Positions 1 through 51,168 of a DNA stretch of 51,168 nt are shown piece after piece. The DNA lies in IMG/VR virus record IMGVR_UViG_3300005831_000022; one strand, given 5' to 3'. A program made the translations under genes and the position numbers. Under the pieces are notes generated by a model that worked only from the letters and a program-made list of their open reading frames with translations, was not told the origin of the DNA and did not search any database. Source of the DNA: a virus. How positions within the stretch are numbered: the stretch's first letter is position 1; the number at the start of each line of letters is the position of its first letter.

Positions 1-120
1 ACTTTGTTTCTGTAATACGCACAGGCATAGGAAGTACACGACAAAACAAAAACTTACTAGAATTTATTAATAAAAAACTATCAGGACAAATAGACGGTTC
101 TAAACCATTTGTAAAAAAAG
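1..120. repeat. Terminal direct repeat, identical to 51049..51168 (circularisation overlap)
   Basis: 120/120 nt identical by direct comparison. It lies inside an ORF that is continuous across the junction. Confidence 0.95.
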
Positions 121-548
121 TGCTACCATTCGCAAGTGATGTAAATCCAAAATATGATTTAACACTTGAAGACTGTAAACATATAAATGATAACTTTGTT
201 GTATTCTTAGAGTACTACACAACACGTAACTATCCAATCAGTTGTACAAGGTTTAACATACAAACACTTTTAACATGTTTCTTATTGGGTCGTATTCCGA
301 TAATCGTATGCCAAACAGAAGAGCAGAGAGAATTTATAATAGAATTGATAAAGAATACCCTTGACGATAGTTTAAATTTGCCCCTTAACCTGCATAGAGC
401 TTCATGGATGCTTCACATTTCTTTTACAATACTTAAGAGCGAATATGAGGATTCTAGTGCGTCAGAGCTACATAGCAGATTTACAAAAGCAGGTCACATT
501 GAGTTCATGCGTGTAGCAAAAGATACAATTTTAGAAATAATACAGTAA
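1..548 (+). CDS. Hypothetical protein, 3' part of the junction-spanning CDS (starts at 50544; about 350 aa in total)
   Basis: The frame of ORF 120..548 is open back to base 3 and in phase with the open frame 50544..51168. No motif recognised. Confidence 0.7.
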   Translation, partial: FVSVIRTGIGSTRQNKNLLEFINKKLSGQIDGSKPFVKKVLPFASDVNPKYDLTLEDCKHINDNFVVFLEYYTTRNYPISCTRFNIQTLLTCFLLGRIPIIVCQTEEQREFIIELIKNTLDDSLNLPLNLHRASWMLHISFTILKSEYEDSSASELHSRFTKAGHIEFMRVAKDTILEIIQ

Positions 549-554
549 AAAGAA

Positions 555-583
555 TTGACATACTCTCATAAATGTAGTATAAT
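555..583 (+). promoter_or_regulatory. Sigma-70/sigma-A type promoter
   Basis: TTGACA (555..560), 17 nt spacer, TATAAT (578..583), with an upstream A-tract. Confidence 0.8.
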
Positions 584-600
584 AAACAAGTAATTAAATA

Positions 601-612
601 TTTCAGTTGAAA
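601..612 (+). promoter_or_regulatory. Mini-hairpin box TTTC-AGTT-GAAA
   Basis: 4-bp inverted repeat around a tetraloop, directly abutting the RBS AAGAGG. Member of a 14-copy family. Confidence 0.6.
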
Positions 613-624
613 GAGGCGAACAAA

Positions 625-1467
625 ATGAACAAAGAACTTTTGGAATCAGGAAGAATCAAAACAGCTATAACTTATTTCGATAATATACTAGAATTACACG
701 AACACCTAACAAAAGAAAAAGGTTTTAATATGCACTTCAAAAATGCAAACGATAGAAGTTCAATGAAAAGTGGTTATGACGGTATACGTTTTACAACTAC
801 AAAATCTTTCGAAGAAGCACTTGACTTGTTAAAGCAAGGTGATTCATTCAACACACAAAACATACTCAATCAAATGAGTAAAATAAAAGTAGCTGATACA
901 AGAGAGGTTGTAAAAAAACTAGGTTTAGACATAGCAGGGTATCAATGTTGTGTGCCTACGTATCTTAACAACCAACCTAATAGCATGTTTAACAAAACAC
1001 GTACCGTTAAGAAAGACAAAGTAATAACATTAGTAAAGTTGTCCTCTTATCCTGTTAGGACAACAGCAGACGAAATAATAAAGTATAATGCTCTATTTCT
1101 TAATACAGTTAAGATGATTGAGCAACAAGGTTATAGATGCAACATAGAGTTGTTGCATGCAAGTATTGGAATGAAAACACATATAATAACAAGAGTTAAA
1201 GTAAAAGACGCAAGTGAACGCCTTAATGTGTCAAAGTTAGCGTTTGTACTTGTTAATCCGTCTTATTCAAGGCGTTGTATGTTTCGCAGGATAGAACTTG
1301 ATGAACATACAACATCTGAATTTTCCAGTGGCTACGGTCTTTCATGTTACACAAAAGAAAAACTAAACACTACACTGTACAAGGTGAACTCGAAACATAT
1401 TATCATAGAATCAATGTTCGGGGAAAAAGAACAAAAGAAATTGATTGATGACGTACAAAGCAAATAG
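625..1467 (+). CDS. Hypothetical protein; possible degenerate vWA-like partner of the downstream AAA+ ATPase
   Basis: ATG 625 lies 9 nt after AAGAGG. Segment VITLVKLSSYP...ALFLNTVKMIEQQGYRCNIELLH resembles the beta1-alpha1-beta2 region of vWA domains, but the MIDAS DxSxS is replaced by KLSSY. The function call is weak. Confidence 0.4.
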   Translation: MNKELLESGRIKTAITYFDNILELHEHLTKEKGFNMHFKNANDRSSMKSGYDGIRFTTTKSFEEALDLLKQGDSFNTQNILNQMSKIKVADTREVVKKLGLDIAGYQCCVPTYLNNQPNSMFNKTRTVKKDKVITLVKLSSYPVRTTADEIIKYNALFLNTVKMIEQQGYRCNIELLHASIGMKTHIITRVKVKDASERLNVSKLAFVLVNPSYSRRCMFRRIELDEHTTSEFSSGYGLSCYTKEKLNTTLYKVNSKHIIIESMFGEKEQKKLIDDVQSK

Positions 1468-1481
1468 AATAGATAACAATC

Positions 1482-1515
1482 AAGTGACCAATAACAAGGT
1501 CACTTTTGTTAGTTT
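1482..1515 (+). terminator. Rho-independent terminator
   Basis: AAGTGACC (1482..1489) pairs with GGTCACTT (1498..1505), followed by TTGTTAGTTTT. Confidence 0.8.
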
Positions 1516-1535
1516 TAAAAGTTATACAAAAAGTG

Positions 1536-1564
1536 TTGACATGTACACATACATAGTGTATACT
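1536..1564 (+). promoter_or_regulatory. Sigma-70/sigma-A type promoter
   Basis: AAAAAGTG-TTGACA (1536..1541), 17 nt spacer, TATACT (1559..1564). Confidence 0.8.
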
Positions 1565-1593
1565 TATACACATGAGATACAACATAAAAAATA

Positions 1594-1605
1594 TGTCAGT
1601 TGACA
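1594..1605 (+). promoter_or_regulatory. Mini-hairpin box TGTC-AGTT-GACA
   Basis: Perfect 4-bp arms, directly followed by AGGAG. Confidence 0.6.
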
Positions 1606-1618
1606 AGGAGATTAAACA

Positions 1619-2734
1619 ATGAACACAATGAAAGTAAACAGAATCGGAAACAGTAAAGTAAATATTGAATATCAAATAGAAGTTGAAACATATAAAGGAA
1701 GAAAATTTAAATCAGAAACTATCAACACATTTGATATGAATGGTAACACATGCTTTTATTTCAAAGGACAGTATTACAAGCTTACAAGTAATACAACATT
1801 CGAGCCACTTAAAAAAGTGACAACAAAGAAAAAAAGCAACACAACAAAAGTTACGTTAACAAATACAACATTTGACGTAACACTTACAACAAAAGAAAAG
1901 ACAGTAACAACCACAACAGAAGAAACACCAACGACAACTACAAACAAGGATTATTCAAAGTTTATGAAACACAATAAACACAAAATGATTCTTGAATGTA
2001 TTAAAAGTAATGTTCCTGTATTCCTTGTAGGTGGTGCAGGAAGTGGAAAGAACTTCACGCTTGAACAAATTGCACAAGAGTTAAAAATGAGTTTTTATTT
2101 TAGTAATTCAGTGCAACATGAATTCAAATTAACAGGATTTATTGATGCAGGTGGTAAGTATCACGAAACGGAGTTTTACAAAGCTTGCAAGGATGCGAGT
2201 GAGGGGAAAGAAGTAATGTTCTTCCTTGACGAAATAGACGCTTCAACGCCTGACGTTCTTATCCTGTTAAATAGTGCCATTGCAAACGGATATTTTGAGT
2301 TTCCAACTGGAAAGCTTACGTTTAACAAGAATATAAAGTTTGTATCAGCAGGAAACACAGTTGGTAATGGTGCTGATGATAGCTATACAGGGCGTTGTTG
2401 CCTTGATATGTCATCACTTGATAGATTCGCTTTAATCAAGTTCGACTATGACATGGAGATTGAATTAGCTATCACAGGGGGTAATACAGACCTTGTGGGA
2501 ATGGTGGAAATGCTTAGAGCGAGAGCAACGACCAATCAAATACGTTGTGTATTCTCATACAGGTGCTTAGAGCAAATCACAGCACTTGAAAAGACAAGTA
2601 TGAAACTAGAAGATATCTTAACAATTACATTACTAAAAGGACTTGATAAAGATACAGCAAACACATTGAAGTTTTCGTCAGACGTGACTTGTAAGTATCT
2701 AAAAGCTTTTAGTAAAGCAATCAAAGGGATGTAG
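1619..2734 (+). CDS. AAA+ ATPase (AAA_5/MoxR-like) with a Thr-rich N-terminal linker
   Basis: Walker A is VGGAGSGKN and Walker B is VMFFLDEIDA. A downstream arginine-containing segment LDRFALIKFDY follows. Good RBS. Confidence 0.8.
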   Translation: MNTMKVNRIGNSKVNIEYQIEVETYKGRKFKSETINTFDMNGNTCFYFKGQYYKLTSNTTFEPLKKVTTKKKSNTTKVTLTNTTFDVTLTTKEKTVTTTTEETPTTTTNKDYSKFMKHNKHKMILECIKSNVPVFLVGGAGSGKNFTLEQIAQELKMSFYFSNSVQHEFKLTGFIDAGGKYHETEFYKACKDASEGKEVMFFLDEIDASTPDVLILLNSAIANGYFEFPTGKLTFNKNIKFVSAGNTVGNGADDSYTGRCCLDMSSLDRFALIKFDYDMEIELAITGGNTDLVGMVEMLRARATTNQIRCVFSYRCLEQITALEKTSMKLEDILTITLLKGLDKDTANTLKFSSDVTCKYLKAFSKAIKGM

Positions 2735-2752
2735 TAACATAGAAAGTTTTGT

Positions 2753-2777
2753 AAGGGGCACAAGTAACACGCCCCTT
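2753..2777 (+). other. Stem-loop without a U-tract
   Basis: AAGGGGC (2753..2759) pairs with GCCCCTT (2771..2777). Confidence 0.5.
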
Positions 2778-2802
2778 GCGTATACAAAGGAACGGTGATA
2801 AA

Positions 2803-2970
2803 ATGGTAATAATTACAATAGTAACAGCTTACGTTACGTTTACAATCTTATTGTATGCGTTAAACGTAAACAGCAAACACCAAGACAAGAAAATAAAAGA
2901 AATGCATACAAGGAGGGTAACACATGTTAGACAGAAAAAATCTACAAATAGTAGAGGTGAAAGAGATTGA
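2803..2970 (+). CDS. Small membrane protein (55 aa), tentative
   Basis: ATG after AAGGAA. Hydrophobic stretch VIITIVTAYVTFTILLYAL. Overlaps the next CDS by 47 nt. Confidence 0.35.
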   Translation: MVIITIVTAYVTFTILLYALNVNSKHQDKKIKEMHTRRVTHVRQKKSTNSRGERD

Positions 2971-3310
2971 AGATAAAGACCTTGTTAACAATCTATGTAA
3001 CGTATGCAACAACAAGAAAAGTAAGTTTGTTTTAAAAGTAGGTAACAACAACTTTATACATAGCGTGTCTATGTGTAGCAAGTGCCTTGATACCCTGTAT
3101 TGCAAAATATGGGACGTTAACGCAGAAAGTGAAGAAGATAAAGTAATAAAGGTAGTACGTCCTACAGTGATGCGTGAACTACCTATGAATTGTTACGATT
3201 GTGAATGTAACGATTGCGTGTTACCTGTAGACAGCGAAAATAAAATGAACAAGGAATACAAGTACAAGCGTCATGAAAAATGTAACTTGAAACTTGTAAA
3301 ATATACATAA
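2924..3310 (+). CDS. Cys-rich (zinc-binding?) protein
   Basis: Strong RBS GGAGGG. Contains CNVCN...CSKC and CYDCECNDC clusters. Confidence 0.6.
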   Translation: MLDRKNLQIVEVKEIEDKDLVNNLCNVCNNKKSKFVLKVGNNNFIHSVSMCSKCLDTLYCKIWDVNAESEEDKVIKVVRPTVMRELPMNCYDCECNDCVLPVDSENKMNKEYKYKRHEKCNLKLVKYT

Positions 3311-3669
3311 TGGACTACAGCAAGAAAGAAACATTTAATATAACGTTTAAAAATAATATTTACTGGAGTTGTGTAACAAAAGTCGACTACTTACAACGTC
3401 TGATTTTAGTTTGTTGTATCTCATACTATGAGCTGAATGAAAATTTTGTAACTGACACAAGATTTGACCAAATCGTAAAACAGTACAAACTGATGTATGC
3501 AATGTTAACACCTGTACAACAACAAAGTACACGTTACTACTATGTACTTAAAGATTTATCAGATGTATCGCTGTTTGAAACAATATACATTTTAACACAG
3601 GAAGATAAGCAAGTCATTTATGATAAGGCTGTGGACGTGTTAAAGCGTAGAACAGGAGGTAAAGAGTGA
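3310..3669 (+). CDS. Hypothetical protein
   Basis: Start overlaps the preceding stop (TAATG), suggesting translational coupling. No motif recognised. Confidence 0.55.
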   Translation: MDYSKKETFNITFKNNIYWSCVTKVDYLQRLILVCCISYYELNENFVTDTRFDQIVKQYKLMYAMLTPVQQQSTRYYYVLKDLSDVSLFETIYILTQEDKQVIYDKAVDVLKRRTGGKE

Positions 3670-3803
3670 TAGGGTATATATTTCTACTATTATTTATTAT
3701 AGCTTGTCTATACACCTTATGTGAAGCTATAGCAAGCAATATGAAATGGATAGCACAATTTAGACAATTCAAAAGTTCAATAGAACATCACAATACAAAA
3801 TAG
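3666..3803 (+). CDS. Small membrane protein (45 aa), tentative
   Basis: GTG overlaps the upstream stop and lies 8 nt after GGAGGT. Hydrophobic N-terminus IGYIFLLLFIIACLY. Confidence 0.4.
   Translation: MIGYIFLLLFIIACLYTLCEAIASNMKWIAQFRQFKSSIEHHNTK
3775..3786 (+). promoter_or_regulatory. Mini-hairpin box GTTC-AATA-GAAC
   Basis: Perfect 4-bp arms, 35 nt upstream of ATG 3821. Confidence 0.4.
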
Positions 3804-3820
3804 TGAAAGAGGTAAGAATA

Positions 3821-4279
3821 ATGAAAACGGAACAAATGGAGATATTAAGAAAAGGTAATGTAACACAAGAGAACTTTTTAGATATTATGCTAGAGAGCGT
3901 TAGTGATATCTATACAAAGGGATTCCTTGATGTAAGGATTGATAAAACAGAAGCAGACGTTAAGTGTACATTACGTTACAAGATAGGTACAAAGTATTAT
4001 TACACTTCTTTTGGGATGCGAGAGGTAACAAGAGAGTACAACGAAAGAACATGTGATATTATAAAACAAGCAAACAAAGATTTAATTACAGCATTGGAAC
4101 AAGGAAGCAAGAAAACAGAAGCTGTAATTAATATGGCTATTGATTTATACATCCTTGACGAAATGATGAAAGTACAAAGAACATTATTGATGAAACTGGA
4201 TGAAGATATCACCGATTCCATCCATGATACTGACTATGTAAGGAGTGTATTAAATGATGGTGGCAAACAAGATGATTAA
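3821..4279 (+). CDS. Hypothetical protein
   Basis: ATG lies 8 nt after AAGAGG. Confidence 0.6.
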   Translation: MKTEQMEILRKGNVTQENFLDIMLESVSDIYTKGFLDVRIDKTEADVKCTLRYKIGTKYYYTSFGMREVTREYNERTCDIIKQANKDLITALEQGSKKTEAVINMAIDLYILDEMMKVQRTLLMKLDEDITDSIHDTDYVRSVLNDGGKQDD

Positions 4280-4451
4280 AACAATCAAACTTTATATGTG
4301 GACTGTAAAAGAGTTACAGCGTATAAAGTACCAACGCACACAAAAGAAAAATGTATATACATTTATAAGCTCATTGTACGCAGGCGTTACGTTCACAAGA
4401 TTCTTGAAAGAATATGACTTACTTATACACAAGGTAGGTGGTGTTAAATGA
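4254..4451 (+). CDS. Hypothetical protein (65 aa)
   Basis: RBS AAGGAG upstream of the ATG. Confidence 0.5.
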   Translation: MMVANKMIKTIKLYMWTVKELQRIKYQRTQKKNVYTFISSLYAGVTFTRFLKEYDLLIHKVGGVK

Positions 4452-4921
4452 AAAGAACAGCCAAATTTTACAGAAGAAACGAAAAGGAAGTAATGGAAGC
4501 GTTTGGAATGGAAACAGACCCACAAAGTGGAGGGGGATGGATTGTAAAAGAGGACGGACAGAACGAACATATTATTTGCCAGTTAAAAAGTACAGATGCG
4601 TCTAGTTTTACCGTGAAGAAACTTGACTTAGACAAATTAATTTATAACGCCAGCGTGTCACACAAGTTACCTGTTTACATGGTGCAACTGTTAGAGAGTA
4701 ACGAACTGTACATAATATGTAAACCTGATAACATACAGGATTTAGCACGTTATCTTACTACAAACGAAACAAAAGAGATAACACGCCAAACCTATAATCT
4801 AGAAACGTACACAGATACAAAACAATCAAACAAAAAGGTTGTAGTGTCTTCCTTGTCAGCACGTCAAAGATTTGAACAAGAAGAACGTGAAAGACACGAC
4901 AAAACAAAATATATTAGATAA
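4448..4921 (+). CDS. PD-(D/E)XK nuclease, archaeal-Hjc-like Holliday junction resolvase candidate
   Basis: Pattern E..(NEKE)..SGGG..KEDG..QLKST fits the E-SG-D-(E/Q)xK signature of Hjc-related endonucleases. Confidence 0.45.
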   Translation: MKRTAKFYRRNEKEVMEAFGMETDPQSGGGWIVKEDGQNEHIICQLKSTDASSFTVKKLDLDKLIYNASVSHKLPVYMVQLLESNELYIICKPDNIQDLARYLTTNETKEITRQTYNLETYTDTKQSNKKVVVSSLSARQRFEQEERERHDKTKYIR

Positions 4922-4934
4922 AAGAGGAAACGAC

Positions 4935-5369
4935 ATGGAACAAAAAGTATTAGTTGAAAGCGTAGCATCTTACAACTCACACAGGGTTGCAAAGAATGGC
5001 AACGTAAACTTAATGATAGAGATAGATTATAGTGAGCAGGTAAATGTCGTATACCTGTTACAATTACAAAACTGTAATATAGATATAAAAGTAAAGAAAG
5101 TTAATGAGGATTTAATGGAATTAGGAAACTTCACATTAAACAACATTAACATTGACCAAAACGGACATACAAAAATAAAACTTAACAGTCTGTCAGATTA
5201 CGTTGAATTAAACAATCTCAATAAGCTGTTAGCAGATAACAAAGAAAAACAGGTGTTCAACGTTTATTTTTCTGCTGACGTTGACACAGAAGAAGCAGAA
5301 GAAACACCAACAGATGAATGGAAAGAAGTAGAAGAAACGAAAGCAACAGAAGAAATTGAGGAATGGTAA
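4935..5369 (+). CDS. Hypothetical protein with an acidic Trp-terminated tail
   Basis: ATG after AAAGAGGAA. C-terminus is ...TDEWKEVEETKATEEIEEW. Confidence 0.6.
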   Translation: MEQKVLVESVASYNSHRVAKNGNVNLMIEIDYSEQVNVVYLLQLQNCNIDIKVKKVNEDLMELGNFTLNNINIDQNGHTKIKLNSLSDYVELNNLNKLLADNKEKQVFNVYFSADVDTEEAEETPTDEWKEVEETKATEEIEEW

Positions 5370-5370
5370 A

Positions 5371-5724
5371 ATGAAAAGAGAAATAACACAACAACAAAGA
5401 ACAGGCGTATTAAGTAGATACAGAAGTAAATACGTTGAAATATCAAAAGCGAGTATCACGCCTACAAGAAACATGGTTATTAGTTCGTCAGAAGATATTA
5501 CAGGAAAGAAAAGCTACATTTTGTCACAGCAAATCACAGTACAAGAGGATGGAAGAACAACACAAGTTTTCTTGAAAGGTTCAGGAATTATCGTTGATGA
5601 CTTAAAAGGATTATACAATATAAGGGATGCTGTTAATTTCGCTGTTAACAAAGCAGAGAAAGAAAAACCTACATTCCAGTATACAGATGTAAATGATGAT
5701 TCCATTGAGTGGGATGATAATTAA
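5371..5724 (+). CDS. Hypothetical protein
   Basis: ATG after GAGGAA. C-terminus is ...DDSIEWDDN. Confidence 0.55.
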   Translation: MKREITQQQRTGVLSRYRSKYVEISKASITPTRNMVISSSEDITGKKSYILSQQITVQEDGRTTQVFLKGSGIIVDDLKGLYNIRDAVNFAVNKAEKEKPTFQYTDVNDDSIEWDDN

Positions 5725-5732
5725 TAAAAATG

Positions 5733-5761
5733 TTGACACATGTGATATTGTGTGCTATACT
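5733..5761 (+). promoter_or_regulatory. Sigma-70/sigma-A type promoter
   Basis: TTGACA (5733..5738), 17 nt spacer, TATACT (5756..5761). Confidence 0.8.
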
Positions 5762-5800
5762 ATAACAGTGAGATAAACACGATATCACAAATCTTCAACA

Positions 5801-5812
5801 TTTCAGTTGAAA
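5801..5812 (+). promoter_or_regulatory. Mini-hairpin box TTTC-AGTT-GAAA
   Basis: Identical to the boxes at 601 and 25825. Lies in the leader of the 5848 CDS. Confidence 0.6.
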
Positions 5813-5847
5813 CAAAATAAAATAAACAATCGAAAGAGGTAAAACAA

Positions 5848-6834
5848 ATGAGCGTAAATTATACAGTAAGTCAGGCATCAAAAATAGTAGCAGGAAGTAC
5901 ATTGTCAGAAGAGGTAAAAGATTTCGGAAAAAGATTCCCACTAGCAACTATGCTAGTAACAAAAGCACTAGAGGGAAATCAGGAAGCGTTAATCATGTTG
6001 CTAGGTTCATTACCACAAACAGCTACAATGCTTAAATTAGAGAGAGATTTGAGAGGGGAAGAAAAAGAAGTTGAAACGTTCGCCCCTTGTGAAGAATTAA
6101 TCACAGATAAAGAGCCAACAGGCGAAACACCTTTGACAGTTGTAGACCCTGTTGAAGTAAAGAAGACATCAGAAGTTAAGAAGCCAACAGACAAGCCAAA
6201 TCTTGACGATATGAACAGTAAGCAACTAAAAGCTTACGGAATGTCAATAGGACTAACAGCAAGAAGCCTTGTAGGTGGTAGGGATGCTGTTGTTGCAATG
6301 ATAATGGAAAAGTTAAGTAAAGGCGATACAGGAGCTATCAAAAAGTTACCAATCGAAAAAGGTGTTACACCAACAAAAGCACCTGCTGAAACAAAGAAAT
6401 CAACAGCAACAACAACAGTAACAACAGAAACATCACTATTGGATGATGTAGAAAATAAGTCAGCTAAACAGGTATATGATATCTGTGTGGCGAATGGGGT
6501 TGAAGCAGAGAAACGCCAACCAAAACAGTTCTATGTAGACCTGTTGATTAAACTAGAAGAAGAAAAGAAGAACGAAAAAGAAACAGATACAATTGATTAT
6601 TCAGAAATGAAGCCACAAGAGTTATATAAGCTGTGTAAGGCAAGAGAAATCACAGCAGAAACAAGACAGCCACAAGCATACTACATCGCACTTTTAGAGG
6701 ATGCAGATGCAAAGGAAAGTGTTGAAGAGGACACAGAAACATGGACAGAAGAAGATGACACGGTTGAAGCCGACGCAATCGAAGAGCCTGATTATGGTGA
6801 TATTGAAAAAGAAGCGTCAGCGTGGGAAATCTAA
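5848..6834 (+). CDS. Acidic protein with three HeH/SAP (Rho_N-like) repeats
   Basis: Repeats are SKQLKAYGMSIGL..., SAKQVYDICVANGVEAEKRQPKQFYVDLLIKL and KPQELYKLCKAREITAETRQPQAYYIALLED. Acidic tail ends ASAWEI. Confidence 0.65.
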   Translation: MSVNYTVSQASKIVAGSTLSEEVKDFGKRFPLATMLVTKALEGNQEALIMLLGSLPQTATMLKLERDLRGEEKEVETFAPCEELITDKEPTGETPLTVVDPVEVKKTSEVKKPTDKPNLDDMNSKQLKAYGMSIGLTARSLVGGRDAVVAMIMEKLSKGDTGAIKKLPIEKGVTPTKAPAETKKSTATTTVTTETSLLDDVENKSAKQVYDICVANGVEAEKRQPKQFYVDLLIKLEEEKKNEKETDTIDYSEMKPQELYKLCKAREITAETRQPQAYYIALLEDADAKESVEEDTETWTEEDDTVEADAIEEPDYGDIEKEASAWEI

Positions 6835-6872
6835 ATGTTTAGGGTGTATTAAAAATAGAGAATGATTATTGT

Positions 6873-6898
6873 AAGTGGGTACGTAAAAATGCCCACTT
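6873..6898 (+). other. Stem-loop without a U-tract
   Basis: AAGTGGG (6873..6879) pairs with CCCACTT (6892..6898). Confidence 0.5.
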
Positions 6899-6923
6899 GC
6901 GAAATTAAAGGAGGTTGCAATGT

Positions 6924-7319
6924 ATGTTAGATAACGTACACAAGGAACTAGATAGCATACTAAACCTAGTATGCACAACAGAAGAAAATAGGCAAACGCT
7001 CAATAGAGCACTTAAACAAATCAAGGTATTTGAAAACAACAAATATGTACCTATCGAATTGTTAGAAATATATATAGCAAAGGTCACAAAGAAATATAAC
7101 GTAAGCATACAAGGAATAACACATGTATGTTACCCTGATAGGGAAGAAACATACTGGACGGTATCACTTAAGTTGTCAGATACCCATAAGTGGTTAGGTA
7201 TGGTACATGGTTTAACACTTAGAGAGCTAACAGCAAAATGCTGTTTTGCACTTAATTACATGATACAGAACAAAATAATTGTACCTTTACCAAAACAGGA
7301 GGTACAAAAGAATGAGTAA
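6924..7319 (+). CDS. Hypothetical protein
   Basis: In-frame ATG 9 nt after GGAGG. The track start at 6915 has no spacer. Confidence 0.6.
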   Translation: MLDNVHKELDSILNLVCTTEENRQTLNRALKQIKVFENNKYVPIELLEIYIAKVTKKYNVSIQGITHVCYPDREETYWTVSLKLSDTHKWLGMVHGLTLRELTAKCCFALNYMIQNKIIVPLPKQEVQKNE

Positions 7320-7782
7320 GCTAAGAGTGTACACAGATGGAGCGTGTAGCGTTAACATTGGTGCAGGTGGCTATGGTCTTGTACTGTGTTATGACGATAA
7401 GATAGAAAAGAAATACGGATATAGCACAAACACAACAAACAACCGTATGGAGTTAATACCTGTCATAAAGGCTATACAGTACGCCAAAAAGTTAGGTATC
7501 AGTGATGTAGAAATATTGTCAGACAGTGCCTACGTAGTCAACTGTATAAATCAAAAATGGTACAGTAAGTGGAAAGTCAACAACTGGAAAACATCAAGCA
7601 ACACAGATGTGAAAAACGTTGACTTATGGAAAATGCTAATAAACGAACTAGACACAGCAGGGATGAAAGTGACGTTTACAAAAGTAAAAGGACATTCAGG
7701 CGACACATTAAACACAGAAGCCGACAGATTGGCAACACATGGCGTATATATGGCTAAACAGTTGTTAGGAGGTGGATTTTAA
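7312..7782 (+). CDS. rnhA: Ribonuclease HI
   Basis: VYTDGAC...GGYG, NNRMEL, ILSDSAYV, WKTS...VKN.DLW, VKGHSG...N.EADRLA. All RNase H catalytic D/E/D/D contexts are present. Confidence 0.85.
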   Translation: MSKLRVYTDGACSVNIGAGGYGLVLCYDDKIEKKYGYSTNTTNNRMELIPVIKAIQYAKKLGISDVEILSDSAYVVNCINQKWYSKWKVNNWKTSSNTDVKNVDLWKMLINELDTAGMKVTFTKVKGHSGDTLNTEADRLATHGVYMAKQLLGGGF

Positions 7783-8171
7783 TGAAAAGGTTCACAAAAG
7801 CACTTATGAAGTCTATAAGAAGCGTATACAGGCGTTCATGGTATGCGTTAGAAAAGAATCTGTTTGGTATAGGATGCATGTTAGAAGTATTATCATTCTT
7901 TATAATGTCACTGTTAGTGCAAAGGAATGTTGAACAGTTCATACTACAAGCGATATTCATTTCTGTGTTGCCTGTAGGAAAGTTACTACAGATGACAGCA
8001 AATAATTTAAATGTAGGCTGTACGATGCCTATGCACACAAAGAAGTTCACGTTGTGCGTAGATGACGAAATAACAGCCAATAAGAAAGATTTACAGGAAA
8101 TACTAATATATTTGTCGCAGGTTGAAGATTACGCATTACGACAAGGTCACAAGTATCAAGAAGAAGATTAA
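7782..8171 (+). CDS. Hypothetical protein
   Basis: ATG overlaps the upstream stop (TAATG). One hydrophobic segment. Confidence 0.5.
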   Translation: MKRFTKALMKSIRSVYRRSWYALEKNLFGIGCMLEVLSFFIMSLLVQRNVEQFILQAIFISVLPVGKLLQMTANNLNVGCTMPMHTKKFTLCVDDEITANKKDLQEILIYLSQVEDYALRQGHKYQEED

Positions 8172-8187
8172 ATAAACTAAGTTATTA

Positions 8188-8264
8188 CACATCACACTGT
8201 ACTAGTCAACATGTCAACAAGTCATGTATCTATTTTGTTACTTTATTTCAAATGGTGTGATGTG
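8188..8264 (+). other. Clamp hairpin (10-bp stem, 57-nt loop) with GTCAACA repeats in the loop
   Basis: CACATCACAC (8188..8197) pairs with GTGTGATGTG (8255..8264). The loop contains GTCAACAtGTCAACAaGTCA. Confidence 0.5.
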
Positions 8265-8283
8265 ATTACATATAACAAAACAT

Positions 8284-8392
8284 AAAACGCTAGTGGAAAC
8301 ATACTCACGTGTACACGAACTCCCAACGTGTATACACTCCACACAATAAATAATACCCCTGATTATAAAATGAAGCTAGCGTTTTATCTTTT
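8284..8392 (+). terminator. Large-loop hairpin plus T-tract (terminator-like)
   Basis: AAAACGCTAG (8284..8293) pairs with CTAGCGTTTT (8376..8385), then ATCTTTT. The loop carries palindromes GTGTACAC and GTGTATACAC. Confidence 0.4.
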
Positions 8393-8428
8393 AAGCATAT
8401 TAACAAATAATATAAATGTGCTTGCATA

Positions 8429-8440
8429 GTTCAGTTGAAC
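8429..8440 (+). promoter_or_regulatory. Mini-hairpin box GTTC-AGTT-GAAC
   Basis: Perfect arms, 8 nt upstream of AAGGAGG. Confidence 0.55.
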
Positions 8441-8459
8441 AGAAAAAAAGGAGGATATA

Positions 8460-9332
8460 ATGGAAGACACTAAGAAACAAACAAAGGGAAAGAGTAACAC
8501 GCTAATCTGTGGAACAATGTTGTGTACATTAATGTTAGTAACATCAAATACATTAATAACAAACGCACATACACAAGAGGTAAACCCAAACATACCAATT
8601 GTAAAGACTACAGTACAACCAACACAAGGAACAATATGTTATCAGGAACATGGTGACAATTGCATGTGTGATAAGTTCGTGGATAATACAATCCCTGTTG
8701 TAACTGTTAAACCCACACACACAGCGACAGCAACAGCAACTAAAGAAGCCTTGACGGATGTGTTAACTGGCAAAACAACAGTTTACAAAGTAGGAAACAC
8801 AATAGTTACACCACAACCAACAACCAAGCCAACACTAAAAGAAGAACAAGCCAATGCAACAACTATACAAATAAACAAAGCAATGGCATCAAGCTACAGT
8901 AAAGGGAAACCTTACAACATCCCTTTAAGTGCAGACCTACAAAGACACATAATTAACAAATGTAAAAAGTACGGTATCAGTCCAAACATTATCATAGGGA
9001 TGATTGATACAGAATCCACCTTTGACCACAATGTAATGGGTGATTACGGTCATAGCTATGGATTAATGCAAATACAAAAGCGTTACCATTACGACACAAT
9101 GAAAAGATTAGGATGCTATAACCTTTTAAACTCATACGATAATGTAAACGTAGGTATTGATATATTCGCACACCTATATTACAAATATGGTAACTACCAT
9201 AAAGCCTTGATGGCTTATAATGGTGGGGAGGGATACGCAGACTATAGAATCAAAAGGGGTATATTGCGTTCTAAGTATAGTAGAAAAGTAATGAACAAAG
9301 CATACCATTATAAAGCCATTCGCAAATATTAA
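8460..9332 (+). CDS. Secreted lytic transglycosylase (SLT domain)
   Basis: N-terminal signal/TM segment LICGTMLCTLMLVTSNTLI and a Thr/Pro-rich linker. SLT motifs are IDTESTF, YGLMQI and AYNGG. Confidence 0.8.
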   Translation: MEDTKKQTKGKSNTLICGTMLCTLMLVTSNTLITNAHTQEVNPNIPIVKTTVQPTQGTICYQEHGDNCMCDKFVDNTIPVVTVKPTHTATATATKEALTDVLTGKTTVYKVGNTIVTPQPTTKPTLKEEQANATTIQINKAMASSYSKGKPYNIPLSADLQRHIINKCKKYGISPNIIIGMIDTESTFDHNVMGDYGHSYGLMQIQKRYHYDTMKRLGCYNLLNSYDNVNVGIDIFAHLYYKYGNYHKALMAYNGGEGYADYRIKRGILRSKYSRKVMNKAYHYKAIRKY

Positions 9333-9347
9333 TTAAATACACACACA

Positions 9348-9443
9348 AAAGCCGATACAAGCCTTGTAGCCACTTAAATACATTATTTTAGAATAATATA
9401 CCTTAAGATAAAAAGTGACGTTTACAAGCCCTGTATCGGCTTT
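9348..9443 (+). terminator. Long imperfect rod hairpin (terminator or small structured RNA)
   Basis: AAAGCCGATACA (9348..9359) pairs with TGTATCGGCTTT (9432..9443). Inner helices are CTTGTA/TACAAG and CACTT/AAGTG. T-rich sequence follows. Confidence 0.5.
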
Positions 9444-9486
9444 ATAATGCCATAAAATAAATTTCATATTTTTTACAAAAAAAGTA

Positions 9487-9515
9487 TTGACAACCAATTC
9501 AACACATGCTATACT
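9487..9515 (+). promoter_or_regulatory. Sigma-70/sigma-A type promoter (extended -10)
   Basis: TTGACA (9487..9492), 17 nt spacer, TGcTATACT (-10 at 9510..9515). Confidence 0.85.
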
Positions 9516-9553
9516 ATCAAAGTACCAAGTAGTTGATTGGTAACAACAAAATA

Positions 9554-9565
9554 TTTCAGTAGAGA
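9554..9565 (+). promoter_or_regulatory. Mini-hairpin box TTTC-AGTA-GAGA
   Basis: The arms pair only if one U-G wobble is allowed. Directly followed by GAGAGGAAA. Confidence 0.5.
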
Positions 9566-9580
9566 GAGGAAACAAAGAAA

Positions 9581-9958
9581 ATGAGTATTATTTACAAATT
9601 GTCGACAGACAAAAGGTGTGAACTACAGGCGATACAAGTAAACGCCAATAACATCTATGACAAAATGAGCGAAGCAATAGGAAACACAATGGAACACGTA
9701 CACGTTAAAGGACTTGATGAAAACAACATTACAATGTTTTGTGATGATGAATTTCTTTTGAACAAAAAACAAGAGTTAGAAAACGTGTCAATTTACCTGT
9801 TTTACAAGAACCTACCTATATTAGGTAATGTTATCTTTGCAGGATTCGACAAGGGAACAGGTGATAGCTTGCCACTTACAAGCGAACAAATCACCATCAT
9901 ACAGAAACTAATCAAGAAGACTACAATTGCAGGCATTGGCATTGCATACGTAGAGTAA
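9581..9958 (+). CDS. Hypothetical protein (DUF3846-like?)
   Basis: C-terminal pattern ILGNVIFAGFDKGTGDSLPLTSEQ recalls DUF3846 proteins. This is recalled from memory only. Confidence 0.35.
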   Translation: MSIIYKLSTDKRCELQAIQVNANNIYDKMSEAIGNTMEHVHVKGLDENNITMFCDDEFLLNKKQELENVSIYLFYKNLPILGNVIFAGFDKGTGDSLPLTSEQITIIQKLIKKTTIAGIGIAYVE

Positions 9959-10037
9959 CAACAAAGTATATACGCAGGGTGTAAAAGCCCTGTTGTATGT
10001 ACAAACAAAAAGAAATAAAAAAAGTTTCAAAAAAGTG

Positions 10038-10066
10038 TTGACAAGTGTTTCAATACATGTTACACT
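10038..10066 (+). promoter_or_regulatory. Sigma-70/sigma-A type promoter (extended -10)
   Basis: AAAAAGTG-TTGACA (10038..10043), 17 nt spacer, TGtTACACT (-10 at 10061..10066). Confidence 0.8.
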
Positions 10067-10093
10067 GTAAAAGTAGCAGATAGCTACAAAATA

Positions 10094-10105
10094 ACTCGAT
10101 AGAGT
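10094..10105 (+). promoter_or_regulatory. Mini-hairpin box ACTC-GATA-GAGT
   Basis: Perfect arms, directly followed by AGGAG. Confidence 0.55.
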
Positions 10106-10118
10106 AGGAGAGAAAACC

Positions 10119-10385
10119 ATGAAAACAATTTACGACGTTAAAACAATATTAAAGAGAGCACACAACATAAAGAAACAAGCAGGATGCACAATGTCAGAAG
10201 CTCTAAAGTTTTCATGGGCTATCGAGAAAAAAGAAATCGAAATCAGAACGTACAACGCACGTTTTGACGGTGAAGTAGTAACTTGGTCTATATGGACGGG
10301 TTACGGTAAAGTAAGAGCATATTACACATGTTCATGGCGTTCAAAATACGCAGACGCTAAAAAGACAAACTTTGTAAGCATGTAA
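10119..10385 (+). CDS. Hypothetical protein (88 aa)
   Basis: Good RBS. No motif recognised. Confidence 0.6.
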   Translation: MKTIYDVKTILKRAHNIKKQAGCTMSEALKFSWAIEKKEIEIRTYNARFDGEVVTWSIWTGYGKVRAYYTCSWRSKYADAKKTNFVSM

Positions 10386-10424
10386 AGGATAGGTTAGCAT
10401 AAACATCAAGATGGAGGGGATAAC

Positions 10425-10583
10425 ATGGTATCATGTAAAGTCAGAAACACACCTAAAATGAAAAAGGTGTTAAAGAAAGTGTTGTCAAGAAAAAGAAGAC
10501 ATCACACAAAGAAAGTGAACGATATGTCATTCATAGGTTCACGAAAAGAAAATAACAAGTATGTAAGCAATTACGACTTGTAA
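10425..10583 (+). CDS. Small basic protein (52 aa), tentative
   Basis: ATG after GGAGGGG. Lys/Arg-rich. Below the ORF-track cutoff. Confidence 0.35.
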   Translation: MVSCKVRNTPKMKKVLKKVLSRKRRHHTKKVNDMSFIGSRKENNKYVSNYDL

Positions 10584-10605
10584 CATAATAAAGGAGGTGT
10601 TAACA

Positions 10606-10746
10606 ATGCTATGTAATAGATGTGGTGGTGCGTGCTGGGAAGAAAGCAACATGTGTTTCGAATGTGGATATCCAGCAGGTGCAGAATGGGAAGAACCTAC
10701 ACAAGAAGAAGCACAGAAAACGACACAAGAAGCAATAAACATGTAA
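10606..10746 (+). CDS. Small zinc-ribbon protein (46 aa)
   Basis: ATG 7 nt after AAGGAGGTG. CNRCGG...CFECGY followed by an acidic tail. Confidence 0.5.
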   Translation: MLCNRCGGACWEESNMCFECGYPAGAEWEEPTQEEAQKTTQEAINM

Positions 10747-10793
10747 CTTAAAACATAAATTAAGCACAGTAGTGCAACAAGGAGGAAATAAAA

Positions 10794-11252
10794 ATGGAAA
10801 GATTTAAAACAAAGGTACAAATAATAAAAATCGGGGATATAATGAACACGATTGACGTCGTGTGTAACAATAGATTTTGTTTTACTTACGACCAATGTGC
10901 ACGTGATGGTACAGACGAATGTCTGTATTGTGCACACGGTGACAGTCACGGTAATTGTGGTATACTTGATGTGTCAGAGTGTGTTATAACTAAGGTAAAA
11001 AAACGTAACCTAAACGATGGTTACAAAAAGATACGTTTTGCGAAAGAATCAAAACACCCAAAAGTTAGACTAGGATTATTGAAAATCTTTCAAGAGGTGT
11101 ATTCTGAAAGTATGGAATGTAATGTTGTTGTGTATCAAATCGACGAACCAAATAATCGTATTTGGGCACAAAGAAAAAGTTGTAAACCGTCGAAGTGCTT
11201 TTTCGTAAAGCATTTAGATATAAACGACATATCAGAAAAAAGAGAGGTGTAG
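10794..11252 (+). CDS. Cys-rich protein
   Basis: RBS AAGGAGG. About 10 Cys in the first 65 aa (CNNRFC...C...CLYCAHGDSHGNCG...C). Confidence 0.6.
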   Translation: MERFKTKVQIIKIGDIMNTIDVVCNNRFCFTYDQCARDGTDECLYCAHGDSHGNCGILDVSECVITKVKKRNLNDGYKKIRFAKESKHPKVRLGLLKIFQEVYSESMECNVVVYQIDEPNNRIWAQRKSCKPSKCFFVKHLDINDISEKREV

Positions 11253-11255
11253 CAA

Positions 11256-11762
11256 ATGGAAAATAAATATGTTTTTGAATTTACAGATAACGCAGAGAAA
11301 AACGAACACGCACAAAAATGCTTAGATTTTGTTGTAGAGTGTGTTAAAGATTACTCATACGACAAAAGAGAAGCGAACCTAATAATGCGTGGTTACCTTA
11401 TCGCACTATTAGGTAACGAAATATCAGCACGTTCTATGGAAGCAAACACCTACGCAAAAGAACGTATCAAAAACGCATACGACATGCGTGTTAAGTATAG
11501 GTATGGCGTTAGTGATATAACGTTTAAAAATTGTACTGTGTCACGTATGCAGGACGCCTATGTCCTTGTAGGTAGAGAGGGAAACAAAGATATAAGGGTA
11601 ATGCAACCTTTTAACACTCCAATTGGAGATTACACAGACAGGATTGTGTACATCATATCACCCAATAAAAATGATATGTATGCACACATGGTAAGCGTTC
11701 TCGGACTAACGGAAGAAAAAGCACAAGACATTATGCTTTTTAACTTAGAACACAGACTTTAA
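11256..11762 (+). CDS. Hypothetical protein
   Basis: RBS AGAGAGG. No motif recognised. Confidence 0.6.
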   Translation: MENKYVFEFTDNAEKNEHAQKCLDFVVECVKDYSYDKREANLIMRGYLIALLGNEISARSMEANTYAKERIKNAYDMRVKYRYGVSDITFKNCTVSRMQDAYVLVGREGNKDIRVMQPFNTPIGDYTDRIVYIISPNKNDMYAHMVSVLGLTEEKAQDIMLFNLEHRL

Positions 11763-11781
11763 TATTTTTTAAAAAAAAGTG

Positions 11782-11810
11782 TTGACACGCTTACAAACAT
11801 GTGTTAACAT
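11782..11810 (+). promoter_or_regulatory. Sigma-70/sigma-A type promoter (extended -10)
   Basis: AAAAAAGTG-TTGACA (11782..11787), 17 nt spacer, TGtTAACAT (-10 at 11805..11810). Confidence 0.75.
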
Positions 11811-11816
11811 ATAGAA

Positions 11817-12032
11817 GTAACAAACAGTTAGTAAACAGCAAGACACGAAACACTTGCGAATCTCTAAACCGTTACCACTGTAAAGCGTAACCGTCCGACA
11901 CATAGGAAGTGATTGTGTGTGCTGTATGTGAAATAGTGAAACACATGAGCCAAACGCACTCGCAAGGAATGAGCGTTAAAATCCACGCACTTCTCACACA
12001 GGGGTGCGTAATGTTAAAAACATAAAAAAATA
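11817..12032 (+). ncRNA. Long structured 5' leader / candidate cis-regulatory or small RNA
   Basis: About 245 nt between the predicted +1 and ATG 12061, with no plausible ORF and locally higher GC. Helices: CTTGCGA (11853..11859)/TCGCAAG (11960..11966), GTTAC/GTAAC, CACAT/ATGTG, ACGCAC (11985..11990)/GTGCGT (12004..12009), ATGTT/AACAT. Confidence 0.45.
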
Positions 12033-12044
12033 GCACAGTGGTGC
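12033..12044 (+). promoter_or_regulatory. Mini-hairpin box GCAC-AGTG-GTGC
   Basis: Perfect arms, 3 nt upstream of AAAGAGG. Confidence 0.5.
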
Positions 12045-12060
12045 ACGAAAGAGGTAAAAA

Positions 12061-12888
12061 ATGATTACATACAAAAATATTAAATTCAATGAGAAAGTTT
12101 CAAAGAAAAGAGAAACATTATTTAAAATAGGCATGAGTGTAATAGAGTGTAAGAGAGTTATGGAAGAAAAAGAAACAAATTTTATTTTAGACATATCAGA
12201 TACAATTGATTCGGTAAATAATACTCACATAATGTCAAAGGCAATAAAAACGTCTATGATGATTATTGAAGAATTAGGACTATATAGATACAGTAACAAA
12301 ATGTTACAAAGTGTTAATGAATTTTTGAGCAATAAAACTATAAAAGAGGTATTTACAGTTGTTTTACAGGCTTATGAATTTTTCGCAATTCAAAATGATA
12401 CAGCAAAAGAAAAGATACTACGTTTTGAAAGTTTTGAAAAATTCATTGACAGTATATTTAAATTTTCTGTGTATGAGTTAAGAACTATTGTAACACTAGA
12501 AGAAATTATATCAAGTGTAAGCTATGTATGTGAGCGTGTGTACACACAAGTTCAAACAGTTGTAAATTTAACACCACATGATATTGTAATTCTAAATGAA
12601 GATGGTACAGAAAAGATTGTGTACAAAAGTGAGGGTATCGCTAGAGTATCAGCAACACAAACTTTATCTTACCAATTCACAGACCAAAACTGTTTACAAC
12701 ATGACGTATATAAACCGTCATACGGTGAAGTATCAGGATTGCCAGCACAACAAGACGGATTCATGTACATAGTATCAGGGATGGTAAAAAGTGCCCTACC
12801 TGATAGAAATGATTGCATATGTCCAAATGCACTGTTAATGGTACGTGAAAACGGTGTACCAAAAGGCACACAAGCATTTCAGGAATAA
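12061..12888 (+). CDS. Hypothetical two-domain protein
   Basis: Helical N-terminal half. The beta-rich C-terminal part (LTPHDIVIL...GIARVS...GLP...YIVSGMV...R.D...P...VRENG.P.G) resembles an uncharacterised phage/plasmid domain that I cannot name. Confidence 0.55.
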   Translation: MITYKNIKFNEKVSKKRETLFKIGMSVIECKRVMEEKETNFILDISDTIDSVNNTHIMSKAIKTSMMIIEELGLYRYSNKMLQSVNEFLSNKTIKEVFTVVLQAYEFFAIQNDTAKEKILRFESFEKFIDSIFKFSVYELRTIVTLEEIISSVSYVCERVYTQVQTVVNLTPHDIVILNEDGTEKIVYKSEGIARVSATQTLSYQFTDQNCLQHDVYKPSYGEVSGLPAQQDGFMYIVSGMVKSALPDRNDCICPNALLMVRENGVPKGTQAFQE

Positions 12889-12912
12889 CAAAACAAATAA
12901 CTAAGTATAGTA

Positions 12913-12937
12913 AGGTGGTGCGTAACAAACACCACCT
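12913..12937 (+). other. Stem-loop (8 bp) followed by an A-rich tract
   Basis: AGGTGGTG (12913..12920) pairs with CACCACCT (12930..12937). Confidence 0.5.
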
Positions 12938-12980
12938 AAAAACAAAATAAAACATAATAAGAAAGAATGAGGGTTCACAC

Positions 12981-13352
12981 ATGGAAACAACATTCAAAAT
13001 GGTATTACCTAGAACAATGAGAGGTAACAGCTGTATAGACTTAAATGAAAGCAATATACAAGCCGTGTATAGAAGAAAGAATCAAGAAATCAAGAAACTA
13101 GGAAGCGATAGGATAGCACCATTAACAGGTCTTATTATCCAAGTGGACAACAAGCCATACAGATTGATTAAGATTCAACGTGAGTATATTGGGACGCACC
13201 CATTTACAAACATTCAGCAAGAGACAGCAGACAAAAATATCATATATTGGGGCATCATGGCACAATGTAACGATATAAGCGATTTTGTACTATACTACCA
13301 AAAGGAGGATGCGACACCATGCCTTTTGACTTCAAGAAACAACGAATCGTAA
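12981..13352 (+). CDS. Hypothetical protein
   Basis: RBS GAGGG upstream of the ATG. Confidence 0.55.
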   Translation: METTFKMVLPRTMRGNSCIDLNESNIQAVYRRKNQEIKKLGSDRIAPLTGLIIQVDNKPYRLIKIQREYIGTHPFTNIQQETADKNIIYWGIMAQCNDISDFVLYYQKEDATPCLLTSRNNES

Positions 13353-13786
13353 CAGATGAAGAATATCAAAACTTCAACCAGTTAACCATTCAACAAATTG
13401 AAAGAATCAGAGAAGTATATAAAGAAGAGTCATCAATCGACCGTACAGCAGAAATTACAGGTCATTGTAGAAATACAATAAATAAGTACGTTAAAGATAT
13501 AAGTGTCCTTAAACGCAACAGCAGGGACTACGAGGGCAACGAAGTATTAAGGATATGCCCTAACACTGGAAAGATAGAAAGACGCTATAAAACGCAATTA
13601 CAAGCCTCAAAAGATAACTTCATTTCCCCTGACACGTTAAACAAGTGCATCAAGGGGCACACAGCAACAGCAGGAGGAAAAGTTTGGGTTTTGGAAAGTG
13701 AATATGACCAAAACAAAGATTATACCGTAAAAAGCAAATTTCACTTTTCAGACATTGCAAAACTCAATAGAATATTATTCATGTAA
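13319..13786 (+). CDS. HTH DNA-binding protein; candidate late-gene regulator
   Basis: HTH-like DRTAEITGHCRNTINKYVKD. C-terminal YKTQLQASKDNFIS...TAGGKVW resembles NUMOD/IENR-type DNA-binding modules. It sits about 1 kb upstream of terS, where ArpU/RinA-type activators usually lie. Confidence 0.45.
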   Translation: MPFDFKKQRIVTDEEYQNFNQLTIQQIERIREVYKEESSIDRTAEITGHCRNTINKYVKDISVLKRNSRDYEGNEVLRICPNTGKIERRYKTQLQASKDNFISPDTLNKCIKGHTATAGGKVWVLESEYDQNKDYTVKSKFHFSDIAKLNRILFM

Positions 13787-13800
13787 ATATAAAATAAAAG

Positions 13801-13841
13801 CAAATAAAAGGCAAAAAAGTGTTGACAATGCCTTTTATTTG
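13801..13841 (+). terminator. 13-bp hairpin terminator whose loop carries the next promoter's -35
   Basis: CAAATAAAAGGCA (13801..13813) pairs with TGCCTTTTATTTG (13829..13841). The loop is AAAAAGTGTTGACAA. Confidence 0.65.
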
Positions 13842-13850
13842 TTATATAAT
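13822..13850 (+). promoter_or_regulatory. Sigma-70/sigma-A type promoter
   Basis: TTGACA (13822..13827), 17 nt spacer, TATAAT (13845..13850). Confidence 0.85.
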
Positions 13851-13884
13851 AAGAGAGTAGTAAGTAATTACTTGCTAACATCAA

Positions 13885-13896
13885 TGTCAGTAGACA
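13885..13896 (+). promoter_or_regulatory. Mini-hairpin box TGTC-AGTA-GACA
   Basis: Perfect arms, directly followed by AAGGAG. Confidence 0.6.
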
Positions 13897-13911
13897 AAGG
13901 AGACAGAAAAA

Positions 13912-14172
13912 ATGATAACATTAGAAATGGTAAAAGAAAATATGCAATCAATGGTTGCATGTACATTCACAAAAGAAGAATTGGAAGATGTGTGTATAAT
14001 ATCTTTCCAAGATTACGAAGAAAACGACACAAGCGAAATAATATTTTCGCAACTAGGAAGAAACACATTTACAGCATACGTAAACAGCGAAGATGGAAAT
14101 GGTTACATCATAGAAACATCAAGCCATGTTGTAAATGGTGAAAATGTGTTTTTAGTTGAAGAGATAAGGTAA
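13912..14172 (+). CDS. Hypothetical acidic protein (86 aa)
   Basis: Good RBS. The overlapping 13755..14141 ORF is rejected. Confidence 0.6.
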   Translation: MITLEMVKENMQSMVACTFTKEELEDVCIISFQDYEENDTSEIIFSQLGRNTFTAYVNSEDGNGYIIETSSHVVNGENVFLVEEIR

Positions 14173-14180
14173 ACAAAGTT

Positions 14181-14252
14181 TCGCACTCTATAACAGGTAT
14201 AGTAAACGTTTATAACCAACAAACGTGTGTGGTTCAACTCCACTAGTGCGAA
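14181..14252 (+). ncRNA. tRNA-like element (non-canonical cloverleaf, no encoded CCA)
   Basis: Perfect 7-bp acceptor stem, TCGCACT (14181..14187) with AGTGCGA (14245..14251). Canonical T-arm GTGG-TTCAACT-CCAC. Total length 72 nt. The D region is a 5-bp/5-nt hairpin (CTATA-ACAGG-TATAG). The anticodon stem CGTTT/AAACG closes a 9-nt loop ATAACCAAC, and the variable region is only 1-3 nt. Confidence 0.45.
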
Positions 14253-14255
14253 TTA

Positions 14256-14327
14256 ACAGGTTACAAGCACAACAAATAATAAACATGCGATTATCCCCTC
14301 GATTACTGTATGTAGCTTGTAACCTGT
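14256..14327 (+). other. Clamp hairpin (13-bp perfect stem, 46-nt loop)
   Basis: ACAGGTTACAAGC (14256..14268) pairs with GCTTGTAACCTGT (14315..14327). Confidence 0.6.
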
Positions 14328-14331
14328 ATTA

Positions 14332-14343
14332 TGTCAATAGACA
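14332..14343 (+). promoter_or_regulatory. Mini-hairpin box TGTC-AATA-GACA
   Basis: Perfect arms, directly followed by AAGGAGGG. Confidence 0.55.
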
Positions 14344-14356
14344 AAGGAGGGAATCA

Positions 14357-14503
14357 ATGTTAGATAAAATAAATGACTTCTTTAGTAAGTCGCAAACAAC
14401 AGAACAAGACATGAAAAAGCGTGTAAGCACAAAAGAGGCTACAAGACACATGTCAAAGATTCAACGTGTAGTAATAGACAACACAAAACATACTAAAAAG
14501 TAA
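14357..14503 (+). CDS. Small hypothetical protein (48 aa)
   Basis: ATG 7 nt after AAGGAGGG. The track ORF 14225..14503 is trimmed because its 5' part overlaps the tRNA-like element and hairpin. Confidence 0.5.
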   Translation: MLDKINDFFSKSQTTEQDMKKRVSTKEATRHMSKIQRVVIDNTKHTKK

Positions 14504-14520
14504 AAGAGGTGATACAGACA

Positions 14521-14724
14521 ATGTTGTCACTAGTAAGCAGAATAAGACTAAAAATAAAGATATTCAAAAACAGGTTACGCTTAAGGTTGTTACACAACGA
14601 GATAACATCATTAGAACTAATATTTAATGATAAGCGTAAGCAGTTGACAGAAACACAGAAACGCACGTTAAGAAAACGTGCTAGCGAGATATTCGCAGAG
14701 ATAGAAACAATAACAACACTGTAA
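14521..14724 (+). CDS. Small basic coiled-coil protein (67 aa)
   Basis: ATG about 8 nt after AAGAGGTG. Confidence 0.45.
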   Translation: MLSLVSRIRLKIKIFKNRLRLRLLHNEITSLELIFNDKRKQLTETQKRTLRKRASEIFAEIETITTL

Positions 14725-14889
14725 ACACCATGTAACACAGTAATACAATTTCATAGTGTGCACTGACAAGGTTCATTTGTTTGAACACCTTGAAACAGCA
14801 AACAATAAAAGGATAACGTGTTACCAATGCATGTATATCCTTATTGCTGTATTAAGAGGTAAAATGAAAACATTGGAGGATAAGACAAA

Positions 14890-15687
14890 ATGAAGAAACA
14901 TTCACCAGCACACACAACAACAGGTGGTATTGTAGCCGATAGATTTCTATGTAATGACGGTGAATTACTACTAAGTGCGTATTCACGAGACGGAATGACA
15001 ATGAAAGAGATAGCCGAAAAGATAGGCGTTAACGTGTCCACGCTGTACTCATGGATGACTGACTTCCCTAACATCAAGAAAGCGTTACAAACAGGAAGAG
15101 ACATAGTTGATTACAAAGTAGAAAACGCATTGTTAAAACGTGCACTAGGTTACACGACAAAAGAAAGTAAGATTACAATGGAGTTAAAAGACGGATGCAT
15201 GACACAAACAAAAGTGGAAACAATCCAAAAAGAAGTTGACCCAAATGTAACAGCTATCGTTGTATGGTTAAACAACCGTAAACCTGATACATGGAAACGT
15301 AACCGAGACAACGTACTAGAAACAACAGACAAAGATAGTAACATAACAGTTAACATTTTCCATGATGGTAAGAAGAAAGATTTAAGTCAATCAACAGAAG
15401 ACGATACACCAATGGATGATACAACAGCAAGCGTAACAACACAACAAAGCACAACAGATATTACAGTAGTAAATAATCAAGAAAGTGCAAGCGATGAAAT
15501 ACGCAAACAACACAATAAACATTTAGAAGAAGAATACAACAAAAACAATGTAAACACAAAAGTGCAAACAGACCACACTTTAACTCACACAGTTGAATTA
15601 ACATGGGATGAAGATGAATGGGAAGAAACAACAACACCTGTTACCACGCAATCAGACGATTGGGATGATGAAGATGAATGGGGGTAA
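14890..15687 (+). CDS. terS: Terminase small subunit
   Basis: HTH MTMKEIAEKIGVNVSTLYSWM plus ...VVWLNNRKPDTWKRNRD, immediately upstream of terL. Long acidic Trp-rich C-terminal extension. Confidence 0.7.
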   Translation: MKKHSPAHTTTGGIVADRFLCNDGELLLSAYSRDGMTMKEIAEKIGVNVSTLYSWMTDFPNIKKALQTGRDIVDYKVENALLKRALGYTTKESKITMELKDGCMTQTKVETIQKEVDPNVTAIVVWLNNRKPDTWKRNRDNVLETTDKDSNITVNIFHDGKKKDLSQSTEDDTPMDDTTASVTTQQSTTDITVVNNQESASDEIRKQHNKHLEEEYNKNNVNTKVQTDHTLTHTVELTWDEDEWEETTTPVTTQSDDWDDEDEWG

Positions 15688-15693
15688 CAACAC

Positions 15694-17025
15694 ATGTTAG
15701 TAAACAAAGAAATTAATGAAGCGTTTAAAGATTATATCTTTGATTGGGATTACAAAACATACTTATCTCTAGGTGGTTACGGTTCGTCTAAATCATACCA
15801 CACAGCGTTGAAACTAATACTAAAACTGTTTGCAGAGAAACGAAAAGCGTTAGTAGTTAGAGAAGTGTATGATACACTAAAGGAATCAACGTTTGACCTT
15901 ATATTCGAAATACTAGATAGTATGGATATGTTAGAAGAAGAGAGTAACAAGGGTAGAACAACAAAGGTGCGTTTCAGAGTGTCACCATTACAGTTCGTGT
16001 TTCCTAATGGCTCACGTATCATATTTAAAGGAATGGACAGTCCTAGTAAAGTAAAGAGTATTAACAATGTATCTATAGTATGGATAGAAGAAGCAAGTGA
16101 ATTAAAGTATGCAGGTTACAAAGAGTTATTAGGGCGTGTACGTTGTTACGGTATGTCACTACATTTCATATTAACAACTAATCCTGTAGGTATGGAAACA
16201 TGGGTCTATACACACTTCTTTAAAAGTGTAAACGAACTAGGTGAAGAAACAATTGTACTAGATGATAAAGACTTATACAACAAGAAAGTAATTGTATGTA
16301 ACAACACATATTACCATCATAGTACAGTGGATGATAACAAGTTTATAAACCCTGAATACATACAAACACTTGACGAACTAAGAACATATGATGATACCTT
16401 ATGGAGGATAGCAAGGTGGGGACGTTTCGGTGTTAACGGTTTACGTGTGTTACCACAATTCACAGTTGCAAAGAACCCAACACAGTTTGTTAATGCTATA
16501 CGTAAGTTACCTATTAGTTCACATTATTTCGGTATGGATTTTGGATTTGAAACATCATACAATGCAGTGATATCATGTGCTGTAGATATACAAACAAAGA
16601 CATTATATATATACGATGAAATATACATTAATAACATAACAGATGATGTAATGAGTGAACATCCTAAGATGGTGAAACATAAGATAATGGAACACGAACT
16701 AGTAGCAGATAACGAAGACCCAAAAGCTATATCGTTCTATAGAAGATGTGGTTACAAGATGCGTGGTTGTCGTAACAAGTTTGCAGGTTCACGCTTATCT
16801 AATACAAGAAAGTTAAAACGTTTCAAACGTATTGTGTGTAGTCCTACATGTGTAAACGTAATAAGAGAATTAAAGAGTTTAACATATAAGATAAACAGGC
16901 AAGGTAAACTAATCTATGATGAATTCAATATTGACCCTCATACATTCAGTGCCTTGTGGTATGCATTAGATAACGTAACAGTGGCAGACGTAAAACATGA
17001 GAAGAGAAACAATAAAAGAGGATGA
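15694..17025 (+). CDS. terL: Terminase large subunit (PBSX/Terminase_3-like)
   Basis: Walker A-like GGYGSSKS, Walker B VWIEEASE, C-terminal nuclease region. Size and position fit. Confidence 0.9.
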   Translation: MLVNKEINEAFKDYIFDWDYKTYLSLGGYGSSKSYHTALKLILKLFAEKRKALVVREVYDTLKESTFDLIFEILDSMDMLEEESNKGRTTKVRFRVSPLQFVFPNGSRIIFKGMDSPSKVKSINNVSIVWIEEASELKYAGYKELLGRVRCYGMSLHFILTTNPVGMETWVYTHFFKSVNELGEETIVLDDKDLYNKKVIVCNNTYYHHSTVDDNKFINPEYIQTLDELRTYDDTLWRIARWGRFGVNGLRVLPQFTVAKNPTQFVNAIRKLPISSHYFGMDFGFETSYNAVISCAVDIQTKTLYIYDEIYINNITDDVMSEHPKMVKHKIMEHELVADNEDPKAISFYRRCGYKMRGCRNKFAGSRLSNTRKLKRFKRIVCSPTCVNVIRELKSLTYKINRQGKLIYDEFNIDPHTFSALWYALDNVTVADVKHEKRNNKRG

Positions 17026-17034
17026 TAAAACATT

Positions 17035-17142
17035 ATGAGTAAAGCAACCAAATACATACTACTATCTATACTTACAGTAATAGCATGTGAATATATAGCT
17101 TGTTTTACGATATTGCTGTATATAGAAAAGATAGGAGTATGA
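17035..17142 (+). CDS. Tiny single-TM protein (35 aa), tentative
   Basis: Hydrophobic core YILLSILTVIACEYIACFTILLY. Below the track cutoff, weak RBS. Confidence 0.3.
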   Translation: MSKATKYILLSILTVIACEYIACFTILLYIEKIGV

Positions 17143-17146
17143 AACA

Positions 17147-17242
17147 ATGGACAAAACAATTAGACTACTTAACATCATACATATAACATTAGTTACATTA
17201 ATACTATTAGCAACCGTATGTACAATACAAGTAATGTATTAA
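17147..17242 (+). CDS. Tiny single-TM protein (31 aa), tentative
   Basis: ATG after AGGAG. Hydrophobic core LLNIIHITLVTLILLATVCTI. Confidence 0.35.
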   Translation: MDKTIRLLNIIHITLVTLILLATVCTIQVMY

Positions 17243-17258
17243 AGAGAGGGTAAACAAT

Positions 17259-18446
17259 ATGAGTATAAGAAGAAGATTATTAGACATAGCAAGTTCACAA
17301 GTAGGAAACACAGAGCCTACAGGTGATGATAAGTACATTGAGTTCTTCAATAAAGAAGTAAACAAAACATGGGCACTAGAAAAGAATGTACCGTGGTGTA
17401 GTATTTTTGTAACTTACTGTTTAATTAATGCAGGAGTAACAAACAAAGAAGCACCTTATACATGTTCCTGTGATGATGGAATGAATTGGTTTAAACAACA
17501 CAAACAGTTTAATACAAAAGATAGTAAGTATGAGCCTGTAGTAGGTGATATAGTATACTACAGTAACACAGGAAACCAAATGGACAGCACACACGTTGGC
17601 ATTGTAATTCAATCAATGCAGAATACAATTAAGACAATAGAGGGTAACACTCCACAAGATGGCGTTGATGGTGTACGTGTAAAAGTAAGAGAACGTGCAA
17701 GCAACTACATATTAGGTTATGGACATATACTCATGAGTGATGAAGTAGACCCACAACAAGAGCTATTTGAGAATACACAATATGTAGGTACAGGCAACAC
17801 GCTAATACAAGTAATATCAACAGAACGTTTACCAGTGTATGCACAAAACAAAAGTATACTAGGCTATCTATTTAAAGATATGACAGCAGAGGTATTACAA
17901 GTAACAGAAGACAGAAAGAGCCTTAAGGTTGTATGGCGTTCTTCAAAGGATGGTATTGCTTATGTAGATACAAGCAATACACAATATAGAATGATACCTA
18001 TCAATAAAGAACCTGTATACAAACCTAAGGTACACACAGTAGGACGTACAATAAACTTTACAGGTAACAAGTGCTACATGAGTGCAGATGCTGACAACGG
18101 TATTGATTGTACAAGTGGAGTGGTAACAATAACACAGTACGCACAAGGACAAAAGCACCCTTACCATGTAGTACATAAAAGTAACCAGTGTAATGTATAT
18201 GGTTGGGTAGATGAAAAGTATCTTGTATCTGTATTAACATCAAAAGAAATAGTAACATGCACAGTAACAGCCGATGTCTTAAATATAAGAATAGGTGCAG
18301 GAACACAATTCAAGAAACTACCACAGTACCCACAAGTAAGAAAAGGAACAAAACTAATCATATTAGAGAAAGTCGGGGATTGGTACAAGATATCAATCAA
18401 TGGTCATACAGGTTACGTACATAGCAGTTATGTAAAACGTACATAA
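17259..18446 (+). CDS. CHAP-domain peptidoglycan hydrolase with SH3b repeats (endolysin or virion lysin)
   Basis: CHAP motifs are VPWCSIFVTYC (Cys), DSTHVGIV (His) and IEGNT. C-terminal SH3b is VLNIRIGAG...GDWYKISINGHTGYVHSSYV. Confidence 0.8.
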   Translation: MSIRRRLLDIASSQVGNTEPTGDDKYIEFFNKEVNKTWALEKNVPWCSIFVTYCLINAGVTNKEAPYTCSCDDGMNWFKQHKQFNTKDSKYEPVVGDIVYYSNTGNQMDSTHVGIVIQSMQNTIKTIEGNTPQDGVDGVRVKVRERASNYILGYGHILMSDEVDPQQELFENTQYVGTGNTLIQVISTERLPVYAQNKSILGYLFKDMTAEVLQVTEDRKSLKVVWRSSKDGIAYVDTSNTQYRMIPINKEPVYKPKVHTVGRTINFTGNKCYMSADADNGIDCTSGVVTITQYAQGQKHPYHVVHKSNQCNVYGWVDEKYLVSVLTSKEIVTCTVTADVLNIRIGAGTQFKKLPQYPQVRKGTKLIILEKVGDWYKISINGHTGYVHSSYVKRT

Positions 18447-18470
18447 CAAACAACAGGAGGTAATACACAC

Positions 18471-21400
18471 ATGAGTACAAAGACAACAACAAGCAACGTA
18501 ACACAGCTAACACTAGAAACAGCAGTTTACAATAGCATAGTGTTTAGTGATACGTTTCCATACTTTTGTATTAAGAACACAACAGAGGGTAATATATATG
18601 TAAGTACTAATAACAACTTTGCGAATACAGATGATGACGTAACAATCATTGCAGGTGGTTCTAGTGCTGTAATTCTTAACAACAACAAATCAACACTTTA
18701 TATTAAAGCAAGCAACACAGGAGTAATAAACGTAATTGGTTTAAACTCTTTCATGATGCTTTTTAGTGGTGGCTCGCAAGGAGGTGGAACAGGATTGGAC
18801 GGAGCAGATGGTAAAGACGGAAGTCAAATATACTACGGTACAACGATTACAGGAACAACAGCAACAGGAACGATATTTGTAGACAGTGGCGTGTTAAGTG
18901 CTAATGTTGGCGATTACTACATGAATACAAACGCAGGCAATGTAAACGAGGGTAACATGTACTATTGTGTAACAGCAGGTGCAAGCGATGTAGCAGAGTG
19001 GGTTTACATTATATGTTTAAAAGGTAATGCAGGTACTGACGGAGAAGATGGGGTAGGAACAGAAACAGCAACTAAAACAACAGCAGGTGTTATCAAGGTA
19101 TCAGACGATTTTACATTGACAGGAGCAGGAAGTGATACATTAGAACTACCAAAAAGAGATAAGTTGCGTAACATGTTAGTCGATGATAAATTTAAGAGTA
19201 TGTTTATACAGTGGAATGTTGCGTATTCATACGATGCGTTAAAAGTACAGGTAAATGACACATATACAAAACTACATTCTACAAGTACAGGTAATAAGCA
19301 GGCGTGGGATGGTGTAACCTTAGAAAACGGACACACATACATTGCAATGGTAAACGCTAGATGTAACAGCAGTGGCACAGATGCGTGTAGAATGAAAATA
19401 AATCTTGCCAATTCACCATTTACAGAATATGGACTAGTAACAATTCCTATTAGTGCAAATTTCGGTAACTACGGATTTAGGTATACAAACAACACAGGAA
19501 CAAACAACTATTGCCAGTTCTCTATACAAGAACCCACAACACACGCTTTAGATGTAGACCTTGTTTATTGCGTACTTATTGACATTACAGATACAGACAT
19601 GATTGATATGACCTATGCAGAGATTAGAGATAGATACTTAAACGATTACGACTGTACATATAAAGGTTACGTATACTTTGATATACAAAAGAAATTAGAA
19701 TACGCCTTGACAGACATACGAGAAGACGAAGAAGAAGTTATTTATCCACGTATGAATACAAGCAGGTACACAAAGAACTTTTGGCGTACAAATGGTACTA
19801 AGTTTGTAGATGGTGCAGGTAACGAAGTAATTTTCAGAGCAAACAACGTAGGTAATGACTGTACTAACATTAACAGTATTGCAGGTAGTGACTTAATCGA
19901 AAGTACAAACGGATACAGCGAAGACCACAATGAAGACAGCTACAGAGAGTTAAAAGAATTAGGTTTTAATGGTATGCGTTTTGAACTTAACTATATCTTT
20001 TTTGAGGGTGCAGGAAACAGGGTAATAGATAACACACTAGCAGGCAACCCAAGTGATTACAATCCTAATGCATGGGCGTGGTTAGATAGAGAAATAGCAC
20101 TTGCTAGAAAGTACGATATAAAGCTACTCCTTAACATGCATGTATACAGTGGTATGGGTGGATGGGAAATAGCAACGCATAACATATGGACAACAGCAGA
20201 CAGTAGAACAAGATTTGTAAACCTATGGAAAGCAATAGCAACACGCTACAAGAACGAAGATATTATTATTGGTTACGGTTTAATGAATGAACCTGTAATA
20301 ACAGCACAAGTTGACAACGCTACTACGATAGCAATATATCAAAACTTAATGAATCTTACATGTACAGAAATACGTAAGGTAGACACAAATCATATCTTGT
20401 TTGTAGAACAAGCATTAAGAGATACAAACAACGACAGTACACTAAACAGTAATAACAATTTTGTGGATGTGTTAAATAACGGTGTACCTGATGATAAATA
20501 TTGTTGGGAAGCACACATTTACCATGATATGTCCATAACTCACGAAATGAGTGCAAGTAAACACTTAAGCATAAACTACCCTAACGAATTCGCTACGTTC
20601 AATACTGGCAGTCAATACGATTGGGTAGACAACACAGCAGTATTTGTAAATATACCAGTAGACACACCAAATCAAACAGAGTGGACAACATTTGAAACGG
20701 TATTAAAAATACCCCACGCAAATTGTAAACTGATATCACCATTCATTCGAATCAGGGATGCATTTGGTGGTGAAGTATGGCAGTTCTGTGATTACAAAAT
20801 AAGTATATATGATTCCAATAATAACTTTGTAGAAGACATTTTTATTGACAACGCTCAATACGGTGCAATCTTCAACGGTGGCGTGTTAGGTACAATGACA
20901 AACCCACAATTGCAAGGTGCAACAGAATTGGGATACATGCAATTAGTATCCAACGCCTTAAGTGGTAACACAACAACAGTAATGATGAACGAAACACCTG
21001 CGTCAGCACGTTGGAGAATCCCAGCAGGTTATAAGTACAAGATTAGTGCAAAGTACAGAGTTCAAAATATTTCTTCAAGTGTTATTTTCAGGTTCTATAT
21101 TGGTGCTGACGAAATTAATAGTGCGAATGTAACGAACACAGCAGAACGATTTGAGTATTATGTAGACACATACAAAACATCATGTGATGCCAAGAACATC
21201 CCTTTACACATAGGTGAGTTCGGGGCAAATTATAAATCAATCACACAGTTCGAACGTGGTGGAGATTTATGGGTAAGGGATGCCTTTTCAGTGTTACGTA
21301 AGAAACAAATCAACTATAGCTACTTTAGTTATAGTGGTTCTGATTTTTCTATGTATCGAGGGATGCCAAAATATTACTTAAGAGAACAAAAGCTTTATGA

Positions 21401-21476
21401 CGTGGTGCATAACCATTTCAGAGAAATTACAAACGCAGAAATAGACGCTATAGTAACAGAGACATTACAATCATAA
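18471..21476 (+). CDS. Fibre/receptor-binding protein with short collagen-like triplets and a GH5 (cellulase-family) domain
   Basis: GLDGADGKDGSQ and GNAGTDGEDGVG triplets. GH5 landmarks are FNGMRFEL, LLNMH, GYGLMNEP (acid/base Glu), HIYH and HIGEFG (nucleophile Glu). Confidence 0.7.
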   Translation: MSTKTTTSNVTQLTLETAVYNSIVFSDTFPYFCIKNTTEGNIYVSTNNNFANTDDDVTIIAGGSSAVILNNNKSTLYIKASNTGVINVIGLNSFMMLFSGGSQGGGTGLDGADGKDGSQIYYGTTITGTTATGTIFVDSGVLSANVGDYYMNTNAGNVNEGNMYYCVTAGASDVAEWVYIICLKGNAGTDGEDGVGTETATKTTAGVIKVSDDFTLTGAGSDTLELPKRDKLRNMLVDDKFKSMFIQWNVAYSYDALKVQVNDTYTKLHSTSTGNKQAWDGVTLENGHTYIAMVNARCNSSGTDACRMKINLANSPFTEYGLVTIPISANFGNYGFRYTNNTGTNNYCQFSIQEPTTHALDVDLVYCVLIDITDTDMIDMTYAEIRDRYLNDYDCTYKGYVYFDIQKKLEYALTDIREDEEEVIYPRMNTSRYTKNFWRTNGTKFVDGAGNEVIFRANNVGNDCTNINSIAGSDLIESTNGYSEDHNEDSYRELKELGFNGMRFELNYIFFEGAGNRVIDNTLAGNPSDYNPNAWAWLDREIALARKYDIKLLLNMHVYSGMGGWEIATHNIWTTADSRTRFVNLWKAIATRYKNEDIIIGYGLMNEPVITAQVDNATTIAIYQNLMNLTCTEIRKVDTNHILFVEQALRDTNNDSTLNSNNNFVDVLNNGVPDDKYCWEAHIYHDMSITHEMSASKHLSINYPNEFATFNTGSQYDWVDNTAVFVNIPVDTPNQTEWTTFETVLKIPHANCKLISPFIRIRDAFGGEVWQFCDYKISIYDSNNNFVEDIFIDNAQYGAIFNGGVLGTMTNPQLQGATELGYMQLVSNALSGNTTTVMMNETPASARWRIPAGYKYKISAKYRVQNISSSVIFRFYIGADEINSANVTNTAERFEYYVDTYKTSCDAKNIPLHIGEFGANYKSITQFERGGDLWVRDAFSVLRKKQINYSYFSYSGSDFSMYRGMPKYYLREQKLYDVVHNHFREITNAEIDAIVTETLQS

Positions 21477-21492
21477 GGAGAGGTGAAAAACA

Positions 21493-22455
21493 ATGCATAT
21501 AATACATAATTTAGAAGATATAATCAAAAGAATCACATTGAGTGTAAAAGCGTTTGCAAACATTTCAAACGGTGCAACATTTTCATCGCCTTTGTACTTG
21601 TCTAACAGTGCCGATGATGTAATTGCAACGTATAACAAGTTAAGCTATTCGAATGATTCAGCTTTAGTTACAGGAACAACAACAGTCAAAAACAGTGATG
21701 GGGAAAAGATATATGATAACTACCTATTTCCTAACGCAATTGACACTGTACAAATACCAGCAGGTACATGGACGTTCGGGATAAGTGCTAGTTTATCGGC
21801 TGTAGTGGGTATAACGAAGTTTAAAGCAACTGTATTTGTACGCCATATAGGGGGAACAGAAACCGACTTATTTAGTGCGTATTCTAACCAAATTACAGAC
21901 CCAACAGCAAACGGAATACAGTTACAATCATTTACTTCTACACAACCACAATATACTGTTTTAACGACCGATAGATTAGGCATTAGATTATATGTAATGT
22001 CAACACATACAGTAAACATTACCGTTTCCATTGGAATAGGTGGAGCGACTACAAGTTACTTTTCGACACCATTAGCATTGTCACACACTAACCTAAGAAA
22101 CTTAAACGCAGATACAAGCAATGTACACGTAACACAAGCACAGAAAGACGTACTAGCAAAGTACCCAGCTGAATTGATAGAGAATGGAACAAGTAACTTA
22201 GTGTCTACAATATCACCAAATAAAATGTATACATGGGGAACGTTAACAAGTGCTAACACCTTATCATTAACGCTAGGTAGTACAACGTCAGGTGTTTTAA
22301 ATGAATTTATGTTTGAATTCAAAACAGGGGCAAGCGTACCAGTGTTTTCTGCAATCAGTGGAGTTACATGGGTAGGTTCTAATCCAACATTAGCAATTAA
22401 CAAGACCTACCAATTTTCGATTGTCAATGGGATAGGGGCGTGGGCTTATGCTTAG
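21493..22455 (+). CDS. Putative fibre/structural protein
   Basis: Beta-rich, Thr/Ser-rich. The SHTNLRNLNADTSNVHVTQAQKDVL segment resembles tail-fibre proteins. Confidence 0.4.
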   Translation: MHIIHNLEDIIKRITLSVKAFANISNGATFSSPLYLSNSADDVIATYNKLSYSNDSALVTGTTTVKNSDGEKIYDNYLFPNAIDTVQIPAGTWTFGISASLSAVVGITKFKATVFVRHIGGTETDLFSAYSNQITDPTANGIQLQSFTSTQPQYTVLTTDRLGIRLYVMSTHTVNITVSIGIGGATTSYFSTPLALSHTNLRNLNADTSNVHVTQAQKDVLAKYPAELIENGTSNLVSTISPNKMYTWGTLTSANTLSLTLGSTTSGVLNEFMFEFKTGASVPVFSAISGVTWVGSNPTLAINKTYQFSIVNGIGAWAYA

Positions 22456-23167
22456 AAGACACATGATGCTATCTAAATCAAAGATAGATGCAAACACTGT
22501 ATTACTTTTACATTGTAACGGTTCGAACAACTCCACCACTTTTGTTGATGAAGCAGGCAAAACGATTTCAAGGGGTGGGGATGCAAAGTTAAACAAAGAT
22601 ATATACAAGTTCGGTGGTTCTTCTTTGATGCTTAATGGCAGTACGGATTACGTAACCACTCCTGATAGCTCCGATTTTGATTTTGGTAATGGAGATTTTA
22701 CAATTGACTTTTGGTGCTACTTCAACGCATTTAACAGTACGACAGCTACAGGAATTTTTTCACAGCGTTCATCTTCAACAAGCAATGTTGCGTTATACTG
22801 TTACATAGCCCAAAATGCAGATAGAAAGATGTATTTATATTATACTACCAACGGAAATACAACCGTTGGTGGTGGCTTTAATACGGTGTTTACAGCAGGG
22901 CAATGGTATCATGTGGCGATAGTTAGAAATGGTACAGAAATAGGAATGTATGTAAATGGTGTAAAAGAAGCAAATACGATTAACGTAGGAACATCCACTT
23001 TCTACAGTAGTGCTGAAAACATTTCTATTGGTGCAATGAAAACAGGTGTAAGCACTTATTCACATTGGTGCAACGGCTACCTTGACGAGTTTTGTGTGAG
23101 AAAAGGCATAGCCAAATACACAGCTAATTTTACACCACCAACAAGAGAATACTATGGAGGTGCTTAA
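22448..23167 (+). CDS. LamG/concanavalin-like jelly-roll domain protein
   Basis: GNGDFTIDFWCYF...WYHVAIVRNGTEIGMYVNGV is typical of LamG-fold modules. Confidence 0.6.
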   Translation: MLRRHMMLSKSKIDANTVLLLHCNGSNNSTTFVDEAGKTISRGGDAKLNKDIYKFGGSSLMLNGSTDYVTTPDSSDFDFGNGDFTIDFWCYFNAFNSTTATGIFSQRSSSTSNVALYCYIAQNADRKMYLYYTTNGNTTVGGGFNTVFTAGQWYHVAIVRNGTEIGMYVNGVKEANTINVGTSTFYSSAENISIGAMKTGVSTYSHWCNGYLDEFCVRKGIAKYTANFTPPTREYYGGA

Positions 23168-23170
23168 ACA

Positions 23171-24814
23171 ATGTTACACACAAGATTAACAACAGAACAA
23201 GAACGGTATGAAGTACTAAGAGCCTACAAATGTATACCATATGCCCTATTTTCTAACGAGTACACAGGTAAGACGGATGAACTCATGCACGAGTTAAATG
23301 ACATATACGAACTGTATCATATATATAAAAAAGGTATGTCATTCTTAACAGAGGGAACAAATGGCGATTACATACCAAGTAAGGTAAGATATAAAAAGAT
23401 AGCTACATTGATTAATAAAGAAGCTAGATTTATGTTCGGTCAATACCCTGACTTTAATGTGTTATCACAAGCCGACAGAAGCTTACAAACAGAAGCAACA
23501 CGAAACAACATTGATGCGATGCAAACGCTTGTTAATACAGTGCTAACAGAAAACAATTTTGAAAGCATGTTAATGAAAGCAGGTAAAGATTGTTTAATTG
23601 GAAAGCGTGTGGCGTTCGCTGTAAACTTTTCAGAATACGATGGTGTTACGATACAAGCGTTTACAAGTAAAGATTTTGTATTTGAATGTAAAGGTAACAA
23701 CACGAACGCATTAACAAAGTTTGTTTCTTTTACAATCATAGAAGAGAACACACAGAACACACAAAAGAGAATATTCAAAAAGAAATACAAACTAGAGGTT
23801 GTAAACAACAAAGATGTGTGTTTTGTGGAGGAATCTATCCACGATGGTAATGGTGTTCTTATAAGTACAGTAACAGAGTATCAAGAGACCTTGCTCGATA
23901 GAATACCTGTAGCAATTGTATTAAATGACGGATTGACAGGTGATATCAAAGGGCTGTCAGAAATAGAGCAAATCGGTGAAGATGTAGAGCGTGCATACTC
24001 CAAGCTTTCCAACGCCGATACTGACAGCTTAAGAAAGTCAATGAATCCAATCAAATACACTGTAGACATGAGTACAGAAACCACAAAAGGATTAAGTACG
24101 TCAGCAGGTGCTTACTGGGATTTATTAAGCGACCAAAATATAGATAGACCTAATCCATCCATTGGAACGTTAGAAAGTAATATAGGCTATTCTAGTGCGT
24201 TAGAAACTACATTGAAAAGAATGAAAAGTGAGATGTACGAAGCTATAGACATGCCCGACATTTCACCCGACACGCTAGCAGGGATGATAACAAGTGGTAA
24301 ATCCTTAAAGGCAATCTATTGGGGTCTAACTGTTAGATGTAACGAGAAAATGAAAGAATGGCATCCAGCTTTACAACGTTTAGTAAGTATAATTATTGAC
24401 GGTGCTATAATTTACAGTAACACAATAGCAATGTACAATATAGATGTACCGTATGCATCACAGTACAAAATTGAGATAGTAACAAACTATCCGATACAGG
24501 ACGATGAAAACGAAGAAAAGACAATTGACCTATCAGAAATTTCTAATAATGCAATGTCACGCTTATCTTACATTAAAAAGTGGCGTAAGATGACAGACAA
24601 GGAAGCACAGGAAGAGTTGTTACAAATTGCAAAAGAACAAGCGTTATTTGAAAATGCTACAGGTAGTTTAAACGATACAACACAACTAGATAACATAAAT
24701 GACAGTACACAAGATAATGAAGATTTAGAATACAACACAGAAGACGCAGAAGACACAGAACAACAAACAACAGAAGATAACTTACAACAAATGAATGATA
24801 GTATACAAGAGTAA
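23171..24814 (+). CDS. Portal protein (SPP1 gp6-like)
   Basis: 547 aa, immediately upstream of the Mu F-like head morphogenesis gene, with an acidic C-terminus. The call rests mainly on size and synteny. Confidence 0.7.
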   Translation: MLHTRLTTEQERYEVLRAYKCIPYALFSNEYTGKTDELMHELNDIYELYHIYKKGMSFLTEGTNGDYIPSKVRYKKIATLINKEARFMFGQYPDFNVLSQADRSLQTEATRNNIDAMQTLVNTVLTENNFESMLMKAGKDCLIGKRVAFAVNFSEYDGVTIQAFTSKDFVFECKGNNTNALTKFVSFTIIEENTQNTQKRIFKKKYKLEVVNNKDVCFVEESIHDGNGVLISTVTEYQETLLDRIPVAIVLNDGLTGDIKGLSEIEQIGEDVERAYSKLSNADTDSLRKSMNPIKYTVDMSTETTKGLSTSAGAYWDLLSDQNIDRPNPSIGTLESNIGYSSALETTLKRMKSEMYEAIDMPDISPDTLAGMITSGKSLKAIYWGLTVRCNEKMKEWHPALQRLVSIIIDGAIIYSNTIAMYNIDVPYASQYKIEIVTNYPIQDDENEEKTIDLSEISNNAMSRLSYIKKWRKMTDKEAQEELLQIAKEQALFENATGSLNDTTQLDNINDSTQDNEDLEYNTEDAEDTEQQTTEDNLQQMNDSIQE

Positions 24815-24828
24815 AGGAAGTGACGTAA

Positions 24829-25758
24829 ATGAACATATTACGATTGGCAACAGCTGACGCAATTAGAAAACGAGTAACAGTACAACAACAAACAAAAATA
24901 AAAGAAGTATACACAACAGCACTAACAAGTACAAGAAAAGAAATAGAAAAGTTAAAGTTTAATAATAGCGTTACTAGTGCCATTCGTACACGTCAGTTGT
25001 ATTTACTAGAACAACAACTAACAAAAGCTTTAACTACAGCAAACGGAGAACTAGAAAATATTATAAAAAGTAATATGGGTATAGTCGTTAATGGTGCTGT
25101 AGATGAAGCGAATAAGTTTCTCACACATGTACGTTTTAAAGGACAGGTAAATTACTCATACGTAAATGAACAAGTTGTAAAAAGCATTACAACAGGTCAA
25201 GTATATGATACTGGGTGGAGTCTTTCAAAACGTATATGGGGAAACAACGAAAAGCAATTGCAGGATATACACAAAATAATTGCAATAGGTACAGCACAAA
25301 ATAAGGGTTCTTACGATATAGCCAAAGACCTAGAAAGATATGTAAACCCAAAAGCAAGGAAAGATTGGAATTGGTCAAAAGTTTACCCGAACACAAACAA
25401 GGTTATAGATTACAACGCTCAAAGACTAGCAAGGACACTAGTATCTCATGCATACCAGCAAAGCACACAGGTAGCCCATAATGATAACCCTTTTGTAACA
25501 GGCTATATATGGTATAGTGCTTTAATTCATGGGCGTACGTGCGAAATCTGTACGAATCGGAACGAGGTTGTATATTCAAAGAATGAAGTACCACTTGACC
25601 ACCCAAACGGATTATGTACAATAGCACCTGTATTAAGTAAATCACTAAAAGAGATATCAAGCGATGTAGCCGATTGGTACAATGGAAACAGTAACGAAGA
25701 GCTTGACACATGGAGCGAAAAACTACAAGAACAGAAACAAGATAAATTTTACAAATAA
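24829..25758 (+). CDS. Minor head / head morphogenesis protein (Mu F / SPP1 gp7 family)
   Basis: C-terminal HGRTCEICTNRN...PLDHPNGLCTIAPV matches the family's signature. Confidence 0.8.
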   Translation: MNILRLATADAIRKRVTVQQQTKIKEVYTTALTSTRKEIEKLKFNNSVTSAIRTRQLYLLEQQLTKALTTANGELENIIKSNMGIVVNGAVDEANKFLTHVRFKGQVNYSYVNEQVVKSITTGQVYDTGWSLSKRIWGNNEKQLQDIHKIIAIGTAQNKGSYDIAKDLERYVNPKARKDWNWSKVYPNTNKVIDYNAQRLARTLVSHAYQQSTQVAHNDNPFVTGYIWYSALIHGRTCEICTNRNEVVYSKNEVPLDHPNGLCTIAPVLSKSLKEISSDVADWYNGNSNEELDTWSEKLQEQKQDKFYK

Positions 25759-25771
25759 TTTCATAAAAGTG

Positions 25772-25800
25772 TTGACACACATATTAATATGTGATATTAT
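25772..25800 (+). promoter_or_regulatory. Sigma-70/sigma-A type promoter (extended -10) inside the head module
   Basis: AAAAGTG-TTGACA (25772..25777), 17 nt spacer, TGaTATTAT (-10 at 25795..25800). Confidence 0.8.
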
Positions 25801-25824
25801 ATAAGAGTACCAAACAGGTACACA

Positions 25825-25836
25825 TTTCAGTTGAAA
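25825..25836 (+). promoter_or_regulatory. Mini-hairpin box TTTC-AGTT-GAAA
   Basis: Perfect arms upstream of GAGGAAAA and ATG 25853. Confidence 0.6.
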
Positions 25837-25852
25837 GAATGAGGAAAAGAAA

Positions 25853-26149
25853 ATGAATACTAGAGAATTTAATAAATTGTTAGAAATGAATGAAACAAAG
25901 AAAAACCAGTTCATGAAAGTGTACGACATAACAATGAACTACACAAGTGATACAGGTTGCACAATTACACAAGAATGTTACCCGAACGAAACTCTTATAA
26001 GAATAATAATTGAGGGTGTGAAAAGTAAGTTTACAATTACTTTTAATCCTATAACGATGGAGTTAGGAAGAAAGCCAAGAAATGTAAAACCTTATTTCAC
26101 AAAAGAAGAGACAGGGTACATGAGTGACATACTACAAAATAGAATGTAA
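25853..26149 (+). CDS. Hypothetical protein (moron gene 1)
   Basis: Has its own promoter and a terminator downstream. No motif recognised. Confidence 0.6.
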   Translation: MNTREFNKLLEMNETKKNQFMKVYDITMNYTSDTGCTITQECYPNETLIRIIIEGVKSKFTITFNPITMELGRKPRNVKPYFTKEETGYMSDILQNRM

Positions 26150-26161
26150 CATTTTTAAATA

Positions 26162-26173
26162 AGTCAGTAGACA
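26162..26173 (+). promoter_or_regulatory. Mini-hairpin box (A)GTC-AGTA-GAC(A)
   Basis: 3-bp arms. Atypically placed before a terminator rather than an RBS. Confidence 0.35.
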
Positions 26174-26187
26174 AAGAAAAACAATAA

Positions 26188-26210
26188 CCACGCAAATGCG
26201 TGGCTTTATT
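26188..26210 (+). terminator. Rho-independent terminator
   Basis: CCACGC-AAAT-GCGTGG followed by CTTTATT. Confidence 0.8.
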
Positions 26211-26229
26211 GCGTTTAAAGGAGAAGAAA

Positions 26230-26655
26230 ATGGAATTAAAATTAAATAATCGTTGTGCACGTTGTGGAGCAGATGAAACGCTAGACGGTACAAACGTATA
26301 CAAGGTATATGCAACACACGTGAATACAAACAAACAATTTACATTGATGTATAACAAGTGTGCAAAATGTGGTGAAACAAAGGTGTTACAAATAGATAAC
26401 AATGAATCACTTGCGTTACTACAAGAAATGACTAAGACAATAATGAAAAAGGCAGTTACAAACTGTAAGACTACAAAGAAACAACGTAAGGCATTTGATG
26501 ACACACGTACCAAATTACGTCTTACAAGAGCAAGCTTGTTATGTGAATATGACATGCAGGTGTTTGTTGAAAAGACAACAGGTGAATCGTTCACACTAGA
26601 TAAAAGCATACTTCCTACACAGGACATTCTAGGAGGTGTAAACAATGATAGGTAA
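26230..26655 (+). CDS. Zinc-ribbon protein (moron gene 2)
   Basis: ATG after AAAGGAGAAG. CARCG...31 aa...CAKCG, then a helical tail. Confidence 0.6.
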   Translation: MELKLNNRCARCGADETLDGTNVYKVYATHVNTNKQFTLMYNKCAKCGETKVLQIDNNESLALLQEMTKTIMKKAVTNCKTTKKQRKAFDDTRTKLRLTRASLLCEYDMQVFVEKTTGESFTLDKSILPTQDILGGVNNDR

Positions 26656-27034
26656 CCAAGTTTCGTGTGATGATTGTAATAAAGATTTTGAAATCAACAA
26701 AATGTATGAATCAACAGTAACACTAATAGATGACGTTAATCGTTCGCTTGATATAACATTCTTTACATGCCCACATTGTGGACGTGTCTACATAGCGTTT
26801 ATACAAGATAGACTATCAAGAGAGATAACAAGCGAAATGTATGAACAAGCGAAGACCTTAAAGCTTGCAATGATATCGTTCCCTAAATACAAGCAGGTAA
26901 GCAATGACTATGACAAAAATGTGTTAACACGCTTAGAGAGGTCTAAGAAGTTAAAAGCAGAGTACGAAACAAACGCACACATGTATACAGATTTAGTAAA
27001 AGGAATAACAGACGTTGTTGAAAAAACAGCATAA
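26645..27034 (+). CDS. Zinc-ribbon protein, paralogue of 26230..26655 (moron gene 3)
   Basis: RBS GGAGG. CDDCN...30 aa...CPHCG. Same spacing and the same post-ribbon pattern (v.qId..s....EM). Confidence 0.6.
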   Translation: MIGNQVSCDDCNKDFEINKMYESTVTLIDDVNRSLDITFFTCPHCGRVYIAFIQDRLSREITSEMYEQAKTLKLAMISFPKYKQVSNDYDKNVLTRLERSKKLKAEYETNAHMYTDLVKGITDVVEKTA

Positions 27035-27076
27035 TAAATAATACCATTTGTATAATGGACTATGGAGGTAACAAAA

Positions 27077-27877
27077 ATGATTACACAGGAAACAAAAGAA
27101 GCACTAAATAAAATCATATCTTACGATAGTAAAAGAGACAGAAAAGAATATAACCTTTTTGACAGTATAAAATTCAATCTTCAATTTTTCGCCGATGATG
27201 ATGAAGACGATGACGAAGAAGAAGACAAAACCACTACAACACAGAACAGTGGAAACAAACCAAAAGATACCGTTAATAACGGAGAAAAATTATTTACACA
27301 AACACAATTAAACCGTTTACTAGCACAAGAAAAGAAAGACGGTAGAAGAAGTGTACTAACACAGTTAGGCGTAAGCGAAGACAACGCAACAGACGTGTTA
27401 ACACAATTCAATGCGTTCATGGACGCAAAACGTAAGAAAGAGCAAGAAGAGAACAAAGGTAACACAGAATCACAAGCACAACAAAACAGAGAGTTACAAG
27501 AGTTAAAACGAGAAATGTTTATTGCTAAGTCACAAACCGAAGCATTAAAGCTAGGAGTTAAAACGGACTATGTAGAAGACGTTGTTACATTAGCTATTGC
27601 GAAGTTTAAAGACGGTGATGACATGAAAACAGTTTTGACAGAAATTAAAGAGAAACACAAAAATTTCTTTGTAGGTAGTTCAGAGGAATCCGAAGAAGAA
27701 AAGGAGAAAAACGTGGGTAAAAAAGGAACAGGAACAAGCGTAAAATCTTCAAAGGTAGATAACGAAGAAACTAAAGATAAGAAAGACAAAAAGAAACAAA
27801 CAAGCTCTTTAGGTTCTAGGTTAGCACAAGACAGGAACGAGAAAGTCACAGCAAAAAAATCATACTTTGACAGGTAA
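27077..27877 (+). CDS. Scaffolding protein (DUF4355-like)
   Basis: NLQFFADDDEDDDEEED, then KLFTQTQLNRLLAQEKKDGRR, coiled-coil, Lys-rich C-terminus. Positioned before the capsid genes. Confidence 0.6.
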   Translation: MITQETKEALNKIISYDSKRDRKEYNLFDSIKFNLQFFADDDEDDDEEEDKTTTTQNSGNKPKDTVNNGEKLFTQTQLNRLLAQEKKDGRRSVLTQLGVSEDNATDVLTQFNAFMDAKRKKEQEENKGNTESQAQQNRELQELKREMFIAKSQTEALKLGVKTDYVEDVVTLAIAKFKDGDDMKTVLTEIKEKHKNFFVGSSEESEEEKEKNVGKKGTGTSVKSSKVDNEETKDKKDKKKQTSSLGSRLAQDRNEKVTAKKSYFDR

Positions 27878-27892
27878 AGGAGAACATTAAAC

Positions 27893-28873
27893 ATGTATAA
27901 CAAAAGTGGTATTACAACAGTATCAGCAACGAACGTTAGACAAATACTAAGTAATGTAGAGTTACAAAACAGTGTTGGCGTTGTTGTAGACGATGCAGGA
28001 ACAACCGTTAATTCTTACGGTAAAAAGATTGTTAAGGCAGGAACACCATTAGCAGGAAGCCTTGACGCACGTATAACACCATTTACAAAAGCGAGTGAAG
28101 TGGTAGCAACAGCAGGAACTAAAGGAACTTGGACGTATACATTCCAATCAGCAGTTGCCGACGGTGATATCATTGATGTGGATGGTGCTACAGTAACAGC
28201 AAATAGCACAAGTGACAACAGTGTATCAGCTACAGCCGATTTTGTAGCAGAGGGAATCAAAGGCGTGTGGAGTTACACATTTACGTCTGCACCAGCATCA
28301 GGAAAAGTGATTACATTGAACGGTATTTCATTGATTGCCAATTCAACAAGTGCTGGCAGTGTATCAGCTACAGCGTTATTAGTGGCTACAATTTCAGATG
28401 CTAATTTCACAATTACAACTTCAAGTGGTCAAGTTATCTTTACACAGAAAACAGCAAATACAAACGGTGTAGCACCTGTATTGGTTGTAGATGGAACTAC
28501 TGTTACAATGGTAGCAGGAACTACAGGCGTTAGTCCTCTAATTTCTTCAAATTGGGATATCACAGATAACGGAAGTGGCGAACTTACATTTACTCAAAAA
28601 GTTGCAAATGCGAACGGTACAGCACCAGTTATTAAGCTTGACGGTGTAACAGTTACAGCAGTAGCAGGAACAACACCAGTTACAACAGTTTACAATAGTA
28701 ATGCAATTGGCGTACTACTACATGACGTAGACGTTACACAAGGCGATGCGAACGGAAGTTTATTGACATTCGGATTTGTTAATACAAATAGATTAGAAAG
28801 TGACGTACAGGCTTTAATCACTACAGCAGTGAAAGAAGCGTTAAATGGTAAAGTCACTTTCATGAGAGCGTAG
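27893..28873 (+). CDS. Head decoration/structural protein with four internal repeats
   Basis: Lies between the scaffold and major capsid genes. Two pairs of roughly 45-aa tandem repeats (aa 76..265). Confidence 0.5.
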   Translation: MYNKSGITTVSATNVRQILSNVELQNSVGVVVDDAGTTVNSYGKKIVKAGTPLAGSLDARITPFTKASEVVATAGTKGTWTYTFQSAVADGDIIDVDGATVTANSTSDNSVSATADFVAEGIKGVWSYTFTSAPASGKVITLNGISLIANSTSAGSVSATALLVATISDANFTITTSSGQVIFTQKTANTNGVAPVLVVDGTTVTMVAGTTGVSPLISSNWDITDNGSGELTFTQKVANANGTAPVIKLDGVTVTAVAGTTPVTTVYNSNAIGVLLHDVDVTQGDANGSLLTFGFVNTNRLESDVQALITTAVKEALNGKVTFMRA

Positions 28874-28886
28874 GAGGATAACAGAC

Positions 28887-29927
28887 ATGACTATTTATGA
28901 TTTGATTACATCACAAGAATTAAGTGATTACTGGAATACATTGACACAGAATGAACCTCCATATATGGGAGAAGAATTATTTCCTAACAACAAGAAATTA
29001 GGGATTGACCTTAAATGGTTAAAAGGAAGTAAAGGTTTACCTTGTGTATTAAAGTCAAGTGGATTTGATACAAAGGCTATTCCAAGAGATAGAATTGCGT
29101 TCGATAAAGTGTACGCAGAAATGCCATTTTTCAAAGAATCAACATACATTGATGAAGAGTTACGCCAGTCATTAAATATGGTTCTTGAAACAGGTAACCA
29201 AGTTTATATTGACGCAGTACTTACAAGAGTATTTGATGATGAAATGCGTTTGATTCGTTCAGCACGAGTATCAAGAGAAAGAATGAGAATGCAATGTATT
29301 ACAAGTGGTGTTGTGGCTATGGCTAGCAACGGTCAAACATACGTGTATGATTATTCTATGCCTGACGCTCATAAAGGTGAAGCAAGTACATCTTGGAACA
29401 CTGTAGCATCAAGTGACCCAATTGAGGACATGAGACAAGCAAAAGAAACAATCTATGATAACACTGGAAACGTAGTTACAAGAGCAGTATGTAACACAAT
29501 TACATTCAGACAAATTAGAAACAGTGAAGCAGTAAAGAAAGCATTGTACCCACTTACAAACGGAGTAGGAGCAATCAATGACAAAATGGTAAAGGATTAT
29601 ATCTTTGACCAGCTTGAAATCACAGTTGCTATAAACGATAAGAAATACAAAGATGAAGCAGACGTTACACAAAAGTTTGTACCTGATTACGTGTTGTCAA
29701 TGTTCCCTGATGGAATGTTAGGTACAACATGGTTCGGTACAACACCAGCAGAAAGCGACCTTGCAAATAGTTCTGTTGCAAATGTAAGTATCATTGACAT
29801 GGGTGTTGCTGTCGTTACTTCACAAAAAGTTGACCCTGTACAAGTAGAAACAATCGTATCAATGATTTGTTTGCCATCATTCGAACAGGCTGACAGCGTA
29901 TTTATTTTAGACACCAATCCATCTTAA
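28887..29927 (+). CDS. Major capsid protein (gpE-like family)
   Basis: 346 aa. N-terminal LFPNNKKLGIDLKWLKG pattern and overall length/position are typical of Phage_cap_E proteins. Confidence 0.75.
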   Translation: MTIYDLITSQELSDYWNTLTQNEPPYMGEELFPNNKKLGIDLKWLKGSKGLPCVLKSSGFDTKAIPRDRIAFDKVYAEMPFFKESTYIDEELRQSLNMVLETGNQVYIDAVLTRVFDDEMRLIRSARVSRERMRMQCITSGVVAMASNGQTYVYDYSMPDAHKGEASTSWNTVASSDPIEDMRQAKETIYDNTGNVVTRAVCNTITFRQIRNSEAVKKALYPLTNGVGAINDKMVKDYIFDQLEITVAINDKKYKDEADVTQKFVPDYVLSMFPDGMLGTTWFGTTPAESDLANSSVANVSIIDMGVAVVTSQKVDPVQVETIVSMICLPSFEQADSVFILDTNPS

Positions 29928-29991
29928 TAAGTGCCCCTTTTTTATATTTAATATATTTATATAAACGAAAAAGAAAGCGAGTGTAAAACGT

Positions 29992-30375
29992 ATGTATGTA
30001 ACAATGAAAAACAAGAGTAACAACACACTTTTCAAAGTTCCTCTTACTGTTGCTAAGTCTTACACTAGTATCGGATTCGAGATTGTAAGCAATGGCGTGT
30101 TAGAGCACAACACGTCGGACGCTACAGTCAAAGAAAATATTGTTGTGGGTGTGAATCAGGATGATGAAAAGAAGTCATTTGCAAGACGTATGGAAAACAT
30201 TCCTATTGCGTCATGGAGCAAAGAGCAAATAAAAAGATACGCACAAATACAGCAAGTTGATATTAGTGAAAGTAAAACAGTAGGTGAAGCAAGAGGACTT
30301 GTAAAAGCCTATATTGAATCACAGAAAGCGAAACAAGAACAAGAACAGTTACAGGAAGAATCACAAGAGAGCTAA
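29992..30375 (+). CDS. Hypothetical head-associated protein with a HeH-like motif
   Basis: SKEQIKRYAQIQQVDISESKTVGEARGLVKAYI. The start is uncertain (29992 or 30004). Confidence 0.45.
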   Translation: MYVTMKNKSNNTLFKVPLTVAKSYTSIGFEIVSNGVLEHNTSDATVKENIVVGVNQDDEKKSFARRMENIPIASWSKEQIKRYAQIQQVDISESKTVGEARGLVKAYIESQKAKQEQEQLQEESQES

Positions 30376-30389
30376 CGAGGTGATAACAA

Positions 30390-30647
30390 ATGGATGATGT
30401 TACACTTAATAATTTAAAAAGAGAAATAAAGGAAACAGAGTACAGGTATTTTACAGATGAAGATATCAACTACTATTACACAAAAAACAGTGATAATTTT
30501 AACGCTACGGTGTACGAATGTTTACTTTTAAAAGCAGAAGAAACCACAATAAATTTAACAGGTATACGTGCACAAGATAATAGTGCATACTTTAGGCGAA
30601 TAGCTTCAAGGTATAGACCATGTAACAGTGGTGTATTACCAACATAA
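30390..30647 (+). CDS. Head-tail connector/adaptor candidate
   Basis: Assigned from size and synteny only. Confidence 0.4.
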   Translation: MDDVTLNNLKREIKETEYRYFTDEDINYYYTKNSDNFNATVYECLLLKAEETTINLTGIRAQDNSAYFRRIASRYRPCNSGVLPT

Positions 30648-30668
30648 CAAACAAAGGAGTGGTTACAC

Positions 30669-31076
30669 ATGGAAACATATAGAGCACTTATACAGCAGAA
30701 AAGAACAATAATGTTAACACAGTTACAAAAACAGTTTGACGCTTACGGTGTACATGTTAACATTGTAAACACAATATACAAGTCAGACGGTGTGAACGGT
30801 TACATTGTAGATAGCACAAGAATATACACAGTAAAAGCCATATTACACAACATGACAAGTTCCCCACTAAGAGAAGATATAAACGAAGCAGGTAGAAAAT
30901 ACAGAGCACAACCACGTATGATAGTATTGTACACAGATGCACTCACATTTTCTATTAACGATTACTTCACTTATGAGGGGCAAACATTTTTTATTAAAAA
31001 CATTACAAAAGATGAATTGAACATGCATTACACAATAGCGTTAACAAGAGAACAACCAGTGACACCATATGTATAG
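30669..31076 (+). CDS. Head closure candidate
   Basis: Assigned from size and synteny only. Confidence 0.4.
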   Translation: METYRALIQQKRTIMLTQLQKQFDAYGVHVNIVNTIYKSDGVNGYIVDSTRIYTVKAILHNMTSSPLREDINEAGRKYRAQPRMIVLYTDALTFSINDYFTYEGQTFFIKNITKDELNMHYTIALTREQPVTPYV

Positions 31077-31087
31077 GTGGTGGCGTT

Positions 31088-31474
31088 ATGAGTAAAAACA
31101 TGAAGACACAGTTAGAAATAGATTTAGACGAAGTCACAAAGAAGATGAAGTCATACCACAAGAAAGTAACAAACAAGCAAACAGGTGCGATTACAATGGT
31201 AGTAGCGTCTGCATGTGTGTTAATTAAAAAGTGGATGAAGAAAAACAGATTGTGGACAGATAGAACAAGTGACGCAAGAGACAGATTAGATTGTGTTTAT
31301 GTTTGGGAAGATGTGGAACTAGTTTCAATAGTCGTATTCCATCAAGTTTCTTATGGTGTTTGGTTAGAGTTGGCACATCAAAGAAAATACGCAATATTAA
31401 TGGAATCATTAGAGAAACACCAAGATGAAATAATTGACGCTTTACAACACTTGATGGATAACATAAAACCATAA
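31088..31474 (+). CDS. Tail-completion/neck protein candidate
   Basis: Assigned from size and synteny only. Confidence 0.4.
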   Translation: MSKNMKTQLEIDLDEVTKKMKSYHKKVTNKQTGAITMVVASACVLIKKWMKKNRLWTDRTSDARDRLDCVYVWEDVELVSIVVFHQVSYGVWLELAHQRKYAILMESLEKHQDEIIDALQHLMDNIKP

Positions 31475-31486
31475 AGGAGCGATAAC

Positions 31487-31837
31487 ATGAATAGAGTTTC
31501 CTTGATAGAAATATTAAAACCCTTATACCCTACACATAACATAGGACAACACTATCAACATGATGTTAATCCTTACATTGTTTTACGTGCAGGTTATCAG
31601 AGAAGTGGAACAAATAATATAGGCAGTAAAAAGGGAGCATTACAAACATATGAAATACTTTGTTATGTACCCGACACAAGCATTATAGGATTAGATACAA
31701 TGTTAGAAGAAGTAAGAAAAGAATTATTGAAGTACAAAGACATAGAGGTGTTAAATGAGTTATCAGTGGATTATCATGACACTGTAATTAATATGTATAT
31801 GCGTTATATGTCGGTACATGCCCCAAAAGGGGTTTAA
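31487..31837 (+). CDS. Tail terminator candidate
   Basis: Assigned from size and synteny only. Confidence 0.35.
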   Translation: MNRVSLIEILKPLYPTHNIGQHYQHDVNPYIVLRAGYQRSGTNNIGSKKGALQTYEILCYVPDTSIIGLDTMLEEVRKELLKYKDIEVLNELSVDYHDTVINMYMRYMSVHAPKGV

Positions 31838-31858
31838 TTTAACAGGAGGTATAAAAAC

Positions 31859-32701
31859 ATGAAAGATATTTTATATGGTGTAAAATATGCAACGCTCGAA
31901 GAAATAAACCCCGACACACAACTACCCCCAGTTGTTGGAGGTGTATATGTTGGAGTTGATACAGCCGAAAGCGTAGAGATGGAAGCTATCATGTCCGAGG
32001 GTGTAGAAGATATTGCAAGAAGTGATTCAAAGATTCTCGCTGTAGTACGTACGCCTGATTTGTTATATGGGTATGATGTTACATTAAAAGATAACACTTT
32101 TGACCCTGCAATTGCTTCTTTAATTGAGGGTGGTGTGTCTACAATCGTAAACGATGAAGTTACAGGATATAGAGCACCTTTACTTAGTGAGGGAGCAACA
32201 AACCTAAAACCTTTTAGATTAACTTTGTATGTTGCTTCTTATGAGGGTGACAGTATACAACACTATGTTAAAATTGTAATGAACAATTGTAGTGGTTCGG
32301 CGTTTGCGTTTAGTTCAGGTAAAGAGTTCTATGCACCTGAATTTAAAATCAGAGCGAGGGAAGCAACAAAAGCATCATTGTCAATCAAGACTATGAGTTA
32401 TGTGTCACATATTCCAAGTGACTTGTCAGTAACACCGACAACAGACGCTTTTGACAAGAAGAGTGGAACAGCAGATAATATTGATTTACCTTTTACAGTT
32501 GCTAACGGAACACCTACAGCAGTGTACAACATGGACACAGCTACAGCGTTAACAGTTACAACACACTACACTATTGTTAATGGAGTGGTTACAATCTTAA
32601 AAGCGTACCTAGGTACACTTGCAAATGGTACACATGAATTATTATTTGTAACGTCTATCGGTAACATTTCAGTAACAATTACAGTTACAACAACACCATA
32701 A
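31859..32701 (+). CDS. Major tail protein with a C-terminal Ig-like domain
   Basis: Lies just upstream of the chaperone/TMP genes. Thr/Val-rich C-terminal beta domain. Confidence 0.6.
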   Translation: MKDILYGVKYATLEEINPDTQLPPVVGGVYVGVDTAESVEMEAIMSEGVEDIARSDSKILAVVRTPDLLYGYDVTLKDNTFDPAIASLIEGGVSTIVNDEVTGYRAPLLSEGATNLKPFRLTLYVASYEGDSIQHYVKIVMNNCSGSAFAFSSGKEFYAPEFKIRAREATKASLSIKTMSYVSHIPSDLSVTPTTDAFDKKSGTADNIDLPFTVANGTPTAVYNMDTATALTVTTHYTIVNGVVTILKAYLGTLANGTHELLFVTSIGNISVTITVTTTP

Positions 32702-32730
32702 AATAACACTATTCAAGGAGTGAAAAACAA

Positions 32731-33183
32731 ATGGACTTTAATTACAGTAATGAAAACAAAGTAATTTCAATTGAGGATTTAAAAGCAAAAGCACAACCTA
32801 TAGTAATGATTAAAGGATACGAAGAGGGAGAGTTTTTACCGTTCCACCTTAAGAGAATTAGAATGTTAGATATGATAAAGTCGGGTAAGATACCAAATAC
32901 AGTATTGAACCAAGCGACAACACTATTTGATTCAGATAACAAAAGCAAATCAAAAGACAGCGAATTTTCTGAAAAAGATTTATCACAAATGTCTGATTTA
33001 ATGGATGCCGTTTGTGGTGCATGTATGGTAAATCCGAAATACGAGGATGTAAAAGAATACCTTACAGACGAACAGAGAACAGAAATATTTGAGTGGACGC
33101 AACAGGGTGTAAAAGCACTAGAATTTTTTCGTAACAACAAAGGAAATACTGGATTGCATATTGATATCAACGAAATTCCATAG
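32731..33183 (+). CDS. Tail assembly chaperone (gpG analogue)
   Basis: Acidic 150-aa protein directly upstream of the tape measure gene, with an overlapping downstream ORF in another frame. Confidence 0.7.
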   Translation: MDFNYSNENKVISIEDLKAKAQPIVMIKGYEEGEFLPFHLKRIRMLDMIKSGKIPNTVLNQATTLFDSDNKSKSKDSEFSEKDLSQMSDLMDAVCGACMVNPKYEDVKEYLTDEQRTEIFEWTQQGVKALEFFRNNKGNTGLHIDINEIP

Positions 33184-33349
33184 TCTTCCTAGCGTAGTGT
33201 TAAACCTAGATAACGATTATGAAGCATATTGCTTTAATGAGGCATGTGCATACATATTAACTAAACTAGAGAACGAAGAAACACCACACTTTGAAGAAGA
33301 CAAAAAACAAAATAGCCTACTTGCAAAAATGCTTACAAATCAATATTAG
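33131..33349 (+). CDS. +1-frame extension of the tail assembly chaperone (gpGT analogue)
   Basis: The +1 frame is open only from 33122, and the -1 frame is closed by TAA at 33132..33134. Candidate slip site is UUU UUU CGU (33124..33132). Confidence 0.5.
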   Translation, partial: VTTKEILDCILISTKFHSLPSVVLNLDNDYEAYCFNEACAYILTKLENEETPHFEEDKKQNSLLAKMLTNQY

Positions 33350-33404
33350 CGTGTTGGTGTGTAAGCTATTTGCATATTACAAGGCAGAAAGTAAGGTGAT
33401 TTAA

Positions 33405-36197
33405 TTGTCTGTAGATTTAGGAACTATTATGGCACGCCTATCATTGGACATTACAAATTTTGAAACAAACTTGAAGCGTGCACAAGAAGAAATGAGAAAA
33501 GCGTCAAAATCAGCCACACAATCAGCGAGTGCGTTTGATAGTATCAACAAGGTTGGAGATGGGATGCAGGATGTGGGTAAAAATCTCACAAGTGGTATAA
33601 CCGTTCCTTTGTTAGGTGTTGCAACAGCATCTGTAAAAGTGGCATCCGATTTTGAGGCTGGCATGTCAAGGGTACAAGCGTTATCAGATTCATCAAAAGA
33701 CCAAATGGAGGCACTACGAAAGAAAGCATTACAAATGGGTAAAGATACAAAGTTTAGTGCTGGAGAATCAGCCGAAGCGTTCCAATACATGGCATCAGCT
33801 GGATGGGATTCACAAGAAATGATTGACGGTATAAGTGGAGTAATGGCGTTAGCGTCAGCCGATAACTTAGACCTTGCAACAACAACAGATATTGTTACTA
33901 ACTCATTGACAGCGTTTGGAAAGACAGCAAAGGATACAAATCATTTCGCTGACGTATTAGCAAAAACAAGTTCAGGAGCGACTACAGACGTGCGAACGTT
34001 AGGTGAAAGTTTTAAATATGTTGCCCCGTTGGCTGGAGCAGTTGGTTATAGTGTGGAAGATGTATCACTTGCACTAGGTCTAATGAGTAACGCAGGTATT
34101 AAAGGTTCACAGGCAGGTACATCATTACGTTCTGCATTTGCCAACCTGTACAAACCGACGGATGCGATGGCTGTAGCAATGAAACGTTATGGAATAAAAA
34201 TGACAGATGCAAACGGTCAAATAAAACCTATGCGTGTAACACTAGAAGAGTTACGAACAAAGTTTGCAAAGATGACCAAATCACAACAGGTAAGCACGTC
34301 AGCGACGCTATTCGGTAAAGAGGCAATGAGTGGTATGCTTGCAATAATAACAGCGTCACCGAAGAAATACGATGAACTTAAGAACAGTATAGACAACGCT
34401 GACGGTTCAGCCGACAAGATGGCGAAGACATTACAAGATAATTTAAATGGTGACATAGAAGCCTTAAAAGGAAGCGTTGAAACGATGGGTATAGCAATTG
34501 GAACTGTAATGATACCTTACATGAGAAAAGCAACAAAGGTAACAACAGATTTAGCAAATGCCATGTTAGAATTAAATGAAGAACAAATACAGAGTATTAT
34601 TAAGTGGGGTTTAATTTTGGCTTCAATTGGCCCGATTATTTCGATTATTGGAACACTAGTATCATTCCTAGGTTCGTTCGCTGGGATGGTAACAACAATA
34701 TCTACATTTCTTGTGGGTGCAGGTGGATTAATACCAGCCATTGCATCATTAGGAACGGTCATGGCTGTAGCAATATCGGTAATTGGTATACTGGCAGGCG
34801 TGGGGTATTCACTTGTGGCATCTTTTGGTGGTGTAAACGGTACTGTGAAGATGCTACAAGGCACATTTGAAGAGATAAAAGCAAAAGTAATGGAATTAGC
34901 CAAGACGTGGAAACTTGATGAAAAATTTGATATGTTAAAACAGTCTGTAATAGGTCTGTTAGCAAAGTTAGGAAACATGAAAGACTTTTGGACGGTTATC
35001 ATTACAGTACTAAAGGTTGTTGCTGAAATAGTAGCAGGAACAGTCATGGTTGTTTTTTGGGCGTTCTCTGATATGCTAGGAAGCGTTATAAAGGTTATAG
35101 GTGGATTCGTGACTATGTTATCAGGTTTAGGCACTGTACTTGTTGGAGTTTTCACAGGCGATTTTGGTAAAGCTTATGAGGGTGTAATGACCATAGGTGA
35201 GGGAATCAAAGAAGCTTTTGGGGGTATGATAAGTTGGGTAATAAATGGCGTACGTGGTTTTGTGAGTACAATCATAGGATTCTTTTATACCTTGTGGGAT
35301 GTGCTAGTAGGTCACTCAATTGTACCTGATTTATGCAAAGCGATAGTAAAATTATTCGGTAACATGATTACGTGGGTTGTGAACCATGTGAAAGCGTTTA
35401 TAAACAATGTTATCACTTTCTTTGTTACGTTGTACACAAAAGTTACACAAACAATTAAGAACCTTTTCAACGGAATATACACAGTTGTATCAAGTGTAAT
35501 TTCACGAGTAAAGACAACCGTATCAAGTGGATTCGGAAGTGTAGCAAGTACAATCAAAAGCAAAGTAGACACAGCAGTTACAAATGTAAAAACAGGATTT
35601 ACAAACATGGTAAACTCCATATCTAGTAAATTGACATCAGCGAAAGGAACAATTAAAACAAAGGTGTTAGATGCATTTAAGATATTAAAAGAGTTACCAG
35701 CAAAAGCAGTACAGTGGGGCGAAGATATTGTACTAGGATTAATCAAAGGTATCAAAGCAAAAGCAAAAGAACTCACAGATAACATTGCAAATTTGGCTAG
35801 TGAGATATCAGGGTACATTGGCTTTTCAGTGCCCGAAAAAGGAGCTTTGACGGATTTTGAGACTTACATGCCTGATATGATAGATGGGTTGTCACAGACG
35901 CTATTAAAGGCATCACCGAAGCTATATAAGAGCCTTAAAGGTGTAACACAAAACATTAAGGACAGATTACAAATAACACCCGACTTAATGGGTGCGTTAG
36001 CAGGTGCAAACGTGAACGCAACAGGAGTTAACAAGTCAGTACCAGTTGACAGAACAAACACTTACAACAGTAACACGCCTACAAATATTACAATAGAAAA
36101 TATAACGGTAAGAAGTGATGCAGACATTGACAAGATATCTAAGGGATTATATCAAAAAGATACAAAGTCAATTCGTGCACTAGGAAAGCGAGGGTAA
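33405..36197 (+). CDS. Tail tape measure protein
   Basis: 930 aa. TP901-type core (GMSRVQALS...GKDTKFSAGESAEAFQYMASAGW), long hydrophobic Gly/Ala/Val middle section. TTG start after AAGGTGA. Confidence 0.9.
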   Translation: MSVDLGTIMARLSLDITNFETNLKRAQEEMRKASKSATQSASAFDSINKVGDGMQDVGKNLTSGITVPLLGVATASVKVASDFEAGMSRVQALSDSSKDQMEALRKKALQMGKDTKFSAGESAEAFQYMASAGWDSQEMIDGISGVMALASADNLDLATTTDIVTNSLTAFGKTAKDTNHFADVLAKTSSGATTDVRTLGESFKYVAPLAGAVGYSVEDVSLALGLMSNAGIKGSQAGTSLRSAFANLYKPTDAMAVAMKRYGIKMTDANGQIKPMRVTLEELRTKFAKMTKSQQVSTSATLFGKEAMSGMLAIITASPKKYDELKNSIDNADGSADKMAKTLQDNLNGDIEALKGSVETMGIAIGTVMIPYMRKATKVTTDLANAMLELNEEQIQSIIKWGLILASIGPIISIIGTLVSFLGSFAGMVTTISTFLVGAGGLIPAIASLGTVMAVAISVIGILAGVGYSLVASFGGVNGTVKMLQGTFEEIKAKVMELAKTWKLDEKFDMLKQSVIGLLAKLGNMKDFWTVIITVLKVVAEIVAGTVMVVFWAFSDMLGSVIKVIGGFVTMLSGLGTVLVGVFTGDFGKAYEGVMTIGEGIKEAFGGMISWVINGVRGFVSTIIGFFYTLWDVLVGHSIVPDLCKAIVKLFGNMITWVVNHVKAFINNVITFFVTLYTKVTQTIKNLFNGIYTVVSSVISRVKTTVSSGFGSVASTIKSKVDTAVTNVKTGFTNMVNSISSKLTSAKGTIKTKVLDAFKILKELPAKAVQWGEDIVLGLIKGIKAKAKELTDNIANLASEISGYIGFSVPEKGALTDFETYMPDMIDGLSQTLLKASPKLYKSLKGVTQNIKDRLQITPDLMGALAGANVNATGVNKSVPVDRTNTYNSNTPTNITIENITVRSDADIDKISKGLYQKDTKSIRALGKRG

Positions 36198-36200
36198 CAC

Positions 36201-37103
36201 ATGGCTGATTTAGGTATAAAGATTGATAGTAACGCAGGTTCGTATACCAATATATCTACAATGGGTTTATTACTAACAGACTACAGAGTACCGTCAGCAC
36301 CTGCAAAGAAAATTGTGGGTGTTGATATGGCAGGGGCACATGGTCTATACCCTGTTAGTGGCGTATACAGTTCGGGAAATGTTGACATTGGCGTTACAGT
36401 TACAGATACAAGCGTGACAGCAGTACAAACAAAACTAACAACTTTCTTTTCATGGTTGCATACATTAGGCACACGCTTACGCCTACAATTTTCTGATACA
36501 AGTACATACTTTAGAAAAGTAGTTTTCAGTTCGGCTGACGATATAAAAATTACGGAGGGTGTAGATAGTTGTACCGTAACATTTAGAATCATATTCGTAA
36601 TGTACGACCCATTTATATACACATCAGCACTAACATTAGTATCAACAGAAATTTGGAAGTCACCATCTAGTAACACAACGTCATACACGCACAATAATAC
36701 AGGACTACAAACACCATGCGATATTATAACGTCAAGTGTTGCGATAGACGAAACGAAGTACAACACTATTGTAAGTGGTGGAACGTTTCCAGCTGGAATG
36801 TACGGTTATAATTTTCCTGTAGTAACCGTTAACGGTGTTTCTTGTGGTATAAGTCAAAATGTACCAGTGGCAACAAATCCGACAACATACGAAGATAAAT
36901 ACTACTTGTTTGATAGTACAAACTTTAACACACGCAGATACACAGCAAGATACAATCAATATTTTGAGGGTGAATTTATTAACCTTGTGTCAGGCAATAA
37001 CGTTGTTTCATTTTCTTGTCTATCGTGGAAGTTGTTGAACGCTGAACCAATTACAGAGGGCAGGGCGTACGTCACACTTGCATATAATCGGAGGTGGTTA
37101 TAA
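36201..37103 (+). CDS. Distal tail protein (Dit)
   Basis: 300 aa immediately after the TMP gene. Assigned from synteny. Confidence 0.65.
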   Translation: MADLGIKIDSNAGSYTNISTMGLLLTDYRVPSAPAKKIVGVDMAGAHGLYPVSGVYSSGNVDIGVTVTDTSVTAVQTKLTTFFSWLHTLGTRLRLQFSDTSTYFRKVVFSSADDIKITEGVDSCTVTFRIIFVMYDPFIYTSALTLVSTEIWKSPSSNTTSYTHNNTGLQTPCDIITSSVAIDETKYNTIVSGGTFPAGMYGYNFPVVTVNGVSCGISQNVPVATNPTTYEDKYYLFDSTNFNTRRYTARYNQYFEGEFINLVSGNNVVSFSCLSWKLLNAEPITEGRAYVTLAYNRRWL

Positions 37104-38579
37104 ATGGGGATATATCCAATTTATAGAACAGATTATGACAGCGAAGAAACTATGCGAATGTATGTACTTAACACAGCGTATGACATAAAGATTCCTAGAG
37201 AGATAGTAACAGAAACAACAGGATACGAAACACTTTCTTTTGTTTTGCCTGCTGACTATAACGAAACGTGGGAAATAGTAAATCTTGATGGTGTTACCGT
37301 AAGAGATTACATACAAAATGAATGTTTCATAGAAATAGATGATACAGTGTTTATTGTACGTTCAACCACAAAGGATGCAGAATCAAATACATTTACAGTG
37401 TATGCAGAAGCTAGATGGTATTCACTAGCACAACAACGTATTCCCTCTACCCTCGCAGTGCAAAACTACCTAGCACCATCAGACTATGTTACGCAGATAT
37501 TAAGTATAAACATGGATGGGTGGACGTTCGGTTATACCTATCTTACATACAGTGATAATTTTTACATGATATTTGATATTGCAGAAAATACTTTGTCAGC
37601 CTTACGCAAGTTACAAAAGGTTTTAAACTGTGAACTTATATTTGATACCGTAAATTTAACAGTTTCTTTATATAGTCCTACACAGGATGCAGAGGGCAAC
37701 TTTAAAGTTCGTTCAAATGATGTGTTTTCTTATAGTCGTAACGTATCCAACATGACTTTGTTAACAGATACAACAGAAATGTATACAGCTGTTACAATCT
37801 ACGGTAAAAACAACCTGACTATTTCTTCAATCAATCCATCAGGCGAAAAGTTCTTGACTGACACGTCATGGTACACTAACAGAGGATTGTACCCACGTCT
37901 AAGATTTTACGTGGCACATGATGACAGGTTCACGGTTAAAAGTAGTTTGATGGCGTACATACAAACAGTATTAAACAAAGTAAAAGTTCCTAAGTATACA
38001 TTAGAAGTAACAGCCCTAGCACTAGACACAGATTTAAAGATAGGTAACTTTGTTTACTTCTTTGACCACGAACAAGGCATACACCAAGAAGTTAGGGTTG
38101 TCAGGTATGAAAAGGATGTGTTACAACCACATCTAAGCACATTGACATTGGACAACACAACATTAACAAGCACAACAACACAACTAAGCAACGAGTTAAG
38201 TATAAGTGATATTCAACAACAGATTGCAGACAGTGGATGGATAAACCCGACTTTAAACTCACGTTTCGAACCGTACTATGCAGGCGTAGAAGTTGAATAC
38301 AGAATGATTGGTAAAATGGTTGAAATAAGAGGACAAGTAAAACCGACAAGCACAATCGTAGGCAGTGCCACAACATATCCTATTTTCACATTAGTAAGTG
38401 GTTTTAGACCTGTACAGAATGTAGATAGAATCATGCATGGTAGCACTGTTACAAATTGGTTGTTACGTATTACAACAGATGGCGTTGTTTCATTCTCACG
38501 TCTAGTTGAGGGTGGTGTATATGTGGATGCAACAACTACACATTGGTTACCATTTAGCGTCATGTTTATGGTGGACTAG
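37104..38579 (+). CDS. Tail-associated protein (Tal / prophage-tail family) with a C-terminal receptor-binding-like head domain
   Basis: Follows Dit. C-terminal GWINPTLNSRFEPYY...VEIRGQVKP...GFRP...WLPFSVMF resembles RBP head domains. Confidence 0.65.
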   Translation: MGIYPIYRTDYDSEETMRMYVLNTAYDIKIPREIVTETTGYETLSFVLPADYNETWEIVNLDGVTVRDYIQNECFIEIDDTVFIVRSTTKDAESNTFTVYAEARWYSLAQQRIPSTLAVQNYLAPSDYVTQILSINMDGWTFGYTYLTYSDNFYMIFDIAENTLSALRKLQKVLNCELIFDTVNLTVSLYSPTQDAEGNFKVRSNDVFSYSRNVSNMTLLTDTTEMYTAVTIYGKNNLTISSINPSGEKFLTDTSWYTNRGLYPRLRFYVAHDDRFTVKSSLMAYIQTVLNKVKVPKYTLEVTALALDTDLKIGNFVYFFDHEQGIHQEVRVVRYEKDVLQPHLSTLTLDNTTLTSTTTQLSNELSISDIQQQIADSGWINPTLNSRFEPYYAGVEVEYRMIGKMVEIRGQVKPTSTIVGSATTYPIFTLVSGFRPVQNVDRIMHGSTVTNWLLRITTDGVVSFSRLVEGGVYVDATTTHWLPFSVMFMVD

Positions 38580-38627
38580 ATGAACACACAAGATAAAAAT
38601 AAAAACCTTAATAAAGGAGATTCAAGC

Positions 38628-39146
38628 ATGAAAACAATACAAGCATTAAGCAACATTCTATCAATGGTTATGGGTGAAAAATCATTGAATTATTGGGCGT
38701 TACTGATTGGGATAATTGCAAGCTGTACAACGGAAATATTTGGAGGTTACGACATGCCTTTGAAAACTCTTGTAATACTCGCTGTAATTGATATAATCAC
38801 AGGACTATTAAAAGCGTTCTCTACAGGTACATTATCAAGCAAAGTGAATACAAAAGGACTAGCAAAAAAATTCTGCATGTTCTTAATCGTTGCGTGTTCT
38901 GTACAACTAGAAACACTTTACAACGTACCATTGCATGAGGGTGCAGTGTCATTTTATATCTTTAATGAAATACTTTCCATTTTGGAAAATGTAGATAAGA
39001 TGGTTGACCTACCACCCCAAATTATGGAGTTCGTTAATAAAATAAGAAATAATAATATTAGTGAAACGAACAGAAAAGAACAACAGAAAAAAGAAGAAGA
39101 AACAAAAGAAGATATTAGTGATTCTGACGATAGTATTAAAGGATAA
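38628..39146 (+). CDS. Holin (phage_holin_4 / Hol44-like)
   Basis: ATG after AAAGGAG. Three to four TM segments (LLIGIIASC, VILAVIDIITGLLKA, FCMFLIVACSV, FYIFNEILSILEN) and a charged C-terminus. Confidence 0.75.
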   Translation: MKTIQALSNILSMVMGEKSLNYWALLIGIIASCTTEIFGGYDMPLKTLVILAVIDIITGLLKAFSTGTLSSKVNTKGLAKKFCMFLIVACSVQLETLYNVPLHEGAVSFYIFNEILSILENVDKMVDLPPQIMEFVNKIRNNNISETNRKEQQKKEEETKEDISDSDDSIKG

Positions 39147-39192
39147 TATAAACGTATTGACTGACAGCATGTTGAAACTCACAGATTTAATT

Positions 39193-39270
39193 TTAAGCAC
39201 TTGTAACCTATGCGACGGTATGTAAACCTACCTAGTGTATTTACAGGTGCTTAAATTTGATTTTAGAGCG
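39193..39270 (+). terminator. Large-loop hairpin terminator closing the late operon
   Basis: TTAAGCACTTGTAA (39193..39206) pairs with TTACAGGTGCTTAA (39241..39254), with one G-U pair. ATTTGATTTT follows. Confidence 0.65.
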
Positions 39271-39304
39271 TTTTAAACAATTTTAACTTTTTTTAAAATA
39301 TATA

Positions 39305-39333
39305 TTTACAAATTAAAACATTTATGATATACT
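39305..39333 (+). promoter_or_regulatory. Sigma-70/sigma-A type promoter (extended -10)
   Basis: TTTACA (39305..39310), 17 nt spacer, TGaTATACT (-10 at 39328..39333). Confidence 0.7.
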
Positions 39334-39360
39334 TAAGGAGTGTTAAAAACACAGAGAATA

Positions 39361-39372
39361 TTTCAATTGAAA
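39361..39372 (+). promoter_or_regulatory. Mini-hairpin box TTTC-AATT-GAAA
   Basis: Perfect palindrome, directly followed by AGAGGAAAA. Confidence 0.6.
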
Positions 39373-39386
39373 AGAGGAAAAGAAAA

Positions 39387-39671
39387 ATGAAAAAATGTCT
39401 ATGGGTATCATCCCAACCAATCACAAGGGAACAAAAGTCACAAATAATGGAGAGGTTACAATGTAATTTCGTTTGTGACTTATGCGACAGGGAAATTGAT
39501 TCTGTCGATGTTCTGTTTGAAATGGCAGAACAAAGCGATACAATTATTGTAGATATGGCAACAGCCCCGAAAGAGGTTGTAAGCTGGATAGATACAATAA
39601 TAAACCTTGCACCTATTAAGGGTAAACAGATAATAATCTTACGTGATAGACGTAAGAACAACAGAAGATAA
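39387..39671 (+). CDS. Hypothetical protein (94 aa)
   Basis: ATG after AAGAGGAAAAG. The track start at 39324 would overlap the promoter. Confidence 0.55.
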   Translation: MKKCLWVSSQPITREQKSQIMERLQCNFVCDLCDREIDSVDVLFEMAEQSDTIIVDMATAPKEVVSWIDTIINLAPIKGKQIIILRDRRKNNRR

Positions 39672-39687
39672 GAAAAGGAGTAAACAA

Positions 39688-39918
39688 ATGGCGTTACATC
39701 AAGAAAATAAATGGTGTTTCGTCATTTGTATTCACAGGAAGATTCTGCGTTTTGCCTGTTGGATTGACAACACAGACGCATTTGTGAAGTACCTACATGA
39801 ACAAGGTTATGAGTTCATAAAAGTATTTGAGCCTGTACGTACAGATGACGGACTAGACCACCTTACAGACGAACAAATGAAAGAAATAATAAAATTAAAG
39901 AAAGAGTGCATAGCATAA
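39688..39918 (+). CDS. Hypothetical protein (76 aa)
   Basis: ATG 8 nt after AAAGGAG. Confidence 0.55.
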   Translation: MALHQENKWCFVICIHRKILRFACWIDNTDAFVKYLHEQGYEFIKVFEPVRTDDGLDHLTDEQMKEIIKLKKECIA

Positions 39919-39930
39919 GAGGGAAACGAA

Positions 39931-40263
39931 ATGAAAGCAAATTTGAGACTACTAAACGTAAAAGATTCGTGTAAGGTTGCATTAGATTCACATTGCATCA
40001 CACACGACAGCATATTGTTAACAAACTTGTGGGATGGTAACACAGTAATTGCAAGTATAGACGGTATAATAACAAAATGCACAATTGGGACAGTTGACGA
40101 TTTTACTACACGTACAAACAAAAACCTAGGTAATAAAATATTTATTACTTTGAGGGTGCAAGCAGATGAAAGCATTGGAATAACAAGGGAGTACAAGTTT
40201 TCACTTACATGCACAGCATCAAAAGACGGAAAAGATAATTTTGTAGTTCATAGAATACAATAA
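39931..40263 (+). CDS. Hypothetical protein (110 aa)
   Basis: RBS AGAGGGAAA upstream of the ATG. Confidence 0.55.
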   Translation: MKANLRLLNVKDSCKVALDSHCITHDSILLTNLWDGNTVIASIDGIITKCTIGTVDDFTTRTNKNLGNKIFITLRVQADESIGITREYKFSLTCTASKDGKDNFVVHRIQ

Positions 40264-40271
40264 AAAAACAA

Positions 40272-40300
40272 TTGACTTTTTACCTGACATATGATATACT
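40272..40300 (+). promoter_or_regulatory. Sigma-70/sigma-A type promoter (extended -10)
   Basis: TTGACT (40272..40277), 17 nt spacer, TGaTATACT (-10 at 40295..40300). Confidence 0.8.
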
Positions 40301-40306
40301 TATATA

Positions 40307-40430
40307 GTCGGACGATATCCGACAAGCCTTGTGATATTACCCATGATATCGGTGTACGTGTTTGTCAGTCATGTACATTACACAGTCAAACGTGTACAAG
40401 GCTATTACTGTAATTACAGTAAATAAAATA
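40307..40430 (+). ncRNA. Structured 5' leader with mutually exclusive helices and an 18-bp perfect palindrome
   Basis: GTCGG/CCGAC (40307..40323) competes with CGATATC (40313..40319)/GATATCG (40345..40351). AGCCTTGT (40325..40332) pairs with ACAAGGCT (40396..40403). Palindrome TTACTGTAATTACAGTAA lies at 40405..40422. Confidence 0.5.
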
Positions 40431-40442
40431 CCTTGATAAAGG
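40431..40442 (+). promoter_or_regulatory. Mini-hairpin box CCTT-GATA-AAGG
   Basis: Perfect arms. The 3' arm overlaps the RBS AAGGAG. Confidence 0.5.
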
Positions 40443-40454
40443 AGAGAAAGAACA

Positions 40455-40952
40455 ATGAAAAAAGAATTAATGAAAGAACCTTATTTAAAGGCGTCAAAGC
40501 GTGTCGATTTGCTAGATATAGCGAAAGAGCTAAATATAAAGGGAAGACACGCACAAAAGAAGCAGGAATTAATTGCTAACATTTTGCAGGCGTACAGTTT
40601 GCAAGAACCAATGATACAAGAAGTAACAGAAGTAACAGAAGAAGATAACAAAGTGGTGGAAAAGCGTGAATACATTGCTAACGCACCACTAGGAACACCA
40701 GTGGCATTTTCAACACCTAACGGAACGTATACAGGATTTATTGTTAATCGTTCACGCCAACAAGGAAAGTTAATGATACAAGAGAGTAACAAAGATGGCA
40801 CGAAAACAAACGTGTGCCACACTGTAAAATTCGATGACGTGTTATGGGTGAAGTACGGTGCACGTTACCCACGCAACATTTATGCAATGATATTAGAAAC
40901 GCATAGAAAAAAGGAGCGTGAACAGGGTGGAGCAGACGCACAACAAATATAG
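40455..40952 (+). CDS. HeH/Rho_N-like domain protein
   Basis: N-terminal KRVDLLDIAKELNIKGRHAQKKQELIANILQAY. Beta-rich C-terminal domain. Confidence 0.5.
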   Translation: MKKELMKEPYLKASKRVDLLDIAKELNIKGRHAQKKQELIANILQAYSLQEPMIQEVTEVTEEDNKVVEKREYIANAPLGTPVAFSTPNGTYTGFIVNRSRQQGKLMIQESNKDGTKTNVCHTVKFDDVLWVKYGARYPRNIYAMILETHRKKEREQGGADAQQI

Positions 40953-41475
40953 TGGTGTAGAACTAACCAAACAAATAAACAAAATGTACACGTTAAAGCA
41001 AGAGTTAAAACGTGTGCAAGAAGAATACGAAACAAAAGTAAATGAAACAAAACATATAATTAAAAACTACATGGACGAAATAAAAGCAAATACAGTTACA
41101 TGTAGTATAAATGATATGTCAGCCGATTGGGATGACGTGGAACTTAAGGCAAGTTTAACACAGCACACCAAGATTATTTTTGACGCTGACAAGCTACACG
41201 AAAGATTAAAAGCTAAACCATTTGTTAACAGTGTAATAAACAAAACATATACCGTTAACGATTGGCAACAGTTAGCAAACACGCTACAAAAGTATAAAGT
41301 ACCTGCACACGAGGTAACAAAGTACATAACAGTTACAAAACAAGTGGACACGAAGTTACTAGACCATTATAGTAATTTAGGCGATGTTACACTTGAAGAG
41401 ATACAAGGAACATACACAGTACAAACGAGCGAACCGAGTTTACAAGTTCGCACTGTAAAAATTACTGACAAGTGA
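40918..41475 (+). CDS. Hypothetical coiled-coil protein (start uncertain: 40918, 40927 or 40984)
   Basis: N-terminal coiled coil. No confident family assignment. Confidence 0.45.
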   Translation: MNRVEQTHNKYSGVELTKQINKMYTLKQELKRVQEEYETKVNETKHIIKNYMDEIKANTVTCSINDMSADWDDVELKASLTQHTKIIFDADKLHERLKAKPFVNSVINKTYTVNDWQQLANTLQKYKVPAHEVTKYITVTKQVDTKLLDHYSNLGDVTLEEIQGTYTVQTSEPSLQVRTVKITDK

Positions 41476-41487
41476 GGTAATACATTG

Positions 41488-42482
41488 ATGGACTTAAACG
41501 GAAGTAAAGAAATGTTAAAAACCCTTTTTATTATGGATTAGCATTTGAATACACGCAGGACAAAATAATTTGCCCTATACATTCAGATGTTAATCCATCC
41601 ATGAAAATTGATTATGAATCAGGCAGGTATTTTTGTTTTGGGTGTGGTGCAAGTGGAAACGTGTTACAGTTAATACAAGCTATAGAAAGTAAACACAATG
41701 ACAACGTGTTGAATGATTTACAAGCTTGTTTTAAAATGTACGAGATAACACACACAGACAAAACGAAACATATCACAAATGTAGTGCACACAAAACAAAC
41801 AAAAGCTTTACCACAATACCTTATTGAAGCAAAACACGATTATCATGGATTGTTAACAAATGACTGGAATGATGTGACGGATGAACACACATTACAAGCA
41901 AGACAATACATGAATGATAGAGGTTTTGACAACAATGTACTAAACAAAGCAAAAGCCAAATACACATACAACGCCCATTATCCTATCATGTTCCCTATAA
42001 CAGAAAATGATGTGTTTAAAGGGTACGTATGCAGAACAAACTTGAAGCATATAGAACAGAAAAGAAAGTACTTGTACAATAAAGGGTTTAGCAGAGAAAC
42101 AACGCTAGCAGGTACATACACAAGTAACAAGCCTGTGTATATTGTGGAGGGGTACATGGACATGTTAAAAATGAAAATGTTTGGTATAAAGAATGTTGTT
42201 GCGATACTAGGTTGGAAGATATCACAGAAACAAATACAAGCGTTAAAAAATGCAGGAGTTACAAAAGTAATATCCTGTTTAGATAATGATACGTGTGGTA
42301 AAAAGGGGACAGAATACCTTACGAAGTTTTTTAGTGTTATAAGGTTTCGTTTTCTTAAAGGCATAAAAGATATTGGAGAGTGTAACCAAATACAATTTTC
42401 CAAGATGTTAAATAAAACTAAAACTGACTATAAGGAGAACAAGAATTATGGGATTAATGGACAGAATCAAAGAAGAGAGTAA
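41488..42482 (+). CDS. DNA primase (CHC2 zinc finger + Toprim), frame-disrupted near the 5' end
   Basis: RBS GAGG plus ATG 41488 open a 17-codon frame. The zinc-finger half CPIHSDVNPS is encoded in the -1 frame from 41508 with no start codon before ATG 41601. CFGCGASGN and Toprim (VYIVEGYMD, CLDNDTCGKKG) follow. Confidence 0.7.
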
Positions 42483-43212
42483 AAAAGCAGGAACGAACAA
42501 AGGTAAAATTCTAATGGTGGGTACAGGCGAAAAGAAACGTATTCGCTTTTTGCAGGAACTAGATGATGGTATGGAATTAAAGTTTCATGCGTCGTATGAA
42601 AAAGGTGTAAACGCTTTATGTGGCGAAGAGTACGGAAAAAGTTGTCCGTATTGTGGTGATGAAGATTACAAAGGAAAAACCATGTTTGCGTGGAGCGTAT
42701 ACGACACAGACGAAAAGCAAGAGAAAGTAATGTTCTACGGTGTTACACGCTGTACTCCTGTTACGCAACTTGTAGCCTTATCCAATGCGTATAAAACAAT
42801 AATGGATAGAGATTACGTACTATCAGCATCAGGAACAAAAATGGACAAACAATTCCAAGCGATTGGAATGGATAAAGTAAAATTCAGAAATGATAAAGTT
42901 AAAGCAATGTCAAAATCAGCCATATTAAACGTAATCAAAAAAGCTTATCCAATCGATACAGATGATATCGAAGAGGATGACGATGATATAGAAGAGAAAG
43001 CAACACTAACAAAGAAAAACAAGAGTACAGATACAGATGATAAGTATGATGGATTATCAGCAAAGAAAATTTATGATATCTGTATTGAAAAAGGTATTGA
43101 CGTTCCTATCAGAAAAGAACGTGAGTACTACATACAAGAAATACAAGAGTTCGAAAAGCAACACGAGAAGTGGGGCGAAGACGAAGATAATGAAGATGAA
43201 TGGGAACAGTAG
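42448..43212 (+). CDS. gp32-like zinc-containing ssDNA-binding protein with a HeH motif and acidic tail
   Basis: KRIRFLQELDD...KFHASY...C...SCPYCG parallels T4 gp32 (IRFLP...H.F...C...CPVC). C-terminal LSAKKIYDICIEKGIDVP... then EDEDNEDEWEQ. Confidence 0.55.
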   Translation: MGLMDRIKEESKKAGTNKGKILMVGTGEKKRIRFLQELDDGMELKFHASYEKGVNALCGEEYGKSCPYCGDEDYKGKTMFAWSVYDTDEKQEKVMFYGVTRCTPVTQLVALSNAYKTIMDRDYVLSASGTKMDKQFQAIGMDKVKFRNDKVKAMSKSAILNVIKKAYPIDTDDIEEDDDDIEEKATLTKKNKSTDTDDKYDGLSAKKIYDICIEKGIDVPIRKEREYYIQEIQEFEKQHEKWGEDEDNEDEWEQ

Positions 43213-43285
43213 TAATATCATAAAATTAAATTCAGGCGATTGAGTGGGTAACACCACTCTTTTGTTTAATATGGGAGGATTTACA

Positions 43286-46018
43286 ATGATTGATTTACAC
43301 AGACATGATGAATACAGTGTATTTGATGGGTTCGGAAAACCTAGCGAGCTTGTCAAGACAGCAAAGAAAAAAGGTTACACAATGTTATCTATTACAAACC
43401 ACGGTACAGTGTCGGGATGGGTACAACATTACAAGGCATGTAAGCAGGAGGAAATGGGATGTATATTAGGTGCAGAAGTATACTTTAAGCCAGTGTTTAC
43501 AGAAACACGTAGACCATACCACCTGTGCTTATATGCGAAGAACTTCACAGGGTACAAGAATATAAATAAGATACTGACAGAAGCAGAAAACAACAAGTAC
43601 TATCAAGCAACGGTTACCTTTGATATCTTAGAAAAGTATAGTGATGGTGTTATATGTTCAACAGCGTGTGTAGGTTCTTATACTTCACAATGCATTGCAA
43701 GTGACAACACACCATTAGCACTTAAATCGTTACAGAAGTTAAAAGAAATATTCAAACAAGACTTGTACGTAGAGATACAACCATATGCATTACATGGTAC
43801 GGATGGAATGGGTTTACAAGAGAAAGTAAACATAACATTAATTAAGTTAGCGAAGCAATTAAAAATCAAGTGTATTCTTACATCAGATAGTCACTATGGT
43901 GATAAATCAGATTTTGATACATACTTGATTCTTAACGAGATAGCAGGCAAAGACCTAGCACACACTACAGATACCTATAAAGATAGATATATGCCTAACA
44001 TTGACGATTTATACTATAGGTTCATAGAATTGCATCAAGGCGACTTTAAAGACGTTACAACCCTATCAAGGGAAATGTGTAACAATACGGACGAACTAGG
44101 AAGCAAGATAGAACAAAACATACTTGACAACCTAGTCTTGAAGATGCCAAAAGTAGACAAGGTAGAAAAAGGTAAAACTTCAAAGGACACAATTATTGAA
44201 GCTGTAATTACAGGCTTGAAAAAACGTGGTAAGTATAAAGATAACTATATCAAGCGTTGTAAGGAAGAAATAAAAGTAATTCTTACATTAGGTTATGAAG
44301 ATTACTTTTTGATTGTATCCGATTACGTTAAGTTTGCAAAAGAAAATAAAATTGCTGTTGGTGGTGGGCGTGGTTCATGTTGTAATTCACTTGTATGCTA
44401 TGCGTTGTATATAACAGAAGTCGATAGCTTATTGTATAACTTAGAGTTTAGGCGTTTCTTAAGAGAGGACAGAAAGAAACTACCTGATATCGATTTAGAT
44501 TTTGAAACGTTTCGACGTGATGAAGTAATTGAGTATCTTACTAACAAGTACCCCACACAGTCAGCAAAAGTATGTAACTATGGATTTTACAGGGTTGACA
44601 ACCTAGTAAACGATTTAGCGAAAGTATGTAACGTGGATGATAAGAGTACGATTTCAGAAATAAAAGGTTGGATTAAGACAGAACTAATGGATGAAGAACA
44701 AACAACGGTAAAATCACTTGAACAGATAACAAGTGACAAAGGACTTTACTATCAGTATGAAGCTTACAATAAGTATTATAATAACATTATCAAACACTTT
44801 CTTAAGTTGAACTTGAAGTTACGTTATATCGGTTCAAATGCGTCAGGTGTTGCCATTACATCAGGTAACATAATTGATTACACAGCCTTAAGAAAAGATA
44901 AGAACGGTAACATGTTCACATACTATGATTTAGCTGACTTGAATGATATCAATGTAATCAAGTTCGATATATTGGGTTTACGCACAATGTCAGTTATAAG
45001 TGAACTAAGAACGTTAACAGGTAACACAGAGTTCGACGATAAGCATGTAAACGATAAGAAGTTACTACAAGCGTTTACAAATGGTGAAACAACAGGAGTT
45101 TTTCAGTTCGGTACACGCACACCAACAAAGCTATGTGAAGAAATACATGTTGATAGTTTTATGGACGCTGTAGCAATAACAAGTATTAACAGACCTGCAT
45201 CACTTAAAAACAAAATGCACAAACAATATAAGAGTAACAAAGAGGATGCAGAAGCGTGGAAAGATACAATGTACTCACGTTACACTAAGGATTCACATGG
45301 ATGTATTATTTTCCAAGAACAGGTTATGCACATCTGTGTTAACATTGGAGGCCTTACATGGAACGAAGCCGACATTGTAATTAAGTTAGGTAATAACGCA
45401 AAGTCTTCTAGTGCGTGGGAAAAGAACGTTAAGAACTACGAAGAACTTAACACAAAATTTCTAGCAGGTGCGTTGAATTACGGAATGACACGTACACAGG
45501 CACAAGAACTATTTGATTCTATTACGGAGTACGCCTTTAACAAAGGTCATGCAGTAGGTTACACACTGATATCGTTCGAGGAGATGTATTACAAGGTGTA
45601 CCACCCACTGGAGTATTGGTACACTAAGATTAAGTATGTACAGAAAGAGGAAGAAGTTAGAAAGCTAACAGAAAAAGCTGTGTTTGGTGGTTGTGTTGTG
45701 TTCCTAGCACATGTTAACTATTCACAAGTAGATACACACTTACGAAATGTAAAAGAAGAGGGCAAATGTATTCAAGAGGGTCTACGTTCTGTTAAGGGCG
45801 TTGGTGATTTAGCATCAAAAGAAATCATGAAAGAACGTATGAAGAACGGTATCTTTACGTCATACGATAATTTCTATGATAGGTGCTATGGTAGAGTAAC
45901 AAACAAAAGAGTGGTGAACGCATTACTTGAATCAGGAGCACTAGAATTTAATCACTCAATCTATATACAACGTGTAACACAGTACAACAGACACTTATAC
46001 GGTAGGGGGATGAAATAA
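43286..46018 (+). CDS. dnaE: DNA polymerase III alpha-type (DnaE family) replicative polymerase with a PHP domain
   Basis: PHP domain IDLHRHDEYSVFDG...ITNHG. Palm region GGGRGSCCNSLVCYALYITEVD...LPDIDLDFE. Also FDILGLRT, GVFQF, NRPA, IFQEQVM and NKGHAVGY. ATG 43286 follows GGGAGG. Confidence 0.9.
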   Translation: MIDLHRHDEYSVFDGFGKPSELVKTAKKKGYTMLSITNHGTVSGWVQHYKACKQEEMGCILGAEVYFKPVFTETRRPYHLCLYAKNFTGYKNINKILTEAENNKYYQATVTFDILEKYSDGVICSTACVGSYTSQCIASDNTPLALKSLQKLKEIFKQDLYVEIQPYALHGTDGMGLQEKVNITLIKLAKQLKIKCILTSDSHYGDKSDFDTYLILNEIAGKDLAHTTDTYKDRYMPNIDDLYYRFIELHQGDFKDVTTLSREMCNNTDELGSKIEQNILDNLVLKMPKVDKVEKGKTSKDTIIEAVITGLKKRGKYKDNYIKRCKEEIKVILTLGYEDYFLIVSDYVKFAKENKIAVGGGRGSCCNSLVCYALYITEVDSLLYNLEFRRFLREDRKKLPDIDLDFETFRRDEVIEYLTNKYPTQSAKVCNYGFYRVDNLVNDLAKVCNVDDKSTISEIKGWIKTELMDEEQTTVKSLEQITSDKGLYYQYEAYNKYYNNIIKHFLKLNLKLRYIGSNASGVAITSGNIIDYTALRKDKNGNMFTYYDLADLNDINVIKFDILGLRTMSVISELRTLTGNTEFDDKHVNDKKLLQAFTNGETTGVFQFGTRTPTKLCEEIHVDSFMDAVAITSINRPASLKNKMHKQYKSNKEDAEAWKDTMYSRYTKDSHGCIIFQEQVMHICVNIGGLTWNEADIVIKLGNNAKSSSAWEKNVKNYEELNTKFLAGALNYGMTRTQAQELFDSITEYAFNKGHAVGYTLISFEEMYYKVYHPLEYWYTKIKYVQKEEEVRKLTEKAVFGGCVVFLAHVNYSQVDTHLRNVKEEGKCIQEGLRSVKGVGDLASKEIMKERMKNGIFTSYDNFYDRCYGRVTNKRVVNALLESGALEFNHSIYIQRVTQYNRHLYGRGMK

Positions 46019-46019
46019 C

Positions 46020-46268
46020 ATGGGGATAAAAAGATTACATTCTGCAATTGAGAAATTAAAAGATAAGTATCCACTAGAAACTATTGTATACGCCTTTGAC
46101 ACGTATACCACCCAAGGAAGCCTTTTAATCTATAACAGTATAGAAGATGTGGCATGGTTCAAATCAGAGTGGGATGGGGCGTGTAAGATGTTCACAGGTG
46201 ATAAGTTCCTACAGTGTAAAGAAAAAATGTATATGAAAGAGGGTTTAACAGATGGCGAAGACCAATAA
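46020..46268 (+). CDS. Hypothetical protein (82 aa)
   Basis: RBS GGGGGA upstream of the ATG. Confidence 0.55.
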   Translation: MGIKRLHSAIEKLKDKYPLETIVYAFDTYTTQGSLLIYNSIEDVAWFKSEWDGACKMFTGDKFLQCKEKMYMKEGLTDGEDQ

Positions 46269-47292
46269 AGCGAAAATATTGGAGTTGTGCAACACTATTA
46301 ACAAAAAGAGTGGTGATGGTACACTTTACCAACTAGGAAGCAAACATGAAGTACTAAACGTTCCTAGATGGAGTACAGGCATACAAGACCTAGATAATAT
46401 AATTGGTGGTGGAATACCCGAGGGAAGAGTTATAGAGATAAGTGGAGCAGAGAGCAGTGGTAAGACAACATTATTACACCATTTACACAGCTTGCATGAA
46501 ATGTGTTTACACATGCCTGTGGAGGGTACGTTTGACGCAAGCAGGGCAAGAGCATTTGGTAACGATAAGAATCTTAATATCTTTCGTGCTTCCTGTGGTG
46601 AAGATGCAATGAATCAAACGTTGTTATTTGCACAAGCAGGAATGCCACTAATAACAATCGATTCTGTACCGTCACTAGTACCAAGGGATGACATGGAAAA
46701 AGTTAATAAGGGTGCAAGTAAGAACACAGTGGAAGAACAACGATTAGGAGGTATCGCACGACTACTCACAAAGATGTTACCATCCATAGAGGATGCTTGT
46801 GCAATTACAGGAACAACAGTAATATTTACCAATCAATTAAGAGATAAAATGAACGCCCAGCCTTTTGGAGAGAAAACACAGACAACAGGAGGTCACAAGT
46901 TAAAGCACGCTTGTAGTATTCGTTTGCAGATAGCACGTAAGAAGTGGATAGAGATACCAAATAACAACCCTAGCAATTCAGCACAAATGGAAAAGGTAGG
47001 TTTGATTATGAAAGTAAAGGTTGCTAAGTCCAAAGTATGCAACCCGTTCGGTGAATGTGAGTTGCCTTTATTCTTTCATTGTGGGTTCGTTTCCTTTGAT
47101 GAAGTTCCATCTATAAGAGCCGACTTGATGAAGACAAGTAAAGAGTTTTGGAAGAAGAACAAAGTCATCCCAATGAGCACACTAGAAGAAGAGGAAGCCG
47201 ATGAATGGGATGGAATGAGCGAAGATGATGACAATGAACGCACAACCTTTTGGAGAGAAGATGAAGAAAATGAAGACGATTGGAGTGAATAA
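46252..47292 (+). CDS. recA: RecA-family recombinase with an acidic Trp-containing tail
   Basis: GGGIPEGRVIEISGAESSGKTTL (compare RecA GRIVEIYGPESSGKTTL), ITIDSVPSLVP, VIFTNQLRDKM, TTGGHKLKHACSIRLQI. Confidence 0.85.
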   Translation: MAKTNKAKILELCNTINKKSGDGTLYQLGSKHEVLNVPRWSTGIQDLDNIIGGGIPEGRVIEISGAESSGKTTLLHHLHSLHEMCLHMPVEGTFDASRARAFGNDKNLNIFRASCGEDAMNQTLLFAQAGMPLITIDSVPSLVPRDDMEKVNKGASKNTVEEQRLGGIARLLTKMLPSIEDACAITGTTVIFTNQLRDKMNAQPFGEKTQTTGGHKLKHACSIRLQIARKKWIEIPNNNPSNSAQMEKVGLIMKVKVAKSKVCNPFGECELPLFFHCGFVSFDEVPSIRADLMKTSKEFWKKNKVIPMSTLEEEEADEWDGMSEDDDNERTTFWREDEENEDDWSE

Positions 47293-47531
47293 TGGGAAAA
47301 CTAGAACAATCTATATTAGAAGATTTACAGAAACATGATAGTAAAATCACAGCGATAGCATATAGTAGAGTAATACACGCAGTAGAAAAAGAAATGGAAA
47401 AGATGTACATGGGTTCATCCCTGTCACTCCTTAAAAGTGATACATACAAACATTGTATTAAGTTAGTAACAGACCTAGCACAATCAGAGAACATAACACT
47501 TGTAGATGGGAGGGATAAAGAAAATGAGTAA
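47292..47531 (+). CDS. Hypothetical protein (79 aa)
   Basis: ATG overlaps the upstream stop (TAATG). Confidence 0.5.
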   Translation: MGKLEQSILEDLQKHDSKITAIAYSRVIHAVEKEMEKMYMGSSLSLLKSDTYKHCIKLVTDLAQSENITLVDGRDKENE

Positions 47532-47859
47532 CGAACAATTACAACTGTTTTGTAACGTAGCCATAGCAATAAGTAAAACAGTTACACCAGTCACAGACTA
47601 TATAAGTTGTTGCATAGCTATAAAGGATAACACTGTAGTAGCACACTACACAGACACACCAACAACACCAGTATTGATTAACATGCTGATGCATGAGCGT
47701 ATAAAAGACTTACAAGGATGTGATATAATATGCACGTCAGACCACAACCAAAATGGAGAAAATAGGTTTTATGTTCCTTTTGTAAGCAGGGAGATAGTAG
47801 CAGTCCTTGATAGGTACAATATAAGGTTATACAACAGGAATGGATTGATAAGCCTATGA
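47524..47859 (+). CDS. Hypothetical protein (111 aa)
   Basis: ATG 8 nt after GGGAGGG. Confidence 0.5.
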   Translation: MSNEQLQLFCNVAIAISKTVTPVTDYISCCIAIKDNTVVAHYTDTPTTPVLINMLMHERIKDLQGCDIICTSDHNQNGENRFYVPFVSREIVAVLDRYNIRLYNRNGLISL

Positions 47860-48713
47860 GCATAACGGATAATATTAAACAGCAAGCTAAAAGGACGCAC
47901 ACAGCTATACAAACACATGATAGCATACAGTTAAATGGTATAATCAATAAAATGTTTTATTTACCACGTAACGTACAGAAAGAAACGGAGTTCATCAAGC
48001 ACGTAATGACAAGAGGACAGGAACAGACAGAAAGATGGGGTTTACATGCATCTAGTTTAATTACAAGTGAAGCACAGTTTTGTATACGTTCCTGCGTGTT
48101 ATCATTAATCTACAAGCAGTTACAAGGAAGTGAGATAAACATAAACTTAATGCGTATATTCGAAGAGGGTAACGCTTGCCACGAAAAGTATCAACGTATG
48201 TTTATCAGAGCAGGTTATAGCCAGCCTACAGACCTAGATAGAACTTGTTATAATAAAAAGTACATGATACAGTTTTCCCCTGATATAATATGCAACATTC
48301 CACAAATACATGATAGTCCTATAGTGGGTGAAATAAAGACGCAGAACTCACATATATACGCCAAACAAACAGTGCATGACAGTGGTATGAAGCAAGCAAA
48401 GTTATATATGCATCTGACAGGATTAACAAAGGCTTTTGTGCTTGTAGAGAGTAAGAATGACCAAGAGTTCAAAACGTACCTATACGACTACGATATAAGG
48501 GATGTAATGGTGTACATACAGCGAGCAGAAGCAATAATGAAAGCTTATCATCTGTTAATGGATAAAGGTAAGCTAATCAACAGAAAGAACGATTGTACAG
48601 AGTATACATGCAAACGTGCACAAGGGTGTGCAATGAAAGATGTATGCTATAACAGAAGTAAAGAAAAGATTCCTGATAGTTGGTATCAGAGTATACAGAA
48701 AGACACATTCTAG
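47856..48713 (+). CDS. Cas4/RecB-like PD-(D/E)XK exonuclease with Fe-S cysteines
   Basis: SSLITSEAQFCIRSC, EEGNACHEKYQ, SPDIICN...IVGEIKT, QAKLYMHL. C-terminal cysteines are CTEYTCKRAQGCAMKDVC. Confidence 0.65.
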   Translation: MSITDNIKQQAKRTHTAIQTHDSIQLNGIINKMFYLPRNVQKETEFIKHVMTRGQEQTERWGLHASSLITSEAQFCIRSCVLSLIYKQLQGSEININLMRIFEEGNACHEKYQRMFIRAGYSQPTDLDRTCYNKKYMIQFSPDIICNIPQIHDSPIVGEIKTQNSHIYAKQTVHDSGMKQAKLYMHLTGLTKAFVLVESKNDQEFKTYLYDYDIRDVMVYIQRAEAIMKAYHLLMDKGKLINRKNDCTEYTCKRAQGCAMKDVCYNRSKEKIPDSWYQSIQKDTF

Positions 48714-48723
48714 TTAATAAAAT

Positions 48724-48784
48724 AATAAGCTATATAAGGCGTAAAGTAGGCTATCATGTAAAAGTGGTAGCTTATTTTATTTAA
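48724..48784 (+). terminator. Large-loop hairpin plus T-tract
   Basis: AATAAGCTA (48724..48732) pairs with TAGCTTATT (48768..48776), then TTATTTAA. Confidence 0.45.
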
Positions 48785-48821
48785 TCCCTTATATAAGGCA
48801 ATATGGAGGTTATAGAGGTAT

Positions 48822-49457
48822 ATGGGAACTATAGAACGGTATAATAAAATAGTAATAGGCATTGACCAATCCTTGAAGTGTACAGGTATAAGCATTGTAG
48901 CAGATGGCAAGATAAAGAACGTAGTGTCAGAATCATACAATGAGTGTAAAACAGATACAGATAAACGGTCAACACTATATAAACGTGTATACACAGCTAT
49001 ACATACAGCAAAACAAAGAAGTGATAACGTAATAGTCATAATGGAGCGTATACGTTTAAAGTCAGCAGGATTCATTGATATTAATGTTATCAAGGCTATG
49101 GCAGGATTGTGTTGTACAATAACAGACTGTTGTGTTAATAATGGTATACAAGCCTACACAGTTGATACAGCATCATGGAAAGCACAAGTTGTGGGTTCTG
49201 CTAAGAAACAGGATAACAGTTATGGTATAGACCCTAAGAAGTGGCTGACAATGAAATATCTTGTAAGCAATGGTTACGAACAGTATATACTACAGGAAGT
49301 ATCACCACGCAAGAAGACAAGTATAGTTAAGGTTGTACATAATAGTAATGGTACAGTCACACGTTATACTTACAATGATAATAAAGCTGACAGTATGTGT
49401 ATAGGATTATATGGCTTTATATCGCCTGATTTACAGAAGTTACACCCCGAGAAGTAG
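48822..49457 (+). CDS. RuvC-like Holliday junction resolvase
   Basis: VIGIDQSLKCTGISIV (first catalytic Asp), VIMERIRLKS (Glu), YNDNKADSMCIG (Asp). Confidence 0.6.
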   Translation: MGTIERYNKIVIGIDQSLKCTGISIVADGKIKNVVSESYNECKTDTDKRSTLYKRVYTAIHTAKQRSDNVIVIMERIRLKSAGFIDINVIKAMAGLCCTITDCCVNNGIQAYTVDTASWKAQVVGSAKKQDNSYGIDPKKWLTMKYLVSNGYEQYILQEVSPRKKTSIVKVVHNSNGTVTRYTYNDNKADSMCIGLYGFISPDLQKLHPEK

Positions 49458-49525
49458 AATAATATACCTAGATATATAGAATGGCTTTAAGGGGCATATA
49501 TGAGTATCACAAGGCTATATACAAT

Positions 49526-49606
49526 AAGCACCTACTAGTAATGATGTGTACACAACAGTTAATATGACATGTGTATATACTTGTTACTAATAGGTGCTTT
49601 TATTAT
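49526..49606 (+). terminator. Large-loop hairpin terminator closing the replication operon
   Basis: AAGCACCTACTAGTAA (49526..49541) pairs with TTACTAATAGGTGCTT (49584..49599) at 15/16 positions, then TTATTAT. Confidence 0.65.
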
Positions 49607-49682
49607 GTACTAATGTAATATGACACATAACAACACGTAATATACTACTAGTAAACAAGTATAACGTAACGTAATCAAGTAT

Positions 49683-49718
49683 GTGTTGTGTGTTAACTGT
49701 TGTGACGTGTTGTGTGTT
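49683..49718. repeat. Direct 12-mer repeat GTGTTGTGTGTT x2 (24-nt period)
   Basis: Copies at 49683..49694 and 49707..49718, plus a degenerate third copy following. Confidence 0.7.
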
Positions 49719-50086
49719 CATGTGTTACGTTGTATACCTGTTGTCAGATGTGACCTTATATATTTACTTTTATTGTAATAAATCCACACGTAATTATATG
49801 TATTTGTATATAGTAATACATGTGTTTCTATGTAAAAATGACGCATGTGAGCACCTTTAAAAGTATGTATTTTCACAAGGGCGTACTTGTAAAAGCATGT
49901 AGTTTTACCGTTTTCCACTTTTTTGTCAAGCCCTTTTTGACGATTTAATATTATTTAACATTTATCATATGTGACCACATGTAAACCCTATTGTTTCCTA
50001 CATTTGTTCGTTAATAAGTATGTAACAATACGCTATGTAACCACTGTTAACACTGTGTTGTCACTGTGTGCACACAAAAAAAGTTG

Positions 50087-50115
50087 TTGACAAAAAAAAC
50101 TTAAAGTGTTATCAT
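50087..50115 (+). promoter_or_regulatory. Sigma-70/sigma-A type promoter (extended -10)
   Basis: AAAAAAGTTG-TTGACA (50087..50092), 17 nt spacer, TGtTATCAT (-10 at 50110..50115). Confidence 0.8.
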
Positions 50116-50181
50116 ATTTTCAATACGTGGGGAACATGGGGTCAGGGGTGTGAGAGTGCTCCAGTGCGTTTGTGCGTGTAC

Positions 50182-50255
50182 GTGTCAGTGTCAATTCAAT
50201 TCTATTCGTTCTATTCTATTCAACTGTCTTTCAGACAGCATTACACATTCTATTC
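50182..50255. repeat. Iteron-like short direct repeats (GTGTCA x2; TTCTATTC x3 plus partial copies) flanking a small hairpin
   Basis: GTGTCAGTGTCA at 50182..50193. TTCTATTC at 50200, 50209 and 50248. Hairpin CTGTC-TTTCA-GACAG at 50224..50238. A further TATTCTATT lies at 50405. Confidence 0.65.
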
Positions 50256-50417
50256 TATTATATACATTCATTACATACATATACATACTATTGTTAATAC
50301 TATTTACATTCAATGTATAATACTATACATACACTTATAGTTATATACTCATAGTATAATAATAGTACTAATGGTGTATACTATCTATTAATAGTTAATA
50401 ACACTATTCTATTGTTT

Positions 50418-50462
50418 ACAATGTAATACTATATACATGTAGTATAATACACAATGTAATAC
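50418..50462. repeat. Direct 12-mer repeat ACAATGTAATAC x2 (33-nt period)
   Basis: Copies at 50418..50429 and 50451..50462. A degenerate copy CAATGTATAATAC lies at 50311. Confidence 0.7.
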
Positions 50463-50543
50463 ATATAAATAACTATATGTTAACATTATAATAGTACAGT
50501 GGTACAATAATAATATAAAACAAACAAGAAAGAGGTATAAACA

Positions 50544-51168
50544 GTGAACAAACCTAAGTTACTATGTATGAACATGCACGACTACACGAAACAAGAACAA
50601 ACAAAAGTTACAACATTAAATTATTTTAATAACATCAAGAACATGACCGAACATTACAATGTTATAATTGTACTATTTAACAGTTTACAACACAGCGAAA
50701 TTACAAAGTACGCACCATCACTATGTAACAGTGAAGATGTAACAATAGTTCACATGTATGAACTAAAATTACTCGAAATGAAACAATTCATAAGTAAGTG
50801 TCACCTAGTAAGTTGTATCTACATGCTGGGGTTCAACGTTGAATCAGATTTACACACAAGGCAAGGACTCACAGTGTACACATGCAACGGTAAAGAGTTA
50901 CGTTATGTCTTTTATAACTTTCTGCTTGATGCATACAGACGCAGACCAAACATTGTAATTTACTTAACAGAAAAAGATGTGGAAGAAGCGTTAAAAACTT
51001 TGAGTGTATTCTCTCTCATAGAAAACAAGAAAGTGAAAGTTCAAACCGACTTTGTTTCTGTAATACGCACAGGCATAGGAAGTACACGACAAAACAAAAA
51101 CTTACTAGAATTTATTAATAAAAAACTATCAGGACAAATAGACGGTTCTAAACCATTTGTAAAAAAAG
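50544..51168 (+). CDS. Hypothetical protein, 5' part of the junction-spanning CDS (continues at 121..548)
   Basis: GTG 8 nt after AGAAAGAGG. The frame is open to the window end and in phase with 120..548 through the 120-nt overlap. Confidence 0.6.
   Translation, partial: MNKPKLLCMNMHDYTKQEQTKVTTLNYFNNIKNMTEHYNVIIVLFNSLQHSEITKYAPSLCNSEDVTIVHMYELKLLEMKQFISKCHLVSCIYMLGFNVESDLHTRQGLTVYTCNGKELRYVFYNFLLDAYRRRPNIVIYLTEKDVEEALKTLSVFSLIENKKVKVQTDFVSVIRTGIGSTRQNKNLLEFINKKLSGQIDGSKPFVKK
51049..51168. repeat. Terminal direct repeat, identical to 1..120
   Basis: 120/120 nt identical by direct comparison. Confidence 0.95.

Follow-up and report, generated by a model that had tools for sequence, protein, structure and literature searches.

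The 51,168-nt stretch of viral DNA analysed here (the window) carries about 18 copies of a mini-hairpin which is very probably a Shine-Dalgarno (SD)-coupled RNA element of 5'-UTRs, consisting of a 4-bp stem, an RRUN (AGNN-type) tetraloop and an unpaired A upstream, and located in the RBS region of first cistrons (Table 1). The mini-hairpin is a real gene-expression signal because relatives keep it with compensating base changes, and it has apparently remained undescribed so far. All fourteen 12-mers listed in a preliminary description of this DNA were present at the positions and with the loops given there; that list was not complete, as four copies (10764, 12900, 38606 and 50494) had been overlooked. 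The general form A-N3C-RRTN-GN3-A with complementary 4-bp arms applied to most copies, except that one (26162) has only three pairs, one (40431) is closed by U-A instead of C-G, and the trailing A is missing at 601, 5801, 9554 and 25825.

Table 1. Mini-hairpins, strong promoters and 5'-terminal stem-loops in the window.
Feature	Position	Strand	Context
Mini-hairpin UUUC-AGUU-GAAA	601..612	+	SD (GAGG) abutting; leader of DUF7192 gene 625-1467
Mini-hairpin UGUC-AGUU-GACA	1594..1605	+	GGAG 1 nt downstream; leader of AAA ATPase gene 1619-2734; position orthologous to hairpins of relatives
Mini-hairpin GUUC-AAUA-GAAC	3775..3786	+	22 nt upstream of SD, gene 3821-4279; leader paralogous to that of the 5801 copy (repeat D17)
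Mini-hairpin UUUC-AGUU-GAAA	5801..5812	+	23 nt upstream of SD, gene 5848-6834
Mini-hairpin GUUC-AGUU-GAAC	8429..8440	+	9 nt to SD core, SLT transglycosylase-domain gene 8460-9332
Mini-hairpin UUUC-AGUA-GAGA, one U-G wobble	9554..9565	+	abuts SD, gene 9581-9958
Mini-hairpin ACUC-GAUA-GAGU	10094..10105	+	1 nt to SD core, gene 10119-10385
Mini-hairpin GCAC-AGUA-GUGC (GCACAGTAGTGC)	10764..10775	+	5 nt to SD core, gene 10794-11252; within 47-nt intergenic gap without promoter
Mini-hairpin GCAC-AGUG-GUGC	12033..12044	+	gene 12061-12888; end of structured leader of ~245 nt
Probable copy ACUA-AGUA-UAGU (ACTAAGTATAGT), A-U closing pair	12900..12911	+	no adjoining start codon; between stop codon of gene 12061-12888 and terminator-like stem
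Mini-hairpin UGUC-AGUA-GACA	13885..13896	+	2 nt to SD core, gene 13912-14172
Mini-hairpin UGUC-AAUA-GACA	14332..14343	+	2 nt to SD core, gene 14357-14503
Mini-hairpin UUUC-AGUU-GAAA	25825..25836	+	4 nt to SD core, gene 25853-26149
Imperfect copy AGUC-AGUA-GACA, three pairs and A-A mismatch	26162..26173	+	no adjoining start codon; past stop codon of gene 25853-26149, terminator 26188-26203 begins 14 nt on
Copy CCUU-AAUA-AAGG (CCTTAATAAAGG)	38606..38617	+	holin gene, probable start ATG 38628; 3' arm forms part of its SD AAAGGAG
Mini-hairpin UUUC-AAUU-GAAA	39361..39372	+	1 nt to SD core, gene 39387-39671
Copy CCUU-GAUA-AAGG	40431..40442	+	3' arm overlaps SD, gene 40455-40952 (Rho_N-domain protein); end of structured leader of ~150 nt
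Mini-hairpin GUAC-AGUG-GUAC (GTACAGTGGTAC)	50494..50505	+	26 nt upstream of SD, ORF from GTG 50544, which runs across the contig junction
Strong sigma-70-like promoter, TTGACA-17-TATAAT, mostly AAAAAGTG upstream	555..583	+	leader with mini-hairpin
Other nine strong promoters	1536-1564, 5733-5761, 9487-9515, 10038-10066, 11782-11810, 13822-13850, 25772-25800, 39305-39333, 40272-40300		leaders with mini-hairpin
5'-terminal stem-loop GUACC-AAACA-GGUAC	25807..25821	+	from predicted +1 G, 7 nt past -10 hexamer
Other 5'-terminal stem-loops	5768-5788, 9523-9542, 10073-10087, 13858-13877, 39340-39352, 40307-40323	+	leader folds

Taken literally, with pairing not required, the pattern was not enriched (35 occurrences against 30.0 ± 5.4 expected). 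Once pairing was required, the strand and coding bias became evident. Strict hairpins, defined by four Watson-Crick pairs, a C-G closing pair and an RRTN loop, numbered 20 on the plus strand and five on the minus strand of the whole window, and two of the latter are the reverse reading of self-complementary plus-strand sites. Dinucleotide shuffles of the whole window contained 3.1 ± 1.8 (maximum 9; 500 shuffles). Non-coding DNA, which makes up 11.5% of the window, holds 14 of the 20 plus-strand strict hairpins, corresponding to 2.4 per kb compared with 0.13 per kb in coding DNA; 0.35 were expected from shuffled intergenic DNA (maximum 3; 1000 shuffles). When a covariance model was built from the copies, 29 of its 30 matches (E ≤ 10) were on the plus strand.

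Stem pairing is under selection. All three outer positions were complementary in 14 of 24 C-RRTN-G cores on the intergenic plus strand and in 6 of 145 in coding DNA. This test provides cleaner evidence than the alignment of 16 copies, whose members were picked partly for pairing and in which 98.4% of cells were paired, with 19 double-sided changes (matched by none of 500 shuffles); in slid registers pairing dropped to 36-52%. Enrichment, pairing, the strand bias of the covariance-model matches and the SD-linked position all fit the earlier proposal of an RNA hairpin rather than a fixed DNA operator.

Covariation in related phages, named beforehand as a check, was found at one orthologous leader, that of the ATPase gene. 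Close relatives of the phage are lacking, and the comparison set comprised distant syntenic relatives, which are uncultured. A hairpin was present in 28 of 57 distinct ATPase leaders (5.9 ± 2.2 in shuffles), and in their alignment 93.6% of cells were paired, with 37 double-sided changes (0 of 500 shuffles match). Stems of 4-5 bp, compared with 4 bp here, covary among the relatives (UUUUC/GAAAA, UUCUC/GAGAA, GAGC/GCUC, UGUC/GACA) around AGNN loops, whose first two positions are A-G in at least 90% of the orthologous leaders. Counts in 728 leaders of relatives were 12-15 for each of the loops AGAA, AGAG and AGTT; in shuffles of these leaders AGAA occurred 1.5 times, and AGAG and AGTT were below the shuffle values listed (at most 1.1). 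The element of this phage represents one version of an SD-proximal mini-hairpin with AGNN loops that occurs throughout the family. It is nonetheless dispensable in some lineages, as the cultured relative CS266P3 differs in largely lacking it. A search of Rfam returned nothing at E ≤ 1 and no described equivalent was found, in line with the claim that no such phage element had been described. The element is, however, shared with other phages.

Mini-hairpins sit mainly before the RBS of the first gene of transcription units, and each of the ten strong sigma-70-like promoters is followed by a copy in its leader, as had been suggested for most promoters. Two copies (10764 and 38606) are located in operons without a promoter. 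The reported closeness to the RBS was borne out: of 16 copies, 13 end -2 to 9 nt before the SD core and the other three 22-26 nt before it (p ~1e-3 by Fisher combination of per-copy values against random placement inside each intergenic region).

Loop position 3 is U, and the stem is preceded by A, in all 16 copies of the alignment (A1) and also in the later-found copies 12900 and 38606. RRUN loops were present in 11 of 15 SD-proximal hairpins of this genome. The 5' flank is single-stranded and conserved, with the invariant A at -1, AAUA in most copies and AAAG in relatives. Free energies of the mini-hairpins ranged from -0.2 to -5.1 kcal/mol; those of the UUUC/GAAA copies were -0.2 to -0.5 kcal/mol, despite which their pairing is perfectly preserved. 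Given such weak thermodynamics, a role as passive stabiliser or roadblock is unlikely. Better candidates for 5' stabilisers are separate stem-loops which, in leader folds with the inferred +1 start site as 5' end, begin at the predicted +1 G in seven of the ten strong-promoter leaders and probably serve this function.

Tentatively, we favour the interpretation that a putative trans-acting factor recognises the mini-hairpin as its operator, and rank it above cis-acting RBS tuning and an RNase signal. The factor, which might be an RNA-binding protein of phage or host origin or the 30S subunit platform, would read the loop together with the short helix. Given its location within the 30S footprint, occupancy of the site would set translation initiation, and then mRNA fate, for about 16 transcription units together; if so, the mini-hairpins represent a post-transcriptional regulon. 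We infer factor binding, the direction of the effect, and RNA rather than single-stranded DNA as the active form. The constrained loop is not required by a purely thermodynamic role and supports a factor, and the mini-hairpins are too weak to act alone. Their tolerance of position, with three perfect copies 22-26 nt off and two beside terminators, argues against SD occlusion or helix stacking and fits a bound factor or enzyme. Many copies with a common loop and shape but differing stems are what one would expect if an RNA-binding protein that reads structure controlled them as a regulon. A Pfam and PHROGs screen of about 50 phage proteins identified no RNA-binding regulator; the sole candidate, the product of gene 40455-40952, combines its Rho_N domain with an SH3-like barrel whose resemblance to KOW, Sm and Tudor domains is one of fold only (TM-scores ~0.3). 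One relative genome has the loop AGAG at one leader and AGUU at the next, so a single reader would need to accept either loop. Moreover, the SD-complementary 5' arms of relatives would be explicable by a cis-acting anti-SD module without any protein.

In such a module, a reading which the preliminary description had not listed and which we consider somewhat doubtful, the pyrimidine-rich 5' arm would be a local anti-SD mimic pairing with the SD or with the purines immediately preceding it. The weak, breathing hairpin would set the rate of 30S loading via standby-site and SD accessibility, would also prevent mispairing of the SD with the upstream leader, and would be displaced by the 16S 3' tail. 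The SD itself often serves as 3' arm in relatives (UCCUU-AGAG-GAGGA, GUCU-AGGA-GGAC, UUCCA-AGAU-UGGAG, CUCU-AGAA-GGAG). Their 5' arm, mostly a run of pyrimidines able to pair with the SD or its 5' extension, resembles an anti-SD tract and covaries with the SD variant. The purine loop may be taken as part of an extended SD, and UUUUC-AGUU-GAAAA-GGAG has an extended SD-like purine run within its 3' arm. Within the window, the CCUU/AAGG stems (38606, 40431) overlap the SD and the UUUC/GAAA copies yield GAAAGAGG. Low stability would suit an element opened by the ribosome. Its confinement to sites of de novo initiation, with no copies at tightly coupled downstream cistrons, also supports the module. 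Most copies in the window, however, are clear of the SD core and have stems unlike an SD (GCAC/GUGC, GUAC/GUAC, UGUC/GACA, ACUC/GAGU). The distant copies and those without an adjoining start codon also speak against the module, hairpins of -0.4 kcal/mol would give very little tuning, and the invariant loop U3 and 5' flanking A are left unexplained.

It is unlikely that the mini-hairpin marks a cut by a host or phage RNase in the loop or in the A-rich stretch that immediately precedes the stem (AAAUA here, AAAG in relatives), a location for which the conserved single-stranded flank would be suited. Cleavage would give the variable leaders, once trimmed, a common 5' end consisting of hairpin and SD, and at 12900 and 26162 would separate the upstream ORF from its terminator. 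Such a mechanism is independent of SD distance and therefore fits the far and the terminator-proximal copies. Cleavage guided by structure and placed upstream of a duplex has a precedent in RNase Y of Staphylococcus aureus, but the guide in that case comprises a duplex of 24 bp rather than a hairpin of 4 bp (PMC5449607). The consensus of the Bacillus subtilis enzyme is described as weak and delocalised in a further study (PMC11780869). Cleavage would also remove the 5'-terminal stem-loop that resembles a stabiliser, and a 4-bp hairpin would presumably do little to protect against a 5' exonuclease. The phage protein screens revealed an RNase H but no RegB-, Cas6- or other RNase-like protein.

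An antitermination site of the nut/boxB type, where the nascent hairpin would recruit a factor to RNA polymerase for terminator read-through between short transcription units, is very unlikely. Lambda nutR lies past the stop codon of the first gene and ahead of a terminator, and copies 26162 and 12900 are placed likewise; the single copy in the leader of each strong promoter also agrees with such a site. Tight coupling to SD and start codon is not expected of nut sites, however, and the promoterless in-operon copies 10764 and 38606 do not fit. The RRUN tetraloop differs from the GNRA-like pentaloop of a boxB-like site, no boxA-like sequence adjoins any copy (23 matches vs 27 expected), and no N-like protein was recognised among the phage proteins.

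Least probable is an element acting as DNA, either as a palindromic operator to which a dimeric protein binds or as single-stranded DNA extruded into a hairpin that would serve for priming or nicking or as an N4-type hairpin promoter. Near-perfect palindromy over 12 bp is seen in several copies (TGTCA-GT-TGACA, TTTCAATTGAAA), and since all genes in the window, and hence possibly replication, point one way, strand bias alone does not separate transcription from replication. A dimeric reader of double-stranded DNA would, however, not yield arms that vary among sites yet remain complementary within each; the loop is asymmetric with constant orientation in all copies, and the U-G pair at 9554 would be C-A on the opposite strand. 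No phage RNA polymerase gene was seen among the screened proteins, and a start site 5-11 nt past the hairpin would eliminate the SD. The hairpin position follows the SD and not the promoter, its distance from the -10 hexamer ranging from 17 to 222 nt.

All 14 twelve-nucleotide elements listed in a preliminary description of the window were found in place, with the loops assigned to them there. The pattern by which that description had summarised them was not enriched without a pairing requirement (35 matches, 30 expected), and it was therefore replaced by a pairing-aware search for strict hairpins, i.e. four Watson-Crick pairs, a C-G closing pair and an RRTN loop. The plus strand contains 20 such hairpins and the minus strand five, compared to 3.1 +/- 1.8 (maximum 9) in dinucleotide shuffles. 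Fourteen of the 20 sites fall into the non-coding 11.5% of the genome, where shuffled intergenic DNA gave 0.35 (maximum 3, n=1000). As the family had been chosen for complementarity, an additional test was run without selection on pairing: the outer three positions were all complementary in 14 of 24 intergenic plus-strand C-RRTN-G cores versus 6 of 145 coding ones. In an alignment of 16 copies, 98.4% of cells were paired and 19 changes were double-sided, which no shuffle out of 500 equalled; slid registers gave 36-52%. A covariance model built from the copies produced 30 hits in the window, 29 of them on the plus strand, and added copy 12900 as well as 38606, which lies upstream of the holin gene (probable start, ATG 38628). 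With the further additions 10764 and 50494, the mini-hairpin family comprises about 18 members, all on the plus strand. Of the strict matches, one falls within a small hydrophobic ORF and six are located in genes, numbers near the chance rate.

The 5' neighbour of the stem is an A in all copies and the 3' neighbour is a purine, except for a C at 5801, so that a fifth pair is formed in none of them. U is invariant at loop position 3. The UUUC/GAAA stem occurs in four perfect copies and in the U-G variant 9554, UGUC/GACA in three copies plus an imperfect one, GUUC/GAAC, GCAC/GUGC and CCUU/AAGG in two copies each, and ACUC/GAGU, GUAC/GUAC and ACUA/UAGU in one copy each. Predicted stability ranges from -0.2 to -5.1 kcal/mol, and is just -0.2 to -0.5 kcal/mol for the UUUC/GAAA type including 9554.

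Sixteen copies sit 10-38 nt upstream of a start codon. Thirteen of these 16 end at -2 to 9 nt from the Shine-Dalgarno (SD) core, and three leave a gap of 22-26 nt. An overlap with the SD, of 2 nt, is confined to 38606 and 40431; the other 14 start-linked copies leave GGAG or GAGG free (gaps of 0-26 nt). The distance from the -10 hexamer, by comparison, varies from 17 to 222 nt, and that from the predicted +1 from 11 to 216-230 nt; the mini-hairpin thus tracks the SD rather than the promoter. In five long intergenic regions (184-298 nt) it was always found within the final 31 nt before the start codon, the stem being 19 nt or less away from the ATG (Fisher combination of per-copy placement values, p ~1e-3). 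The two leaders with a gap of 22-23 nt listed in the table show 71% identity 3' of the hairpin (..AAATA..GAAAGAGGTAA..ATG), and their layout therefore represents a duplicated leader type and not two independent events. All ten strong sigma-70-like promoters carry a copy in their leader. Since copies 10764 and 38606 are situated in short promoterless gaps between genes, the association is with independently initiated cistrons. Exceptions are 12900 and 26162, each of which is preceded by a stop codon and followed by a terminator-like stem.

Coordinates of features discussed in the text (mini-hairpin copies are named by their start)
Feature	Coordinates	Details
Terminal duplication	1-120; 51049-51168	identical 120-nt copies
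Junction-spanning ORF	GTG 50544 -> 548	
AAA ATPase gene	1619-2734	mini-hairpin copy 1594 in leader
Small hydrophobic ORF	2803-2923	MVIITIVTAYVTFTILLYALNV...; probable, unannotated, own SD; holds chance match 2813
Long-gap leader	3784-3824	
Long-gap leader	5811-5851	
Predicted 5'-terminal stem-loop	5768-5788	
Predicted 5'-terminal stem-loop	9523-9542	
Predicted 5'-terminal stem-loop	10073-10087	
Predicted 5'-terminal stem-loop	13858-13877	
Predicted 5'-terminal stem-loop	25807-25821	
Predicted 5'-terminal stem-loop	39340-39352	
Predicted 5'-terminal stem-loop	40307-40323	
Structured long leader	11817-12032	~245 nt, -63.6 kcal/mol
Structured long leader	40307-40430	~150 nt, -46.2 kcal/mol
Mini-hairpin copy	12900	ACUA-AGUA-UAGU
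Mini-hairpin copy	38606	CCUU-AAUA-AAGG
tRNA-like cloverleaf	14180-14252	5' of copy 14332; -18.7 kcal/mol, z = -2.3; acceptor 8 bp, D arm 5 bp, anticodon arm 6 bp with 9-nt loop, T-arm loop UUCAACU
TerL gene	15694-17025	
GH family 5 protein gene	18471-21476	1001 aa; cellulase domain at residues 483-705, E = 7e-19
Rho_N/SH3-like protein gene	40455-40952	165 aa
AT-rich region	49458-50543	~1.1 kb; promoter-like sites 50087, 50294, 50395, 50480; many short GTAATA/TATAAT-type repeats

At seven of the ten strong promoters, a separate 5'-terminal stem-loop begins with the predicted +1 G, 7 nt past the -10 hexamer; examples of its sequence are GUACC..GGUAC, GUAGC..GCUAC and GUCGGA..UCCGAC. These stem-loops look like a systematic stabiliser design, and with them the usual order becomes promoter, 5' stem-loop, A-rich spacer, mini-hairpin, SD and ATG. 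Described 5' stabilisers (aprE, ermC, the T7 phi10 leader) occupy the very 5' end and are reasonably stable. The mini-hairpin resembles them in being a leader stem-loop of strongly expressed genes near a strong SD. As a 5'-terminal stabiliser it was rejected, being very weak and lying 11 nt or more downstream of the predicted +1, where the separate stem-loops fit instead. Two structured long leaders between a strong promoter and a mini-hairpin could be riboregulators or small RNAs; neither had a match in Rfam.

The window holds a complete phage genome, assembled as a circle or terminally redundant, with a unit length of 51,048 bp, a G+C content of 35% and every gene on the plus strand. Its structural module is of siphovirus type (TerL, an SPP1-like portal, an E-type major capsid protein and a tape-measure protein), and further genes serve lysis (a CHAP+SH3 lysin and a holin) and replication (a DnaE-type polymerase, primase, RecA, RNase H and the AAA ATPase). 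A megablast search of 25 kb against phage GenBank records returned no match, and none of the sources searched contains a close relative. The top match of the major capsid protein among 5.8 billion proteins was 67% identical and that of the ATPase 60%; for DnaE, the sole IMG/VR locus found was 46% identical. The phage falls, roughly at family level, into a large uncultured group of ~50-kb phages, with roughly 220 members, that have in common the gene order DnaE, RecA, DUF7192, ATPase, RNase H, TerL. Named members of the group and matches to MAGs point to Clostridia, and the host is probably a Firmicute, judging from these relatives and the CHAP+SH3 lysin.

The strict window-type motif was at background level in 80 TerL-anchored loci (84 on the plus and 51 on the minus strand in 1.2 Mb) and was found in none of the closest capsid and DnaE relatives. 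A recurrent match in loci L030-L035 was dismissed as coding sequence with synonymous loop changes. Pattern scans of IMG/VR gave 51 matches for AATANNNCAGTTGNNNAGGAG, none of them complementary, and mostly unrelated single matches for TTTCAGTTGAAARGAG, a poorly designed pattern that misses GAAAAGGAG. A tally of G-U versus A-C mismatches, as a measure of RNA versus DNA, was swamped by noise from coding sequence.

A signal emerged at the orthologous ATPase leader. Two syntenic relatives (L133 and L135) and 80 IMG/VR loci found by protein profile provided 57 distinct leaders, which were searched for hairpins with a tetraloop and a stem of 4 bp or more, ending 6-18 nt upstream of the ATG. One was present in 28 of the 57, compared to 5.9 +/- 2.2 in shuffles (maximum 15, n=1000). 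Examples are aaag-UUUUC-AGUU-GAAAA-ggag, UUCUC-AGUU-GAGAA, GUUC-AAUU-GAAC, UUUCA-AGUU-UGAAA, GAGC-AGAA-GCUC, UUCCG-AGAA-CGGAG and CCUU-AGAA-AAGG, the window having UGUC-AGUU-GACA at the same place. When these leaders were aligned, 93.6% of cells were paired with 37 double-sided changes, which was reached in 0 of 500 shuffles; as the aligned leaders had been selected for pairing, the leader shuffle test is the unbiased one. The covariation at first described for the window copies thus recurs in related phages at this site. Loops of the ATPase leaders start with A-G in at least 90% of sequences. Of 728 distinct leaders from intergenic DNA of relatives, 176 carry a hairpin close to the SD (shuffles, 100.8 +/- 9.6), with AGAA (15, shuffles 1.5), AGAG and AGTT (12 each, both with shuffle values below 1.1, the lowest listed) as over-represented loops. 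AGNN hairpins in general showed a mild excess in intergenic over coding DNA on the plus strand of relatives (0.48/kb versus 0.38/kb); the signal seen across the family is specific to sites close to the SD. Mini-hairpins are densest in the window phage (13 of 31 intergenic leaders), followed by relative L010 (7 of 17). Among cultured phages, Clostridium phage CS266P3 belongs to the family, but its leaders are mostly without hairpin, and of Bacillus phage PM1 only a TerL relative is shared, not the early module; a ready experimental model was not found.

Many relatives use the SD itself as 3' arm and an anti-SD-like pyrimidine tract as 5' arm, with covariation between the two (UUCCA..UGGAG, GUCU..GGAC, UCCUU..GAGGA). 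Such SD-sequestering versions were seen in L010, L133, L135, L045, L153 and other loci (UCCU-AAAG-AGGA-GG, UUCCA-AGAU-UGGAG, and UCCUU-AGAG-GAGGA at the DUF7192 leader). They are often preceded by AAGU or AAAG, and two loop types may share one genome.

Pairing that is kept while the arms change, among paralogous copies as well as at the orthologous site, together with the orientation on a single strand, the U-G copy and the SD-tied position, indicates that the element is very probably an RNA hairpin in the 5' UTR. The initial preference for an RNA hairpin over a fixed DNA operator, based on arms that vary yet pair, was thereby upheld; symmetric variation between sites is not expected of a double-stranded DNA operator. 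An N4-type hairpin promoter was rejected on the grounds that no RNA polymerase domain was detected in the screened proteins and that, with the SD at most 9 nt past the stem in 13 of 16 copies, a start just 3' of the hairpin would delete the SD. Reading loop and 3' arm as a -35-like element (TTGACA or TTGAAA) failed as no -10 element follows, and a resemblance to a tRNA D arm (positions 8-26, loop shortened) was dropped as speculative.

A cmscan of the whole window against Rfam 15 (both strands, E <= 1) gave no match. The closest described phenomenon is that of the start-associated sequences (SAS) and extended SAS (ESAS) of Cluster K mycobacteriophages (PMC3203893). These phage-specific repeats are short, number 11-19 per genome, point almost all in one direction and directly precede the start codons of some of the genes, with conservation at orthologues. 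An inverted repeat adjoins about half of the SAS copies on their 5' side, and they are suspected of acting in translation initiation; the 13 bp of SAS (GGGATAGGAGCCC) are of fixed sequence and contain the SD, and ESAS is a 17-bp imperfect inverted repeat, also conserved in sequence (PMC3203893). The likeness is one of architecture only, with about 18 copies on one strand, 16 of them directly before start codons, and conservation at the ATPase orthologue leader. Unlike in SAS and ESAS, the arms vary freely in the window, and only pairing, loop and flank are kept. A search of the window for GGGATAGGAGCCC gave one match with 3 mismatches, within a gene, versus 1.5 expected. The hosts differ as well, as SAS phages infect Actinobacteria whereas that of the window phage is probably a Firmicute.

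Loop and flank are constrained beyond what folding requires, the hairpins are too weak for passive blocks although their pairing is perfectly kept, and copies far from an SD or next to a terminator retain every feature, all of which argue that something reads the mini-hairpin. These hints tentatively favour an operator for a trans-acting factor, which on reading the hairpin would alter translation initiation or mRNA fate; we hold this to be a possibility worth preferring rather than a probable outcome. RegA sites of phage T4 are unstructured, AU-rich and overlie the AUG, and RegB cuts within GGAG. The mini-hairpin resembles the targets of these proteins as a short ribosome-binding-site (RBS) signal on many early mRNAs, which would allow joint control by one phage protein, but differs as a covarying hairpin upstream of the SD. 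These global translational operators, including RegB cleavage at GGAG in SDs, are reviewed in PMC3014915. A RegA or RegB homologue was not detected by Pfam and PHROG scans of the phage proteins. CsrA/RsmA sites need GGA in the loop, which none of the 18 window loops contains, whereas some relatives have AGGA loops.

Pfam and PHROG scans recognised no RNA-binding regulator among the phage proteins. One protein, encoded just downstream of copy 40431, combines an N-terminal Rho_N (SAP-like) domain with a C-terminal five-stranded SH3-like barrel, an architecture common to ~205 cluster representatives. A PDB sequence search gave no match. Its structural model (pLDDT 90.8) matches only generic SH3-like barrels (KOW, Sm, Tudor), the best fold matches of the barrel being Ski2/Mtr4 KOW-like domains, KapB, Tudor and Sm/LSm. 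The protein is possibly nucleic-acid-binding and, by fold alone, a candidate hairpin reader; a mini-hairpin precedes its own gene.

Only slightly behind the trans-acting operator ranks its main rival, a possible cis-acting module of RBS context. What speaks strongly for it is that the 5' arm resembles an anti-SD in relatives, but window stems are not SD-like and their SD core stays free. SD-sequestering hairpins such as expression platforms and fourU or ROSE thermometers have in common with relatives and two window copies a pyrimidine tract 4 nt upstream that pairs with the SD in a small hairpin. RNA thermometers have longer and stronger stems than the mini-hairpin. Unlike in thermometers, the SD core is free in 16 of 18 window copies, the loop is conserved, and the element is repeated across many unrelated genes; pairing of the SD core within the hairpin was seen in many relatives but is limited in the window to the 2-nt overlap of two copies. 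Coaxial stacking on the SD-anti-SD helix was rejected, as it would bring a clash with the unpaired 16S 3' tail and as the SD is too distant from five of the copies.

An endonuclease processing signal would account for the conserved, single-stranded, A-rich 5' flank and for the tolerance in position, but appears unlikely, since the known structure-guided site of RNase Y is a 24-bp duplex (PMC5449607), this enzyme has little consensus (PMC11780869), and cleavage would throw away the 5' stem-loop. Neither an RNase III nor a dsRBD protein was detected in the phage. The yeast RNase III Rnt1p is eukaryotic, needs a long duplex below the loop and cuts 14-16 bp away. Its substrates have in common with the mini-hairpin an AGNN loop (10 of 18 window copies, at least 90% of the relatives' ATPase leaders; for the term see PMC3867540). 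They differ in requiring more than 14 bp, compared to stems of 4-5 bp (4 bp in the window, ended by an A-R mismatch), and AAUA, GAUA and AAUU loops also occur here.

A nut-like role in antitermination, suggested by the two terminator-proximal copies, is very improbable, as boxA is missing and the coupling to the SD would be left unexplained. The boxB element of lambda has a 5-bp stem, a GNRA-like pentaloop, a boxA nearby and about two copies per genome, and one lambda nut site sits between the first gene and a terminator. Like boxB, the mini-hairpin is a short nascent-leader hairpin with a purine-rich loop, present once per early unit, and 26162 and 12900 lie between gene and terminator. Unlike boxB, it has an RRUN tetraloop, a 4-bp stem flanked by A-R mismatches, about 18 copies and a tight SD coupling. 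BoxA-like YGCUCUUUA sequences gave 23 one-mismatch matches in the window versus 27 expected, almost all on the minus strand and none adjoining a hairpin. Pfam and PHROG scans recognised no N-like arginine-rich antiterminator, a class of peptides without a reliable profile.

One or two traits connect the mini-hairpin to each of boxB, RegA/RegB targets, CsrA sites, thermometers, 5' stabilisers and Rnt1p substrates, and in every case it lacks at least one tested defining feature. The element, well supported as a feature, was therefore rated a variant of RBS-proximal regulatory hairpins and phage start-associated repeats. In a more far-reaching and speculative form of the operator reading, which we consider doubtful but conceivable, the RRUN/AGNN mini-hairpins would be operators of a post-transcriptional regulon in which a dedicated structure-reading RNA-binding protein or endoribonuclease switches translation or stability of all first cistrons jointly. 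Tetraloop and 4-bp helix would be recognised by a phage-encoded factor, e.g. the Rho_N/SH3-like protein, or by a host factor from Clostridia. Such a regulon would be a Gram-positive counterpart of T4 RegA/RegB with prokaryotic AGNN-loop recognition, common to a large family of ~50-kb uncultured phages with varying copy number.

To our knowledge, expression signals of uncultured Firmicute phages past promoters and terminators are almost unexplored. Described here is a compact RNA signal of 12-14 nt, easy to mutate, that marks nearly every independently translated first gene of the phage and recurs with compensatory changes in a large metagenomic family of ~50-kb phages. If it is read by a factor, one factor would control most transcription units at once; if it acts in cis, the succession of 5' stem-loop, A-rich spacer, mini-hairpin and SD would be a portable natural RBS-context part for Gram-positive expression design. 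Either way, covariance model and copy list help to annotate leaders and true start codons, for example that of the holin gene.

Further features of the genome were recorded. The tRNA-like cloverleaf was called neither as a tRNA by ARAGORN nor by Rfam, and the gap 3' of the ATPase gene in relative L135 holds a tRNA-like sequence, recognised by the T-loop motif GGTTCGAATCC alone. The GH family 5 protein, encoded between lysin and structural genes, could be a depolymerase or receptor-binding enzyme. The AT-rich region adjoining the genome junction has little convincing coding sequence and may be a control region or replication origin.

Follow-up and report, generated by a model that had tools for sequence, protein, structure and literature searches.

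A long, GC-rich leader upstream of a predicted Crn4b-family ring nuclease gene in a phage genome

The locus and its genomic setting

The window, that is, the whole stretch of 51,168 nucleotides analysed here (IMG/VR record IMGVR_UViG_3300005831_000022), carries an identical 120-nt direct repeat at its two ends (bases 1-120 and 51049-51168) and is a complete phage genome of ~51,048 bp, circularly closed or terminally redundant. Its GC content is ~35% and its long ORFs lie without exception on the + strand; ARAGORN detected no tRNA or tmRNA gene. The large terminase (TerL; 15694-17025) is 50-60% identical to the terminases of Clostridium and Bacillus phages and, to the same degree, to those of many ~50-kb viral contigs from gut and rumen. 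The region of interest lies 3.7 kb upstream of the terminase gene within a cluster of small accessory genes, where a promoter at 11782 and a leader of ~243 nt (~11817 to 12060) follow the gene for a 168-aa protein and precede that for a 275-aa protein (12061..12888, + strand). From the 168-aa gene through the leader to the N-terminal half of the 275-aa gene, this neighbourhood is a mosaic of singleton sequence. That it might represent a phage attachment site (attP) or a host-derived segment was considered and rejected, since the early-region proteins scanned include no integrase, the genes lie on one strand, and genome contigs gave no match.

A promoter family and an unusually long leader

The promoter (11782..11810, + strand) is of the sigma-A type and scores 10/12. 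It comprises TTGACA (11782-87) and TAACAT (11805-10) separated by a spacer of 17 nt, with the TG present in a TGTG -16 element (11800-03), in agreement with the strong extended -10 promoter that had been read here from the letters alone. It belongs to an in-genome family of ~nine near-identical promoters, all of which have AAAAGTGTTGACA and an upstream A-tract, the other members being at 555, 1536, 5733, 9487, 10038, 13822, 25772 and 50087. In the present copy the A/T-rich tract ATATTTTTTAAAAAAAAGTG (11763..11781, + strand) abuts the -35 box; it is common to the promoter family, falls into the direct-repeat families D1, D3 and D4, and resembles an UP element. The family regions (545-592, 1533-1572, 5721-5769, 9454-9535, 10026-10075, 11749-11830, 13812-13859, 25739-25820 and 50084-50123) have a common layout, in which the A-tract is followed by GTGTTGACA, 17 nt, TRTG, the -10 box and then AGUA with a small hairpin. 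The stems of this hairpin vary among the copies with pairing kept (UAAC/GUUA, UACC/GGUA, UAGC/GCUA and UACCAA/UUGGUA), and the element may serve as a 5'-end stabiliser or as the site of a regulator. At the 11782 promoter it takes the form UAAC-AAACA-GUUA (11818..11830, + strand), a hairpin seen both in the sequence of the family and in the minimum free energy (MFE) structure, and it sits 1-2 nt past the inferred start site (~11816-17); its ensemble probability is only ~0.3 in the full-length leader.

The leaders behind the sibling promoters run from an AGUA start through the small hairpin to a TTTCAGTWGA motif and then the ribosome binding site (RBS). This motif occurs at 601-610, 1594-1603, 5801-5810, 8429-8438, 9554-9563, 13885-13894 and 25825-25834, and its placement is consistent, just 5' of the RBS in genes behind family promoters; its total count, with one mismatch allowed, is not above chance.

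The 11782 leader consists of the standard 5' module (promoter and hairpin), a unique insert of ~200 nt and the standard 3' RBS module. The GAAAGAGGTAAAA RBS context that forms the 3' module of the phage's short leaders is retained, and gene 5848 has exactly the same RBS context, CGAAAGAGGTAAAA. The insert has no paralogue elsewhere in the genome, and neither a CRISPR-repeat mimic nor internal repeats were found in the leader. At ~243 nt, close to the ~245 nt of ORF-free sequence first proposed, this leader compares with 33-79 nt for those of the other eight promoters detected in the window. The locally raised GC content that had been remarked upon is also borne out, the core (11832-12035) having 42.2% GC, which corresponds to the 97th percentile of 200-nt windows and tops all non-coding gaps of at least 100 nt (27-36%). 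Length and GC content are the robust anomalies of the leader; its structural signal is only suggestive.

The description of the leader as ORF-free likewise stands. Stop codons occur in every one of the three + frames of 11763-12060, and the longest + strand ORF of the leader stretch is a GTG-initiated frame of 38 aa (11909..12025, alternative start at 11915), which is probably not coding. With a codon score of -0.09 it falls below 100% of true-gene chunks, and its GC3 of 0.46 compares with a gene mean of 0.31, poor codon statistics for which it was rejected as a gene. A tblastx comparison of the leader with 160 loci around TerL relatives revealed no remnant similarity, and a pseudogene or decayed ORF in the leader was rejected for want of such a signal.

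The downstream gene and its transcription unit

The sequence-only reading had left the gene behind the leader without assignable function; a function can now be proposed for its C-terminal domain (~12553-12885). An exhaustive HMMER search retrieved relatives for this domain only (residues ~165-275), as a large family with 1673 representatives. Against the PDB, the family profile matches Crn4b (9r7b) at E 1.7e-20 and Crn4a (9sma) at 6e-16, the matches to Crn4b, Crn4a and Crn4 ranging to 3e-14, and the 275-aa protein as a single sequence matches Crn4b 9r7b at E 0.0018. The domain is modelled by AlphaFold (AF2) with pLDDT 85-98, and Foldseek against the PDB returns 9r7b with a probability of 1.0 and a target TM-score of 0.73, all seven significant matches being Crn4 chains. 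In the family alignment N169, H173, R249 and D251 are invariant and T171 nearly so, forming NLTPH and P-x-R-x-D motifs, which can be seen in a second alignment as well. Crn4a has conserved catalytic or binding residues at T13, H15 and R112 (PMC12830947), the counterparts of which in the 275-aa protein are the T and H of NLTPH and the R of P-x-R-x-D. On profile, predicted fold and residues, the domain is assigned to the Crn4b family of cyclic-oligoadenylate ring nucleases, and the 275-aa protein is a probable anti-type-III-CRISPR or anti-CBASS enzyme.

Cyclic oligoadenylate is the signal that ring nucleases degrade, and the Crn4b homologues of phages and plasmids are considered likely anti-CRISPRs, some of them with N-terminal extensions (PMC12830947). 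The extensions reported for phage orthologues of Crn4b (PDB 9r7b) are of 60-80 aa (PMC12830947), whereas the N-terminal part here covers ~165 aa, lacks homologues and is predicted, at low confidence, to be helical. The gene assignment is the firmer result of this analysis, and the product is a candidate anti-CRISPR with an unusually long, unique N-terminal extension.

Two genes downstream in the same predicted operon lies the gene for a 155-aa protein (13319-13786). This protein matches HTH_38 at E 0.017, below the cut-off, and the PHROG 'HTH DNA binding protein' at E 0.0018, and its sole homologue has a faint NUMOD1 match. These weak similarities make the protein a candidate for regulating the unit, and the only HTH candidate in the operon; it matched no known Aca family.

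Predicted folding of the leader

Positions 11817-12063 were folded with RNAfold and scored against dinucleotide shuffles. The + strand gives -63.1 kcal/mol with z = -3.13 and a centroid almost the same as the MFE structure, whereas the minus strand of the leader gives z = -0.35 and a diffuse ensemble. The dominant predicted feature, absent from the helices listed in the sequence-only reading, is a long-range closing helix on the + strand, present in both the MFE and the centroid structures. Its 5' strand (11860..11881) consists of an anti-Shine-Dalgarno (anti-SD) segment AUCUCU (11860-65) and CGUUACCACUGU (11870-81), and its 3' strand (12035..12055) of ACAGUGGUGCACG (12035-47) and the Shine-Dalgarno (SD) sequence AGAGGU (12050-55). 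The 18 bp of the helix fall into segments of 6+3+9, separated by a 4x2 internal loop and a 1-nt bulge; pair probabilities range from 0.86 to 1.0 and the duplex energy is -21.6 kcal/mol. In the favoured predicted structure the SD is itself paired, with the anti-SD, at a probability of 0.86-0.99. Opening the stretch from the SD to the AUG would cost 3.9 kcal/mol, compared with 0.7-2.5 in seven sibling leaders; this is the highest value of the eight family leaders, but a moderate one.

The closing helix shuts a multi-hairpin domain of ~195 nt, of which the enclosed part (11882..12034, + strand) is GC-rich, unique in sequence and predicted to form hairpins including 11921-11950, 11985-12009 and 12011-12023. 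The second of these had been described as a 6-bp stem and lengthens to 10 bp, followed by a tract that is A-rich, not U-rich. The mini-hairpin and RBS at the end of the leader are as first read, the former at 12011-12023 with a probability of 0.6-0.9 and the latter as AGAGGT at 12050-55. Just 5' of the closing helix a hairpin GCAAG-(10 nt)-CUUGC (11838..11857, + strand) is predicted with pair probabilities of 0.99-1.0. A proposed 7-bp closure between 11853-59 and 11960-66 fares less well, for the segments are complementary but pair with an ensemble probability of ~0, because the local hairpin 11838-57 (probability ~1.0) captures CUUGC. Alternative pairings can be read from the sequence: CUUGC at 11853 could pair with GCAAG at either 11839 or 11962, and GUUAC with GUAAC at 11872/11887.

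Set against the rest of the genome, the thermodynamic signal of the leader is ordinary. The mean z of 121 evenly spaced 247-nt genome windows is -0.92 and 9.9% of them reach z <= -3.0; with G and C content regressed out, the leader is 92nd of 2037 windows. The closing duplex is matched in stability by 1 in 5096 pairs of the same geometry, or 0.3% under best-of-seven spans, but once spans of 60-260 nt are allowed, the genome contains at least 30 long-range duplexes of equal stability, most of them within coding sequence. The SD has an unpaired probability of 0.19, the 8th lowest of 53 genes, and its sequestration is moderate rather than extreme. The early description of a structured leader is upheld in so far as the + strand is predicted to be more structured than the minus strand (z -3.1 vs -0.35), and qualified in that ~10% of genome windows do equally well and the helices it stressed are not the dominant ones.

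Searches for relatives and known RNA families

The leader DNA has no match in INPHARED by megablast or blastn, and none of its exact 24-28-mers turned up in searches of metagenome, genome and viral collections. From IMG/VR and metagenomes, 160 loci were drawn that surround relatives of TerL (60% identity at best); in nhmmer, blastn and tblastx searches of these loci the promoter alone was matched, and they have only TerS and TerL in common with this phage. The promoter part is likewise the sole portion of the region that matches related phages and contig L164, where the same promoter type and hairpin design recur. Among 5.8 billion clusters, neither the 168-aa nor the 275-aa flanking protein has a full-length relative, and by protein-guided synteny these two and the 155-aa neighbour are singletons or close to it. 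When a covariance model built from the leader sequence alone (R2) was searched against 167 loci, the matches were limited to AT-rich hairpins of 56 nt downstream of TerL, which were rejected as homologues. With no homologue of the leader in the collections searched, covariation cannot support a fold or a function, and, with a single sequence to go on, any functional claim can carry only limited confidence.

Rfam 15 returned 0 matches at the gathering threshold over the whole window, and at E<=10 the interval 11600-12300 gave three minus-strand noise matches only, of 14-15 bits. Even at E<=10, that interval gave no match to the T-box family RF00230, and direct reading finds GGGGUGCGUAAUG without the GGNACCGCG part of the T-box consensus, in keeping with the initial opinion that a GGGTG segment is only superficially T-box-like. 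No terminator-like site was found on the + strand in 9000-15000, and hence none in the leader; transcription attenuation is therefore excluded and any control would have to act on translation or stability. The models rejected on these grounds are a transcription-attenuation leader or riboswitch, there being no intrinsic terminator within the leader, and a T-box riboswitch, given that RF00230 is unreported, the consensus incomplete and a terminator lacking. The suggestion that the leader might be a riboswitch accordingly gained nothing from the Rfam check, which returned no family, nor from the T-box and terminator searches.

Parallels in related phages and in known systems

The closest Crn4b homologue (P0002) is encoded on L164, a 113-kb contig with the same promoter family including an AGUACC-N5-GGUA hairpin. 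The leader there is ~515 nt long and ORF-poor, and just upstream of the RBS it contains a domain of ~190 nt between 39-nt inverted arms (2779-2817/2933-2971), with a closing helix of ~31 bp in the analogous place. There is no sequence similarity between the two leaders, and the L164 fold is unremarkable (z -0.6 to -1.65). L164:2335-3001 carries two tandem copies of the promoter type, ~3 kb upstream is devoid of any ORF >86 aa and the downstream gene has a weak ArdA match, which suggests an anti-defence island. Six other contexts of Crn4b homologues have short upstream gaps, L164 alone having a long one, and long leaders were on this account rejected as a general feature of crn4b genes.

Upstream of a 171-aa gene, related phages possess a conserved non-coding RNA (ncRNA) of ~270 nt that has both a family promoter and an intrinsic terminator of its own (L157:4064-4340, L078:4580-4856, L156:2075-2353, L068:2199-2475, L064:3357-3635, L071:4858-5128, L063:2386-2662, L074:4574-4847, L049:4882-5150 and L155:5008-5282; partial at L142:4930-5130). 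Its consensus structure has 53 pairs; 98.7% of cells are paired, compared with 29-53% in slid controls, and changes on both sides are seen in 5 pairs. The RNA contains two copies of UGGUAGCC, for which GCCUACC could be an alternative partner. It matches no Rfam family, is absent from the window and is, judging from these alignments, probably an undescribed phage ncRNA family. The leader is like this RNA in its promoter family, in its neighbourhood upstream of the terminase and in a long-range helix around hairpins; the RNA differs in having its own terminator and a conserved sequence. Membership of the leader in this family was rejected, the best overlap of the model built from 10 phages (R1) being 11907-11946 at 4.3 bits and E 5.8.

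In RNA thermometers and translational riboswitch platforms the SD is paired with an upstream anti-SD. The predicted ground state of the present leader is alike in this respect, but its anti-SD lies ~190 nt upstream, the helix closes a whole domain and opening would take only ~3.9 kcal/mol; neither an aptamer family nor a temperature-sensitive motif could be recognised in the leader. Phage early mRNAs also carry RNase III sites, as in the T7 R sites, the lambda N leader and Bacillus phage SP82. The likeness here is an irregular helix of ~20 bp in an early-transcript leader, adjoining the RBS, whereas the leader helix, its 18 bp broken by an internal loop and a bulge, encloses 150 nt and is no simple hairpin. 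In acr-aca operons, translation is controlled through structured 5' UTR motifs, to which the HTH regulators Aca1 and Aca2 bind (PMC13551039). Those leaders have in common with this one a strong early promoter, a structured leader by the RBS of an anti-CRISPR-type gene and proposed translational control. The Aca motifs, however, are one or two short, conserved hairpins within ~100 nt that show covariation across hundreds of operons (PMC13551039), while the leader of the window is 243 nt long, unique and not a member of the Aca motif families.

Possible roles of the leader

The reading that we tentatively prefer is that the leader acts in cis, controlling the amount or timing of ring-nuclease translation or the stability of the mRNA. 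Transcription from the strong family promoter would produce a 5' untranslated leader of ~243 nt ahead of a first gene encoding the Crn4b-type ring nuclease; the insert of ~200 nt would fold into the ~195-nt multi-hairpin domain, whose closing helix holds the SD and would be the likely effector. Its effect could be a simple damping of initiation, the helix could be opened or cleaved as an RNase III-type substrate, or a phage regulator could bind the leader as in the Aca-controlled anti-CRISPR leaders. We infer the formation of this fold in vivo, and any regulation that follows from it, from the predicted structure. Cis-acting control is favoured by the length and GC content of the leader, its strand-specific fold, the stability of the closing helix and the cost of opening the SD, as well as by the Crn4b-like product, the precedents in anti-CRISPR 5' UTRs (PMC13551039) and the parallel in L164. 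It is weakened by the singleton status of the leader, its ordinary z and rank of 92/2037, the presence of at least 30 comparable duplexes and the moderate sequestration of the SD, and also by the short upstream regions of other Crn4b genes, the dissimilarity of the L164 leader and an HTH candidate that is only weak. Should the leader regulate the gene, it would exemplify the control of a viral ring nuclease at the RNA level, and the control of anti-CRISPR operons by structured 5' UTRs (PMC13551039) would extend to the type III and cyclic oligoadenylate (cOA) countermeasures of Firmicute gut phages. The leader itself is a single-sequence prediction, and the ring-nuclease gene is a concrete anti-CRISPR candidate behind a strong early-type promoter.

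The main rival, somewhat less probable in our view but a real possibility, is that the ~200 nt are a non-functional spacer, that is, a recombination scar or a decayed gene or foreign DNA left between standard modules, in which case the predicted fold would be what any sequence of such composition gives. This would fit with the ~10% of arbitrary windows that fold as well relative to shuffles, with the at least 30 comparable long-range duplexes that arise by chance, with a neighbourhood that is wholly singleton mosaic sequence and with leader ends that are generic family modules. On the other hand, a GC content of 42%, above the other gaps and 97% of windows, is unexpected for decaying AT-rich phage sequence, no remnant similarity emerged by tblastx, an inert 200 nt between a strong promoter and its gene is rare in compact phage genomes, and the fold is strand-asymmetric.

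It is rather unlikely that the domain is released as a stable, trans-acting small RNA of ~170-200 nt, either as a discrete transcript or through cutting of the stalk by RNase III, a cleavage that would free the RBS. The ends of the domain do form the 18-bp closing helix, the structured ~270-nt RNA behind the same promoter type in related phages indicates that this phage group has ncRNA genes, and L164 has its ~31-bp closing helix in the analogous place. However, no terminator follows the domain, a helix of 18 bp that is broken by a bulge and an internal loop is borderline for RNase III, whose processing stalks have ~20 bp or more, the genome offers no antisense target >14 nt, and the ncRNA model of the relatives scores only 4.3 bits on the leader.

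Much less credible is a small protein gene of 36-38 aa (GTG at 11909 or 11915, ending at 12025). The ORF is present, its peptide contains CxxC and, by direct reading, AGGAAG stands 5 nt before the GTG at 11915; against these features, its codon score lies under those of all true-gene chunks, its GC3 departs from the gene mean (0.46 vs 0.31), it has no tblastx homologue and its start region is buried in predicted helices.

Slightly less probable again is a ligand-sensing riboswitch in which binding of a metabolite or signal would open the SD helix. The SD does lie within the helix closing a multi-branch domain, alternative pairings are present in the sequence and the regulated enzyme would degrade a small-molecule signal (PMC12830947), but there is no Rfam family, no T-box consensus and no terminator, the collections searched show no conservation whereas aptamers are typically widespread, other crn4b genes have no long leaders, and a literature search turned up no riboswitch for cyclic oligoadenylates. 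Least probable of all is the specific version in which the leader would sense a cyclic oligoadenylate (cA3, cA4) or another infection cue, so that the ring nuclease would be made only while type III CRISPR or CBASS signalling was under way; it is compatible with an SD in a domain-closing helix, with an enzyme that would degrade cOA and with the lack of a match to known aptamers, the element being a singleton, and if true it would constitute a new riboswitch class controlling an anti-defence gene.

Other structured regions of the genome

The most stable composition-adjusted folds of the genome (z -3 to -4.3) are at 49376-49775 and 39401-39750 on the + strand and at 9201-9600 on the minus strand; 49458-50067 is a non-coding gap of 610 nt close to the genome junction. 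Inside the 3' part of the 168-aa ORF, the minus strand of 11465-11775 has a predicted fold of -80.2 kcal/mol (z = -5.7), which includes a 19-bp hairpin (~11640-11690) and an 11-bp hairpin (~11717-11745), and a terminator-like site is found on the minus strand at 11489-11473. This fold could correspond to an antisense RNA or to DNA palindromes. Just past the stop codon of the ring-nuclease gene, 12911-12937 contains an 8-bp hairpin, AGGUGGUG-(9 nt)-CACCACCU, followed by a tract that is A-rich and not U-rich; this hairpin has GGTGCGTAA in common with the leader hairpin at 12002-12010.

What the first reader, a model, noticed from the sequence alone, without database searches (positions are those of the whole stretch)
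14181..14252. Non-canonical tRNA-like element embedded inside an early operon
This 72-nt segment has a perfect 7-bp acceptor stem, a textbook T-arm (GTGG-TTCAACT-CCAC with the G53-C61 closing pair) and a discriminator A. The rest departs from a standard tRNA. There is no 8/9 spacer, and the D region is a 5-bp stem with a 5-nt loop (ACAGG). Three unpaired nt follow. The anticodon stem CGTTT/AAACG (extendable to 6 bp) closes a 9-nt loop ATAACCAAC, and the variable region is nearly absent. It lies between two CDSs with no promoter of its own. Possible roles are an RNase P/Z punctuation signal that cuts the polycistronic mRNA, a decoy for host anticodon nucleases or tRNA-targeting defences, or an expanded-anticodon-loop tRNA. 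No integrase is present, so an attP remnant is unlikely.
Basis: partly seen in the sequence, partly recalled or inferred. Interest (0 to 1): 0.75.

Follow-up and report, generated by a model that had tools for sequence, protein, structure and literature searches.

The report
Degenerate tRNA relic upstream of terminase
This 72-base stretch is a real but broken-looking tRNA-derived element, sitting where related phages keep their tRNA genes just before the DNA-packaging genes; it most likely serves only as a cutting site for tRNA-processing enzymes, so it is a modest curiosity, not a new kind of system.

Summary
Its acceptor stem plus T-arm is the only such module in the 51-kb window; shuffled windows give 0.005. 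It fails as a tRNA. ARAGORN at default, Rfam at gathering score, and Rfam at E<=10 on 91 nt all report nothing. ARAGORN calls it only at <=92% of threshold. A covariance model built from related phages' tRNAs gives 17.6 bits, against 72-76 for true tRNAs.

The context was misread. The element is not in an early operon. It lies 330 nt downstream of a perfect sigma-70 promoter, 638 nt upstream of terS and 1442 nt upstream of terL. In 112 distantly related loci, 36 of 37 tRNA genes occupy this same slot and strand. So do other degenerate tRNA-like elements (L004, L065, L103).

As in 19 of 19 relatives that carry slot tRNAs, a hairpin follows the element almost at once. No close relative and no second copy exist in any collection searched, so conservation cannot be tested.

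Best reading: a tRNA-derived, non-decoding element that is probably still excised by RNase P and RNase Z. An active compact-core tRNA or a decoy is not excluded.

The parts
13799..13843 (+). 15-bp hairpin that ends the upstream gene block. It is terminator-like, and its loop holds the -35 hexamer.
   Evidence: Inverted repeat 13801-13813/13829-13841, 100% complementary. Fold of 13795-13915 gives z -6.2.
13822..13850 (+). Consensus sigma-70-type promoter TTGACA-17-TATAAT. It is the likely start of the transcript that carries the element.
   Evidence: 12 of 12 hexamer matches; sequence read. Function is inferred.
13858..13877 (+). Stem-loop at the predicted 5' end of the primary transcript.
   Evidence: The position relative to the transcription start is inferred.
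13884..13902 (+). 19-nt motif ATGTCAGTAGACAAAGGAG, which includes the ribosome-binding site of ORF86. This is copy 1.
13912..14172 (+). ORF86, a hypothetical protein. Its stop codon ends 8 nt before the element.
   Evidence: No homologue among 5.8 billion proteins. No PHROG or Pfam family.
14181..14252 (+). The tRNA-like element. Acceptor 14181-14187/14245-14251. D-like hairpin 14188-14202. Anticodon-like hairpin 14206-14226, with loop 14212-14220. T-arm 14229-14243. Discriminator A14252.
14256..14327 (+). Long hairpin with a 13-bp perfect outer stem and no U-tract. It starts 3 nt after the element. Proposed role: 5' protective stem-loop of the processed downstream mRNA.
   Evidence: I5.: -25.1 kcal/mol, z -6.7, 0 of 200 shuffles as stable. 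A hairpin follows the slot tRNAs in 19 of 19 relatives. The role is inferred.
14331..14349 (+). 19-nt motif ATGTCAATAGACAAAGGAG, which includes the ribosome-binding site of ORF48. This is copy 2.
14357..14503 (+). ORF48, a hypothetical protein and the first gene after the element.
   Evidence: AAGGAGG, 6 nt, ATG. No family found.
14890..15687 (+). Terminase small subunit.
   Evidence: phrog_309, E 2.3e-40.
15694..17025 (+). Terminase large subunit, used as the anchor for synteny with relatives.
   Evidence: phrog_2 and phrog_3717.

Best explanation
The element is a tRNA-derived sequence that no longer works as a decoder. It sits in the tRNA-gene slot that this group of Clostridia-type siphoviruses keeps just upstream of terS and terL.

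What it keeps is the half of a tRNA that processing enzymes read: a 7-bp acceptor stem stacked on a T-arm with a consensus GGTTCAACTCC motif, plus GG in the D-loop. What it has lost or remodelled is the half needed for decoding. There is no U8/N9 spacer. The D-arm is odd. The anticodon loop has either 9 nt, or 7 nt closed by A.C with A at position 33.

Inferred mechanism:
1. It is transcribed from the consensus promoter at 13822-13850 as part of the ORF86-ORF48-ORF67-terS-terL message.
2. RNase P cuts at 14180/14181, leaving the ORF86 mRNA ending 8 nt after its stop codon.
3. RNase Z cuts after A14252.
4. The downstream message then begins 3 nt before the very stable 14256-14327 hairpin. That hairpin would shield the new 5' end.
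5. The excised 72-nt RNA may receive CCA but is not expected to be charged or to decode.

Whether the cut is selected for, as with plant-mitochondrial t-elements, or is a harmless leftover cannot be decided here.
For: Shown:
- The cloverleaf is the MFE.
- The acceptor/T-arm module is unique in the window and rare in shuffles, 0.005 per window.
- ARAGORN calls the element only at <=92% of threshold, where shuffles give 0.05 hits per window.
- The lineage covariance model scores it 17.6 bits, E about 0.002, the best hit in the window. True tRNAs score 72-76 bits.
- Rfam finds no tRNA.
- 36 of 37 ARAGORN tRNAs in 112 related loci lie on the + strand within 2.5 kb upstream of terL. That slot is 10.8% of the search space. 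The element is 1442 nt upstream of terL on the + strand.
- The other weak tRNA-like hits in relatives are all in the same slot: L004 33.1 and 20.3 bits, L065 20.4 bits, L103 17.6 bits.
- The last slot tRNA is followed within 0-2 nt by a hairpin in 19 of 19 relatives, against 18.7% at random positions.
- Here a hairpin with z -6.7 starts 3 nt after the element.
- The primary transcript and the predicted processed transcript share one layout: stem-loop, 19-nt motif, ribosome-binding site, ATG.

From established knowledge: RNase P, RNase Z and the CCA-adding enzyme recognise the acceptor/T-arm domain. Non-canonical tRNA-like t-elements carrying GGTTCRANYCC are cut by both enzymes (PMC1920247).
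Against: - There are no expression or cleavage data.
- The element is a singleton. No close relative of the phage and no second copy exist in IMG/VR, JGI metagenomes, GTDB genomes, INPHARED or the 5.8-billion protein set. There is therefore no conservation or covariation evidence.
- All four helices of the MFE fold are mismatch-free, 22 Watson-Crick pairs in all. Random decay of a tRNA gene would not obviously produce this. It leaves room for a selected non-canonical fold.
- U14180 can pair with A14252 to give an 8-bp acceptor. The 49-65 pair is U.U. Either could impair RNase P/Z recognition.
- Finding relics with intact acceptor/T-arms in relatives is partly a detection bias, because the detectors key on those parts.
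Confidence: 0.55

Rival explanations
1. It is an active but structurally unusual tRNA. It would have a compact core like tRNAPyl or mammalian mt-tRNASer(UCN): 0-1 nt between the acceptor and D stems, a 5-nt D-loop, a 6-bp anticodon stem and a tiny variable region. Its enlarged 9-nt anticodon loop would read a quadruplet codon or promote frameshifting, or would resist host anticodon nucleases.
For: The four compact-core features occur together and all helices are perfect. The review PMC7609411 lists the same combination for tRNAPyl and mt-tRNASer(UCN). The latter also keeps G18G19 and T-psi-C, as this element does. The same review lists an 8-nt anticodon loop in yeast mt-tRNAThr. Phage tRNAs with altered anticodon loops have been proposed to evade tRNases (PMC10264068).
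Against: - Three unpaired nt lie between the D and anticodon stems, which is unlike those tRNAs.
- There is no CUA or UGA anticodon.
- The D and anticodon hairpins are only -0.4 and -2.0 kcal/mol.
- The score is 17.6 bits against 72-76 for the lineage's real tRNAs.
- The window reads normally with table 11 as long + strand ORFs, with no sign of recoding.
- No synthetase or tRNA-repair gene was found in the ORFs scanned.
- There is no conservation evidence.
Confidence: 0.1
2. It is a non-decoding decoy or sponge. The excised tRNA-like RNA would bind a host tRNA-targeting defence nuclease or a tRNA-modifying enzyme, and so protect real tRNAs.
For: The RNA has a tRNA-shaped acceptor/T-arm and a GG D-loop that could fold into an L-shape. 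A consensus promoter lies upstream. Published work shows that phages counter tRNA-cleaving defences through tRNAs (PMC10264068; PMC11555353, listed).
Against: The known counter-measures are functional tRNAs and not dead mimics. No defence-related partner gene is nearby. The element is a singleton with no conservation. The anticodon loop matches no known nuclease target that could be checked here.
Confidence: 0.08
3. It is an inert relic: a dead tRNA gene that is neither processed nor used, kept only because deletion has not yet removed it.
For: It fails every standard tRNA test. Other degenerate tRNA-like pieces lie in the same slot in L004 and L103. Many relatives have an empty slot.
Against: The processing determinants are the best-preserved part. 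The tRNA-then-hairpin junction seen in all relatives with slot tRNAs is kept. Phage genomes are compact, and this 184-nt spacer consists entirely of structured RNA (z -3.2).
Confidence: 0.15
4. It is a chance cloverleaf in AT-rich intergenic DNA with no tRNA ancestry.
For: The fold z-score is only -2.36. The inner arms are no better than 22% of shuffles. Rfam's tRNA model is silent. ARAGORN at 90% of threshold gives 0.21 hits per shuffled window.
Against: The acceptor/T-arm descriptor gives 0.005 per shuffled window. The covariance-model E-value is about 0.002. The single hit falls on the correct strand, in a slot that is about 2.4% of the window's two strands, and is followed by the lineage-typical hairpin.
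Confidence: 0.07
5. It is a DNA-level element: an attP core or recombination scar that copies part of a host tRNA gene.
For: Phage attachment sites often copy the 3' part of a tRNA gene (general knowledge).
Against: No integrase or recombinase was found among the ORFs scanned, and the genome has its own DNA polymerase, primase and UvsX-like recombinase, which looks virulent. The pattern TCGCACT N{35,52} GGTTCRANYCC NNN AGTGCGA has no match in GTDB species genomes, IMG/VR or JGI metagenomes.
Confidence: 0.02

Closest known systems
Genuine tRNA genes (Gln-UUG, Met-CAU, Gly-UCC, Leu-UAG) of related uncultivated Clostridia phages, located just upstream of terS/terL
   Same: Same strand and same slot, 0.5-1.5 kb upstream of terL. 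Same junction, with a hairpin immediately 3' of the last tRNA, then a ribosome-binding site and the next gene. The T-loop TTCAACT is identical to that of the Gly-UCC genes in L056, L065 and L073.
   Different: Those score 72-76 bits and pass ARAGORN. This element scores 17.6 bits and fails. It has no 8/9 spacer, an abnormal D-arm, and a 9-nt or A33 anticodon loop. There is no detectable sequence homology outside the generic tRNA positions.
Plant-mitochondrial t-elements: tRNA-like, non-canonical cloverleaves used as RNase P/RNase Z processing signals in mRNAs (PMC1920247)
   Same: Both have the GGTTCRANYCC T-arm motif, an acceptor stem and a degenerate remainder. Both are embedded between coding regions of one transcript. 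The element's ends are predicted to define the neighbouring mRNA ends.
   Different: The host system is a bacteriophage of Firmicutes, not a plant organelle. Cleavage here is only inferred. No family of copies exists here, whereas t-elements are dispersed repeats.
Compact-core tRNAs: tRNAPyl and mammalian mt-tRNASer(UCN) (PMC7609411)
   Same: 0-1 nt between the acceptor and D stems, a 4-5-nt D-loop, a 6-bp anticodon stem and a variable region of about 3 nt. mt-tRNASer(UCN) also keeps G18G19 and T-psi-C.
   Different: Those have a 7-nt anticodon loop with a defined anticodon and a single nucleotide between the D and anticodon stems. This element has a 9-nt loop and three nucleotides. No cognate synthetase context was found.
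Degenerate tRNA-like elements in the same slot of relatives (L004:1706-1771, L004:1970-2044, L103:3646-3690)
   Same: All have a perfectly paired acceptor and a T-arm, with a defective or missing anticodon arm. All lie on the + strand in non-coding DNA upstream of the packaging genes.
   Different: The sequences are unrelated to one another. L004:1970-2044 and L103 encode a CCA end, and this element does not. L103 lacks both the D and anticodon arms.

Membership tests
Canonical tRNA (Rfam RF00005 / ARAGORN cloverleaf) | 7-bp acceptor stem with an unpaired discriminator | tested here: met
   TCGCACT/AGTGCGA followed by A14252. U14180 could pair with the discriminator.
Canonical tRNA (Rfam RF00005 / ARAGORN cloverleaf) | 5-bp T stem closed by G53-C61, and a 7-nt loop T54 T55 C56 R57 A58 N59 Y60 | tested here: met
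   TGTGG-TTCAACT-CCACT, with four Watson-Crick pairs and U.U at 49-65.
Canonical tRNA (Rfam RF00005 / ARAGORN cloverleaf) | Two nucleotides (U8, N9) between the acceptor and D stems | tested here: not met
   None in the MFE fold. A single C in ARAGORN's forced alignment.
Canonical tRNA (Rfam RF00005 / ARAGORN cloverleaf) | D-arm with a 3-4-bp stem and a 7-11-nt loop containing G18G19 | tested here: inconclusive
   The MFE has a 5-bp stem and the 5-nt loop ACAGG. ARAGORN's alternative has stem TATA/TAAA with an A.A mismatch and a 10-nt loop containing GG.
Canonical tRNA (Rfam RF00005 / ARAGORN cloverleaf) | 5-bp anticodon stem and a 7-nt loop with U33 and a purine at 37 | tested here: not met
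   Either the 9-nt loop ATAACCAAC on a 6-bp stem, or the 7-nt loop TAACCAA closed by A.C, with A at position 33.
Canonical tRNA (Rfam RF00005 / ARAGORN cloverleaf) | Score above the detection thresholds of tRNA finders and covariance models | tested here: not met
   ARAGORN default gives 0. It calls the element only at <=92% of threshold. Rfam at gathering score gives none. Rfam at E<=10 on 451 nt and on 91 nt gives no tRNA hit. The lineage model gives 17.6 bits against 72-76. tRNAscan-SE was not available.
Canonical tRNA (Rfam RF00005 / ARAGORN cloverleaf) | Aminoacylation and use in translation | not testable with these tools
   This needs acid-gel northern blots, tRNA-seq or charging assays.
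t-element-type tRNA-like processing signal | GGTTCRANYCC motif in a T-arm next to an acceptor-like stem, in a non-canonical cloverleaf | tested here: met
   GGTTCAACTCC at 14231-14241. Descriptor result. Definition taken from PMC1920247.
t-element-type tRNA-like processing signal | Located within a longer mRNA transcript, between coding regions | tested here: inconclusive
   It is intergenic on the coding strand, 330 nt downstream of a consensus promoter. No U-tract terminator lies between the promoter and ORF48. Transcription itself was not observed.
t-element-type tRNA-like processing signal | Cleavage by RNase P at the 5' end and RNase Z at the 3' end, defining the mRNA termini | not testable with these tools
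   This needs RACE, RNA-seq or in vitro cleavage.
tRNAPyl / mt-tRNASer(UCN) compact-core tRNAs | 0-1 nt between the acceptor and D stems, a 4-5-nt D-loop, a 6-bp anticodon stem and a variable region of about 3 nt | tested here: met
   0 nt, 5 nt, 6 bp and 2-3 nt respectively. Criteria from PMC7609411.
tRNAPyl / mt-tRNASer(UCN) compact-core tRNAs | 7-nt anticodon loop with a CUA (Pyl) or UGA (Ser-UCN) anticodon, and a single nucleotide between the D and anticodon stems | tested here: not met
   The 9-nt loop ATAACCAAC contains neither CUA nor UGA. Three nucleotides (TAA) lie between the stems.
tmRNA tRNA-like domain, YrlA/Y RNA and other curated tRNA mimics | Match to a curated model | tested here: not met
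   ARAGORN finds no tmRNA. Rfam 15 gives no hit at gathering score, and only noise at E<=10.
attP core derived from a host tRNA gene | An integrase in the element, and sequence identity to a bacterial tRNA 3' half | tested here: not met
   No integrase family among the ORFs scanned. The acceptor plus T-loop pattern is absent from GTDB genomes.

The most novel reading that the evidence does not exclude
The element is a selected, working RNA and not a relic. There are two versions. In the first, it is an active compact-core tRNA with tRNAPyl/mt-tRNASer(UCN)-like geometry and a 9-nt anticodon loop, used by a virulent Clostridia phage for non-triplet decoding or to resist anticodon nucleases. In the second, it is a phage counterpart of the organellar t-element: a tRNA mimic kept only to direct RNase P/Z cutting of the message that leads into the packaging genes, working together with the 5' hairpin that follows it. 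The recurrence of acceptor/T-arm-only relics in the same slot of unrelated relatives (L004, L103) would then reflect convergent retention of a processing signal.
Probability: 0.15. Interest if true: 0.7.

Novelty: new member of a known kind. Interest (0 to 1): 0.3.

Why it matters
If this is only a decayed tRNA gene, it matters little. It does show how phage tRNA genes erode in place, and that standard tRNA finders and Rfam miss such remnants.

If the cut sites are real, it would extend tRNA punctuation by non-decoding tRNA mimics, known from plant mitochondria, to bacteriophage operons. It would also explain a junction conserved across this phage group: tRNA, then an immediate hairpin, then a ribosome-binding site, then the packaging genes. 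In that case the junction would set the 5' end and the stability of the terminase message.

The active compact-core tRNA reading would interest the genetic-code field, but nothing found here favours it.

Tried and rejected
Searches for a second copy or a close relative all failed:
- blastn of 13000-15500 against INPHARED.
- Exact 23-mer of the 3' half in IMG/VR.
- Acceptor plus T-loop pattern in IMG/VR, GTDB genomes and JGI metagenomes.
- terS-based locus search in IMG/VR and in metagenomes.
- terS, ORF86 and ORF155 against 5.8 billion proteins. These returned self only, then hits of 55% identity or less, or 44% for ORF155.
- Exact-protein contig look-ups for terS, the major capsid protein and ORF86.

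Other dead ends:
- blastn-short and nhmmer of the spacer against 80 related loci gave nothing.
- tblastn of the six ORFs upstream of terS against the loci gave nothing.
- The 19-nt motif in IMG/VR gave 32 single hits in unrelated contigs, judged to be chance.
- The only homologue of ORF155 (L146-L148) has no tRNA-like element next to it.
- L004's neighbour gene has no relative either, so the L004 elements could not be tested for conservation.

Readings considered and dropped:
- tmRNA, Y RNA or another curated RNA: Rfam and ARAGORN are negative.
- The downstream hairpin as a second dead tRNA: it has no T-arm.
- The downstream hairpin as an intrinsic terminator: it has no U-tract.
- A repeat family linking hairpins 14256-14327 and 14569-14645: they share only a 10-mer.

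Full report
**Observation.**
- Acceptor TCGCACT/AGTGCGA, with discriminator A.
- An abutting 5-bp/5-nt hairpin CTATA-ACAGG-TATAG, then TAA.
- A 6-bp stem ACGTTT/AAACGT closing the 9-nt loop ATAACCAAC, then GT.
- T-arm GTGG-TTCAACT-CCAC, then one extra T. In tRNA numbering this T makes a U.U 49-65 pair.

RNAfold returns this cloverleaf as both MFE and centroid: -17.8 kcal/mol, z -2.36, 7 of 200 shuffles as good.

**Is it more than chance?** Thermodynamics alone is unimpressive. The inner 41 nt fold at -4.1 kcal/mol, which 22% of shuffles match. Two perfect hairpins of at least 5 bp occur in only 0.8% of shuffles. The strong signal is the acceptor/T-arm module.
- A simple descriptor was run: 7-bp acceptor, T stem with G53-C61, TTCRANY loop. 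It hits once in the 51-kb window on both strands. It hits 0.005 times per dinucleotide-shuffled window.
- Local ARAGORN calls the element once the threshold is lowered to 92%, where shuffles give 0.05 hits per window.
- A covariance model built from 25 genuine tRNAs of related phages (A3, R1) was run with filters off. It ranks this interval first in the window at 17.6 bits, E about 0.002, aligned end to end at 14181-14252.

**Is it a tRNA?** By every standard test, no.
- ARAGORN at default finds no tRNA or tmRNA in the window.
- Rfam 15 finds nothing at gathering score.
- Rfam finds no tRNA match at E<=10, even when only 91 nt are searched.
- True tRNAs of relatives score 72-76 bits with R1.

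ARAGORN's forced alignment reads 'tRNA-Gly(ACC)'. It needs one nucleotide at positions 8/9, an A.A mismatch in the D stem, an A.C pair closing the anticodon stem, A at position 33 in place of U, and U.U at 49-65. An A34 Gly tRNA is not a normal bacterial species (my own knowledge). The T-loop TTCAACT is identical to that of the Gly-UCC genes of relatives. That is a weak hint of ancestry and no more.

**Context.**
- All genes are on the + strand.
- The replication and recombination genes occupy 41.6-51 kb and 1-13.8 kb. They include DNA polymerase, primase, a UvsX-like recombinase, a Cas4-like exonuclease, RNase H and resolvases.
- The packaging, head, tail and lysis genes run from 14.9 to about 39 kb.
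- No integrase was found.
- At 13.8 kb a 15-bp hairpin (z -6.2) carries a 12/12 sigma-70 promoter, TTGACA-17-TATAAT at 13822-13850.
- The order after the promoter is: a 5' stem-loop, a 19-nt motif with a ribosome-binding site, ORF86, the element 8 nt later, a long hairpin 3 nt after the element (14256-14327; -25.1 kcal/mol, z -6.7, no U-tract), the same 19-nt motif with a ribosome-binding site (18 of 19 identical), ORF48, ORF67, terS (14890) and terL (15694).

**Relatives.** The phage is a singleton. terS, ORF86 and ORF155 have no close homologue among 5.8 billion proteins; the best are 55% and 44% identical. No DNA match exists in INPHARED. The acceptor plus T-loop pattern is absent from IMG/VR, GTDB genomes and JGI metagenomes. 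Conservation and covariation of the element therefore cannot be tested.

terL does retrieve 112 distant relatives at 61% identity or less. They come from IMG/VR contigs and Clostridia MAGs or prophages. They give three informative results.
1. 36 of the 37 ARAGORN tRNA genes in these loci lie on the terL strand within 2.5 kb upstream of terL. They are Gln-UUG, Met-CAU, Gly-UCC and Leu-UAG. That slot is 10.8% of the sequence searched. The element lies 1442 nt upstream of terL on the same strand.
2. The only other weak hits to R1 in 854 kb of relatives are all in the slot on the + strand.
   - L004, the closest terL at 61%, has two degenerate tRNA-likes in a 540-nt non-coding stretch.
   - L065 has an odd tRNA between its Met and Gly genes.
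   - L103 has a bare acceptor/T-arm minihelix with an encoded CCA.
3. In 19 of 19 relatives with slot tRNAs, the last tRNA is followed within 0-2 nt by a hairpin of at least 5 bp, against 18.7% at random positions. About six unrelated hairpin sequences are involved, with compensatory changes between L058 and L067. A ribosome-binding site and the next gene follow. The window keeps this junction.

**Interpretation.** Taken together, the element is almost certainly tRNA-derived and sits in the lineage's tRNA slot. It is very unlikely to decode. What survives is what RNase P, RNase Z and the CCA-adding enzyme read, by established knowledge. Plant-mitochondrial t-elements are non-canonical cloverleaves recognised by the same GGTTCRANYCC motif, and they show that such remnants can be cut and can define mRNA ends (PMC1920247).

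I therefore propose the following. The element is excised from the promoter-13822 transcript. The ORF86 message then ends just past its stop codon. The downstream message starts 3 nt before a very stable hairpin. Both messages then have the same layout: stem-loop, 19-nt motif, ribosome-binding site. That a 5'-terminal stem-loop protects Firmicute mRNAs from 5'-end-dependent decay is from my own knowledge and was not checked here. All processing steps are inferred. None is shown.

**Caveats and rivals.**
- The MFE fold has 22 Watson-Crick pairs with no mismatch.
- It combines four features typical of tRNAPyl and mt-tRNASer(UCN): no 8/9 spacer, a 5-nt D-loop, a 6-bp anticodon stem and a minimal variable region (PMC7609411). 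A selected non-canonical tRNA or a decoy is therefore not excluded.
- Against that reading are the 9-nt loop, the three nucleotides between the D and anticodon stems, the very weak inner helices and the absence of any partner gene.
- A purely inert relic and a chance cloverleaf are the remaining options. The chance reading is disfavoured by the combined statistics and by the position.
- The recurrence of 'acceptor/T-arm intact, rest broken' in relatives is suggestive. It is partly an ascertainment effect, because the detectors key on those parts.

**Verdict.** This is a real feature with a correct structural description and a misread context. It is best filed as a degenerate tRNA-derived element, a new member of a known kind, with a plausible but untested t-element-like processing role. 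Interest is modest at 0.3.

Noticed in passing
window 13884-13902, 14331-14349, 26163-26176: The motif ATGTCARTAGACAAAGGAG occurs twice, 18 of 19 identical. Each copy supplies the ribosome-binding site of an ORF (ORF86, ORF48) and each is preceded by a stem-loop. Its 14-nt core GTCAGTAGACAAAG occurs a third time, in the intergenic region before a terminator at about 26190. All three copies are on the + strand and intergenic. With up to 3 mismatches allowed, shuffles give 0.02 matches to the 19-mer. It may be a regulator or RNase site. Alternatively, the two full copies may be direct repeats flanking a 447-bp inserted cassette made of ORF86, the tRNA-like element and the hairpin.
   Followed up: partly
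window 13799-13850: A 15-bp AT-rich hairpin (z -6.2) ends the replication-gene block. A perfect TTGACA-17-TATAAT promoter is embedded in it, with the -35 hexamer in the loop. This looks like an overlapping terminator and promoter or operator.
   Followed up: partly
window 14256-14327: This hairpin is far more exceptional than the tRNA-like element itself: 13 perfect outer pairs, -25.1 kcal/mol, z -6.7, no U-tract. A promoter-like TTAACA-16-AATAAT at 14253-14280 overlaps its 5' arm.
   Followed up: partly
window 14569-14645: A second branched hairpin (z -3.6) lies inside ORF67. It starts with the same 10-mer, AACAGGTTAC, as the 14256 hairpin and has a similar interior of about 47 nt. Otherwise the two do not align.
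   Followed up: partly
L036-L041, L049, L051, L052, L056, L058, L062, L065, L067, L068, L073, L079, L080, L090 (just 3' of the last slot tRNA): In 19 of 19 related phages the tRNA cluster upstream of terS is followed within 0-2 nt by a hairpin of at least 5 bp, against 18.7% at random positions. About six unrelated hairpin sequences are involved. L058 (AGGTGGC/GCCACCT) and L067 (GGATGGC/GTCATCC) covary. This is a conserved tRNA-mRNA junction of unknown role.
   Followed up: partly
L004:1706-1771 and L004:1970-2044: The closest terL relative (61%) has a 540-nt non-coding region with two sub-threshold tRNA-like elements. One is 66 nt with no proper anticodon arm (20.3 bits). The other has a 6-nt loop CGCCAA, which looks like a Gly-GCC loop missing U33, and an encoded GCCA end (33.1 bits).
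   Followed up: partly
L103:3646-3690 (Romboutsia timonensis prophage): A bare acceptor/T-arm minihelix TGCAAGT...GTAGG-TGCAACT-CCTAC-A-ACTTGCA-CCA with no D or anticodon arms lies 1.3 kb upstream of terL.
   Followed up: no
L065:3757-3833, L067:3596-3672: Odd tRNAs with intact acceptor and T arms but aberrant anticodon arms sit between the Met-CAU and Gly-UCC genes of two relatives. ARAGORN reads them as 6-nt loops, '(ta)' and '(ag)', below its default threshold.
   Followed up: no
L056, L058, L065, L067, L073 Met-CAU genes: These Met tRNAs all carry a non-Watson-Crick 50-64 pair (T.T or C.C) in the T stem (read from alignment A3).
   Followed up: no
window 7964-8040: The second-best hit of the lineage tRNA model is 12.1 bits, E 0.15. 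It has an 8-bp acceptor-like stem and lies inside ORF 7782-8171, just after the RNase H gene. It is probably chance.
   Followed up: no
window 18471-21476: A 1001-aa ORF with a GH5 cellulase domain (Pfam E 7e-19) lies between the terL/lysin genes and the portal gene. This is an unusual place for a glycoside hydrolase of that size.
   Followed up: no
window 13319-13786 (ORF155): The gene just upstream of the promoter has only one homologue among 5.8 billion proteins, at 44% identity. That homologue carries a faint NUMOD1 hit, the homing-endonuclease DNA-binding module. ORF155 overlaps ORF123, just as its homologue overlaps a 133-aa ORF.
   Followed up: partly
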